DNA of 46,822 bases from a virus (taxonomy: Duplodnaviria > Caudoviricetes), in the IMG/VR virus record IMGVR_UViG_3300032304_000877, positions 1-46,822 of that record; one strand, written 5' to 3'. Below the pieces are notes generated by a model. It searched no databases and was not told the origin of the DNA. It saw nothing but the letters and a program-made list of their open reading frames with translations. This document shows, piece by piece, positions 1-46,822 of this stretch; position 1 is the stretch's first letter, and each line of letters opens with the position of its first letter. A program made the translations under genes and the position numbers.

Positions 1-213
1 TACGATTCAAAGATGGGTGCTAGACCCTTGGGTCGCAAGATTGATGAACTGATTCGTGTGCCATTGAGCAAGCGTATCTTGTTTGATCGCTTGGAAAATT
101 GCACAATGCATGCTGTAATGAAAGACGATGCAGTTGAGTTTGTAACAGAACTTTCAGCCAGCACGGCCGTAGTCACCGAAGATGGGTATATAGTCCTTGA
201 CCCTGAAGTTTAA
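1..213 (+). CDS. Clp-family AAA+ ATPase (ClpA/ClpB-like), C-terminal fragment, 5'-truncated by window edge
   Basis: Frame is open from base 1: YDSKMGARPLGRKIDELIRVPLSKRILF matches the 'YDxxxGARPLxRxI' motif of the ClpA/B C-terminal D2-small domain. Confidence 0.8.
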   Translation, partial: YDSKMGARPLGRKIDELIRVPLSKRILFDRLENCTMHAVMKDDAVEFVTELSASTAVVTEDGYIVLDPEV

Positions 214-901
214 ATCCATTGTAAAGGATCGGTTGTTTTACGATCGTTTTCAATACTGTATCAGTTTTGGGCTGACAGAAATCAGTTGTCTTAGAGATCA
301 AGATCTTGATTGCGCCCGTATCAAACACATGCTTGATCGTCGCAAGCAGTGGCGAGAAGTTGCACACCAACGATGGAACACTGTTGTTCAGAAACCCAAT
401 GTCCAACAATCACGTCTATGGAATGAAATCACCGACGAAGTTGAGCAGAACTTATATGATTTTGCTGACATTCTACGCAACAGCGGAGTGGATTTAAAAT
501 TAGTAGTCAGCTCCAACTGTGGATGGGTGTACACCAATAGTCTAGAGTTGATCAACGAACTAAAGCCCATGCGTGTGTTAACAGGAAAAAAATACTCCAA
601 GGCTGTGGTTGGTCGTCCTAAAAATACTATTCTATTAAAAAATCCTCAACATCAATTTCGCAGTTATTTTAAAATAACCAAAATTACTAGTCAACAAAAA
701 GACATGTTGGTTAATTTTTTAACCAATCAACAACCCAGTGTTAGAATTAGCCCGGCATTAAGCGAATGGATACCTAGCGCATTTCATCGCACACAAGACT
801 ACTTTTTTGTAGACCACAATGAAATGTCGTGGTTAACCATGTTGAGCCTGGTACATCCTGGCATAATAAGAAAAACTCAGCAGATAATCCAGGCTAAATA
901 G
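197..901 (+). CDS. hypothetical protein (234 aa)
   Basis: Long ORF overlapping the previous gene end; no motif recognised; start codon uncertain. Confidence 0.7.
   Translation: MTLKFKSIVKDRLFYDRFQYCISFGLTEISCLRDQDLDCARIKHMLDRRKQWREVAHQRWNTVVQKPNVQQSRLWNEITDEVEQNLYDFADILRNSGVDLKLVVSSNCGWVYTNSLELINELKPMRVLTGKKYSKAVVGRPKNTILLKNPQHQFRSYFKITKITSQQKDMLVNFLTNQQPSVRISPALSEWIPSAFHRTQDYFFVDHNEMSWLTMLSLVHPGIIRKTQQIIQAK
895..900 (+). promoter_or_regulatory. T4-like late promoter core TAAATA
   Basis: TAAATA 7 nt upstream of ATG 908 with no SD; the same geometry recurs at 1876 and 42467. Confidence 0.55.
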
Positions 902-907
902 TACACT

Positions 908-1072
908 ATGGCAAAAATTAACGAACAAACCCTTGTAATCACAGTTAGCCAATTGGTTAAAGACGACACTCCTGCTCGTGTTTTATTGGACGCAGATGTC
1001 GTGTCTCAATTAGAAGCAGTGGTAACCGAATTGGCTGGTGCTGGAACCTTAGTGGAAATCAAACAGGCATGA
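908..1072 (+). CDS. small hypothetical protein (54 aa, MAKINEQTLVITVSQLVKDD...), not in ORF track
   Basis: Read by hand: ATG 908 to TGA 1070-1072, ATGA overlap with the next gene, fills the intergenic gap exactly. Confidence 0.75.
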   Translation: MAKINEQTLVITVSQLVKDDTPARVLLDADVVSQLEAVVTELAGAGTLVEIKQA

Positions 1073-1434
1073 CCATTTATACCACACAAACTCTAGTAGA
1101 TGATGTAACCTATGGAAGTGCATCCGGCAACTACGATGGCAGTAGTCAAGATTGGTACAGCAATGCTGTACCCGCGGCCAACTATTATGGTGGACAAGGT
1201 GCGCTACAAACTATCACATATCAACTACAAGATTTTGTAGGCGTAATCACTATCGAAGCTACCTTGAATGATCTTAAAGAATCTGCTCCTTGGTTTGAAG
1301 TGGCCAAATATGGTGACGGCAGCACCGCCGACTACGGCACTATTCCTGTGAATGTTACAGGTAACTTTACTTGGTTGCGAGCCAATATCACCAGTTTTGA
1401 ATCTGGAACCATAACTATCACAGTAGCATACTAA
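1069..1434 (+). CDS. hypothetical protein, beta-rich, possibly virion-associated
   Basis: 121 aa rich in T/S/G/Y; translationally coupled to neighbours. Confidence 0.7.
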   Translation: MTIYTTQTLVDDVTYGSASGNYDGSSQDWYSNAVPAANYYGGQGALQTITYQLQDFVGVITIEATLNDLKESAPWFEVAKYGDGSTADYGTIPVNVTGNFTWLRANITSFESGTITITVAY

Positions 1435-1872
1435 ATGTCTAACACCGTAGCAATTTCCTGTATTCTAGATACAACCAATGCATCAGCACCGTTGGGATTT
1501 GAAGCATGGATTGACGATCAAAAGTTTTTTGACACGGATCATGTGCAAGCTCAACAACCGGTTGTTGTAGAAATTGCCGACATTGACGGCGAACACGAGC
1601 TTAAATTTGTACTAAAAAACAAAACTTCCTGTCATACTCAAATAGACAAAGCTGGTACTATCGTTTCAGATGCTAGGTTAATTGTAACAGATTTAGCATT
1701 TGATGAAATTAAACTTGGTGACATGGTTACAAAACAAGCAGTATACACACACGATGTTAACGGCACTCAACAAGAAATTCAAGACGAATTTTACGGCGAA
1801 ATGGGTTGTAATGGAACAGTTAGTCTTAAATTTACAACTCCTATATACCTTTGGCTTTTAGAACACATGTAA
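1435..1872 (+). CDS. hypothetical protein (145 aa)
   Basis: ATG directly after the previous TAA; no motif recognised. Confidence 0.7.
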   Translation: MSNTVAISCILDTTNASAPLGFEAWIDDQKFFDTDHVQAQQPVVVEIADIDGEHELKFVLKNKTSCHTQIDKAGTIVSDARLIVTDLAFDEIKLGDMVTKQAVYTHDVNGTQQEIQDEFYGEMGCNGTVSLKFTTPIYLWLLEHM

Positions 1873-1875
1873 CCA

Positions 1876-1881
1876 TAAATA
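1876..1881 (+). promoter_or_regulatory. T4-like late promoter core TAAATA
   Basis: 7 nt upstream of ATG 1889; no SD. Confidence 0.55.
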
Positions 1882-1888
1882 TATTACA

Positions 1889-2686
1889 ATGAACTATCTT
1901 GTAATATATCCCGGCAGATTCCATCCATTCCATCTGGGCCACAAGGCCAGTTATGATTGGTCGGCCAACCAATTTGGTGAAAACAACGTGTACATTGCTA
2001 GTAGCAGTGTTCAAGATCCTGCTACTAGTCCGTTTGAGTTTAGTGACAAAGTAAAAATGGCCACTAAATTAGGTGTTCCTGCCAGTCATGTTGTCAATGT
2101 AAAGAATCCTTATCAAGCAACAGAAATTACATCAATGTTGTCAGACGAGGAAAAAGGCAACACAGCCTTGATATTTGCTGTCAGTTCCAAGGATGCTGAA
2201 AGATTTAACTTTGCTCCTAAAAAAGACGGATCACCTGGTTACTTACAGCCTGTTCCAGAAAACAAAAAAAACATGCAACCAATGACCAAGCATGGATATG
2301 TTACTATAACTCCTACTGTAAACTTTCGAGTCAGGGGTGCAAATGCCAACAGTGCCAGTGAAATTCGTAAGTTATATCGCAACGGTAATGATACTGATCG
2401 CCTGGCAATTATCACAGACTTGTATGGCGCACCAGACCCAGAATTAAAGGCTGTGTTTGATGAACGTTTAGGTGTAAATGATCCTGCAGAAGGTATTATC
2501 TACGGACAAGAAGCAGTGTTTGCCGGAGATAATCCTGTGAATGTGATGCGTGAACGCAAAGAACATTTGCTGACAAAAATTACATATCTACGCGAACAAC
2601 TGGCACAAGTACGACGAGTTATTCCAAATCTACAAGATCCTGTTGTTGTTGATTATATTGACGAAAAAAAGACTAGGAAAAAATAA
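1889..2686 (+). CDS. cytidylyltransferase-like (HIGH superfamily) nucleotidyltransferase
   Basis: N-terminal YPGRFHPFHLGH is the GxFxPxHxGH motif; also PFEFSDK and SASEIR (SxSxxR) motifs. Confidence 0.8.
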   Translation: MNYLVIYPGRFHPFHLGHKASYDWSANQFGENNVYIASSSVQDPATSPFEFSDKVKMATKLGVPASHVVNVKNPYQATEITSMLSDEEKGNTALIFAVSSKDAERFNFAPKKDGSPGYLQPVPENKKNMQPMTKHGYVTITPTVNFRVRGANANSASEIRKLYRNGNDTDRLAIITDLYGAPDPELKAVFDERLGVNDPAEGIIYGQEAVFAGDNPVNVMRERKEHLLTKITYLREQLAQVRRVIPNLQDPVVVDYIDEKKTRKK

Positions 2687-2736
2687 GCCTGTGTGTTAAA
2701 CTCTATTAAATATCAGACACTTTAATAGAGGAACCC

Positions 2737-3645
2737 ATGGCTGAAAACCAAGCAACACCCACAACACAAACACCTGGTGCAAAGGTAAATGATATTACTG
2801 AGCAACCACAGCCAGGACAACAACAAATACAAGTAAACATCGACTTTTTAAAGACTACCCGTGTGCATATCTGCATGCCGTGTTACGGTGGTATGCTGAC
2901 AGAATCATGCTTTATGAGCTATATCAAGTGGGCCAACACTTGCCGTCAGTTGGGCATCGATTGGACCATGGAAACCATGACCAACGAAAGTCTAATTAGC
3001 CGTGCTAGAAACACACTCACAGCTAAATTTCTCAACAACAAAGAATCTACTCACTTGATGTTTATTGATGCTGACATTGGCTGGGAACCTTGGCATTTAC
3101 TTGTCATGTTGAATCGTGATGTGGACGTTATTGGCGGCCTGTATCCAATGAAAAGCCTGCCAGTCAAATGGTGTGTAAACGGCTTTGATGGCGCAGAAGA
3201 AGGTGTAGATGGCCTACAAGAAGTGTCAAAAACAGGCACAGGATTCATGTTGATCAAACGTGCGGTATTTGAAAAACTCAACGCACATCCTGCTACAAAA
3301 CCATTTGCCAACGATATTGGCTTGCCGGTAGAACTAAATCCCTACATGAAAACCTACTTTGATACTGCTGTGCGTGAAAATCGCTACTACAGTGAAGATT
3401 GGACATTCTGCGAAAACTTCAGAGACCTAGGCGGTAAGATTTGGGTAGACAAACGTATTCTACTCAAGCACACCGGAACTTATGTGTTTGACTTCCAAAC
3501 ACAAGATCAACTGTACAAAGAGCTGCATTCACTGGCCTTAAACAACAATGTGGCATTGGGTGGTCCAACAGTGGTAGCTGCACCGGTTGATGCCAAACCA
3601 GCAGAAGCTACAGTATTGGCCAGTAGTAAAAAGAAAAAGAAGTAA
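2737..3645 (+). CDS. GT-A-fold glycosyltransferase-like phage protein
   Basis: PCYGG, ESLISRARN, MFIDADIGW (DxD), GTGFMLIKR and SEDWTFC motifs; SD GAGG upstream. Confidence 0.7.
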   Translation: MAENQATPTTQTPGAKVNDITEQPQPGQQQIQVNIDFLKTTRVHICMPCYGGMLTESCFMSYIKWANTCRQLGIDWTMETMTNESLISRARNTLTAKFLNNKESTHLMFIDADIGWEPWHLLVMLNRDVDVIGGLYPMKSLPVKWCVNGFDGAEEGVDGLQEVSKTGTGFMLIKRAVFEKLNAHPATKPFANDIGLPVELNPYMKTYFDTAVRENRYYSEDWTFCENFRDLGGKIWVDKRILLKHTGTYVFDFQTQDQLYKELHSLALNNNVALGGPTVVAAPVDAKPAEATVLASSKKKKK

Positions 3646-3677
3646 ACAGATCTATGTTGTAAAGCAAGGGCCACTAC

Positions 3678-4235
3678 TTAACGTAGTGGCTTTGTTTTAT
3701 ACGATCCTAATTTTTTTCCAGTCTGCTGAATTGATTTAGTTTCTGCATATTGAGCAATTCGTGGATCTGTTTCTTTGCTTAACCCTTTGTTCCAGGGTGT
3801 GCGGCCCTGCATTGATTTACTCATATTTAAACAATGTTCTTTTGATTTAGGCTTACCTTTAGCGGCTAAAGACATTTTTAATTTGGTATTTTCAGAATGA
3901 GTTTTTCCTAATTGCGCTTTACTTTTCTTTTTTAATGTTTTGGGGCTACATTTGATACCAGAAACTCCTTCGCCACCGTCGGTTTTATTAAGTAGAATTC
4001 CTGTTTTATTATTTTTACGACCATGCCACCTAATTAATTTTCTTTCTAATAGAAAAGCTCCTATTTCAAGCAGATCATCAAAAACTATTATAATTCTATT
4101 GCGATCTTTAGGAGTCCATACTCCTTTATTTTGATATCTATGTTGGACCCATGCTCGTAGGCCTGATCCCTTACCGATGTAGTAAGGTGTGCCATCTTTT
4201 CTTAAGTAGGCATAGACATAATAAGTATTATTCAA
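3678..4235 (-). CDS. free-standing GIY-YIG homing endonuclease with NUMOD3-like DNA-binding repeats
   Basis: YYVYAY...PYYIGKG...R, E..LI and N..DGGEG motifs; [10 protein letters not shown] and [10 protein letters not shown] repeats; TTG start with AAGGAG SD; the only convincing minus-strand gene, and AT-rich. Confidence 0.85.
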
Positions 4236-4303
4236 GCTGATACTCCTTTACAGTATTAGAGCTAGTGGATGTTAGTGCATCGCGACTGGCACTTTTATTT
4301 ATA
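4236..4303 (-). promoter_or_regulatory. late promoter TATAAATA plus structured leader of the homing endonuclease
   Basis: Minus-strand TATAAATA at 4296-4303, followed by two hairpins; the second (ATACT/AGTAT) overlaps the AGGAG SD. Confidence 0.6.
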
Positions 4304-4306
4304 CAA

Positions 4307-4312
4307 TAAATA
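4307..4312 (+). promoter_or_regulatory. late promoter core TAAATA for the 2082-aa gene (divergent from the endonuclease promoter)
   Basis: TAAATA 5 nt before ATG 4318; no SD. Confidence 0.5.
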
Positions 4313-4317
4313 TATCT

Positions 4318-7300
4318 ATGAATATTGAAGAACTTGACTCGTATAATTTAGCCGACGCTATTAAATTTAATAACCAACTGAACCCAGTTTTATGGGATAA
4401 AACTGAGCATTTAAAGGATACAGTCAGAGAAAAATTATTACAAATTGCTGATGAATTTAGAGAATTTTTAGGCGTTAACGATTTACAATTAACAGATATT
4501 ACATTAAGCGGCAGTAATGCGGCCTACACATACACTCCTAACTCGGATATTGACCTACACCTTGTAGTTAAAATGCCCGACAATGAAGTATATCGCGAGC
4601 TATTCGACGCTAAGAAATATGCGTTTAATGAACAGCACAATATTACAATCGGCGGATACGATGTTGAACTGTATGTGCAAGATGCAGATCAACCACACAT
4701 TAGTCAAGGCATCTACAGCGTATTGAATGATGATTGGGTACAAGTTCCACGTAGACGTCGTGCTGAAGTTGATGATATGTCAACTCGAAACAAATACGAA
4801 AAAGTTGGCCTACAAATAGAACGTGCTATTAAATCGGGCAGTTTAACTCGCATGACCCGTATGGCTGAAAAGATTAAAAAGATGCGACAGACTGGGCTTG
4901 AACAGCACGGCGAATTTGGTCCAGAGAACTTGGCATTTAAGATGCTACGCACACAAGGCAAGATCAAACAGTTGTATGATGCTCGTAATCGGGCCAAAGA
5001 TCAAGAGCTGAGTCTAGATGAGCGTCGCAAGAGCAAGAAAAAGAAACGAGTAAAATACGGGTTTGGTGGTTATTGGTACCCAGGTACCGGATATGCTGGA
5101 CAAGACACTGCGGCCGCACAAGATTCAGGTGGTGGCGATGGCGGTGGTGAAAGTATTAGAGAAGATGTTGCACCTAGTGATGAAGAAATACTAAAAGACT
5201 TTGTCAAATTCTGTGTTGCAGAATTAAAAATTGAATCAATGCCAACTGTCAAGTTGCGTCGTGACCCCCAATGGTCTGTAGTGAACCGAACATTTGGTCG
5301 TTATATCAACGATGCACATCTACTTGAAGTGGCATTTGGTCAACGTCATATCATGGATGTGCTTCGTACTGTGGCACACGAACTTACCCATGCACATCAA
5401 CACGAGCGTGAGACAGTTCCCAATGATGCTGGTGAGACTGGTAGTCCATACGAAAATGAAGCAAATGCTAGAGCCGGTGTGCTTATGCGTGACTATGGTC
5501 GACTGCACCCAGAATTATTTGATGCAGGTCAAGCAGAAAATTTAAAAGAAGAAATTGAAAAAGTCTATGGTATATTGGGCTACCGGGTAGTGGTTAAAGG
5601 TGAATATTTTTATATTTACAAAGGTGATCAACTGATTTATCGCAGTGTAGCTCCTCGGACCTACACTTATGATCAGTTGGTCAACCAAGTCAAACGAGCT
5701 ATATCTGTCACTGGTTCAACTGTTAAGAATCCTGCGGCTATATCCAATCCCAAATCCGGACTAGAAGATGCTTACAAAAAATTAATTCAGATTATAACCT
5801 ATCGAGTTGACAGAAACTTGAATGTGACTCCAGAAACAATTAAAAAAGAAGTAGAAAAAATAGCTGGTGACTATCAAGTCCCAGAAAAAAATCTGCGAGA
5901 GAAATGGGCTCAAACTAAAATTTCTAAATATTCCAACTATCAACGATCAAAGTATACCAGGACTCCAGAACTCTTTGCAGCATTTGAACAAATCACCAAA
6001 TACTTTCAAGACCAGAGTCGTAGTCAATATTATGACAAAAAATTATATAATATAAGAGTGGCTGGTCAAGAAAATCAATGGATCGAAAACAAAATGCAAG
6101 AGTTCATGCAAAAACATGGACTTTCTGTCAGTGAATCAGCATCTGGATATATTCCCACAAAGAAACAAGCTAAAGATCCACGATTCAGCATGGCACTTAC
6201 ACAAGATATCAAGCCAGGACAACTAGGCAAAGAAGCAAACAAACTAAATCTTAAAACCGACAAGCAAGGCATTCCACAGATTGCCAAAACCAATGGCCTA
6301 TTCGAAGAACTGATGCTAGAGTTTCAATTGGCCAAAGAAGGTATCGATGCTCCTATTTCTAAAACCAAAGATCAAGAACAATATTATAAGTTTATCTTGG
6401 CCAAGCACAAAATGGGCAGGCCGCTTACACGCGGTGAACAAGACTATGTGAAAATGTATCAGATGTATCGCCAGCAAAAACTAGCCGAATCTGTGGAAGT
6501 ACTAGACGAAGTCAAGATGAGTCCGTCGGCACTACAAAAGTGGGCTAAAAGTCCTGAAGCGCAGGGCATACGTGCTGGCTTTGAAGCTGAATTAATTTTC
6601 CGTGACACCAACAGTGGTGACGATGACGACAGCGATATGGAGCCTGACTACGACATGGACGAGCGTTGCCGTAGCATTAGTCAAGTTGTAGAATTCTTCC
6701 AAAATGATGACTACGGATATGGACTAAGTGAGCGCCAAGCCGACCGTTTACAAGAAGGTTTAGACGAACAATACATGGAGTGGATGGATGAGCAAATGTA
6801 TAGCTCATGGCGTGATGAGCGTGATGAGTTGATCAAAGAATCTTGGTTGCGTGAAAAACCCATGAGCGAGCGGGTGCATGCCTTTTTGGTTGATGGCATG
6901 GAATTGTCGGATGAGGAAGCGGATCGCATTCAAGCAGTAGGAGACAAAGCACCTAAGTTCAACACCTCCAAAGAACAAGCGGCTTATGCCGAAGAAAATC
7001 CTGATTACGCAACTTATTTAGAAGCCACAGAAGGTGCTGAAGAAATCCTACAAGAAGATGTTGAGCAAACCATTGAGAAAGAAGATGGCTTCTACGACGA
7101 AGTGCTGGATGAATTCCGTGAGAACTTTTATATTGACGACGATTCTAATTTCTTTTCAGATGTTGGATTGCGTTGGATGAGTGACATTTCTAGTGAATAT
7201 GATTTAGGATGGCCTTACTTGACAGGCGGTGCTGGTAATGGCGGAAGCCGTGATTGGGAAAGCATTGGCGATAGTTTAAATGCGGCTATCGACATGCCAG

Positions 7301-10300
7301 TTAAAGTAAGCTCAAATTATCACAGCACTCCACGCAAAGAAGGCACGTGGATCGTAGAACCTGATTCAAGCCTAAGTGCAGATGATCGTGAAGACTTTGG
7401 CTTAGAGATAGTAAGTCCTCCTATGCCCTTAGAACAAGCATTAGAAAAATTACAACAAGTGACCGACTGGGCCAACAATCCTTCAGAAGGCAACTGTTAT
7501 ACCAATCAATCTACTGGTCTTCACATGGGTGTGAGTGTGCCGTTCAAAGGCGGCGATGTTGACTACTTAAAACTGATCTTGTTCTTGGGCGACGAATACG
7601 TATTACAATCGTTTGGACGCGAAGCCAACACTTACACCAAGAGTGCAATGAGCAAGTTCCGTGAAAACATCAAGGGTGGTCGTGCTGATCCAATGGGTGC
7701 AATCAAATTGATGCAACATGGACTACTCGAACTGGCCTACAAGGAAATACAAAAAAGTGTAGGCGAAGGCAAGTATACATCAGCTCACATACAAAAAGGT
7801 TACATTGAATTCCGCAGTGCAGGTGGCGACTGGTTGGCCGAAGAGTCTGCCGACCCTGAAAAACTATCCAGCACCATGTTGCGTTATGCCCGTGCTATGC
7901 AAATTGCAGCCAGCCCTGGTGAAGAACGTAGAGAGTATGCCAAGAAGTTATACAAGTTGGTAGCACCCGAAGGTGATAGTCAATTGGCCTTGTTCAGTCA
8001 GTATGCCGCGGGTGAGCTTACAGCAGAACAACTCAAGAAACGTTGGGCCGAAAAGACCATTGGTACAGAAAAGAAAATGAATCAGCGTTTTAGACTATAT
8101 CAAAACGTAGACGGTCGCTGGGAACCAGTGCCAGGTGCTGAATGGAATGGCTACCCCGAAAGTGAAGTTAAAATGCGAGTATGGGCCAAGTACGGACGCG
8201 AAGCACTAGACTCAGGTGAATATCAACTGGTCAACATGGGCGAGCAGGACTGGGAAGTGTATGATGTTAAAACTGGTGCAACACTTGAAATAGTCAAAGG
8301 CAAGAGCAAAGGTGAAGTGGCTGATGCTGTGTATGACAAGTATGTGGATCAAGGCATTGGCTTCAATGTGCGTCCATACCAAGATCCAGCCACAATGACA
8401 CCACGTGCCAAATTGGCTAAACGTATCGCCCAGACTAAAAAGCCTACAGATTATAACTATGATATCATAGACCGTCGCACTGTGGAACTAAAAGTTGTTG
8501 ACCGATTCTATGCTACTGACGTAAAAGACGCAAGTGAGACCTTTGATCGCTGGTTGAAGATGAAAGGGTTGCCTCAAGATGAGGATGCTTACGGATATCG
8601 CAAAGGTCAGCCTCAACAAGCAGTTAAAGATATTGCTCCTGATGTTGCGCAGAACTTTGCTGGTGATTACAGTGCGTTTGAACGCAACAGTGATCGTATC
8701 GATGCTATCAGAGCCAGACAAGATGCCACAGACATTCCACGCAACTGGGAATTTGTAGATCGCATAACCGGCCAGGTCGTTCATTCAATGGCCAACGCCA
8801 GTTACAATCAGGCCAATGTAGTACAGACTAACCTAGAGCAGAACAACCCAAATGCAGACATATATTTGCGTAGTGTGGAGAGACCCGAACTAGGTGAGGC
8901 CATTGATGCTATTTCTGGTGCAGGAGCTCGTGCGCCTGTTGCGGCTCCTAAATTAAAAACGCAACCACCGGTCAAGCCGATTGATCCAGCTGTGAAACTT
9001 GATGTTAAGAAATCGCAGAGTGATCCTTATGCTCAAACATATAAAAAACCTGTAACTGAAACACTACCGGCTAAGAATCTTAATCAATTATACAGCATTA
9101 AAAAACAATTGGCCAATCCTGCATTAGCCACGGTCGAGCCTGCAGCCTCAGAAAATCCTGTGCCAGCTAAGACAACCCAACCCAGAGTACACGCGGCATT
9201 AACAGATCTGCAACGCCAACGTGACAAGGTGCAACGTCTTATAAATCTTAAACAAGAAATAGAAACCTTAACAGCCCGCGCTGGTCGTACTAGATATGGT
9301 ATCACTCCGGGATTGGCCGCTGATATTGAAGACCTATATCCCGATCCTCAGACTGAAACCGATATGGATGCGGCCATCCAGGGCTACGAAATACAACGTA
9401 AAAAGCTCGCGGATTACATTGCCCGTCAACGCAAGATATTTCCCAAAGAAGATGTAGCAGAAGGTCAACATCAACACACCGAAATTATAAAATGGCCAGT
9501 AGGCGACTGGATAGTATATCTTGATAATCACAGTGTTATACGTGCCATGACCAGAAACATAGGTCCTAGAATGATGAGTAATCTTTTAAATATGGTGTCT
9601 ACAATTCCTAATTTAGAAGATAAAGTGCCAAGGAACGGAGCTTTTTGGATACAGGATATCAAGACCAACAGCAGTTTTTATTTTAGACGCCTAGATATAC
9701 CAAGCGAGCCTCTTGCAGTTCGTTGCGAAACCGGAGTTCAAGATGTTCCTAGAGCTAATAAAAACACTCCAGTATTCCGAGTAAATGCCTACACTGGCCC
9801 AGAGACTCCCAAAGACATACAAGGTATGAAACAAGCCAAACTACGCAGTAAATTTGTTGGAGCCAATGTTATGGCTTCTAACTTGGCTGCTAATATACAA
9901 AAAGGACATCTTGGCAGCGACGATGTTATACGCAATCCAGCAACACAGGATAGTAAAAGATATGATCGTGCATTTAAACAAGCCCAACAAATGGATAAGG
10001 AAGTCGATGAAAACTTTGCCGACGGTAAAGTCAAAGGCAAAAGCCGTCCTGGACGTGTAAAACGTGCAGGTGCCAGTTGTGACGGTTCGGTAACTGATCT
10101 GCGTCGCAAGGCTAAGAATGCATCAGGCGAAAAGGCCAAGATGTATCACTGGTGTGCCAATATGAAATCAGGTAAAAAGAATGAATCCGAAATGGATGAA
10201 GGTTGGAAGCAAAATGTTGCAGCCGGCGTATTGGGTGCTGGAGTGGCCCTGGGTGGCGGCACTGCTCAAGCCGACACTGACGTTTTCCATAAGAAGTTAA

Positions 10301-10566
10301 CTCAAGCTGAAATACAGCAAATTCAAACTAAAGCAGATTTGACTCAACGCTATTATAATGAGTTGGTTCGCCGTGCTAAAGAAGATGGTCGTATTATGGA
10401 TCGCGCCACTCTAAATATGCTCAAGGCAAAAGCAGAAGATGCGGCTGCACGTAGCGTTCAACAACAGCCACAAGCACCACAGGCTAAGTCTACTCTTCCT
10501 GACACGCAACCCAGTGAGATACGCCGTTCAGCAAATTACAAAAATTTTGAATCTGTAAAAAAATGA
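4318..10566 (+). CDS. giant multi-module protein (2082 aa): Pol-beta-like nucleotidyltransferase, HExxH zincin-like domain, putative amidoligase (COOH-NH2 ligase), repeats and cationic modules; candidate internal-head polyprotein
   Basis: GSNAAY...SDIDLH (GS..DxD) near 4510-4560; VAHELTHAHQ near 5377; GFEAEL/GLEIVSPP/TGLHMGVS/IEFRSAGG at 6577-7830; modules joined at LDE, IRE, VSE, LGE, VAE, VDE and MDE. Confidence 0.75.
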   Translation: MNIEELDSYNLADAIKFNNQLNPVLWDKTEHLKDTVREKLLQIADEFREFLGVNDLQLTDITLSGSNAAYTYTPNSDIDLHLVVKMPDNEVYRELFDAKKYAFNEQHNITIGGYDVELYVQDADQPHISQGIYSVLNDDWVQVPRRRRAEVDDMSTRNKYEKVGLQIERAIKSGSLTRMTRMAEKIKKMRQTGLEQHGEFGPENLAFKMLRTQGKIKQLYDARNRAKDQELSLDERRKSKKKKRVKYGFGGYWYPGTGYAGQDTAAAQDSGGGDGGGESIREDVAPSDEEILKDFVKFCVAELKIESMPTVKLRRDPQWSVVNRTFGRYINDAHLLEVAFGQRHIMDVLRTVAHELTHAHQHERETVPNDAGETGSPYENEANARAGVLMRDYGRLHPELFDAGQAENLKEEIEKVYGILGYRVVVKGEYFYIYKGDQLIYRSVAPRTYTYDQLVNQVKRAISVTGSTVKNPAAISNPKSGLEDAYKKLIQIITYRVDRNLNVTPETIKKEVEKIAGDYQVPEKNLREKWAQTKISKYSNYQRSKYTRTPELFAAFEQITKYFQDQSRSQYYDKKLYNIRVAGQENQWIENKMQEFMQKHGLSVSESASGYIPTKKQAKDPRFSMALTQDIKPGQLGKEANKLNLKTDKQGIPQIAKTNGLFEELMLEFQLAKEGIDAPISKTKDQEQYYKFILAKHKMGRPLTRGEQDYVKMYQMYRQQKLAESVEVLDEVKMSPSALQKWAKSPEAQGIRAGFEAELIFRDTNSGDDDDSDMEPDYDMDERCRSISQVVEFFQNDDYGYGLSERQADRLQEGLDEQYMEWMDEQMYSSWRDERDELIKESWLREKPMSERVHAFLVDGMELSDEEADRIQAVGDKAPKFNTSKEQAAYAEENPDYATYLEATEGAEEILQEDVEQTIEKEDGFYDEVLDEFRENFYIDDDSNFFSDVGLRWMSDISSEYDLGWPYLTGGAGNGGSRDWESIGDSLNAAIDMPVKVSSNYHSTPRKEGTWIVEPDSSLSADDREDFGLEIVSPPMPLEQALEKLQQVTDWANNPSEGNCYTNQSTGLHMGVSVPFKGGDVDYLKLILFLGDEYVLQSFGREANTYTKSAMSKFRENIKGGRADPMGAIKLMQHGLLELAYKEIQKSVGEGKYTSAHIQKGYIEFRSAGGDWLAEESADPEKLSSTMLRYARAMQIAASPGEERREYAKKLYKLVAPEGDSQLALFSQYAAGELTAEQLKKRWAEKTIGTEKKMNQRFRLYQNVDGRWEPVPGAEWNGYPESEVKMRVWAKYGREALDSGEYQLVNMGEQDWEVYDVKTGATLEIVKGKSKGEVADAVYDKYVDQGIGFNVRPYQDPATMTPRAKLAKRIAQTKKPTDYNYDIIDRRTVELKVVDRFYATDVKDASETFDRWLKMKGLPQDEDAYGYRKGQPQQAVKDIAPDVAQNFAGDYSAFERNSDRIDAIRARQDATDIPRNWEFVDRITGQVVHSMANASYNQANVVQTNLEQNNPNADIYLRSVERPELGEAIDAISGAGARAPVAAPKLKTQPPVKPIDPAVKLDVKKSQSDPYAQTYKKPVTETLPAKNLNQLYSIKKQLANPALATVEPAASENPVPAKTTQPRVHAALTDLQRQRDKVQRLINLKQEIETLTARAGRTRYGITPGLAADIEDLYPDPQTETDMDAAIQGYEIQRKKLADYIARQRKIFPKEDVAEGQHQHTEIIKWPVGDWIVYLDNHSVIRAMTRNIGPRMMSNLLNMVSTIPNLEDKVPRNGAFWIQDIKTNSSFYFRRLDIPSEPLAVRCETGVQDVPRANKNTPVFRVNAYTGPETPKDIQGMKQAKLRSKFVGANVMASNLAANIQKGHLGSDDVIRNPATQDSKRYDRAFKQAQQMDKEVDENFADGKVKGKSRPGRVKRAGASCDGSVTDLRRKAKNASGEKAKMYHWCANMKSGKKNESEMDEGWKQNVAAGVLGAGVALGGGTAQADTDVFHKKLTQAEIQQIQTKADLTQRYYNELVRRAKEDGRIMDRATLNMLKAKAEDAAARSVQQQPQAPQAKSTLPDTQPSEIRRSANYKNFESVKK

Positions 10567-11279
10567 GAGCTACAGAATTCCTAATTGAACGTTGGAACAA
10601 AAAAACTGTGATGAACTATTTTGATCACAAACAAGATCTTGAATTCAAAAACAGTGACGTCCAAGTCAGCAAGCCATTTGATGGCTGTGTGCTATTACGA
10701 TATCAAAGTGTGCCCGATGTGGCCCGTAGTTTTTTCCGTGTAGCCGAATACTACGACGGCAAACATTATGGCGGACGATCAAGACAAGTTAGTCTAACGG
10801 ATTTTTTAGATAACTGGATGGATCGTGCGGGCCGTGTGGACTATTTTAAATTTTGGGACGGATTTAACATTCCAGATCATGGATTCAAGGCCTGGAAAAA
10901 ATCTGCAGGTGCCTTGTCCGACGCTGAACAGGTCATGGTGGATGCAGTAAACAAGGCTGCCAAAGGTCTGGGTAAATATTGTGTGATTGGTGTAGGAGGC
11001 AATGACTCGGCCACTTTGAGACACGAAATGTTTCATGCCCGGTATTATTTGGACAGTGCATTCAAGAGCCAAGCCGATGCCTTGATACAAGCACACAAAA
11101 ATGATCCTGCATTCAAAGCTATTACGCAAACGCTGATCAAGAAACTGGACTATGTAAATCATGTGGATGAAGAAGTAGCAGCCTACCTTTACACAGGATC
11201 ACAGATGAAATTGGTGTTTGGAACCGAAGCCAAAGAACTAGTAGCACTATTCAAGGAGTTAGACAAAAATGAGATCTGA
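10563..11279 (+). CDS. HExxH zincin-like protein with capsid-targeting-like N-terminus
   Basis: Starts MRATEFLIE; LRHEMFHARY followed by a downstream DEEVAAY glutamate motif. Confidence 0.65.
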   Translation: MRATEFLIERWNKKTVMNYFDHKQDLEFKNSDVQVSKPFDGCVLLRYQSVPDVARSFFRVAEYYDGKHYGGRSRQVSLTDFLDNWMDRAGRVDYFKFWDGFNIPDHGFKAWKKSAGALSDAEQVMVDAVNKAAKGLGKYCVIGVGGNDSATLRHEMFHARYYLDSAFKSQADALIQAHKNDPAFKAITQTLIKKLDYVNHVDEEVAAYLYTGSQMKLVFGTEAKELVALFKELDKNEI

Positions 11280-12552
11280 TGAATTTATTTCAGAAAATTT
11301 AAAGCAGTGGTTCAAAGACAAATGGGTACGCTTTGGACCTGATGGCAAGATCCGTGGAGACTGTGCAAGAGGATCCAAAGGCGAAGGCAAACCCAAATGC
11401 TTGCCACAATCAAAAGCACAGGCCTTGGGCAAAAAAGGTCGTGCCAGCGCTGCGGCCAAAAAGCGTAGAGAAGATCCCAATCCTGAACGTCGTGGCCCTG
11501 CCAAGAATGTAGCTACCAAGGTAAAAGAATCACGCGGTGGAAATTATGATCAAATGGGTTACAGAAAATCTAACACTGATCGATATGCTTTGCTGGATAG
11601 GACTCTGGATGCTGTTATTATGACCGGCAACAACTTGTCCAATCTCAAACAAGAAGCTGTAGAGTGGGCTGAATATGATGACATAGTTACACAAGTCATG
11701 GATCAAACTACAGGCAAGCAGATATTTGCAGTCAACGGATACGAGGAAGCTATGAACTACCTAGATGAAGCCTGCTGGAAAGGCTATCACAAAGAAGGCA
11801 TGAAAACCATGTTTGGCAAACGCTATCCCAACTGTGTCAAAAACAAAAACGAAAGTTTAGAAGTGTATGTTGATCGTGGTGAATGTCCGGGCTGTGGCGG
11901 TGTCATGGTTGCCGAAGACCAAATTGCAGAAAAACAAGATGCCTGCTATCACAAGGTCAAGAGTCGTTACAAGGTCTGGCCCAGTGCTTACGCATCGGGT
12001 GCGCTTGTTCAATGCCGTAAGAAAGGTGCTGCCAACTGGGGCAACAAATCAAAAAACGAAAGTCAGGAGAATATGATGGATGAACTAGATAGAATTTTAG
12101 AACTCAGTACCGGCATGAGTGCTGGTGAGCGAGCAGAATTAGCAGAAGAGTTTGATCTTATTGAGTCAAACATCGATATGCTTGCTGAACGCAATGGGGT
12201 AGATGCAGAAGCAATCTGGGAAGATTTAGAAAGTCTTAGTGATGATGAACTGTATGTGTTTGCGGTCACACAACCTGTGATGGAAGATTGGCAAAAGGCC
12301 AACAAGAAAGACCGTACAGCTGGCATGAGTCAAAAAGCTGTGAATGCTTATCGCAGAGAGAACCCAGGTTCAAAACTAAAAACTGCTGTGACTACCAAGC
12401 CTTCAAAGTTAAAGAAGGGTAGTAAGGCGTCAAAGCGTAGAAAGAGCTACTGTTCACGCAGTCGTGGGCAAATGAAGATGCATAACATTAGCTGTGCCAA
12501 GACTCCAGACAAGGCAATCTGTGCCGCACGCCGTCGTTGGAACTGTGAATGA
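11269..12552 (+). CDS. modular protein made of small basic Cys-containing domains; candidate internal-head polyprotein
   Basis: Starts MRSDEFISE; modules begin after ISE, VKE, LDE, IAE and VME; contains CPGCGG. Confidence 0.7.
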   Translation: MRSDEFISENLKQWFKDKWVRFGPDGKIRGDCARGSKGEGKPKCLPQSKAQALGKKGRASAAAKKRREDPNPERRGPAKNVATKVKESRGGNYDQMGYRKSNTDRYALLDRTLDAVIMTGNNLSNLKQEAVEWAEYDDIVTQVMDQTTGKQIFAVNGYEEAMNYLDEACWKGYHKEGMKTMFGKRYPNCVKNKNESLEVYVDRGECPGCGGVMVAEDQIAEKQDACYHKVKSRYKVWPSAYASGALVQCRKKGAANWGNKSKNESQENMMDELDRILELSTGMSAGERAELAEEFDLIESNIDMLAERNGVDAEAIWEDLESLSDDELYVFAVTQPVMEDWQKANKKDRTAGMSQKAVNAYRRENPGSKLKTAVTTKPSKLKKGSKASKRRKSYCSRSRGQMKMHNISCAKTPDKAICAARRRWNCE

Positions 12553-13274
12553 GATTTAAAGAATTTATTCTCGAAACAGCTGCACTTGATCCTACTCTGG
12601 AACAGCAACAGGAGATGGCCAAATTGTATGCGTTGGGAATATCTCCTGTTGAAATAGGCAAAAAATTTGGAGTGGTTGATCGCACCATATGGAAGTATTT
12701 GTCAAGACTTCCTAATTATCGTCAACTAAGACAACAATTTATGCAAGCTCGGCAGAGTCAAGGGCTCAGTTTTGGATATAAAGGAACTACGCCAGAGCAG
12801 ATTCAGCAAATAATTAAGATGTTTGCCGCTGGTCAAACCATGAATAAAATAGCACAACAGTTCCAATTAACTCCAGCAACTGTTCATGAGCACTTACATA
12901 ACTTATCTAATTTTGCTGAGTTGAAACAACAACATTTACAATCAAGAAAAGACCAAGGATTGCGAGATTATAGTGCAGATAGATCAAGAAAAGGCATCAC
13001 GCCTGAACAAGTGCAACAGATGGCTGGTCTTTGGGCTCAAGGAAACTCGTTAGAACAGGTAGGAGCCCGTTTTGGAATAGGTGTCAGCTCGACTAGACAA
13101 CATCTTAAAAAATTACCTAATTGGACCGATCTATATCAACAAAATCGTGATAACAGACTAAAAAAAACTGGAGGGCGGCAGGTCAATACTAGAAAGATGA
13201 TCAGCAAACCGATGTCACAAGGCAACCAAGCTATACGCACTACAGGTCCGGCCAGTGGTGGGAGATTTGAATGA
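12549..13274 (+). CDS. protein with three tandem helix-turn-helix repeats
   Basis: Starts MRFKEFILE; three roughly 55-60-aa repeats of the type PEQ.QQM..L.A.G.S..EI...FG.....HL..LPN. Confidence 0.75.
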   Translation: MRFKEFILETAALDPTLEQQQEMAKLYALGISPVEIGKKFGVVDRTIWKYLSRLPNYRQLRQQFMQARQSQGLSFGYKGTTPEQIQQIIKMFAAGQTMNKIAQQFQLTPATVHEHLHNLSNFAELKQQHLQSRKDQGLRDYSADRSRKGITPEQVQQMAGLWAQGNSLEQVGARFGIGVSSTRQHLKKLPNWTDLYQQNRDNRLKKTGGRQVNTRKMISKPMSQGNQAIRTTGPASGGRFE

Positions 13275-14692
13275 GATTAAGAGAATTTGCACCCAGTCCA
13301 GATCGTGACGACAACGATGACATTCCAGATCAGTTGGTAGTTCTGGCCAATCGTTGGTGGAATGCCACGGACCGGCAGCCGCAAATTGAACATGTGCTAA
13401 ACAGTCTGGGGTGGAGCATACATCAAGTTGAAAGTGAAGATGATGCTGTGCAACTACAACACCGTGACGGCACTACCTACTTTATCAGTGCCGACGATTT
13501 TGATCCTGATTTATTTGAAGCTATTGAAACAGTGCGAGCACATCGCGGTGGGTTAGATTTAGAAGCAAGATCAGACGAAAAGGGCATTAGCATATATGCC
13601 CATGATGCCGGCGGTAGACAAATAGCCTTTGCACATTTTGATCGCACAGGGCAAACCATAACAGGTTTTGACACGTCAGTTCGTCCCGAAGCTCGGGGTC
13701 AGGGCATTGCCGCAGTCATGTATGATTGGGCCAAAGAGTTAGGTCATCGAGTGGTACGTAGTAAAGATTTGACAGATGCTGGCCGATACTTTTGGCAAAA
13801 GAATCGCGGGCAGAAACGTGTATGGGAAGACCATGTAAACGAAATAAGCGATGAGTTACGTCGTAACTATCTTGACCGTGCTGGCAAGGTTGTTGATCGT
13901 CGTATGGATCACATGGCCCGTGTGCGTGACCGTCTCAACAAGGGTTATGAAATTTATCATGCTGATCGTCCTGCAAGATCCGCACAGATAGTAGATCGCT
14001 TTGAAGCTGATACTCCTGCTCTCGCACGACAGTATTATGAACGGTTTATCACTCGTTACAATTCAGACGTAGACTTTGATTTGAGACTGCGTAAGGCTAC
14101 CGGCATAATGGAAATAGCCCGGATACCACAGGGTGACTTTGGTGACAAAGACACACTTGCACCCATGGCCACCCGTCCTAAAACTCGACCCTTGCCGGGT
14201 GGCAGTCGATTCTCTTATGCTGTAAATCGAAAAGATCCTGAGTTTATGGAAATCATGATCTTTGATGGTGATGCCTTGGTGGCTGAACTGGATCTTGGCG
14301 CCACACTAGACCCACTCAAAACCTGGCGTGTAGAAACTGTAGCCACTGACCCAGACTATCGCGGTCAAGGGTTAGGAAAAGCCCTGTATGGTATTGCTCT
14401 TACTGTGCTGGGACTTACACTTGAAACCGGCGCAACCCAGACAAAACACGGTCAAGCCATGTGGCTCATGTTGAATTCCATACCCGGAGTAGAAGTCATG
14501 GGCTATGCCATGGCGCCCACCGAAGAATATCGCCCTAAGCCCGGTGATCAAGTTGTAGATCAAAATGACCGTTGGACCCGTTATACATTCCCTGTAGAAC
14601 CTGGTCGTCGTAGTATGCGTAGTACACGTCGGGGCACTGGCATCTATTCCAGCCAACATGTCAGCATGATAGCACGGTGGACCAGATCATGA
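13271..14692 (+). CDS. multi-module protein with two GNAT acetyltransferase domains
   Basis: Starts MRLREF; acetyl-CoA motifs VRPEARGQGIA and TDPDYRGQGLGKALY, each followed by T..G...W. Confidence 0.8.
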   Translation: MRLREFAPSPDRDDNDDIPDQLVVLANRWWNATDRQPQIEHVLNSLGWSIHQVESEDDAVQLQHRDGTTYFISADDFDPDLFEAIETVRAHRGGLDLEARSDEKGISIYAHDAGGRQIAFAHFDRTGQTITGFDTSVRPEARGQGIAAVMYDWAKELGHRVVRSKDLTDAGRYFWQKNRGQKRVWEDHVNEISDELRRNYLDRAGKVVDRRMDHMARVRDRLNKGYEIYHADRPARSAQIVDRFEADTPALARQYYERFITRYNSDVDFDLRLRKATGIMEIARIPQGDFGDKDTLAPMATRPKTRPLPGGSRFSYAVNRKDPEFMEIMIFDGDALVAELDLGATLDPLKTWRVETVATDPDYRGQGLGKALYGIALTVLGLTLETGATQTKHGQAMWLMLNSIPGVEVMGYAMAPTEEYRPKPGDQVVDQNDRWTRYTFPVEPGRRSMRSTRRGTGIYSSQHVSMIARWTRS

Positions 14693-14877
14693 AAGCCAAA
14701 GAAATATACCCAAAATATAAACTCTGGACAGCACCTGTGCGTATACAGCAACCCAACTATGTGGGCTATATAGATGTCACTGTGACAGCGGCCAACATGC
14801 AAGATGCCCGTAGATTGATGCGAGCCCAGTACGGCGTTGAAGACTGGCACATTGGATCTACCAAGGAACTCAAATGA
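14689..14877 (+). CDS. small hypothetical protein (start revised to ATG 14689, MKAKEIYP)
   Basis: ATGA overlaps at both ends. Confidence 0.7.
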   Translation: MKAKEIYPKYKLWTAPVRIQQPNYVGYIDVTVTAANMQDARRLMRAQYGVEDWHIGSTKELK

Positions 14878-15599
14878 GTATTGTAGTATCGGGTGGCAGT
14901 GTCAGCACCGATGGTGATTACACTGTGAGAACTTTTACCAGTTCTGGAACTTTGACAGTTTCTGGTGGCACACTAACAGACGTTCAATATCTACTCATTG
15001 CTGGTGGTAGCCGTGCAGGCGTTCCTATTGGCACCTATGTGGCTGGTGGTGGTGCGGGTGGTGTGCTAACAGGTAATGTTACTATAGCTTCCGGCACATA
15101 TCCGGTAATAGTTGGTGCGGTGAGCAATAACAGCTCATTCCTAAACATGGTGGCCAATGGCGGCGGATATGGTAGTAACTGGGGCAATGGTCAAGCGGGC
15201 GGATCAGGCGGTGGCGGTGGAGTTACCGGCACTGTGCATCGTAATTTCCAAAATTTTGTTGGTGGAAACGGCATACCCGGGCAAGGCTATCCAGGAGGTG
15301 CTCCCGCTGGGGGTGGATATCCACCTTTTGGCCCCGGAGGCGGCGGTGGTGCTGGCGGACCAGGCGGCATAGGTAATATTGACGGAGTGGGCGGGCAAGG
15401 TGGGCTAGGCATAGCCAGCAACATCACAGGCACTACGACCTATTATGCGGCTGGCGGCACAGGTCGCGGGCCCAAAGGCATTGGTAACAACAGCCCAGGA
15501 TACACCAGTTACGGTGCAGGCGGCGGGTACGTCAATACTGGCGGAACATTGTTACCACCACAGCCCGGTGTATTAATTATCAGATACAGTACACCCTAA
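14874..15599 (+). CDS. glycine-rich domain protein (virion/fibre-associated type)
   Basis: TFTSSGT, GGGAGG, YAAGG and GVLIIRY motifs typical of phage glycine-rich domains; locally high GC. Confidence 0.7.
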   Translation: MSIVVSGGSVSTDGDYTVRTFTSSGTLTVSGGTLTDVQYLLIAGGSRAGVPIGTYVAGGGAGGVLTGNVTIASGTYPVIVGAVSNNSSFLNMVANGGGYGSNWGNGQAGGSGGGGGVTGTVHRNFQNFVGGNGIPGQGYPGGAPAGGGYPPFGPGGGGGAGGPGGIGNIDGVGGQGGLGIASNITGTTTYYAAGGTGRGPKGIGNNSPGYTSYGAGGGYVNTGGTLLPPQPGVLIIRYSTP

Positions 15600-15622
15600 A
15601 ACATCAACAAATAATATACCGC

Positions 15623-15628
15623 TAAATA
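15623..15628 (+). promoter_or_regulatory. late promoter core TAAATA
   Basis: 4 nt upstream of ATG 15633; no SD. Confidence 0.45.
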
Positions 15629-15632
15629 CAGT

Positions 15633-15926
15633 ATGACCAAACAGTTCGTACGAGTGTTAGCAGATGTTGATTGCGAGTGGGAAGGATTATCCCCCACGTA
15701 TCGCTTGTATCTTAATGACGAACTATTTGCTGAACGTACCTGGCGCTGGACTGATGCTAGACTTGAAGAAATGATGCAAGTTGAAGCTGAGCCCGGTGAA
15801 TATTGCATTCGTTTTGAATTGGTTCCACCACATTTGGCACAGTTACAAGTGACCAATGTCAGGGTTGATTATGGCCCAGGAACAGTGGAAAATAACGTAT
15901 TAAGGATCCGCAATGAGACTGAGTGA
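15633..15926 (+). CDS. hypothetical protein (97 aa)
   Basis: ORF after a TAAATA core; overlaps the next gene. Confidence 0.7.
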   Translation: MTKQFVRVLADVDCEWEGLSPTYRLYLNDELFAERTWRWTDARLEEMMQVEAEPGEYCIRFELVPPHLAQLQVTNVRVDYGPGTVENNVLRIRNETE

Positions 15927-16119
15927 ATTTGTTGAGTTAAAAGAAGATGGCGGTGCCAGTAGTGGTACTACTACGAGTGGTAGTATAGCGCCTGTAGCTA
16001 TGCCCTTAGGCGGCATGATCGCAAGAAATGCAGGATCTTTCTTTGCTGGTAAATACACTACGGACGATGCAACGCCTAACACGCCTGCAGAGTACAAAAA
16101 ATATAAACGGAAGAAATAA
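15913..16119 (+). CDS. small protein with capsid-targeting-like N-terminus
   Basis: MRLSEFVELKE followed by DGGASSGTTTSGSIA; basic C-terminus. Confidence 0.7.
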   Translation: MRLSEFVELKEDGGASSGTTTSGSIAPVAMPLGGMIARNAGSFFAGKYTTDDATPNTPAEYKKYKRKK

Positions 16120-16559
16120 TGTTAGCTGATTTGTTAAAAACTTACCTTGCAAGTACATTTGCCTATTACCTAAAAGCCCACTATTTTCATTGGAATGTAG
16201 AAGGCCCAGATTTTGGTGAATTGCACAAGTTTTTATCTAAGATCTACCAAGATGCCTTTGATGCCATAGATCCTATTGCTGAATATATCCGTACTACTGA
16301 AGAATATGCCCCAGGAAGTTTTGAACGCTTCCAAGAACTAAGCCAAATACAAGGACAAACCAAAGTTCCTCGTGCCCGTTTAATGTTACAAGAATTACTC
16401 GCAGATACACAAACCATGATTGACATGAGCAAGCAAGTATTTGATGTTGCTGCCGCAGAAGGTCGTGAAGACATTGCAAATTTTGCCGCAGAACGTCAAA
16501 GTCAGCACGGCAAATATTCATGGCAATTAAAGAGTTATTTGAAAGACGCAAGGGCATGA
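16119..16559 (+). CDS. dps: Dps / ferritin-like DNA protection protein
   Basis: KAHYFHWNVEGPDFGELHKFL...D.IAEYIR and HGKYSWQL Dps signatures. Confidence 0.9.
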   Translation: MLADLLKTYLASTFAYYLKAHYFHWNVEGPDFGELHKFLSKIYQDAFDAIDPIAEYIRTTEEYAPGSFERFQELSQIQGQTKVPRARLMLQELLADTQTMIDMSKQVFDVAAAEGREDIANFAAERQSQHGKYSWQLKSYLKDARA

Positions 16560-16562
16560 TTA

Positions 16563-17228
16563 ATGGCGCACGACCATAACGACATTTATAGTATAGTTGA
16601 ACGACTGCGAATTCTTGAAGAAGGACTTGACAAGAACCAACGCAGTGTCAATCAACTTTCAGCCACTTTTAAGCCCAAGACAGTAGCAGTGCTCACGGCC
16701 AAAACTGATCCTAAGAATCCCTTGGCAGGTAAACTGGTTGGTGGTTCAGAAAGCGTAGAACATGATGAAACTGCTGTGGCCGAAGATGTGCTAGACAAAG
16801 TCAAAAAGTCATTTGCTGATTATCTAAGTAACATAGCAGATGAAATCAAACAAGACACTGATCTCAAAGACAAAACAACTGGAGACTCAGATATCAAAGA
16901 AAAAAACAAGCAAGATAGAGATCTTGTTTCCAAAAAAAATGAAGACACTGAAATTGGCGCAGCTCTAAGTGGCGTTATTCCTGCAGAGCAACCTGCCGGT
17001 GAAGAAGGTGTTAGCATGAAAGAAACAGCCGCAGTCAAAACTGTCGCAAACAAATCAGGCCTATGGGAAGTACACGGTGATGATGTAGCTGGATTTGAAA
17101 TACGACATGGCAACCGTGCCATGAAATCAAAATTTAAAACTATAGACGAAGCTGAAATGGCTTTGGAGATATTCAACCGTCGTCAACTTCGTCGTGACGA
17201 AGCAGCGGATTACATTGACGAAGCTTAA
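16563..17228 (+). CDS. acidic modular hypothetical protein, candidate internal-head protein
   Basis: Junctions ILEE|G, VAE|D, MKE|T; ends in DYIDEA. Confidence 0.65.
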   Translation: MAHDHNDIYSIVERLRILEEGLDKNQRSVNQLSATFKPKTVAVLTAKTDPKNPLAGKLVGGSESVEHDETAVAEDVLDKVKKSFADYLSNIADEIKQDTDLKDKTTGDSDIKEKNKQDRDLVSKKNEDTEIGAALSGVIPAEQPAGEEGVSMKETAAVKTVANKSGLWEVHGDDVAGFEIRHGNRAMKSKFKTIDEAEMALEIFNRRQLRRDEAADYIDEA

Positions 17229-17238
17229 GGAAAAATAA

Positions 17239-20200
17239 ATGTTTGCATTAGACCTATTTAACAACGACCACGAACGCCGACTTGCAGAAGGCGCGGTAGA
17301 TCAATTAGAGCAACGTAGAATTGACGACTTGGCCATGAAGATGGACGACCTAGTGGCTCGTGCAAAAAACCCAGCATACAAAAAGAATCCTGCGGCATTG
17401 GCTGCATTGATGAAAGAATTTCAAAAGTGCAAGGCCGAGCGTGACAGTTACTACAAGATACGAAACGAGACCATGGGCTATGGCAGTCTAGGCGAAACCG
17501 ATGACGTTCCAGTTGGTCGTATGCAACCGGGTACTCCAGAGTATGCCGCGGCTCGTAATCGTTCTGTAAAATATGCAGGTCTTCCAGATGTTGCTGATAA
17601 AGCCAACAAGATGGCTCGACTGAATCAACCTGGCAAAGTGGGCTCAGATGCAGTGTCCCCGCAACAACGTGTAAACCCCAACCCCGATAAAGGTATCATC
17701 GGTCATGCTGTGGATTGGTTACGTGGCAAGGGTGGCCCTGGCAAAGAAGGACCCACATATGAAGATTTAGATGAAGGTGCCGAAGATAGTAAAATTAGCA
17801 TAGCAAGATATGTATATGCACAAATCATGAATGCGTTGGAAAATAATCTTCAGTTTGCCACCATACAATGGCCACAAGGCAACATGCAAGGTCCCAAGCA
17901 AGATGCCACACTGAGTCGCAATCAGATGCATTTTTTGATCCAACGCTTGGTCAGTATGAGTCGCGAACAACGCAAACAGTTTACACATCAAGTCTTGACA
18001 GATCGTGTGGCAACCCTACAATGGTTGACCAACAAAAAGATAAAACCAGCTCCTACTCCGCCACAACCAATGGTAGATCCAACTCAAGGCAGTTTGCCGT
18101 TAGGCAAGCCGGTGGGCGAAGCTCGCGGTCAAAAAAAAAATTCTGACAAAGTAGACAGTCCTACAGCACAAAACGCTGAAGTTCAAAATAGATTAAGAAA
18201 ACTTCGCGCAGAATATCCCAGTGCCACCAACGATGTTGAAGCATTGGTACAGGATGAAATGGCCACTCAAGCACGAGTAGATCAAATTTTAAGTCAACAA
18301 CAGGCAGAAATTCAACAACAGGGCTCTGCTGTTGCACAGTTAAATCAAGCTAACCAACAACAAGATTCAAAGATAACAAGTTTACAACAACAGTTGGCCA
18401 CAGCACAGCGTGATTTACAACAACCTGCAACAAAACCCACAGTTGCAACACCCACTACTACAACGACTCAACCTGCACCAGTGGCAGATAAATCTACAAG
18501 CGTATCGGGACCCATTTATATTCCAGAACCAGTCACGGCCAAAGATCAAGAAATTTACGACAAGGTTCGGGACCTTGAAACCGAACTCAAAGGCAAAATT
18601 GATGCCATGGCCAGCTGGAATGCAGTTGCACAAAAAGACCCTCAAGCCAACAACGAACTTGAAGCACTACGCAAAGAAGTTGAACGCACTAGAACTGAAA
18701 TACAACGTCAGGTCAAAAAACTTACCAAACAAGTTAAAAAACACACAAAGTCATTACCCGCAACTGACCAAGCACCAACTAAAAACATGGGTGCAGTGCG
18801 TCGAGTGGCGTCTACTCCACAGTTGGGTCAAACTCCAACTGACGCAGGTGAACTTGGACGACAAATTGGCCAACGTGCCCAGGCCAACAAACAAGCAAAA
18901 TATGGCAAAAAGCCAACTGCGCCAACAACAACTGATTTAGATTTTCTTGATACTGACCAGGCAAATCAATATTTGAGTCGTTTTGCTAAAAACAAGCAGA
19001 ACGCAACAACTGTTGAGCCACGTCAAACTGAATTACAAATTGAGGAAGGCACAGCCGAACAGTTTGGTCAGGCCGTTCGTCAAGCTGATCTGACTGGACG
19101 AGAACTTGAACGTGATCCAGAATGGCGCAGACTGCAACAACAAAAAACACAACGAGAAAAAAACCTACTACGCAGTCAAGCCGGCTACGGCAATGATGCA
19201 GATGAATTTGGAGATATCACTGACATGAACGAAACAGTTAAAAAATTACAACAAGGCGATCCTATCACAGTCACAGCACCCAACGAGTTTGAAGGAGCCA
19301 CTGGTGAAATTTATGATTTTAGTCCCAGCAGAACATTTGTCATTGTGGACTTGTACAATCACGGCAAACACAGCATGCATCTGAGTGATGTTGAATACAA
19401 CCAATATGCCGCAGATCAGGACGATGATGAAGATGACTGGTATGATGATGAAGAATTAGACGAAGGAGCCATGAGTGAACTGGATATTGAGCGTCAAGAT
19501 CTTGATCGCATGACAGATCAGCAGTTCCTCAAGGCCTATGGTATCAGCAAAGAGTTTTGGAAGTACAAAAATCAAGCTCTGCTTAAAAAACCACGCCGGC
19601 GCCCAATGAGTGCTCAGCTGGCCCGCAGTGCGGTAGGACAAAAAATGAATACCATGTATGGATCAAATTGTCCCGGTTGCGGTCGTTCTGTCAATCCAGA
19701 TCGTTGCATATGTGAGAGCGTGGTCAATCCACAGTCTATTATTGCTCAAGTAACAAAAATTTTAGCAGGCGAAGCACGACGTTTTACCAATGCTCCAATG
19801 GCACAACTACTTGCTCCTATCATGAAACAATACAGTCTTACACTACCGCAAATTGACGGTATGATTCCAGGTGGCCTTAAACGAGCCGCTGGCGAATATG
19901 GTATTATGATGAAAGAAGGCTGGAGCGATGCGATTGTTTCTAAAAGATTAGGCACTCCACGCACACCTTATTCAGTTTATATCAAGGGCAAAAAGTGGAA
20001 AGACTTTGAAAATGACGATCACGCAGAAGCTGTAGCAAACAAATTACGAGCCAAATTCAAAGCCGAAGGACGTGATCCTAGTGTTATTACCATTGCTCCC
20101 ACTGATATGTCAGAAGCCACCGGCGATGACAAGTTTGATGCCATGATGGACAAAATAAGCAAAGATCCTTGGACACAGTTGAATTCAGATCCCAACTGGG

Positions 20201-22353
20201 AATACGAAATAGAAGAACTGGTTGATCAGCACATTGAACCATGGTTATTGGCCATGGAAAAAAGTGGCATGCTAATTACCCGGGACAACGAGACCTTGAA
20301 TCCCGGCTGGAGAAAACGTTACGAGCAGATATCGACTCAGCTGGCCCAGAAGTATCTGGCTTCTAAAAAATTCAATCCCAGAGATCCTGACCTGGTTGGC
20401 AAAATCCGTGTTGCCATAGATAATCATACTGACCAAAGCAGAAACGTACACGGACAGCTAAGTGCCTACGCAGACGATCTGCCCCTGCATCGCTATGCAG
20501 ACGCATTTGACGCAGACGGAATGACTGCCAATATACGCGATGCCATGGCAGGATTGGCACCACGTGATGATGACGATGACAGTTATGCATCACGCCCTGC
20601 AGCCAATCCACGTAAGCTGGATCCAGGCAATATGGAAGAAGCCAAAGCAGACCCTACTGGTAGTTGGATAGTGTACGGTGGCAACAAGGTAATGAAGTTT
20701 AAAACACACGCCGGTGCTAAGGCATACGCTGAGAAGAACGGTGGCAAGGTTGCTAGTAGCGAGTTCTATGCTGATCGGATTCAGAAGTCGAGTGTAGGCG
20801 AAGCTATTGTTGCTAGTGGACCAAGCAAACCACTAGACGATCGTGCTGTCAGAAAAATGGTTTGGGACACAATGAAGATCAATGCTGACACAGGCGAACA
20901 AGCCTTACAACGTGCTCTTGCTGTGTTGTCCAAAAAGCCACAAAGTCGTATGGTTCAGGATCTACAAGACAAGTTCCAAAGCCTAGCTGATCGTTTAGCA
21001 CAAGGTGTGTCAGAAGGTGCAATGAGTAACCTGCATGCTGATTTGGCTGATGTTTACAATCGCATGGCTCCTGGAATTCAACGCAACAGAGACAGTTTCA
21101 AAGCCAGCCAACTATACGACGCACTGGAAGCTGTTGCAGAACAACACGGCGCCGAAGCAGAATTCAACCGCATGATGAATGGTGCTAGAAATCGTGCTCA
21201 CATGGATTACGACACCAACCCAGGTGGTTTCCAAAACTGGTTCTGGTACTTGCCATTTGAGGACGAAGGTGTGGCTGAAGGATTGAAGTCAACTCTAGCC
21301 GGTGCTGCACTTGCTGGAGCAATGGCCTTAGGCGGCGCTGGCGCGGCACAAGCACAATCAGCATCCAGCGGCCCAAACCTAGCCAATCCCACAACAATTA
21401 TACAACAGATTCAGTCTGGCAAAATTCAAAATCAAAATGATTTGGCATCAGCTCTGGGCAATGCCAGTAATAAACAAGCGGTTTTTAAGATTCTTCAAAA
21501 CAAGGCTGGTCTGCCGGGACACGGCGCAGACAGTGTTATCAATGCTCTTGGCAAGAAAAGTGCCGCTGGTGCACAACAGCCAGCCGCTGGAGCACAACCT
21601 ACAGTAAAATCCGCAGGGCAATCTGGATCAATTATTCAAAGGCCCACAGACAACTTTGAAGGTAGAATAAAAGAAGAGTTTGACATGCCCGGAACAACTA
21701 TACCACTGAAAAGCGTGATACAAGGCTTCACTGTATTTTACAATCCTAAGACACGTGAAATCAGTATCACCCGTGGCGGTGACAGTGCAGAGGCTGCTAT
21801 AGAGCAAATACGTATCAAACAACCAACCATGTTGGCATTTAAATCTGCTGTGGAACGCTTAATCAACAAGATTGAAGATGATCAAGGTATAACAGAAGCT
21901 GAAAAAGAACCTACCACACGCCAAGAACTGTTGAACCGTGTGGACAAGATACAACGCATGATGACACAGGAACGCAATCCAGCCAATCTACAGATCCTGC
22001 GTAAAGAACTTGAAATGCTCAAGCAACGTTATCAGCATCTCAGAGAAGATAATGACAGCGAAGCTGTTGAACGTGCTATTCTTAATCGTATCATGGTTGC
22101 ACATACCGACTTGTTGATGAAGTTTGGACCAGACAAAGTTATGCAGGCCGCCGAAGAAGTTGCTTACAATGTAGGCGATGTGGACGAAATTGGCACCAGT
22201 GATGTCAGTGCTTATGTTCATCAAGTAAAACAAATACTTGGCGTTCCAGAAGAAGTCAAAGAAAAATGGTCACAAAAATACAAAAGCAGTATCAACTGTG
22301 CCAATCCAAAAGGTTTCTCACAAAAAGCTCATTGTGCCAGTAAGAAAAAATGA
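17239..22353 (+). CDS. giant multi-module protein (1704 aa) with coiled coil and many short modules; candidate internal-head polyprotein
   Basis: SD AAGGA; about 17 hydrophobic-x-E|G/A/S/T/D/K junctions (LAE|G, LDE|G, VGE|A, IEE|G, MKE|G, MSE|A, VSE|G, VAE|G, ITE|A, LRE|D, VKE|K). Confidence 0.75.
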   Translation: MFALDLFNNDHERRLAEGAVDQLEQRRIDDLAMKMDDLVARAKNPAYKKNPAALAALMKEFQKCKAERDSYYKIRNETMGYGSLGETDDVPVGRMQPGTPEYAAARNRSVKYAGLPDVADKANKMARLNQPGKVGSDAVSPQQRVNPNPDKGIIGHAVDWLRGKGGPGKEGPTYEDLDEGAEDSKISIARYVYAQIMNALENNLQFATIQWPQGNMQGPKQDATLSRNQMHFLIQRLVSMSREQRKQFTHQVLTDRVATLQWLTNKKIKPAPTPPQPMVDPTQGSLPLGKPVGEARGQKKNSDKVDSPTAQNAEVQNRLRKLRAEYPSATNDVEALVQDEMATQARVDQILSQQQAEIQQQGSAVAQLNQANQQQDSKITSLQQQLATAQRDLQQPATKPTVATPTTTTTQPAPVADKSTSVSGPIYIPEPVTAKDQEIYDKVRDLETELKGKIDAMASWNAVAQKDPQANNELEALRKEVERTRTEIQRQVKKLTKQVKKHTKSLPATDQAPTKNMGAVRRVASTPQLGQTPTDAGELGRQIGQRAQANKQAKYGKKPTAPTTTDLDFLDTDQANQYLSRFAKNKQNATTVEPRQTELQIEEGTAEQFGQAVRQADLTGRELERDPEWRRLQQQKTQREKNLLRSQAGYGNDADEFGDITDMNETVKKLQQGDPITVTAPNEFEGATGEIYDFSPSRTFVIVDLYNHGKHSMHLSDVEYNQYAADQDDDEDDWYDDEELDEGAMSELDIERQDLDRMTDQQFLKAYGISKEFWKYKNQALLKKPRRRPMSAQLARSAVGQKMNTMYGSNCPGCGRSVNPDRCICESVVNPQSIIAQVTKILAGEARRFTNAPMAQLLAPIMKQYSLTLPQIDGMIPGGLKRAAGEYGIMMKEGWSDAIVSKRLGTPRTPYSVYIKGKKWKDFENDDHAEAVANKLRAKFKAEGRDPSVITIAPTDMSEATGDDKFDAMMDKISKDPWTQLNSDPNWEYEIEELVDQHIEPWLLAMEKSGMLITRDNETLNPGWRKRYEQISTQLAQKYLASKKFNPRDPDLVGKIRVAIDNHTDQSRNVHGQLSAYADDLPLHRYADAFDADGMTANIRDAMAGLAPRDDDDDSYASRPAANPRKLDPGNMEEAKADPTGSWIVYGGNKVMKFKTHAGAKAYAEKNGGKVASSEFYADRIQKSSVGEAIVASGPSKPLDDRAVRKMVWDTMKINADTGEQALQRALAVLSKKPQSRMVQDLQDKFQSLADRLAQGVSEGAMSNLHADLADVYNRMAPGIQRNRDSFKASQLYDALEAVAEQHGAEAEFNRMMNGARNRAHMDYDTNPGGFQNWFWYLPFEDEGVAEGLKSTLAGAALAGAMALGGAGAAQAQSASSGPNLANPTTIIQQIQSGKIQNQNDLASALGNASNKQAVFKILQNKAGLPGHGADSVINALGKKSAAGAQQPAAGAQPTVKSAGQSGSIIQRPTDNFEGRIKEEFDMPGTTIPLKSVIQGFTVFYNPKTREISITRGGDSAEAAIEQIRIKQPTMLAFKSAVERLINKIEDDQGITEAEKEPTTRQELLNRVDKIQRMMTQERNPANLQILRKELEMLKQRYQHLREDNDSEAVERAILNRIMVAHTDLLMKFGPDKVMQAAEEVAYNVGDVDEIGTSDVSAYVHQVKQILGVPEEVKEKWSQKYKSSINCANPKGFSQKAHCASKKK

Positions 22354-22985
22354 AGATCAGCGATTTTGAAATCACCAATCATGACAAACTAGATCAAATC
22401 TTAGTGCGTCTTTGCGAGATGGTTGTGGAAGGACAATACAAAAAGAAACTGAATCTTGGTGTGGTTGCAGCCGCGGTGCTAGATCCCAACAACAACTGTG
22501 TGGTGGGTATCAACTATCCCACAAAAGACGGACGACGTGTTCACGGTGAACGAGCAGCCATTGACAGCTACGAGGCCCGTTTTGGAGCCATTCCAACAGG
22601 TAGCATCATCATTACAACCTGTAGCCCTTGCACACAACCCATGGACGAACGGTCCGGCATCAACTGTAGTGATCTCATTGATGAAGTTGGTGTACACAAG
22701 GTGTACGCCGGTTACAAGGATCCCACACAGGATTTTGGTAACAAGCGTTATCATATTGAAATCACACGCAATCCTAAAATTCAAGCATTATGTAAGGCCT
22801 TTGCTGACACATTTTTAAAAGATGAACTCAACGAACTTGAGTTCTTGGGATCACCATGCACCCGAGACTGTTCGGGACATCGTGCGGGCTATGCCTGGAG
22901 TCAAAGCAAAGGCGGGCGTGTGGCACAAAGCCCGTTTAGTCCCAGCTTCAATAATGGCAGCCAGCTTCATGTAGACGGTAAGTAA
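22350..22985 (+). CDS. zinc-dependent cytidine/nucleotide deaminase-fold protein with extra C-terminal module
   Basis: HGERAAI and TCSPC...C deaminase motifs; starts MKISDF; second module after LNE (PCTRDCSGHRAGY). Confidence 0.8.
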   Translation: MKISDFEITNHDKLDQILVRLCEMVVEGQYKKKLNLGVVAAAVLDPNNNCVVGINYPTKDGRRVHGERAAIDSYEARFGAIPTGSIIITTCSPCTQPMDERSGINCSDLIDEVGVHKVYAGYKDPTQDFGNKRYHIEITRNPKIQALCKAFADTFLKDELNELEFLGSPCTRDCSGHRAGYAWSQSKGGRVAQSPFSPSFNNGSQLHVDGK

Positions 22986-22989
22986 ACTC

Positions 22990-23634
22990 ATGAGTTTTTT
23001 GATAGCAAACATACCTCCTGTAAAATGTTTTGTACGCAGAGAGTTTTTATACAATCATGAACGTGGGCACGGCGAACTAGAACCCTGTTACTGGGTCACA
23101 GCCAAGGCCATCAAGGGTCAAGCCTTTAGAATAGAATGCATGCTGACCGAATACGGTGCACTCTACGACAAGTTGCCCATCAGTGCATATGTTTGGAAGC
23201 CGGTTGAGTCTGGTCAAGATCTTGAATTAGATCACCTACAAATTTGGGATTGCCTGGGCTACGACATAGCTGTGTTAGAAAAATCAAATTTGCGAGGACT
23301 CAAGGTCAAGTACTACGGCAAAGACAAGGCGTTTCATTTTGGGCAGTACCTGTTTACTATAGACTTTGCGGCTCCGGACCACAATAGATTAGATGTGTCA
23401 TTTGCAGAAGGTGTGCAAGAACACAAAAGCTACAACTTTATACGGTTAGATAATGGCCAGTTTGCCTGTCAGCCCAACAATCGTTGCTTATGGTACGATG
23501 TGAGTCTAGTACCTGCTCAACTTAAAACTCCTGACTTCAAAATACCCACCGAAGTGTATTGTGTAGAAAATCGGGCCAAATGGTCCGCAGGTGGTGACGA
23601 CTCATGGTTTTATCGCGGAACTGATACAGAATGA
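22990..23634 (+). CDS. hypothetical phage protein (214 aa)
   Basis: Long ORF rich in aromatic residues; no function recognised. Confidence 0.75.
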   Translation: MSFLIANIPPVKCFVRREFLYNHERGHGELEPCYWVTAKAIKGQAFRIECMLTEYGALYDKLPISAYVWKPVESGQDLELDHLQIWDCLGYDIAVLEKSNLRGLKVKYYGKDKAFHFGQYLFTIDFAAPDHNRLDVSFAEGVQEHKSYNFIRLDNGQFACQPNNRCLWYDVSLVPAQLKTPDFKIPTEVYCVENRAKWSAGGDDSWFYRGTDTE

Positions 23635-23705
23635 ACCAATATCCAATTACTCCAGAACAACAAGGTGACGAGGATCGTAAACTTAATCCTTACGCACCAA
23701 CCTAA
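23631..23705 (+). CDS. possible 24-aa peptide MNQYPITPEQQGDEDRKLNPYAPT
   Basis: ATGA overlap with the upstream stop; TAA at 23703-23705; too short for the ORF track. Confidence 0.4.
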   Translation: MNQYPITPEQQGDEDRKLNPYAPT

Positions 23706-23797
23706 CACCTACCTTAGGGCCTTATGGTCACGGTGTGCCCGGCTGCTGGGCTAACATATATGGGAGTCGTGCCCCGGAATGTATGTTTAAAGTGAGC
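23705..23797 (+). ncRNA. candidate structured non-coding RNA (unassigned family)
   Basis: GC-rich intergenic island with stems ACACC/GGTGT (enclosing GGCC/GGTC), GCCC/GGGC and AACATATA/TGTATGTT (enclosing GGG/CCC). Confidence 0.5.
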
Positions 23798-23812
23798 TTT
23801 ACCAAAATCCTC

Positions 23813-23841
23813 TTGCTTTTTTTTAAATAAACCTGTATAAT
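23813..23841 (+). promoter_or_regulatory. sigma70-type promoter with nested TAAATA late core
   Basis: TTGCTT-17-TATAAT; TAAATA at 23824-23829. Confidence 0.65.
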
Positions 23842-23867
23842 AGTAAAAACTTACTCAGGAGAAACAA

Positions 23868-24128
23868 ATGTCAGATCGCGTATTCACAGCAGACCAAACA
23901 AATAAACTTACACAAATTATCAATGAAGGCATGTCAGTAATGTCCGAAATTGAAACCTTAACAGGCGGACTCAATGACACAGTGAAGGCCATTGCTGAAG
24001 AATTAGATATCAAGCCAAACATTCTCAAGAAAGCTATCAAGCTAGCACACAAGAGTGAGTTCGGTCGTGAACAACAAGATCACGAATTGCTAGAACAAAT
24101 TTTAGTGCAAGTGGGCAAAACATTATAA
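23868..24128 (+). CDS. T4 DsbA/GapR-like small dsDNA-binding protein
   Basis: 86-aa helical protein (IINEG...EIE...D.VKAIAEELDIKP.ILKKAIKLAHK) directly upstream of the DNA polymerase; SD AGGAG. Confidence 0.6.
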   Translation: MSDRVFTADQTNKLTQIINEGMSVMSEIETLTGGLNDTVKAIAEELDIKPNILKKAIKLAHKSEFGREQQDHELLEQILVQVGKTL

Positions 24129-24204
24129 GTACTGTTTTAACAACAGCGAGTCGTTCCCGTAAGGAACATGAATCATGGCTAACCGGCCATAAACGGAGAA
24201 AAAT

Positions 24205-26862
24205 TTGAGTTATATTGATGCATTGTTTGATCGTGAGCACGATCGTATTCACATAGTTGAGCGGAAGGATGGCAAAAGATGCTATCAGGAATATCCGGCC
24301 AATTATGTGCTGTATTATGAAGATGCTAGAGGCAAGTTCCAAAGTATCTTTGGCACACCTGTTAGCCGATTCAGCACCAGGAACAGCAAAGAATTTCGTA
24401 AGGAAGTTCGCATACAATCAAATAAACAACTGTATGAATCAGATATCAATCCTATCTTCCGTTGCCTTGAAGAAAACTACAAAGGACAAGACGGCCCTAA
24501 GTTAAACGTGGCATTCTTTGACATTGAAGTAGACTTTGACCCAGAACGTGGATTCAGTCCACCAGCCGATCCATTCAATGCTATCACCGCCATATCAGTG
24601 TACTTGCAATGGCTGAATCAAATGGTCACACTGGTGATACCTCCCAAACACATGAGTCAAGAAACTGCCCGCGACATTGCTGGTGATTTTGAAAACACCA
24701 TTGTATTTGAAACCGAAGAAGACCTACTCAACACATTCCTAGACTTGATTGAAGATGCAGATGCATTATCGGGATGGAACAGTGAAGGCTTTGATATTCC
24801 ATATACTATAAATCGTGTGACTCGTGTGCTCAGCAAAGATGACACCCGCAGATTTTGTCTATGGAATCAATATCCCAAGAAACGTACCTTTGAACGATTT
24901 GGTGCAGAGAATGAAACTTATGACTTGATTGGTCGTGTGCATATGGATTATATGCAACTGTATCGCAAGTACACATACGAAGAACGACACAGTTATAGTC
25001 TGGATGCTATTGCCGAATACGAACTAGGCGAGACCAAAACTGTGTTTGAAGGCACGTTAGATCAACTGTACAATCAAAACTTTAAAACATTCATCGAGTA
25101 CAACAGACAAGACACAATGATTTTGGCCAAGCTAGACAAGAAATTGAAATTCTTAGACCTAGCAAATACACTAGCACACGAAAATACTGTGCTACTGCAA
25201 ACTACCATGGGTGCTGTGGCTGTAACAGAACAGGCCATTATCAACGAAGCACACGAGCGTGGCATGGTTGTTCCTAACCGCAAGGAACGCTACAGTGACG
25301 AAGATACACAGGCTGCGGGTGCCTATGTTGCTTATCCTAAAAAAGGCATTCACGAATACATTGGGTCAATTGATATCAACAGTCTCTACCCAAGTGCCAT
25401 TCGTGCTCTTAATATGGGTCCAGAAACTATCGTAGGACAACTACGCCCTACAATGACCAATCGATATATTCGAGACAAAATGAATTCAGGATCCAGCTTT
25501 GCTGCGGCTTGGGAAGGCTTGTTTGCCTCGTTAGAATACACTGCGGTAATGAATTTGGAAAAAGGCACAGAGATTACAATTGACTGGCAAAGTGGTGAAG
25601 AGTCGGTACACAGTGCCTCAGAAGTATGGCATATGATTTTTGACAGCAACCAACCCTGGATGCTCAGTGCCAACGGCACTGTGTTTACATATGAACGTGA
25701 AGGTGTGATTCCTGGATTGTTAAAACGTTGGTATGCTGAACGTAAAGAGATGCAAGCTAAATTAAAGGAATGTACAAATGCCGAAGATGAAGAATACTGG
25801 GACAAGCGTCAACTTGTTAAAAAGATTAACCTCAACAGTCTTTATGGTGCTATTCTTAATCCTGGTTGCAGGTTCTTTGATAAGCGTATTGGTCAGTCCA
25901 CAACTCTTACTGGTCGTGCCATTGCCCGGCACATGGATGCTTACGTAAATGAATGTATCACTGGCAAGTATGATCATGTGGGTGAAACTATTATCTACGG
26001 TGACACAGACTCGTGTTATTTCAGTGCGTGGCCAGTGTTAAAGAAAGAAGTTGAAGAAGGACGCATGACCTGGTCAAAGGACATGGCCATACAACTGTAT
26101 GATTCAATTGCCGATCAAGTCAACATCAGCTTCCCAGGGTTTATGGAAACTGCATTCCATGTGCCTAGAGAGATGGGCGAAGTAATTAAAGGTGGGCGAG
26201 AAGTAGTGGCCAGCAAGGGCCTGTTCATTACCAAGAAACGTTATGCAGTGATGATCATTGACAAGGAAGGCAAACGATTGGATGTTGCTGGACAGCCGGG
26301 CAAGGTCAAGGCTATGGGTTTGGATTTGAAACGTAGTGACACGCCCAAAGTTATTCAAGAGTTCTTGAGTGAGATTCTCAATGATGTGCTAACTGGTGCT
26401 ACCCGTGATGAAATTATTGCCAAGATCCGTGAATTTAAATATATTTTCAAAGAACGTCCAGGATGGGAGAAGGGCAGTCCAAAACGTGTAAACAACTTGA
26501 CCAAGTATGGCAAGGAAGAAGAACGTTTGGGCAAAGCTAACATGCCGGGGCATGTTCGTGCGGCACTTAACTGGAACAACTTACGTCGTATGAACGGTGA
26601 CAAATATAGTTTGCAAATTGTCGACGGTATGAAAACTATTGTGTGTAAGTTAAAAGCCAATCCCTTAGGATGGACCAGTATTGGGTATCCAACAGATGAA
26701 CAACAGTTACCTGCATGGTTTAAAGAACTGCCCTTTGATGACAGCGAGATGGAAGCCACAGTGGTTGATCAAAAAATTGACAACTTGTTGAGTGTGTTGG
26801 AGTGGGATCTAGCCAGCTCTACCAACACAGAAAATACTTTTGAAACTTTGTTCGAGTGGTAA
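24205..26862 (+). CDS. family B DNA polymerase (T4 gp43-like)
   Basis: Exo I FFDIEVD, Exo II GWNSEGFDIPY, Exo III YNRQD; Pol motifs DINSLYPS, KINLNSLYG, YGDTDS and KKRY; TTG start with SD GGAG. Confidence 0.97.
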   Translation: MSYIDALFDREHDRIHIVERKDGKRCYQEYPANYVLYYEDARGKFQSIFGTPVSRFSTRNSKEFRKEVRIQSNKQLYESDINPIFRCLEENYKGQDGPKLNVAFFDIEVDFDPERGFSPPADPFNAITAISVYLQWLNQMVTLVIPPKHMSQETARDIAGDFENTIVFETEEDLLNTFLDLIEDADALSGWNSEGFDIPYTINRVTRVLSKDDTRRFCLWNQYPKKRTFERFGAENETYDLIGRVHMDYMQLYRKYTYEERHSYSLDAIAEYELGETKTVFEGTLDQLYNQNFKTFIEYNRQDTMILAKLDKKLKFLDLANTLAHENTVLLQTTMGAVAVTEQAIINEAHERGMVVPNRKERYSDEDTQAAGAYVAYPKKGIHEYIGSIDINSLYPSAIRALNMGPETIVGQLRPTMTNRYIRDKMNSGSSFAAAWEGLFASLEYTAVMNLEKGTEITIDWQSGEESVHSASEVWHMIFDSNQPWMLSANGTVFTYEREGVIPGLLKRWYAERKEMQAKLKECTNAEDEEYWDKRQLVKKINLNSLYGAILNPGCRFFDKRIGQSTTLTGRAIARHMDAYVNECITGKYDHVGETIIYGDTDSCYFSAWPVLKKEVEEGRMTWSKDMAIQLYDSIADQVNISFPGFMETAFHVPREMGEVIKGGREVVASKGLFITKKRYAVMIIDKEGKRLDVAGQPGKVKAMGLDLKRSDTPKVIQEFLSEILNDVLTGATRDEIIAKIREFKYIFKERPGWEKGSPKRVNNLTKYGKEEERLGKANMPGHVRAALNWNNLRRMNGDKYSLQIVDGMKTIVCKLKANPLGWTSIGYPTDEQQLPAWFKELPFDDSEMEATVVDQKIDNLLSVLEWDLASSTNTENTFETLFEW

Positions 26863-26863
26863 T

Positions 26864-27796
26864 ATGAAACTTAGCGAACTTGTTGCATATCGTAATCAGC
26901 TAGAGGCGCTATCAAGTGTGCCTGTGTTAAAAACTGCCAATCTTGAGTTGGACAAAATACTGCATTTAGTTGGCACACAACCAGAGTTAATGACATCATT
27001 TACTCACAACCTCGATAGTCAATATGCCGACATACAAAAAGTGTTTGCTAAATTTGAGGATGACTTAAACAATTTAAAATCTCAGTTAGCTCAACAAATT
27101 GCACAGGCCGAGCGTCCTTGGTTCCAAGAAAGTTATACCTTGTATGAAGGTGAACTGGTTCAAGCTGCTGAGTCTGTACTCGAGTTAAGAAAACCCAACA
27201 CCCTTGATACTACTCCATTTCAAATTAGATTGAGTCAGTACGCCAACTGGAAGTATCCGGCATTGATCATCCGCCCCGGGTCGGAAACGTTTATTGAAAA
27301 CATGGTAGCATATGATCCTCTCTACTTGGTAGATTTGAGTCATGATTACTTAACCCCAGCTATGAACAAGTTTAATGAACAGTATCAACATCGATTGAGA
27401 CCTTATGTTGTCAGTGAAGAGTTGGATCAAGATATTTTAGCAAAAATTCCCAACGATCAATTTGGCATGTGTTTAGCCTATAATTATTTTAATTTTAGAC
27501 CATTTGAAATCCTCAAAAAATACCTAGCAGAAATATATCAAAAACTCAAACCCGGTGGAATCTTAGCATTTACATTCAATGACTGTGATAGACCCAGTGC
27601 TGTCAGCTTGGTTGAAAATTATTATTGTTGTTATACACCCGGATATTTGGTTAGAGAATTAGCTGTCTCTATGGGCTACGAAATTGTGTACTCTTGGAAT
27701 GATCCAGGACCAACCACTTGGTTAGAATTAAAGAAACCTGGAGAACTGACCAGTCTCAAAGGTGGACAAACTTTGGCAAAAATAGTTCCAAAATAA
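26864..27796 (+). CDS. class I SAM-methyltransferase-like protein (start revised to ATG 26864)
   Basis: C-terminal YLAEIYQKLKPGGILAFTF motif; motif I is degenerate (IIRPG); N-terminal coiled coil. Confidence 0.55.
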   Translation: MKLSELVAYRNQLEALSSVPVLKTANLELDKILHLVGTQPELMTSFTHNLDSQYADIQKVFAKFEDDLNNLKSQLAQQIAQAERPWFQESYTLYEGELVQAAESVLELRKPNTLDTTPFQIRLSQYANWKYPALIIRPGSETFIENMVAYDPLYLVDLSHDYLTPAMNKFNEQYQHRLRPYVVSEELDQDILAKIPNDQFGMCLAYNYFNFRPFEILKKYLAEIYQKLKPGGILAFTFNDCDRPSAVSLVENYYCCYTPGYLVRELAVSMGYEIVYSWNDPGPTTWLELKKPGELTSLKGGQTLAKIVPK

Positions 27797-27807
27797 ATCA
27801 AAACCTG

Positions 27808-27836
27808 TTGTAAAATCTAAATAAACACTGTACAAT
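27808..27836 (+). promoter_or_regulatory. sigma70-type promoter with nested TAAATA late core
   Basis: TTGTAA-17-TACAAT; TAAATA at 27818-27823. Confidence 0.6.
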
Positions 27837-27856
27837 AAACAAACAAGGAGAATTAC

Positions 27857-28579
27857 ATGAAAGATCATTTACTAGACTTAGTAGAACACACTTATGACCT
27901 AGGTTGCATTGACCTAGTCAAAATCACCGGTGACGATAAGTCAACTGCAATTAATGGGTTAGCTGAAGACCGTAGTGTTATTGTTGACGGCACATTTGCC
28001 AGCCCAGTAGCAGACTTTATTGGCACATTTGGCATGCCAAATTTAAGCAAACTCAAGGTGTTGTTGAACCTGCAACCCTACAAAGAAAATGCCAAACTTG
28101 CTATTACACGCAAAGACACAGGTGCATTGGATCAACTGACATTTGAAAATGCCGAAGGCGACTTTAAGAACAGCTATCGCTTTATGGCTACTGAAATTAT
28201 CAACGAGAAATTAAAAAATGTCAAGATGAAGCCAGTTACCTGGCACATTGAGTTTGAACCTTCTGTGGCTGCTATTCAACGTCTTAAAATGCAAGCCAGT
28301 GCCAATGCTGAAGAAGTTAACTTCAAAGCAAGAACAGACGGCAAAGATTTGAAATTTTTCTTTGGTGATCATTCAACACACGCAGGTAACTTTGTATTCC
28401 AGCACGACGTAGGTGGCACACTCAAACGTGAATGGAGTTGGCCAGTTAAAACTGTGATTGGTATTTTGGACCTAACCGGTGACAAAGTCATGCGCATCAG
28501 CGATGATGGCATTGCTGAAATTACTGTAGACTCAGGCTTGGCTACTTACAGCTTCAAACTTCCAGCACAAAGCAAGTGA
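27857..28579 (+). CDS. probable DNA polymerase sliding clamp (gp45-like)
   Basis: 240 aa with an alternating alpha/beta pattern, strong SD AAGGAG and position near the polymerase; assignment rests on size and context. Confidence 0.55.
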   Translation: MKDHLLDLVEHTYDLGCIDLVKITGDDKSTAINGLAEDRSVIVDGTFASPVADFIGTFGMPNLSKLKVLLNLQPYKENAKLAITRKDTGALDQLTFENAEGDFKNSYRFMATEIINEKLKNVKMKPVTWHIEFEPSVAAIQRLKMQASANAEEVNFKARTDGKDLKFFFGDHSTHAGNFVFQHDVGGTLKREWSWPVKTVIGILDLTGDKVMRISDDGIAEITVDSGLATYSFKLPAQSK

Positions 28580-29649
28580 TTGACTTTCAGAATCTGAAGC
28601 TTTCCAAGGCACTATCCTACACGTTGCGTTCAATGCCACGTGGAAAGCAACACACTCAACCAATACTGCACTCGTGTAATTTACCATTTACTCACGTCAG
28701 CATAGATCAGAATTCAGATTGTTTTTTGTGTAATTGCGAAGGATGGTTGCCGATTCCGGTGGGCAAAGTAGCAGATTTTGAATCCTTGGAGGATGTGTGG
28801 AATTCACCAATTGCACAAGAACTTCAAGAAGATGTTCGACAAAAAAAGTTTTCTTGGTGTGCGGTCACGCATTGTGGTATTATCGATCACGACATTGTAA
28901 AAAAACATTATACTCTGTACATAAACATTGACGACAGTTGTAATCTAGCCTGTCCTAGCTGTCGCAGAGAATTACGCATGATAGACCAAGGCCCACAGTT
29001 TGATAGTAAAGTCAAAGATTTGAGTCGTATATTAGAATGGTTAGAAAAATTCAATGAGCCAATCATAATTTCTCTCGGTGGCACCGGTGATGCATTAGCC
29101 AGTCAACTTATTAGAAATTTAATTAAAAATTATTGTTACAAGCCAGGACAAACATTCAGAATTACCACCAATGGCTTACTGCTAAAAAAAGTAATTGCAG
29201 ATTCTGCAATTAAACCGGCAATCAGTTTTTTTTCAGTTAGTGTAGATGCTGGCAGTAAAGAAGTATATGAACAAGTTCGACGCCCTGGCAAATGGTCAGT
29301 TCTTATAGAAAATCTTGAATGGCTGGCCGATAATCGACAAAATAGCAAAGTGGATCTTAGTTTTGTATTGCAGAATGCAAATTATCAAGATTTACCAGCC
29401 TTTGTTGAGCTCTGCCAAAAATATGGATTTAACGGCGATATACAGCCTCTTAACGATTGGGGTACATGGAATAGCCAACCTGTTCTGCAACCAGATGCAT
29501 GGACTATTGCCAATGGAACTTATCTAGATCACAATGTGTGCAATTCTGCACACATTAACCATCAGCATTTTGTTGAAACACTCAATACTGTGCGAGAACA
29601 AAATAACAAATTTATTAATTTTAACAATTTTTTTGATCAATTTCAATGA
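28576..29649 (+). CDS. radical SAM protein with N-terminal Cys-rich (twitch/SPASM-like) region
   Basis: CNLACPSC (CX3CX2C), GGTGD, ITTNG, SVDAG and YEQVR motifs. Confidence 0.85.
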   Translation: MIDFQNLKLSKALSYTLRSMPRGKQHTQPILHSCNLPFTHVSIDQNSDCFLCNCEGWLPIPVGKVADFESLEDVWNSPIAQELQEDVRQKKFSWCAVTHCGIIDHDIVKKHYTLYINIDDSCNLACPSCRRELRMIDQGPQFDSKVKDLSRILEWLEKFNEPIIISLGGTGDALASQLIRNLIKNYCYKPGQTFRITTNGLLLKKVIADSAIKPAISFFSVSVDAGSKEVYEQVRRPGKWSVLIENLEWLADNRQNSKVDLSFVLQNANYQDLPAFVELCQKYGFNGDIQPLNDWGTWNSQPVLQPDAWTIANGTYLDHNVCNSAHINHQHFVETLNTVREQNNKFINFNNFFDQFQ

Positions 29650-31271
29650 CCCAAGATAACCTAACAGCCAAACAAAAAGATTACGCTGTATTTTTGCCAG
29701 CTATTTCAGGATTCTATGCCACATTCGTGGGCAAACAGCGTGATCCTGTTAATGGTCCTTATGTAGATCCTGCTAGAATGCCTGCGGGTATTCCAGACAT
29801 GGAAATGATGAACTGGCTTGATGATCAAAAGGGCCTGTTCCCTTACAAGTGGAGCCTGTATTCAGGTGGACATGCCAACTTGGATCTTAACAAGCAGGAC
29901 TGGTCAGAGGACATGGTTCGCAATCGTGATCCTAATACCTTATTACTGGGCGACTCTGGTGGATTCCAAATTGCCAAGGGCTTGTGGGAAGGCGATTGGA
30001 AAGCTGGCTCGGGTTGTCCTAAGGCCCAGAAGAAACGTGAAGCTGTTCTTAAATGGTTAGACAACATCAGCGACTATTGTATGACGCTAGATATTCCAAC
30101 CTGGGTCATACATGACAAAAAAGCATCAGTGGCCTGCCAGATCAGTACGCTACAAGAAGCTGTGGATGCTACCAAGTACAACAACGAATACTTCATGAAG
30201 CATCGCCGAGGCAAAGCCAACGGTGGTACCAAGATCTTAAACGTGCTTCAAGGAGCCAATCATGCCGATGCAGATCGTTGGTATGACCTAATGAAAGACT
30301 ATTGTGATCCTGCCAAGTATCCTGACACACACTTCGATGGCTGGGCCATGGGTGGTCAGAACATGTGTGACGTACATTTGGTGTTGCGTCGGTTAGTAGC
30401 ACTACGTCATGATAAATTGCTACAAGAAGGCGTACACGATTGGATGCATTTCTTAGGCACAAGTAAACTAGAGTGGGCTGTGCTACTTACTGACATTCAA
30501 CGTGCTGTTCGCAAGTATGTTAATCCAGCATTTACAATCAGCTTTGACTGTGCGTCACCATTCTTGGCCACAGCCAATGGACAGGTTTATCATCATATTG
30601 ATTTACCACACAACGAAAAGTGGTGCTATCGCATGAGTCCTATTGTGGACGACAAAAAGTTTAGCACAGATACAAGATCATATCGTGAGGGTGTGTTGGC
30701 AGAAGGATTTGTCAAACACTTTGATGAAAGCCCAATCAGTAAGCACTTGAAGATGAAGGATATCTGTATTTACAAGCCAGGTGTGCGTAAAACTGATGCT
30801 GAATTAAACGGCGAAACATTTGATCCTAACAATATGGCCCATTTTCATACTGCACCAGATCTAAATAAGATTGGAAAAAATGGCAAGACAAGTTGGGATA
30901 GTTTTAGCTATGCCTTGCTGATGGGACATAATGTTTGGATGCATCTCGAAGCAGTGCAACGTGCCAATCGTGAATACGATAACGGTTCTTGGCCTGCTAT
31001 GATGTGGAATCAAAACGGAGATCATGCCCGCTTTAAAGATATTGTGGATGCTATTTTTGCCACACCCGATCGTGCAGAAGCCGAAGCTATCATCGAACAC
31101 TATGATCGTTATTGGATGGACATTGTGGGCACTCGTGGGTTCAAAGGTAAAAAAGCCAAGAATGCTATGAGCATGTTTAATAACTTATTTGAAGTAGAAG
31201 AGGACAATGGCGTTGATGCTGACGACATTGATTTAGATGAAACCAAGTTGAATGAATTGGAGACTCAATGA
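29646..31271 (+). CDS. tRNA-guanine transglycosylase-fold protein (DpdA-like base-exchange enzyme)
   Basis: DSGGFQ, MTLDIP, NVLQG, GWAMGG, HFLG and SFDCASP TGT-fold motifs in order; FolE and QueD-like genes nearby. Confidence 0.8.
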   Translation: MTQDNLTAKQKDYAVFLPAISGFYATFVGKQRDPVNGPYVDPARMPAGIPDMEMMNWLDDQKGLFPYKWSLYSGGHANLDLNKQDWSEDMVRNRDPNTLLLGDSGGFQIAKGLWEGDWKAGSGCPKAQKKREAVLKWLDNISDYCMTLDIPTWVIHDKKASVACQISTLQEAVDATKYNNEYFMKHRRGKANGGTKILNVLQGANHADADRWYDLMKDYCDPAKYPDTHFDGWAMGGQNMCDVHLVLRRLVALRHDKLLQEGVHDWMHFLGTSKLEWAVLLTDIQRAVRKYVNPAFTISFDCASPFLATANGQVYHHIDLPHNEKWCYRMSPIVDDKKFSTDTRSYREGVLAEGFVKHFDESPISKHLKMKDICIYKPGVRKTDAELNGETFDPNNMAHFHTAPDLNKIGKNGKTSWDSFSYALLMGHNVWMHLEAVQRANREYDNGSWPAMMWNQNGDHARFKDIVDAIFATPDRAEAEAIIEHYDRYWMDIVGTRGFKGKKAKNAMSMFNNLFEVEEDNGVDADDIDLDETKLNELETQ

Positions 31272-31474
31272 TTGACCATTTACAAAGTCGGGTACGACAT
31301 TTAGAAGAAGAACACGCTAGATTAGACAAGCGTATTGATGGTATGGAAAGCACTGGAGTGTTCGAAGATGCCACTTTAGAAGTTTTGAAGAAACAAAGGT
31401 TGCATATCAAAGACGAACTTGTTAAACTTAAACTTAATATTGCATACAAAGCCGGCAACGGCGAGAGTGATTAA
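31268..31474 (+). CDS. YdcH/DUF465-like small coiled-coil protein
   Basis: LEEEHARLDKRI...LKKQRLHIKDEL pattern. Confidence 0.7.
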   Translation: MIDHLQSRVRHLEEEHARLDKRIDGMESTGVFEDATLEVLKKQRLHIKDELVKLKLNIAYKAGNGESD

Positions 31475-32539
31475 TTGAATCGAGAAAACTTTTGTGCGGC
31501 TCCTTGGTCAGGACTTAGTCTGGACCCCAACGGCCAAGCTAAACTGTGTTGCATCAGTCAAGATCGGGTGTCGTTACAGGAGTTTGACCAAGCAAAATTG
31601 TTGCCTAAATTTGTAGAAATTCGACAGGCATTTATTGACGATCAACAGCACACAAATTGTAGTGCTTGCTGGCAACGTGAATCGGTCAATACCAATTGGG
31701 AAAGCCGTCGTAGCATTTATCAATATGATGATTTTTATCACAATCTTGATTCAGCTAAAGATTTTCAACTTGAACATTTAGACTTGCGATGGAGTAATAC
31801 TTGCAATCTCAATTGTGTGTATTGCGGCCCTGATTTCAGCAGTCGATGGGCCGAACTGCAAGGAAAGAAACAAAGTTTTAGAATATTTCCCACCGTAACC
31901 GATTTAGATCTAGCCAATCTCAAAATACTACAAATGGCCGGCGGCGAACCTCTGTTGATCAAGGAAAATTTAGATGTATTGGCACGGTTACACAAAATAA
32001 ATCCCAATGTCAGCATTGAGGTCACAACTAATCTGACCATGATCAACAATAACCGAATCTACGATAGTTTAAAGCAGTTTGACAATGTAAATTGGATAGT
32101 CAGTTTTGAATCAACTGAAAAAAAATTTGAATATATTAGAAATGGTGCCAAGTGGAGTGAGTTCTACACCAATTTAAATACACTGTCTATGGATTTTACA
32201 GATATTCAAGTGAATATGGTTTACTTTCCATTGAGTAGTTTGGACATTATCAATGCAATCGATGTAGCATTAGAATTCACTGGCCCGGATAACATATTTT
32301 TAGTTGGACAATCTGGAGGACATGGATTTGACAAACTGAGTCGATCTGCGTTACAATACATAAAACAACATAACTTAGATCAACTAACACAGTTACCTAG
32401 TATTTTACAAACACGTTTACAGGATCAAATAGCATCAGCCACAACGCAACAAAATCAGACAGTATTACCGTTGTATGATAAATTCGATCAACTGACTAAC
32501 CAAAATCACCGTTTAATTTTTTCGGAGTTATATGAATAG
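31475..32539 (+). CDS. radical SAM protein with N-terminal twitch/SPASM-like region
   Basis: CAAPW...LCC...CSACW, CNLNCVYC, GGEPLL, TTN and FEYIR motifs; TTG start. Confidence 0.85.
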   Translation: MNRENFCAAPWSGLSLDPNGQAKLCCISQDRVSLQEFDQAKLLPKFVEIRQAFIDDQQHTNCSACWQRESVNTNWESRRSIYQYDDFYHNLDSAKDFQLEHLDLRWSNTCNLNCVYCGPDFSSRWAELQGKKQSFRIFPTVTDLDLANLKILQMAGGEPLLIKENLDVLARLHKINPNVSIEVTTNLTMINNNRIYDSLKQFDNVNWIVSFESTEKKFEYIRNGAKWSEFYTNLNTLSMDFTDIQVNMVYFPLSSLDIINAIDVALEFTGPDNIFLVGQSGGHGFDKLSRSALQYIKQHNLDQLTQLPSILQTRLQDQIASATTQQNQTVLPLYDKFDQLTNQNHRLIFSELYE

Positions 32540-33047
32540 AGCCGGACACGAAGAAGTAAATTTCTTTATAGGAACCGAAGTAGAGCATACTGTTGCATTT
32601 GGGTTGCGTACCCTGTTTGTAGTGGGCTTGCAAGACAGCCAAATTATTCAACAAGAAGCTAAAAATAATAATTGTGAACACATTTATTTTGGTGCCAATC
32701 AAAGTTTTCCGGCATTAGACAAAAACGATGGCAATGCGTGGCGTGAGTGGGAAATAATGGTTCAGGATTGTTTAGAGGCTGGTTGGTTATGCACACTAGA
32801 TTTAGATCACGCACAAGTAGAAGGGTTACTTGAATCCGCATTGGTGGAGTTTAATAACTTTATTCCAATGATTAGTGTTAAACTTCCCTACATTCAACAA
32901 CTTGGATACTATGCTACTCTTAAAATTGATGACAAAGATTTCGCAGCAACAAACCCAGGCGTCTGGTGTCACAGCCTACACGATTTACAAAATAAAGAAG
33001 TGTTTACTGACTGGTCTAAATATACCAAGGACGAAGTAATACAATGA
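32532..33047 (+). CDS. hypothetical phage protein (171 aa)
   Basis: SD GGAG; FIGTEVEHT, HIYFGANQSF and KIDD..F.ATNPGVW segments; function unknown. Confidence 0.7.
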   Translation: MNRAGHEEVNFFIGTEVEHTVAFGLRTLFVVGLQDSQIIQQEAKNNNCEHIYFGANQSFPALDKNDGNAWREWEIMVQDCLEAGWLCTLDLDHAQVEGLLESALVEFNNFIPMISVKLPYIQQLGYYATLKIDDKDFAATNPGVWCHSLHDLQNKEVFTDWSKYTKDEVIQ

Positions 33048-33349
33048 GAAACTGGATTAGACAAAAGTTAATTAATATATTGATAGATACTGAACCTAGT
33101 AGGATAGGTCACGGAAACATTAGTGTTTCGTTAAATGAATCACTATGTGATGACAGTCCAAGCAACATTGATCTTCCAGATCCTATTGTGTTTAAAGTGC
33201 AGGCGGTGTCAGGCGGCACAATAGTAGAGTCTCGTTGGTACGACTACAAGAAGGACGAAAATCGTACCAAACTACATATTATCACACAGGAAGAAAACTT
33301 GTCCGAATCAATTGGTAAAATTGTAACTATGGAGTTATTACAAAAATGA
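33044..33349 (+). CDS. hypothetical protein (101 aa)
   Basis: ATGA overlaps at both ends. Confidence 0.7.
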   Translation: MRNWIRQKLINILIDTEPSRIGHGNISVSLNESLCDDSPSNIDLPDPIVFKVQAVSGGTIVESRWYDYKKDENRTKLHIITQEENLSESIGKIVTMELLQK

Positions 33350-33795
33350 TACAAGAACAACGTGAAACTATTGAACGTGTTAAAACAGCCGCACAAAGAC
33401 AAATCTGGGTTACATTCCGCCGAGAAGGAATCCATTGCTATCCAGCGGCCGCAACAGATCCCCGGTTAAATACAGCAGGAGAATATGATGTTTCGTTTCT
33501 TGCTAGCCCTCATCGCCATATATTTCATTTCCGGGTGTCAATCGATGTGTTCCACAATGACAGGGACATTGAGTTCATCCAGTTCAAACGATGGCTCGAG
33601 TCGTTGTATAACGGTGCGAATACCGTTTTAGAACTTGACTGGAAATCCTGCGAGATGATCGCAGATGACCTATATATACAGATAGCAGGTCGTTATCCAG
33701 GTCGTGCAGTAGTAATTGAAGTATCCGAAGACGGCGAGAACGGATGCTGCATTAGTTATAATCTTACTCGTCCAACACAATCAATTGTAATTTAA
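33346..33795 (+). CDS. QueD/PTPS (T-fold)-like protein, divergent
   Basis: EGIH...HRH, IEF, SCEMIA and VSED align with the QueD His/His/His, DF, TSE and VxE motifs; catalytic Cys appears absent. Confidence 0.65.
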   Translation: MIQEQRETIERVKTAAQRQIWVTFRREGIHCYPAAATDPRLNTAGEYDVSFLASPHRHIFHFRVSIDVFHNDRDIEFIQFKRWLESLYNGANTVLELDWKSCEMIADDLYIQIAGRYPGRAVVIEVSEDGENGCCISYNLTRPTQSIVI

Positions 33796-33805
33796 AGGAA
33801 ATATC

Positions 33806-34033
33806 ATGGGCAAACCCCAACATCGTGTAAACCCAAGAGCCCTTCAAGCATTTGAAGATTTGTCACTCTATTTAGAATTTTGTGTAGACTACGGCTACAG
33901 ATATCGAGAAGAAGATTTGTACAACTTCAAGAGCTATGCTTGGCAACAATACAACAAGTTTACTCAAGGCAAAAATGCCAAAAACATGTGGGACGAAGAC
34001 GGTCGCAGATTCTCAGGATATCGCCGTGCGTAA
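33806..34033 (+). CDS. hypothetical protein (75 aa)
   Basis: SD AAGGA; fills the gap between flanking genes. Confidence 0.7.
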   Translation: MGKPQHRVNPRALQAFEDLSLYLEFCVDYGYRYREEDLYNFKSYAWQQYNKFTQGKNAKNMWDEDGRRFSGYRRA

Positions 34034-35231
34034 ACTGTTCTATATGGGGTTGGAGAGCTACGAAGCTCGCTACACTCTACAACTTACAGAATGGAATCGT
34101 AGAGTGTTTGATCGTCGTGGCCTGGATGTAGTTTATGTGCCAGGGGCCACTATCGACAACACACAAAGTATTAGTGTAGGCCAGGTGTTAGACGCACATG
34201 GTCGCAGTTATTTTTCAATGAGTCAGATAATGAATCTGGTCCAGATGATGCGTAATGGTGATGTAACCAATGAAGATGTTATCTACTTTGAAGACATGTT
34301 TCAACCCGGTATTGAGAGCTTGCCTTACATTATGGATCAAGTGCCTGATTCTCAGCGTCCTCGTGTTTATGTACGCTGTCTTGCTCAGGCCATTGATCCG
34401 GATGACTTTGTTCATGTATGGGGTATGGCTCGGTGGATGGACCTGTACGAAAAGATGGTTAACGAATTTGTAACCGGTGTGTTAGCCACCAATGAAGAGA
34501 TGGTTGCTCACATGCGTATTGCTGGCTGGACTGCTCCGATCTACAACATTAGTGGATTAGCATTTGGTAAGGCAGAAGTGTTGGAACGTATTGGCGGTGC
34601 CGGTAATATCAAGCCTTTTGCTGATCGTAAACGGCGTGTGGGCTTTGCTGCCCGCTTTGATCAAGAAAAACAACCAGGTTTCTTTATGGACTTGATCGAA
34701 ATGTATCACGCTCAAGGTCGACACCGAGATATCGAGTTTGCTGTGTTCCAGGGTGGACCATTGCGTAGCAACAATCCTGAATATATTGCCCGTGCCCGTC
34801 AGTTGGAGTCTGAAGGTAAACTTGTAATTTATGAAGATCTAAAGAAAAATGATTACTATTCTCTCGTTAATGACAGTCGTGTGTTGTTTAATTGCGCCCT
34901 TCAAGATTGGGTTTCCAACACAGTCAGTGAAGCAGATACTCTTGGGTGTAACGTTTTATACCCTGCTTATCGTAGTTTCCCTGAAACTTTTGCTGATGAC
35001 CCTAATCGGTTATACGTTCCTTGGTCAATAGATGATGCTTATCACAAGTTGGAAAACTTGTTGCAAGCGCCACATCATAACATGGGATTGATCAGTGACT
35101 GGACTGATGGTACTGTAGATCGCATTGTGGATATCTTGGAAGGCTCTGGTGAACAATGGAATCGTGCTGGCAATCGTTATCGTGATCATGTGAGCCAGGC
35201 CAAATATCATGTAAGAAAGATCGAAGAATGA
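34026..35231 (+). CDS. GT-B-fold glycosyltransferase (start revised to GTG 34026, VRKLFYMGLE)
   Basis: ARFDQEKQP and QDWVSNTVSEADTLGC (D/E-x7-E-like) plus FPE motifs; AGGA 7 nt before the GTG. Confidence 0.75.
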   Translation: MRKLFYMGLESYEARYTLQLTEWNRRVFDRRGLDVVYVPGATIDNTQSISVGQVLDAHGRSYFSMSQIMNLVQMMRNGDVTNEDVIYFEDMFQPGIESLPYIMDQVPDSQRPRVYVRCLAQAIDPDDFVHVWGMARWMDLYEKMVNEFVTGVLATNEEMVAHMRIAGWTAPIYNISGLAFGKAEVLERIGGAGNIKPFADRKRRVGFAARFDQEKQPGFFMDLIEMYHAQGRHRDIEFAVFQGGPLRSNNPEYIARARQLESEGKLVIYEDLKKNDYYSLVNDSRVLFNCALQDWVSNTVSEADTLGCNVLYPAYRSFPETFADDPNRLYVPWSIDDAYHKLENLLQAPHHNMGLISDWTDGTVDRIVDILEGSGEQWNRAGNRYRDHVSQAKYHVRKIEE

Positions 35232-36178
35232 AAGTAGTAGTTACTGGCGCCGCAGGATACATTGGCGGAGAAACCTTAATCAAGTTGGTCGATGCCGGGC
35301 ATGATGTGTTGGCTATAGATCGTGTGATACCACCAGGTAATTTAATTTCAGTTCCTTGCCAATGGCACACTGGTGATTTTGCCAGTGAACTAGGAATAGA
35401 CGCTATCAAGCTGTTTTGTCCTGATGCTATCGTTCATTGTGCAGGTACCAGTTTGGTTGGTCCTAGCCTAGAGAATCCAGAAGAATACTACAATAATAAC
35501 TTTATTAAAACTAAAATTCTATTAGACTATTTGGTTAAGAATCATGATAAAAAGGTTAGATTTATTTTTAGTTCAAGTGCCGCAACCTACGGTAATCCTA
35601 TCATGACTCCAGTTCAAGAAGTAGATCCTACTGAACCTATCAGTCCATATGGCCAAAGCAAGTTGATGATTGATTGGATGTTACAGAGCTATCAACAGGC
35701 ATACGGATTAGACTTTGTATCATTCCGTTACTTTAATGCCTGCGGTGCCGATAGCCAAGCCCGACACGGACAGGCACCAGGGGCTACTCATATCATTGCT
35801 CGGGTGCTGGAGTCAGTCAAAAATAACACTGACTTTACTTTGTATGGCAACGACTATCCTACCGAAGACGGTACCTGTATTCGAGATTATATTCACGTAG
35901 AAGACCTTGCCGAAGCACATATTGTAGCAATAGATCAATCTGTTCCTAGTGACATTTATAATCTTGGGACCACCGCTGGCAATAGTAATCTTGCAGTTGT
36001 ACAACTAGCTTCGCAGATAGTTGGCCAAGATATTCCGGTACTACACGCACCTCAGCGCAAAGGTGATCCTGCTGTCCTTACTGCCGATGCTGGTAAATTT
36101 ATGAATGTAAGTGGGTGGAAACCTAAGTTTGATTTAGAAGATATGATTACTCATGCCTGGGCATGGTACAATACATGA
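35228..36178 (+). CDS. galE: UDP-glucose 4-epimerase (GalE-like extended SDR)
   Basis: TGAAGYIG, FSSSAATYG, YGQSK, RYFNACGA, DGTCIRDYIHVEDLA and RKGDP motifs. Confidence 0.9.
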   Translation: MKVVVTGAAGYIGGETLIKLVDAGHDVLAIDRVIPPGNLISVPCQWHTGDFASELGIDAIKLFCPDAIVHCAGTSLVGPSLENPEEYYNNNFIKTKILLDYLVKNHDKKVRFIFSSSAATYGNPIMTPVQEVDPTEPISPYGQSKLMIDWMLQSYQQAYGLDFVSFRYFNACGADSQARHGQAPGATHIIARVLESVKNNTDFTLYGNDYPTEDGTCIRDYIHVEDLAEAHIVAIDQSVPSDIYNLGTTAGNSNLAVVQLASQIVGQDIPVLHAPQRKGDPAVLTADAGKFMNVSGWKPKFDLEDMITHAWAWYNT

Positions 36179-36753
36179 GCTTCAAGGCTTTATTTGATTT
36201 TGAATCAACCTTGGCAGAATATACGGGTGCACCGTATGTGGTCTTAACCGACGGTTGTACACATGCTATTGAATTGTGTATGCGGTATGATCAAGTTAAA
36301 CGTACTCAATTTTCTGCTTATACCTATCTCAGCGTTCCTATGTTAATGCATCACTTGGGTATTGAATGCAAAATGATCACTGAAAAATGGACTGGTGAGT
36401 ATCAATTCTACGGCACTAGAATTTGGGACAGTGCTCGTAGATTAGAACGCAATATGTATCGTCCAGGAACCATGCAATGCTTGAGTTTTGGTTGGACCAA
36501 ACCATTACAACTAGGTAAAGTAGGTGCCATCCTACTAGACGATTATAAAGCATACAAACTGTTTAGTCGCCAACGTGCAGATGGTAGAGATTTAAATGTG
36601 CCATGGGAAACTGAAACAGAATTAATTTTAGGGTATCATTATTGTCCCACACTTGAGTTGTGCGTAAAAGGATTAGAATTATTACCCACAATAGAACCAA
36701 AATCACAACCCGGAGTTTATCCTGATTGCAGAAATATTCCAATCAATACTTGA
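36175..36753 (+). CDS. short DegT/DnrJ/EryC1/StrS-family PLP aminotransferase-like protein (start revised to ATG 36175)
   Basis: FESTLAEYTGA..V...CTHAI, IWDSA and SFGWTKPL..GKVGAIL motifs; only about 190 aa. Confidence 0.7.
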   Translation: MSFKALFDFESTLAEYTGAPYVVLTDGCTHAIELCMRYDQVKRTQFSAYTYLSVPMLMHHLGIECKMITEKWTGEYQFYGTRIWDSARRLERNMYRPGTMQCLSFGWTKPLQLGKVGAILLDDYKAYKLFSRQRADGRDLNVPWETETELILGYHYCPTLELCVKGLELLPTIEPKSQPGVYPDCRNIPINT

Positions 36754-36778
36754 TAAAAATCTAAATAACTGTTACAAT
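36750..36778 (+). promoter_or_regulatory. sigma70-type promoter with nested TAAATA late core
   Basis: TTGATA-17-TACAAT with extended TG; TAAATA at 36762-36767. Confidence 0.65.
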
Positions 36779-36822
36779 AGCAACAAGACTGGTCATCCTC
36801 GACCCTAACTCGGAGAACACAA

Positions 36823-37671
36823 TTGACAACATTTACAAGCGAAGATCTTAAAAACGCAATGAAAGATAACCCCAGCCAAGAAACATTTGACGCATTAAAA
36901 CAAAGCCAAATAGTGGCCGAAGCTCCATACCATCCCGGTTACGAAGATGCTGTAATGCACATAAGCGATAAAGGCTACGAAGAAAAGAACCTAGCAGAGG
37001 CTATCCGCTTTAACATGAAGCGTGACAAGAAACGTTTCTGGGCCGGCGATAATATCAGCGACTACTTGCACGAAGGTGACAAGGAAATACTGATTGACGA
37101 AGCTACAGAAGCTTTTGAACGGGTATTAGACGCCTTATTAATTGATCGTGAGAACGATCCTAATTCAAAAGGCACAGCACGTCGTCTTGCTAAAATGTAT
37201 TTTAACGAAATTATGGGAGGTCGATATGATCCAGCACCAGATGCAACAGCTTTTCCAAATGATTCAGCGGATAGATACGAAGGCATGCTTGTTGTTCGTA
37301 GCGAACTGCGTTCTATGTGTAGTCATCATCATCAGCCTGTGTCTGGTGTCGCTTACATCGGAATCATCGCCGCTAATAAACTTATTGGCCTGTCTAAATA
37401 TACTAGGATCGCTCAGTGGTGTGCTCGTCGTGGCACACTTCAAGAAGAACTATGTAACGACATCGCAAGAGAAATAATGCGAGCCACAGACAGTGAAAAT
37501 GTAGCTGTGTATATTCAAGCCACTCACGGATGCTGTGAGAATCGTGGCATTATGGCACATTCAAGCCTAACGCAGACCACAGTACTCAAAGGTGCATTCT
37601 TGACTGACCCAGGAACAAAGAAAGAGTTCATGGACAATATAAAACTACAACAAGAGTTTGCCCCAAGATAA
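36823..37671 (+). CDS. folE: GTP cyclohydrolase I
   Basis: TARRLAKMY, SMCSHH, IGLSKYTR, LQEEL and HGCCENRG motifs; TTG start with SD GGAG; N-terminal extension. Confidence 0.92.
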   Translation: MTTFTSEDLKNAMKDNPSQETFDALKQSQIVAEAPYHPGYEDAVMHISDKGYEEKNLAEAIRFNMKRDKKRFWAGDNISDYLHEGDKEILIDEATEAFERVLDALLIDRENDPNSKGTARRLAKMYFNEIMGGRYDPAPDATAFPNDSADRYEGMLVVRSELRSMCSHHHQPVSGVAYIGIIAANKLIGLSKYTRIAQWCARRGTLQEELCNDIAREIMRATDSENVAVYIQATHGCCENRGIMAHSSLTQTTVLKGAFLTDPGTKKEFMDNIKLQQEFAPR

Positions 37672-37684
37672 TTGAGGAATAAAA

Positions 37685-38068
37685 ATGTTTGGACTATTAA
37701 AAATGCTGTACTACGTGTTACGTGAGTTTCCCCGACTCTTGGACATACGGGCCAACAGTTTGCGCAACGTGCCGGATCCTTCCAAGTACTTGGCTATGAT
37801 CATGCTGAGTTTGTTTTGGTGTTTGGCATTTGGTATCTATGCAGGCGAATTGTTTTACATTGGCTACAACATGATAGGACACGTTGCAGTGGTCACCATG
37901 TGTTTTGTGACATGGTGGACTTTCCGTAACTATCGCCTTAACACTCCGCCAGTTAGACGACAAGATTGGCTACGCATGCCAGATCGTTCCAGTCGGTGTG
38001 ATGAACTGACCGATGAGGAGCGACAACAGGCTGTTGCTCGTGCTGACCAATTGCTGTTAAAAAAATAA
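37685..38068 (+). CDS. membrane protein (two predicted TM helices)
   Basis: Hydrophobic stretches YLAMIMLSLFWCLAFGIY and IGHVAVVTMCFVTWWTF; SD GAGG. Confidence 0.7.
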   Translation: MFGLLKMLYYVLREFPRLLDIRANSLRNVPDPSKYLAMIMLSLFWCLAFGIYAGELFYIGYNMIGHVAVVTMCFVTWWTFRNYRLNTPPVRRQDWLRMPDRSSRCDELTDEERQQAVARADQLLLKK

Positions 38069-38086
38069 CTAATCCCAAAGGAACCC

Positions 38087-38200
38087 ATGGAAATTACACA
38101 AAACATGTTGGCATTTATATTTACGGGTACTGCTGTTGCTACCTTGTTGATCATTATCATATTCAGCAGATGGCCTGCCAAGAAAGATCACAATGATTAA
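38087..38200 (+). CDS. small single-TM protein (37 aa), not in ORF track
   Basis: SD AAGGA; MEITQNMLAFIFTGTAVATLLIIIIFSRWPAKKDHND. Confidence 0.6.
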   Translation: MEITQNMLAFIFTGTAVATLLIIIIFSRWPAKKDHND

Positions 38201-38375
38201 ACGATTCCGCATATGGTTGGCCCGTAAGATCCTGGGCGATTACTGTCCCTGCTATCAGATGGGCTATCACACAATGGTAGACTTTCAACAACGTAGCGCA
38301 AACGCATTAGCAAAACACAAAGAAAGAAAGGCAAACAATGAACGACCTACACATCCTAGCCAACCGGGCTATTGA
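38193..38375 (+). CDS. small hypothetical protein
   Basis: 60-aa ORF overlapping both neighbours. Confidence 0.5.
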   Translation: MIKRFRIWLARKILGDYCPCYQMGYHTMVDFQQRSANALAKHKERKANNERPTHPSQPGY

Positions 38376-38562
38376 CCGAGCAAAAAATCTACAAGAGTTT
38401 TTAGTATTCCGCAACATGGAAGATATTGTGTTTGATGGTAATCCTATTCCCTACACAATGTCACACACAATGGGCGGCCCAGTGGAGCTCTTGGTTCCTG
38501 CTATCAGCCAAACCGAAGCCGAAACCCGTGTCGACGAGTGGCTCAAAGGTCAACGAGCCTAA
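38338..38562 (+). CDS. small hypothetical protein
   Basis: 74 aa; AAGG upstream. Confidence 0.6.
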   Translation: MNDLHILANRAIDRAKNLQEFLVFRNMEDIVFDGNPIPYTMSHTMGGPVELLVPAISQTEAETRVDEWLKGQRA

Positions 38563-38595
38563 TAATTCTGTTGTAAAAAAGCCACACTCGACAGT

Positions 38596-38625
38596 TTGAC
38601 ACAAAATGGCGGTTTTTGCTATAAT
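38596..38625 (+). promoter_or_regulatory. consensus sigma70 (early) promoter
   Basis: TTGACA-18-TATAAT with extended TG at 38617-38618. Confidence 0.8.
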
Positions 38626-38654
38626 AGTAGCATATCGTAAATTTTGGAGCAAAT

Positions 38655-41174
38655 ATGCGTAAGGTACGGGTGTTTAATCGAAATGCTATAGCTATAGCAG
38701 TATCTACCGTTTTCCTACTGTCGGCCTGTGCTGGTGGTGGCGGAGGTGGTGGTGGCGGAGGTGGAAGCCCTTACCCCACTCCCAATCCTTATCTAAGAAC
38801 TGAAGTTCCTTATGCTACTCCGGTACGAGTTGCCACGGTAGACCCATTGGCCAATGTGAATGCCAGCACTGGATACAAATACGCAGTTACAGATACCTTT
38901 GCGGCTGACATACAAGGCACCGGTGGCCAAGATGTGATCATAGCCGGTCGTATGACACAACCCACTGTTGATCCAGAATGGGGCAACAACAAAATACACA
39001 TGTTGGGGTGGGAAAACGGCACCTTGGTAGACAAAACAGCACAGTGGTTTCCAGGTGGTATTAACGAAATCAAGGGCACTGAACCCAGTGTAAAATTTGC
39101 AGACTTTTTTAAAACTGGTAGACAAGACATGTTTGTGGCTCCAAGTACAGACTCTACCAATCTTGGGCCTGGCTATTTGTTTACCAATCAAGGCAACCAG
39201 TTCAGTAGACAAAGTTTTAATTTGAACATATGGTCACACGATTCAGCCATTGCCGACCTTGATGGCGACACCTTCAAGGACGTGTTGCTCACAGACTATG
39301 GCCCCAATACCACCATGTTGATCAACAACCGTGTGAATAGTTTTACAGCACTTACAGACAGTCGGGGGGCGGCAGGCGATCTACGTTGGGGCGGCAGTGC
39401 TGTGGCTGTAGCAGATTTTTTGGGCAACGGACAAAATCAGTTGATCATTACCGACAATGCCTGTAACACGGCCAATGCGGGCTGTATTGGGATCAGCTCA
39501 ACAAAAATGTACAACTGGACAGTAGACCCTGCGGCCAACAACTTGCAGTTTAATTTCCACAGCGAACTACCCAAGCCCAGATTTGACCTGCCCAAGTGGG
39601 CTGGCTACGGATTTGCTGGCAGCCACACTGTGCGAGCCGCGGCGCACGACTTTAACGATGATGGCAGGCCTGATGCAATTTTGTTCAGCATGCCCAAGGC
39701 TGCCAATCCCACACAAGATACCAAATATAGTGAAATACAGTTCCTGGCCAATCAGGGCGCCGGTACCTTTACCGATGTAACCGACTCTACTTTGATTGGT
39801 TACAACAACCGAACCTATGTAACCTACAATCCCAAATTTATAGATCTCAACGGTGACGGCAAAATAGACATTTTGGTGTCAGGTACAGATTATACCGGAA
39901 AAAATGACAGCACACAGTTCTTGCTCAAAAGCAGTGATGGCAAATATGTGGCCGCGCACCAAAATATCTTGACCGATTTTGCCACACAGGTCAATACCAT
40001 ACAAAATAACACCAACTCAGGCAACACCGTTAACTTGTTAAAAGGGCCCGACGGGAAACTATATTTGCTGAGTGCCGTGAGCTTTATGAATGGCAACGAC
40101 CGACAATTGGCTGTGTACATGAGCCCAATGGGCAGTCAAACTACACTAACAGCACAAATGGCCGTTGACCTTGTGCGGCAAAAATGGCCGTATATGACAG
40201 TACCGCAGGCCAACGAAGCACTAGCACGCACGGCCGCTTCCTATTTTGGTGGCAAGATGCTCGATCTGGATGCCTTGTTAAATCCCATTGGCAGTTTGAA
40301 CTTGCCAACTATGCGGGGACTGCAACCTATACAGGGCTTTATTGCTGGCGTGAACCTAGACAATGGACAGGTAGTGGGCGTTGATGATTTGAATCGTAGT
40401 TTTGGTATCAACATCAAAGGTATGAATGTGTCAAGAATGAACATGTTTACCATGAACATGGAACACAACGATTCGCACGAGATCACATCACATGCCGAAT
40501 ACTTGGTAGCCGGTCCCAAATATACAGCGGGACCAGTGCGAGTAGGAACCGAAGATCGCAACAACTACAACGGGCACGGTGGTGGCGGAGATCCTACCAT
40601 GCTTGGTCGACAATTTACCAACTACACTGTAGGGTTGCCCAATGTTTGGCGTCGTGGAGGTCTTAGCATTGGTACACAATACACAACACTGAATCAAAAT
40701 CCCTGGGTCAGCATAGGCGGTGCCTGGGGCAGTGTAACCAATTCACAGATCATGGACAATGTGGTCACCTATCGTAACAATGGATTCAGCGTGCAGGGAA
40801 GTTTGATGTATGTGACCACCAGCGTACAACCTGGCCTGGTTACCAATATTCGTCCAGCCACAGGAGGATGGGCTGAAACTGGTTATAGATATACCAACTG
40901 GGATAAACGGCACGGAGACATGGGTGTGTATTTTGGTGTCAAACCAGTGGTGTTTTCCGGTAGCGTAGAAGCCAACTTGCCCACATCTATTGACAATTCT
41001 GGCAACACAGTTTATACTCGTAAAACAATGAGCATACAAAATCAAACAACTACCTACATACGAGCGTTGTATACCAACCGCATTAACAAACAAGCACAGT
41101 ATAGAATCAGTGGCATGTTGTTAGACAATGGACAGTATCGTGTGATGAACGAAATTAGATGGTGGTTAAACTAA
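38655..41174 (+). CDS. lipoprotein with FG-GAP/VCBS repeats and a possible C-terminal beta-barrel
   Basis: Signal peptide with lipobox LSAC, poly-Gly linker, repeats DLDGD, DFLGNG, DFNDDGRPD and DLNGDGKID; amphipathic beta-strand C-terminus ending IRWWLN. Confidence 0.75.
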   Translation: MRKVRVFNRNAIAIAVSTVFLLSACAGGGGGGGGGGGSPYPTPNPYLRTEVPYATPVRVATVDPLANVNASTGYKYAVTDTFAADIQGTGGQDVIIAGRMTQPTVDPEWGNNKIHMLGWENGTLVDKTAQWFPGGINEIKGTEPSVKFADFFKTGRQDMFVAPSTDSTNLGPGYLFTNQGNQFSRQSFNLNIWSHDSAIADLDGDTFKDVLLTDYGPNTTMLINNRVNSFTALTDSRGAAGDLRWGGSAVAVADFLGNGQNQLIITDNACNTANAGCIGISSTKMYNWTVDPAANNLQFNFHSELPKPRFDLPKWAGYGFAGSHTVRAAAHDFNDDGRPDAILFSMPKAANPTQDTKYSEIQFLANQGAGTFTDVTDSTLIGYNNRTYVTYNPKFIDLNGDGKIDILVSGTDYTGKNDSTQFLLKSSDGKYVAAHQNILTDFATQVNTIQNNTNSGNTVNLLKGPDGKLYLLSAVSFMNGNDRQLAVYMSPMGSQTTLTAQMAVDLVRQKWPYMTVPQANEALARTAASYFGGKMLDLDALLNPIGSLNLPTMRGLQPIQGFIAGVNLDNGQVVGVDDLNRSFGINIKGMNVSRMNMFTMNMEHNDSHEITSHAEYLVAGPKYTAGPVRVGTEDRNNYNGHGGGGDPTMLGRQFTNYTVGLPNVWRRGGLSIGTQYTTLNQNPWVSIGGAWGSVTNSQIMDNVVTYRNNGFSVQGSLMYVTTSVQPGLVTNIRPATGGWAETGYRYTNWDKRHGDMGVYFGVKPVVFSGSVEANLPTSIDNSGNTVYTRKTMSIQNQTTTYIRALYTNRINKQAQYRISGMLLDNGQYRVMNEIRWWLN

Positions 41175-41542
41175 TGAAATTAACCGACGCACAACAACAA
41201 GGCATAGCACCCTGGGACAATGTAGTAGAAGTAAAATCTGATACAGTAGTCTTTCTGGATCGTTATCCCTGTACACCAGGTCACAGATTATATGTGCCCA
41301 AAGACAACGACAATGCTAACTGGATAGTCAGTGCTTTTGAAGATGCCTTGGCCGATGGCAACGCCATGGTTGTAGAAGGATTGTGTGATGGGTTTAATAT
41401 TGGTTATAACTCGGGTGAGTCCGCGGGCCAAACTGTAATGTATCCACATGTGCATCTTATTCCACGCAGGACCGGTGATGTAGAGGACCCAGTAGGCGGT
41501 GTACGAAATACAATACCGGGCAAAGGTAACTATAAAAAGTAA
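41174..41542 (+). CDS. HIT-family nucleotide hydrolase (start revised to ATG 41174)
   Basis: D.YP.TPGH.LYVPK, GFNIGYN.G.SAGQTV.YPHVHLIPR motifs. Confidence 0.9.
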   Translation: MKLTDAQQQGIAPWDNVVEVKSDTVVFLDRYPCTPGHRLYVPKDNDNANWIVSAFEDALADGNAMVVEGLCDGFNIGYNSGESAGQTVMYPHVHLIPRRTGDVEDPVGGVRNTIPGKGNYKK

Positions 41543-41567
41543 AAATTGCACCCAACATTTACCCTAT

Positions 41568-41575
41568 TATAAATA
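41568..41575 (+). promoter_or_regulatory. T4-type late promoter TATAAATA
   Basis: Exact T4 late consensus in the intergenic region upstream of 41597. Confidence 0.6.
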
Positions 41576-41596
41576 AATTATTCAGAAAGAAAAATC

Positions 41597-41821
41597 ATGA
41601 GCCAAAAACGAATCTTTGTATTAGAATTAAAAAATGATCAAGTCATCACACTTGAATTTTCACCAATTGACGCTACTGACAATCGTTTGTGGCAGATGTT
41701 TGCTACTACTGAGGCTCTTGATACTGTACAACAGTTAATTAGTGTTGGATCAACAGTCGAAACTAAATCGGCTAGAAAAACACTACCAGAAAAATCTGTA
41801 GTAACCAAAAAGAAAAAGTAA
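41597..41821 (+). CDS. small hypothetical protein with Lys-rich tail
   Basis: 74-aa ORF downstream of TATAAATA. Confidence 0.6.
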   Translation: MSQKRIFVLELKNDQVITLEFSPIDATDNRLWQMFATTEALDTVQQLISVGSTVETKSARKTLPEKSVVTKKKK

Positions 41822-41850
41822 TCAACCAGCGGTCTTTGGTGTCACCCCGC

Positions 41851-41879
41851 TTTACAAACTCTGCCACCTATGCTATAAT
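41851..41879 (+). promoter_or_regulatory. sigma70-type promoter overlapping an SD-sequestering hairpin upstream of queD
   Basis: TTTACA-17-TATAAT with extended TG; CCTATG (41867-41872) pairs with CATAGG (41884-41889). Confidence 0.55.
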
Positions 41880-41898
41880 CTAACATAGGAGAATTATA

Positions 41899-42438
41899 AT
41901 GGCAAAGTATCTTTCAACAAAAACTTACGGTAACGACCGCGGACTTTCATGCTGTTTTAGACAGTGGAGAAGTACACATAGTCACTGCTCATTACTACAC
42001 GGATACTCAATTGGTATCAAATTAATTTTTGAATCAGAAACACTAGATGATCGTAATTGGGTCATGGATTTTGGTGGTCTCAAGGCATTTAAGGAATGGT
42101 CAGAATACATGTTTGATCATACACTAGTTATTGCTCAAGACGATCCTCATCGTGCTATGTTTGAAAAAATGGCCGAACTCGGGTTACAAGAGCAAGGCGG
42201 AGTGTGTGATGTTCGCATTGTTGAGGGTGTAGGTTGCGAAAAGTTTGCTGAACTTGCTTACAACACCATGGAAAATATTCTCCGGGCGTTCCAAGCAGGT
42301 AACTCTTGGTTTCTTGTTTCCCAAGACGGTAATACTGTAAAAGAATTCAAGTGTCGGTATCCTGTTGGGCAAGGTGTGAAACTGCGTTCTGTAGAAGTAT
42401 TTGAACACAATGCAAACTCGGCAGTATACGAAGGCTAA
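41899..42438 (+). CDS. queD: 6-carboxy-5,6,7,8-tetrahydropterin synthase / PTPS-family protein
   Basis: HCSLLHGY, WVMDFGGLK, FDH, CEKFAE and VEVFE motifs; SD AGGAG. Confidence 0.75.
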   Translation: MAKYLSTKTYGNDRGLSCCFRQWRSTHSHCSLLHGYSIGIKLIFESETLDDRNWVMDFGGLKAFKEWSEYMFDHTLVIAQDDPHRAMFEKMAELGLQEQGGVCDVRIVEGVGCEKFAELAYNTMENILRAFQAGNSWFLVSQDGNTVKEFKCRYPVGQGVKLRSVEVFEHNANSAVYEG

Positions 42439-42464
42439 GATTTGTTTGCCCAATAAACGGCGTA

Positions 42465-42472
42465 TATAAATA
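42465..42472 (+). promoter_or_regulatory. T4-type late promoter TATAAATA
   Basis: Exact consensus 7 nt before ATG 42480; no SD. Confidence 0.65.
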
Positions 42473-42479
42473 TCTACCT

Positions 42480-43316
42480 ATGTCAAACGAATACAAAATA
42501 GCAATCTTATTACCCACACGAGGCCGTACTGCGGCATTATCTCGTAGCATTGAAACCTTGGTAACTCTAGCAGATGATGTTGACAGTATACAAATCATGC
42601 TAGGGTTTGACAATGATGACACTGTAGGCCTTGAACATTTTCAATCCGAGCTGCAACCGTGGTTAGATCAGCACCATGTCAATTACACCGCTATGACATT
42701 TGCTCCTATGGGCTATATACGTCTTAACGAATATGTAAATATCCTAGCAAAAAATTCATCTGCAGATTGGTTGGTTTTCTGGAACGACGACGCTTTGATG
42801 GAAACTCAAGGGTGGGATCGTGAAATTGCCAGTTACACCGGACAGTTTAAAATTTTAGCATTCCGCACTCACAACGATCATCCTTATAGTATTTTTCCTA
42901 TAGTGCCGTGCGATTGGTTAACTGTGCTAGGGCATCTCAGTCCACACCAAATATCAGATGGATGGATTAGCCAGGTTGCCTATTGTATAGATATCATGCA
43001 ACGTACATCAATCCAGGTTAAACATGACCGTGCCGACCTTACCGGCAATAATCTTGATGAGACTTACAAAAATAGACCCATGCTGGAAGGCAATCCTAGC
43101 AGTCCACATGACTTTCATCATCGTACCTGGTCTGCTAAAAGAACAGAGGACTGCGACACATTAACAGTCTATATGAAAAACAAAGGTCTGGATACTTCTT
43201 GGTGGGAAAACATCAAAAAAGGAACACAAGATCCCTGGGTAAAATTACGCATCAACGATCCCAATGATCAAATGCGTCAATTCAATATCGATCGCAATGG
43301 CAAGGTAAAAGTATGA
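42480..43316 (+). CDS. family 2 (GT-A) glycosyltransferase-like protein
   Basis: ILLPTRGR, FDNDD and FWNDD motifs. Confidence 0.75.
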   Translation: MSNEYKIAILLPTRGRTAALSRSIETLVTLADDVDSIQIMLGFDNDDTVGLEHFQSELQPWLDQHHVNYTAMTFAPMGYIRLNEYVNILAKNSSADWLVFWNDDALMETQGWDREIASYTGQFKILAFRTHNDHPYSIFPIVPCDWLTVLGHLSPHQISDGWISQVAYCIDIMQRTSIQVKHDRADLTGNNLDETYKNRPMLEGNPSSPHDFHHRTWSAKRTEDCDTLTVYMKNKGLDTSWWENIKKGTQDPWVKLRINDPNDQMRQFNIDRNGKVKV

Positions 43317-44092
43317 CAAAATCTTTAGAACAACGTATTCGAGATTACTGGAACAACCAACCTTGCAATGTTCGACACAGCAAAAATCCACCCGGAAGTT
43401 TGGAATTTTTTCAAGATGTATCTGCTCGGCGATATCGTGTTGAGCCACACATTCCAGAATTTGCTGGTTTTTATCTGTGGCAAGGAAAACAAGTATTAGA
43501 AATTGGCCCAGGAATTGGCTCAGATGCTGCCGAATTTGCTCGCAACGGAGCCGACTATTACGGTATAGACTATTCAGATGAAAGTGTTAAATTAGCTCAA
43601 CAAAGATTCAAAGTTGAAGAGCTTGAAGGTACATTTATTCACGGTGATGCCAGTGACATTTTGGCCTACGACAACTTGCCCAAGATGGACTTGGTCTACA
43701 GTTATGGAGTTATACATCACTTTCCGGCTATAGATCGTATTATTGATAATGTGTACAATATTCTCAAGCCTGGTGGTGAATTCCGTTTCATGGTGTATGC
43801 CAAGAACTCCTGGAAGCAGGCCATGATCAACCGAGGGTTAGATCAATTTGAAGCACAGGCCGGTTGTCCCTATGCCAAGAGTTATACCAAGGATGACATA
43901 TTAGAGTTGTTAGGGTCCAAATTTCATCTTGAACGATTGCGTCAAGATCATTGTTTCATGTACAATGTAGAAGCATACAAGCAAGGTCGTTATGAATTAG
44001 AGCCGTGGTTTGAGGCCATGCCCGAAGCCATGCGCGAAGCAGTCAAAGAATACCTAGGTTGGCATCTCCTGGTCAAAGCGAGAAAACTTTGA
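43313..44092 (+). CDS. class I SAM-dependent methyltransferase
   Basis: VLEIGPGIG, GIDYS, GDA, DLVYSYGVIHH and LKPGG motifs. Confidence 0.9.
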   Translation: MTKSLEQRIRDYWNNQPCNVRHSKNPPGSLEFFQDVSARRYRVEPHIPEFAGFYLWQGKQVLEIGPGIGSDAAEFARNGADYYGIDYSDESVKLAQQRFKVEELEGTFIHGDASDILAYDNLPKMDLVYSYGVIHHFPAIDRIIDNVYNILKPGGEFRFMVYAKNSWKQAMINRGLDQFEAQAGCPYAKSYTKDDILELLGSKFHLERLRQDHCFMYNVEAYKQGRYELEPWFEAMPEAMREAVKEYLGWHLLVKARKL

Positions 44093-45039
44093 AAAAGATT
44101 GTGTATGTAACTGGATGTTTGGGATTTATAGGAGTCCATGTCACACGTCAGTGCCTGGCACGTGGTTGGCACGTGATTGGTGTAGACAAAGGCACCTATG
44201 CTAGCAATTTTAATTTTTTAGATGAGTTTCAGAAATACAATACATTCAAATTTATACACAAAGACATCAATGATCTTGACCGACTGTACGACTGCGATTA
44301 TATTATAAACACTGCCGCAGAAACTCATGTAGATAATTCAATCATGAGTTCTGAAATATTCCTGCGTAGCAATATCAACGGAGTTCATCGCTTGTTGGAA
44401 TTAATCAAACAACAGCCTGTTCAAAAGCAACCAACATTGTTGCATTTTTCAACAGATGAGGTCTATGGAGATATTGATTCCGGCGCCCATACTGAAACTG
44501 ATTTGTTAAAACCCAGTAATCCTTATTCGGCATCAAAGGCTTCTGCTGACATGTTAATCCTGGCTTGGGCTAGAACCTATGGTATTAAATATGTAATTGT
44601 GCGTCCTACCAATAACTATGGTATTGGACAATATGTTGAAAAATTAATTCCCAAGTCAATTAAGTATCTCAAAATAGGAAGAAAAATTGACCTTCACGAC
44701 CGTGGTGAACCACAAAGAACTTGGTTGCACGTTGAAGATACTGCTCGTGCAGTAATGACTGTGATTGATCACAACAGTATTAACGAAATCTACAACATTT
44801 CTGGCAATGCAGAAATGCCCAATAAAGAAGTTATTAAAAAGATTTTGCACCACTATCCTGGTGATGGGGCCGAAGGTCGTTGGGAAGATTACATTACTAG
44901 TAGCTACCGACAAGGCCAAGATGTACGCTATGCAATCAATGACTCTAAACTCAAGGCTCTAGGTTGGCAACCTTTGGCCAACTTTGATCAAGAATTACAA
45001 AGAGTTATAGAGTATTACATGTTAAATTTTATTTGGTGA
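44089..45039 (+). CDS. rfbB: dTDP-glucose 4,6-dehydratase (start revised to TTG 44089)
   Basis: TGCLGFIG, AAETHVDNS, STDEVYG, YSASK, NNYG..Q..EKLIP and R.GQD.RY motifs. Confidence 0.9.
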   Translation: MKKIVYVTGCLGFIGVHVTRQCLARGWHVIGVDKGTYASNFNFLDEFQKYNTFKFIHKDINDLDRLYDCDYIINTAAETHVDNSIMSSEIFLRSNINGVHRLLELIKQQPVQKQPTLLHFSTDEVYGDIDSGAHTETDLLKPSNPYSASKASADMLILAWARTYGIKYVIVRPTNNYGIGQYVEKLIPKSIKYLKIGRKIDLHDRGEPQRTWLHVEDTARAVMTVIDHNSINEIYNISGNAEMPNKEVIKKILHHYPGDGAEGRWEDYITSSYRQGQDVRYAINDSKLKALGWQPLANFDQELQRVIEYYMLNFIW

Positions 45040-45042
45040 TCT

Positions 45043-45195
45043 ATGGGAACATATTATAAAGAAGTAGCACAATTTATGGATGCCGTTGATCCAATCGGTG
45101 CATGGGTTGAGATTGGTGTTGACCGTGGAGAAGGTAGTACTAAATTCTTTGCCGACATAGCAAAAACAAAAGGTGCTATTTTAGGAAGACTTTAA
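45043..45195 (+). pseudogene. 50-aa remnant of a SAM methyltransferase (probable internal deletion)
   Basis: MGTYYKEV...WVEIGVDRGEGSTKFF...GAILGRL*: motif I only, far too short for the fold. Confidence 0.55.
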
Positions 45196-45197
45196 CA

Positions 45198-45920
45198 ATG
45201 AAAAATTATTTAGTTACTGCTATACGTCCAATTAGTTCAGGAACTCTCAACTACAAGGATCCTGAACTTTATCTAGAATACAAAAAAATGTGGGAAATGT
45301 CTCTTGCATCATATGAAAAATTTATTCAAGAACCATTTGAAGTAGTTGTATGGAATGATCCTGTTCCTGATGTAGACGCACATTGCACAGAAAACTGGTA
45401 TGCTATAAAAGAACTTTGGCACAAAGAACCTTGTAATATTTTATGGGCAGGCGCAGATACATTGATGATCCGGCCTACAGAATTATTTTCAGATAAATTT
45501 CCAGAATATCGAATGTTCAATTATACTGATCCACGAAGCTATGGAGATTTTGCACACCATTTTAATGATGACATACAATATTACCCACACACCATGTCAG
45601 ATGATGTGTGGAAATTAGGCGAAGAGTGGTTGATTCAAAGAGAAACACACCCAGATCGTAATTGGGGTTTTGATCAGCTAAGACACAATGCCATGTTTTG
45701 GAGTCAAGACATTCCAGACACAGACCGATTGCACCCAGAGATGGCCTATCAAGCAATGAATTTAAGGGTGCTGGCACAAAATGCAGTAGATTGGCACAAT
45801 GAGTGGAACGGAATAGATATAAATCAAGCACACATACTACATTTTCATGGTAGCCGTGGAAGTCAAGCAGTAATAAACATCATGAAAGAACTTTGCAATC
45901 AACTAGGTATTCAAACATGA
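45198..45920 (+). CDS. hypothetical protein, possibly glycosyltransferase-like
   Basis: LWAGADT (DxD-like), FDQ and ILHFHG motifs; lies in a sugar gene cluster. Confidence 0.55.
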   Translation: MKNYLVTAIRPISSGTLNYKDPELYLEYKKMWEMSLASYEKFIQEPFEVVVWNDPVPDVDAHCTENWYAIKELWHKEPCNILWAGADTLMIRPTELFSDKFPEYRMFNYTDPRSYGDFAHHFNDDIQYYPHTMSDDVWKLGEEWLIQRETHPDRNWGFDQLRHNAMFWSQDIPDTDRLHPEMAYQAMNLRVLAQNAVDWHNEWNGIDINQAHILHFHGSRGSQAVINIMKELCNQLGIQT

Positions 45921-46822
45921 AACAAATATTAGAAGACATTAAAAAATACATCGATGCCAAACACGCAGACAAGACCTGGGTAGCCGGCAAAGATTTTGTT
46001 AACTATGCTGGTCCGCATTTTACATCCGACGAGTATGTGGCTGCTGCCGAGGCCTTACTCAATGGTTGGCTTGTAATGGGCAACAAGAGCCTACGCTTTG
46101 AACAAAAGTTCCCTAAAGAGTTTGGTAAAAGCCGTGGAGTGTTGACCAACTCAGGTAGTAGTGCCAACCTCTTGATGATGACCGCAATGAAAAGCAAGCG
46201 TGGCCATAACTTTCCTCCAGGCACTAAGGTATTGATGCCCATTGCCGGATTCCCAACCACACTTAATCCAACTATACAAAATGGATTTACTCCAGTGTTC
46301 TGCGATATTGAAATTGATACTTTAAACATTGATCTGGATCAAGCAGAACAAATACTTGCCACCGATCCAGACATTAAAATTATAACCTTTGCACATGTGT
46401 TGGGCAACCCACCTAACATGGATCGTGTAATGGAATTAGTTTATAAACATAATCTGATCTTGTTAGAAGATTGTTGTGACGGATTGGGTACTAATTATGA
46501 TGGAAAACCATTGGGTAGCTTTGGTTTAATGGCAAGTTGCAGTTTTTATCCAGCACACCACATGACCATGGGCGAAGGTGGGTTTGTGGCCATGAATGAT
46601 CCGCAGCAAGAAATTATTGTGCGTAGCCTACGTGAATGGGGTCGTGGTTGTTATTGTGTAGGACCCGAGGCCAACAAATTAAAATGTGGCACCTGCGGTA
46701 AGCGATTCAATGAGTGGATTCCCGAAATGCCAGATCAGATATTTGATCACAAATATGTGTATGATGAAATTGGGTATAATTTAAAACCTATTGAACTACA
46801 AGCGGCTATGGGTCTTGAGCAA
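45917..46822 (+). CDS. rfbH: CDP-4-keto-6-deoxyglucose 3-dehydratase (RfbH/DdhC), 3'-truncated by window edge; not in ORF track
   Basis: Read by hand: NSGSSANLL, FPTTLNP, HVLGNP, EDCCD, SFYPAHHMTMGEGG (His in place of the PLP Lys), WGRGCYC...CGTCGKRF, DHKYVY..IGYNLK. Confidence 0.88.
   Translation, partial: MKQILEDIKKYIDAKHADKTWVAGKDFVNYAGPHFTSDEYVAAAEALLNGWLVMGNKSLRFEQKFPKEFGKSRGVLTNSGSSANLLMMTAMKSKRGHNFPPGTKVLMPIAGFPTTLNPTIQNGFTPVFCDIEIDTLNIDLDQAEQILATDPDIKIITFAHVLGNPPNMDRVMELVYKHNLILLEDCCDGLGTNYDGKPLGSFGLMASCSFYPAHHMTMGEGGFVAMNDPQQEIIVRSLREWGRGCYCVGPEANKLKCGTCGKRFNEWIPEMPDQIFDHKYVYDEIGYNLKPIELQAAMGLEQ

Follow-up and report, generated by a model that had tools for sequence, protein, structure and literature searches.

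Location and gene content of the island

The window, the whole 46.8-kb stretch of DNA analysed here, is an entire IMG/VR record (IMGVR_UViG_3300032304_000877) with no head genes on the contig. The family B polymerase encoded in it is most similar to that of Sinorhizobium phage Phosso (50%), followed by those of RaK2-like jumbo myophages (43–44%), and the window represents part of an uncultured jumbo myophage of the RaK2/Phosso type. Positions 4318–22,985 are a variable, probably late-expressed gene island bounded by a cytidylyltransferase-like gene (position 1889) on one side and the polymerase block on the other. Related IMG/VR contigs, some of which are 317–347 kb long, have this island too, with differing content. 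When the 214-aa downstream gene was used as an anchor, many of the 80 loci belonged to other phage groups that lack the island, and only L001–L022 were retained. The syntenic place in Phosso, the nearest cultured phage by polymerase, has one leader-type gene (gp216) and no chains. Long pieces from one public sequencing run, none of which spans the whole stretch, match it with at most one mismatch, which speaks against an assembly chimera where they align.

A TAAATA motif (4307–4312, plus strand), which we take to resemble the T4 late promoter, heads the island. The motif is present within 60 nt upstream of 29 of the 34 homologous island-heading genes versus 111 of 554 control genes, and in relatives it often also stands ahead of portal and core genes. 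Judging from the sequence, the island is likely to be expressed late, alongside the head genes.

All features described below are on the plus strand. The 2082-aa polyprotein (4318–10,566), as divided by Pfam matches, homolog breakpoints, and a model, begins with a short leader to E5, a Pol-beta nucleotidyltransferase, an HExxH zincin, and a unique module, and continues with small modules, an amidoligase-like domain, a basic Cys module, and a Sec-like module. The nucleotidyltransferase part (4318–5022) ends at E235 and is homologous to ORF156 of cyanophage S-CREM2, a protein found in virions. The zincin metallopeptidase module (5164–5550; Pfam, breakpoints, and fold search), with HExxH and an IrrE/SprT-like fold, extends from E282 to E411. 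The amidoligase-like module (6511–8067; Pfam PF12224 and homolog coverage) runs from E731 to an approximate end. The small basic Cys module from E1898 (10,012–10,200) has starts in 23 loci and is a stand-alone leader gene in a relative. The last module (10,201–10,566) opens with a Sec-type signal-peptide-like segment right after E1961, as detected by a rule-based scan.

Several smaller genes follow. The 238-aa protein (10,563–11,279) is a single module whose sequence has HExxH near residue 155 and a capsid-targeting-type leader to E9. The 427-aa chain (11,269–12,552) contains small basic modules (DUF5872 and DUF6321; Pfam and breakpoints) behind a leader, and these modules recur in changed order in cyanophages. 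The 241-aa protein (12,549–13,274; Pfam and leader scan) has a triple helix-turn-helix and a leader to E9. Two GNAT acetyltransferase modules are found in the 473-aa chain (13,271–14,692; Pfam and breakpoints), which has joints at E83, E191, and E281. According to leader comparison, the 62-aa gene (14,689–14,877) has a full leader in relatives, and the 68-aa gene (15,913–16,119) stands behind a leader itself. The 221-aa acidic protein (16,563–17,228) has hydrophobic-x-E sites, is conserved whole by homolog coverage, and is possibly a prohead-core component.

The 1704-aa polyprotein (17,239–22,353) comprises up to ~19 modules, mostly of 50–150 aa, as delimited by breakpoints, and none of its modules has a Pfam or PHROG match. 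One of them (21,280–21,675) opens with a Sec-type signal-peptide-like segment right after E1347 in the rule-based scan. A DNA pattern search locates two 2-mismatch copies of a fixed-spelling linker at joints E1259 (21,001–21,017) and E1347 (21,265–21,281), and a search for repeats inside the window brought up nothing further. The 211-aa protein (22,350–22,985; Pfam and breakpoints) is a zinc deaminase with a small C-terminal module after E162, which is attached to other proteins in other phages.

A search of solved structures by sequence and by fold gave no significant match, the best fold E value being 7.9e-3 (nucleotidyltransferases and IrrE). In an AlphaFold model of residues 1–750 of the 2082-aa protein (pTM 0.35; residues 412–750 without alignment support), the domains are separate. 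The E5, E282, E411, and E606 residues lie in stretches with pLDDT below 50, and E235 lies at a helix end adjoining one. The motif copies within the nucleotidyltransferase and the zincin sit in confident regions.

Homology breakpoints at hydrophobic-x-Glu sites

An earlier note on this DNA had described six proteins (2082, 427, 473, 221, 1704, and 211 aa) as strings of unrelated modules whose composition changes at hydrophobic-x-E sites, mostly followed by a small residue. The six ORFs and all 24 sites quoted in it are present in the sequence. The description as module strings is valid in general but fails for the 221-aa protein, which is covered end to end by 35–38 loci and is therefore not a shuffled string. 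The predicted enrichment of [LIVM]xE[GASTD] exists, though it is modest: the six proteins contain 41 sites versus 24.5 ± 4.7 in shuffles (z 3.5), while 30 other window proteins contain 43 versus 33.3 (z 1.8). Over the relatives, the motif is enriched 1.34-fold in island proteins versus 1.12-fold in controls. Bulk counts as sole proof were rejected, being weak and partly seen in controls too.

The positions of homolog breakpoints are more informative and bear out the claim that module changes fall at hydrophobic-x-E. Among 348 dereplicated island proteins, BLAST alignments start on [LIVMF]xE in 246 of 490 cases (null, 97.5 ± 8.3) and end on it in 303 of 573 (null, 137.3), with a sharp offset peak. 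The same test is flat when D, Q, or K takes the place of Glu, and control proteins show no such excess (5/31 vs 5.3 and 24/90 vs 18.5). The result was reproduced in a held-out set of new query loci with the windows fixed, in which 276 new query proteins were searched against the old and new proteins together (244/465 vs 91.7 and 225/396 vs 94.1). It was retained after removal of breaks within collinear homology (227/431 vs 83.5). Non-hydrophobic xE is slightly over-represented at the held-out starts as well (251 vs 209.5). After grouping into homologous junction families, since sites are not independent, 52 of 122 families lie on the motif versus 28.9 ± 4.1 (maximum 41 in 300 shifts); roughly half of the breakpoints (70/122) are thus elsewhere.

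A homolog breakpoint was found at 20 of the 24 quoted sites, the exceptions being E282 and E1581 in the 2082-aa protein and E17 and E603 in the 1704-aa protein. The preference for a small residue after Glu is looser than had been stated (G 17%, S 12%, A 11%, and D, N, and E 8% each). The modules between joints have a median size of 86 aa (433 modules), and their order is free. Of the leader described below, internal joints retain only P3 and P1; at P5–P4 they have Q/E/D and G/D/E.

Gain and loss of cassettes at E-sites, proposed earlier as the way in which cargo could be added, are seen in relatives and in co-occurring strains. In the latter, joints come to lie 2–3 nt away from two sites of the 427-aa protein (E167 and E221) and one of the 1704-aa protein (E893); several of the 15 joints examined, out of 35, are off-site. 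It should be noted that the six proteins contain 94 [LIVM]xE sites, many of them within domains, so the specificity of cutting must come from folding.

Capsid-targeting-type leaders

N-terminal leaders, absent from the earlier note, are found on the 238-, 427-, 241-, and 68-aa genes. The pattern M[RK]xx[ED][FILV][ILVT]xE is present in 57 of 339 island genes versus none of 472 controls, and in the held-out set in 23 of 263 island genes versus none of 82 control genes. Two complete genomes were also scanned in four stretches, either flanking or from the head region, and none of the 97 ORFs there has it. In the window, the 238-, 427-, and 241-aa proteins match the strict pattern, and shorter or longer leaders are found on the 2082-, 1704-, and 68-aa proteins. 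The T4 capsid targeting sequence is given as MKTYQEFIAE (bioRxiv 2021.01.19.427310). By this resemblance, the island leader is likely to be a T4-type capsid-targeting leader, with a putative function in loading.

Modules alternate between a stand-alone form with a leader and a fused form. When the residues after the leader's Glu alone were used as queries, 98 internal copies aligned from mature residue 1–2. The residue just before mature residue 1 is Glu in 82 of the 98 copies, and hydrophobic-x-Glu stands there in 77, against a background of 2% per residue; by family, the result holds in 14 of 19. A module thus has the same starting residue whether it is stand-alone or fused. In co-occurring strains, modules of the 427-aa gene are preceded by a leader where a linker otherwise stands.

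Prohead protease and head proteins of related phages

The earlier note had called for a gp21-like protease elsewhere in the genome. The present contig lacks the head genes, so the protease of this phage is deduced from relatives, which do encode a gp21-family (S77) protease. PF03420 was detected in 10 of 42 related records (4/5, 2/32, and 4/5 in the three sets); the set of 32 consists of fragments of 5–72% completeness, and most of the misses are short fragments. The single near-complete record without PF03420 also lacks a capsid gene. The catalytic His and Ser motifs are kept in all 10 proteases. T4 gp21 is described as cutting after L/I-X-E, shredding the core proteins and trimming the internal proteins (PMC9026906, PMC12991175). 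The capsid protein of the relatives has L-x-E at residue 42 in 10 of 10 sequences, with a variable middle residue, after two spurious rows among the 12 matches were ignored. Their scaffold contains 239 motif sites versus 117.5 expected, a count that the coiled coil may inflate, and there is no bulk enrichment in the acidic core protein (98 vs 88.6) or the capsid protein (53 vs 47.4).

Homologous cassettes in cyanophages

The modules of the 427-aa protein match 375 phage records, mostly of cyanophages, and homologous chains occur in three that are in culture (S-CREM2, S-SCSM1, and Syn9). The presence in virions postulated earlier is corroborated for homologous cassettes, which are listed in the S-CREM2 virion proteome; its table gives 3 peptides for ORF154, 6 for ORF156, and 7 for ORF160 (PMC10665884). 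ORF154 is a cytidylyltransferase with a leader, ORF156 is a leader plus the window-type nucleotidyltransferase, and ORF160 strings together the same small modules, every one of them preceded by the motif. The table, as far as its entries go, speaks to presence in virions and not to cutting. The S-SCSM1 protein gp029, annotated as a virion protein, contains these modules differently ordered; 45 virion proteins of this phage were identified by MS, and no list naming gp029 was found in the text available (PMC9602691). The authors of both studies allow for carry-over, which is possible through CsCl (PMC10665884, PMC9602691). The annotation of Syn9 gp114 has no structural label.

Predicted export signals behind internal sites

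Sec, lipoprotein, and Tat signals act at N-termini. Of 3154 internal motif sites, 34 are followed by a signal-like segment (10.8 per 1000, with some double counting of adjacent sites), versus 0.7–2.5 per 1000 behind D, Q, K, and N, 5.0 behind other xE, and 1.0 in control proteins, from which one polyprotein that had been binned among them (L099) was removed. In a six-frame scan of all loci, 20 of 20 Sec-like copies lie 5–7 residues behind the motif. For the lipobox, 6 of 13 matches to the pattern were off-frame or unrelated and were dropped, and all 7 remaining copies lie 10 residues behind it. Among six twin-arginine copies, four lie within 2 residues of the motif, one lies at 9, and one is truncated. 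None of the Sec-like (0/20), lipobox (0/7), or twin-arginine copies is at a gene start.

TIGR01409 scored over the cut-off in all three tested twin-arginine (Tat-like) copies. The Sec-like segments form one homologous family, were scored by our own rule, and match no NCBIfam model over the cut-off. The payloads of the signal modules include GH19 and M48 domains, and a GH19 lysozyme-like payload lies behind a Sec-like signal in a relative. The two segments in the window, after E1961 (2082-aa) and E1347 (1704-aa), are Sec-like. Cutting at the preceding Glu would expose predicted export signals on some of the modules.

Proposed processing and alternative explanations

The overall interpretation put forward earlier, that these proteins are capsid-packaged polyproteins cut by a prohead protease, is supported. 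We consider, with a probability of about 0.7, that the island encodes swappable module chains that are made late, loaded into the prohead, cut into ~40 proteins, and ejected with the DNA. The T4-type leader would load the chains into the prohead, and the phage's gp21-family protease would cut them at most joints, sparing the folded domains. The freed proteins would then be ejected with the DNA into the next host. For the island's own proteins, we infer packaging, cutting at most joints, and delivery from the evidence described above. The predicted cargo includes enzymes (the nucleotidyltransferase, zincin, amidoligase-like protein, GNATs, and deaminase), as well as HTH proteins and small basic peptides, whose probable binding partners are DNA or host defence proteins. 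Modules with a Sec, lipoprotein, or Tat signal as a new N-terminus may go to the host envelope. Cargo would be gained and lost through in-frame recombination at the joints, partly aided by the fixed-spelling linker.

The fate of the pieces and the cutting itself can be explained otherwise. The chains might be cut into prohead-core filler that leaves the head, or into products that act late in the producing cell, such as envelope modules timed by head maturation, without injection. The T4 core proteins gp22, gp67, and gp68 are reported to be broken down into numerous pieces, most of which exit the head (PMC9026906), gp21 can cut a cytoplasmic substrate (PMC12991175), and the GH19 lysozyme-like payload behind a Sec-like signal would suit lysis. 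However, the island leaders match those of T4 internal proteins, which are retained in the head (bioRxiv 2021.01.19.427310), homologous modules are found in mature virions, and enzymes with kept active-site motifs make poor sense as filler; we regard this explanation as unlikely, though the least unlikely of the alternatives. It is also rather improbable that the joints are leftovers from the fusion of leader genes, with the proteins remaining whole or losing only the leader in a polyvalent-like manner. The alternation of modules between stand-alone and fused forms fits such an origin, as do the single cut described for T4 internal proteins (bioRxiv 2021.01.19.427310) and the N4 virion RNA polymerase, which is packaged uncut (PMC5512222). 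Relics would not explain why internal joints retain P3 and P1 but not the remaining leader, why module order is free, or why Sec-like and lipobox modules are never at a gene start, yet carry signals that act at N-termini.

The identity of the protease and the translation of the chains should also be considered. The HExxH zincin at residues 283–411 of the 2082-aa protein might itself be the cutting enzyme, as self-processing by a metallopeptidase has been proposed for polyvalent proteins (PMC5512222). Nevertheless, the joints carry the gp21 motif, which the capsid protein of the relatives retains, the zincin is covered in 26 loci versus 36 for the nucleotidyltransferase, and the genes around the S-CREM2 cassette have no zincin module, which makes this a very improbable explanation. 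Internal translation starts at the joints have a negligible probability and were rejected. The P3 residues (V, L, M, and I) can be encoded by start codons, and the fixed linker has GTG in 29 of 41 copies, but outside that linker the codons at P3 are used as in the background, and a Shine-Dalgarno-like word stands ahead of 8% of 730 joints, compared with 7% for other sites and 30% for gene starts. With internal initiation discarded, and given that export signals act at N-termini, the new ends are most simply explained by proteolysis.

Comparison with known systems

Polyprotein processing is known mainly from RNA viruses. The T4 internal proteins IPI, IPII, IPIII, and Alt resemble the island proteins in having a leader of ~9 residues that follows the same pattern and closes with I-x-E, and an L/I-x-E cutting motif (PMC9026906, PMC3012670, bioRxiv 2021.01.19.427310). 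A gp21-family protease in the clade and variable, often small basic cargo are further likenesses. As described in those sources, however, the T4 proteins are single, small, and cut once (Alt at both ends), whereas the island places up to ~19 modules behind one leader. The island chains also differ in their internal sites, lengths of up to 2082 aa, enzymes, signal-like segments, and acceptance of V and M at P3. Because of the many internal motif joints, the island is a variant of the T4 internal proteins rather than a plain member.

In phiKZ, 201phi2-1, and SPN3US, the prohead protease cleaves many head proteins, ejection proteins among them, behind Glu, in some cases at several positions (PMC10052503, PMC7411985, PMC9026906). 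The motif in these phages is, however, A/S-x-E, and, according to the sections of these papers that deal with processing, the extra cuts shred propeptides and free no functional modules, with no cassette shuffling described. In SPN3US, 13 of 14 cuts remove N-terminal propeptides (PMC10052503).

Polyvalent proteins (Iyer et al. 2017) are likewise large, multi-domain delivered proteins with GNAT, zincin, and nucleotidyltransferase domains, but processing by their own metallopeptidase is proposed for them, and the available text describes no T4-type leader or cutting grammar (PMC5512222). The island has the 2–15 diverse conflict-type domains per chain by which that class is defined. None of the polyvalent markers MuF, ArdC-N, LPD, and PBECR is found in the window's chains, and ART-PolyVal gave a sub-cut-off match in a relative's chain, 1 of 30 relatives' proteins. 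A literature search outside subscription journals and bioRxiv supplements found no prohead-protease polyprotein processing, and no such system is described in the accessible text of PMC7824862, PMC9503650, and PMC3012670.

The full proposal is a true polyprotein cargo system in T4-type jumbo phages and cyanophages, in which one leader loads a chain, the head protease releases dozens of effectors from it, unmasked Sec, lipoprotein, and Tat addresses direct some of them to the new host cell's envelope, and the linker serves as an integrase-free, integron-like swap joint. This wider proposal is tentative, with chances slightly short of even. If it is true, polyprotein processing extends to tailed phages, and there is a rule by which hundreds of "hypothetical" proteins of lake and sea phages can be read as mature virion cargo lists. 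Such lists would amount to a predicted collection of factors for countering defences and taking over the host in the first minutes, and cut-unmasked export signals would be a new capsid-to-periplasm route. The chains further suggest multi-cargo loading for T4 capsid delivery.

Fixed-spelling linker DNA

The PeSL cassettes of the T4-type phages RB49 and phi1 are similar to the island in that modules of variable regions are shuffled by means of short DNA repeats; PeSLs are described as intergenic promoter-terminator units (PMC2839356), whereas the island repeat is in frame and encodes a predicted cut site. The linker QGVAEG is mostly written CAAGGTGTGGCGGAAGG, with GCG in 30 of 41 island copies versus 7–10% in the background. 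When a 64-fold degenerate pattern for the linker was searched, 58 of 131 matches were the one spelling, which we estimate to be present in ~1100 stored IMG/VR stretches.

The tyrosine recombinase PF00589 was detected in none of five near-complete genomes and in 14 of 14 controls, and an integron-like site-specific cassette array with a dedicated tyrosine recombinase was rejected on this basis. The fixed linker is likely to be a homogenised exchange joint for homologous recombination. Of 157 distinct copies, 156 are in frame, and their flanks are unrelated. In five long genomes, most copies cluster. The majority of joints, among them nearly all of those in the window, lack this linker.

Genes in and around the cargo island

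The Dps/ferritin gene (window 16119–16559), which keeps a constant position within the cargo island in many relatives, lacks the T4-type capsid-targeting leader at its N-terminus. The glycine-rich fibre-like gene (window 14874–15599) and the conserved 97-aa gene (window 15633–15926), both lying within the island, have neither the leader nor the internal hydrophobic-x-Glu joints. In the cultured Sinorhizobium phage Phosso, a single leader-type gene, gp216 (39136–39849 in locus L403), is found at the syntenic place and may be used as a test case for the leader within this clade.

Immediately ahead of the island, a NUMOD3-containing gene is inserted in the antisense direction (window 3678–4235, minus strand) and is probably homing-endonuclease-like. 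The island bounds vary among relatives, since chains with the fixed linker (the QGVAEG joint with one mostly constant DNA spelling) are also present ahead of the nucleotidyltransferase gene or at a distance of 30 kb (locus L099, 6095–9028; genome G042, 213195–245982). In loci L151–L230, the bases adjoining this linker show a synonymous-site bias towards G on the preceding side (68%) and C on the following side (81%), which often produces a 4-bp inverted pair around the linker.

The proteins encoded at window 1889–2686 (cytidylyltransferase-like) and 16563–17228 (221 aa) both carry DYIDE at or close to the C-terminus, and relatives of the latter end in DYLEE or DYVEE. This motif is possibly a tag or a cut site.

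Downstream replication and modification block

Window 24205–46822 contains genes for PolB, a methyltransferase-like protein, two radical SAM proteins, and one glycosyltransferase; this gene content suggests modification of DNA or the envelope. The 839-aa protein (window 38655–41174) has an N-terminal lipoprotein-like signal (LSAC), and its gene is preceded by a sigma70-like promoter.
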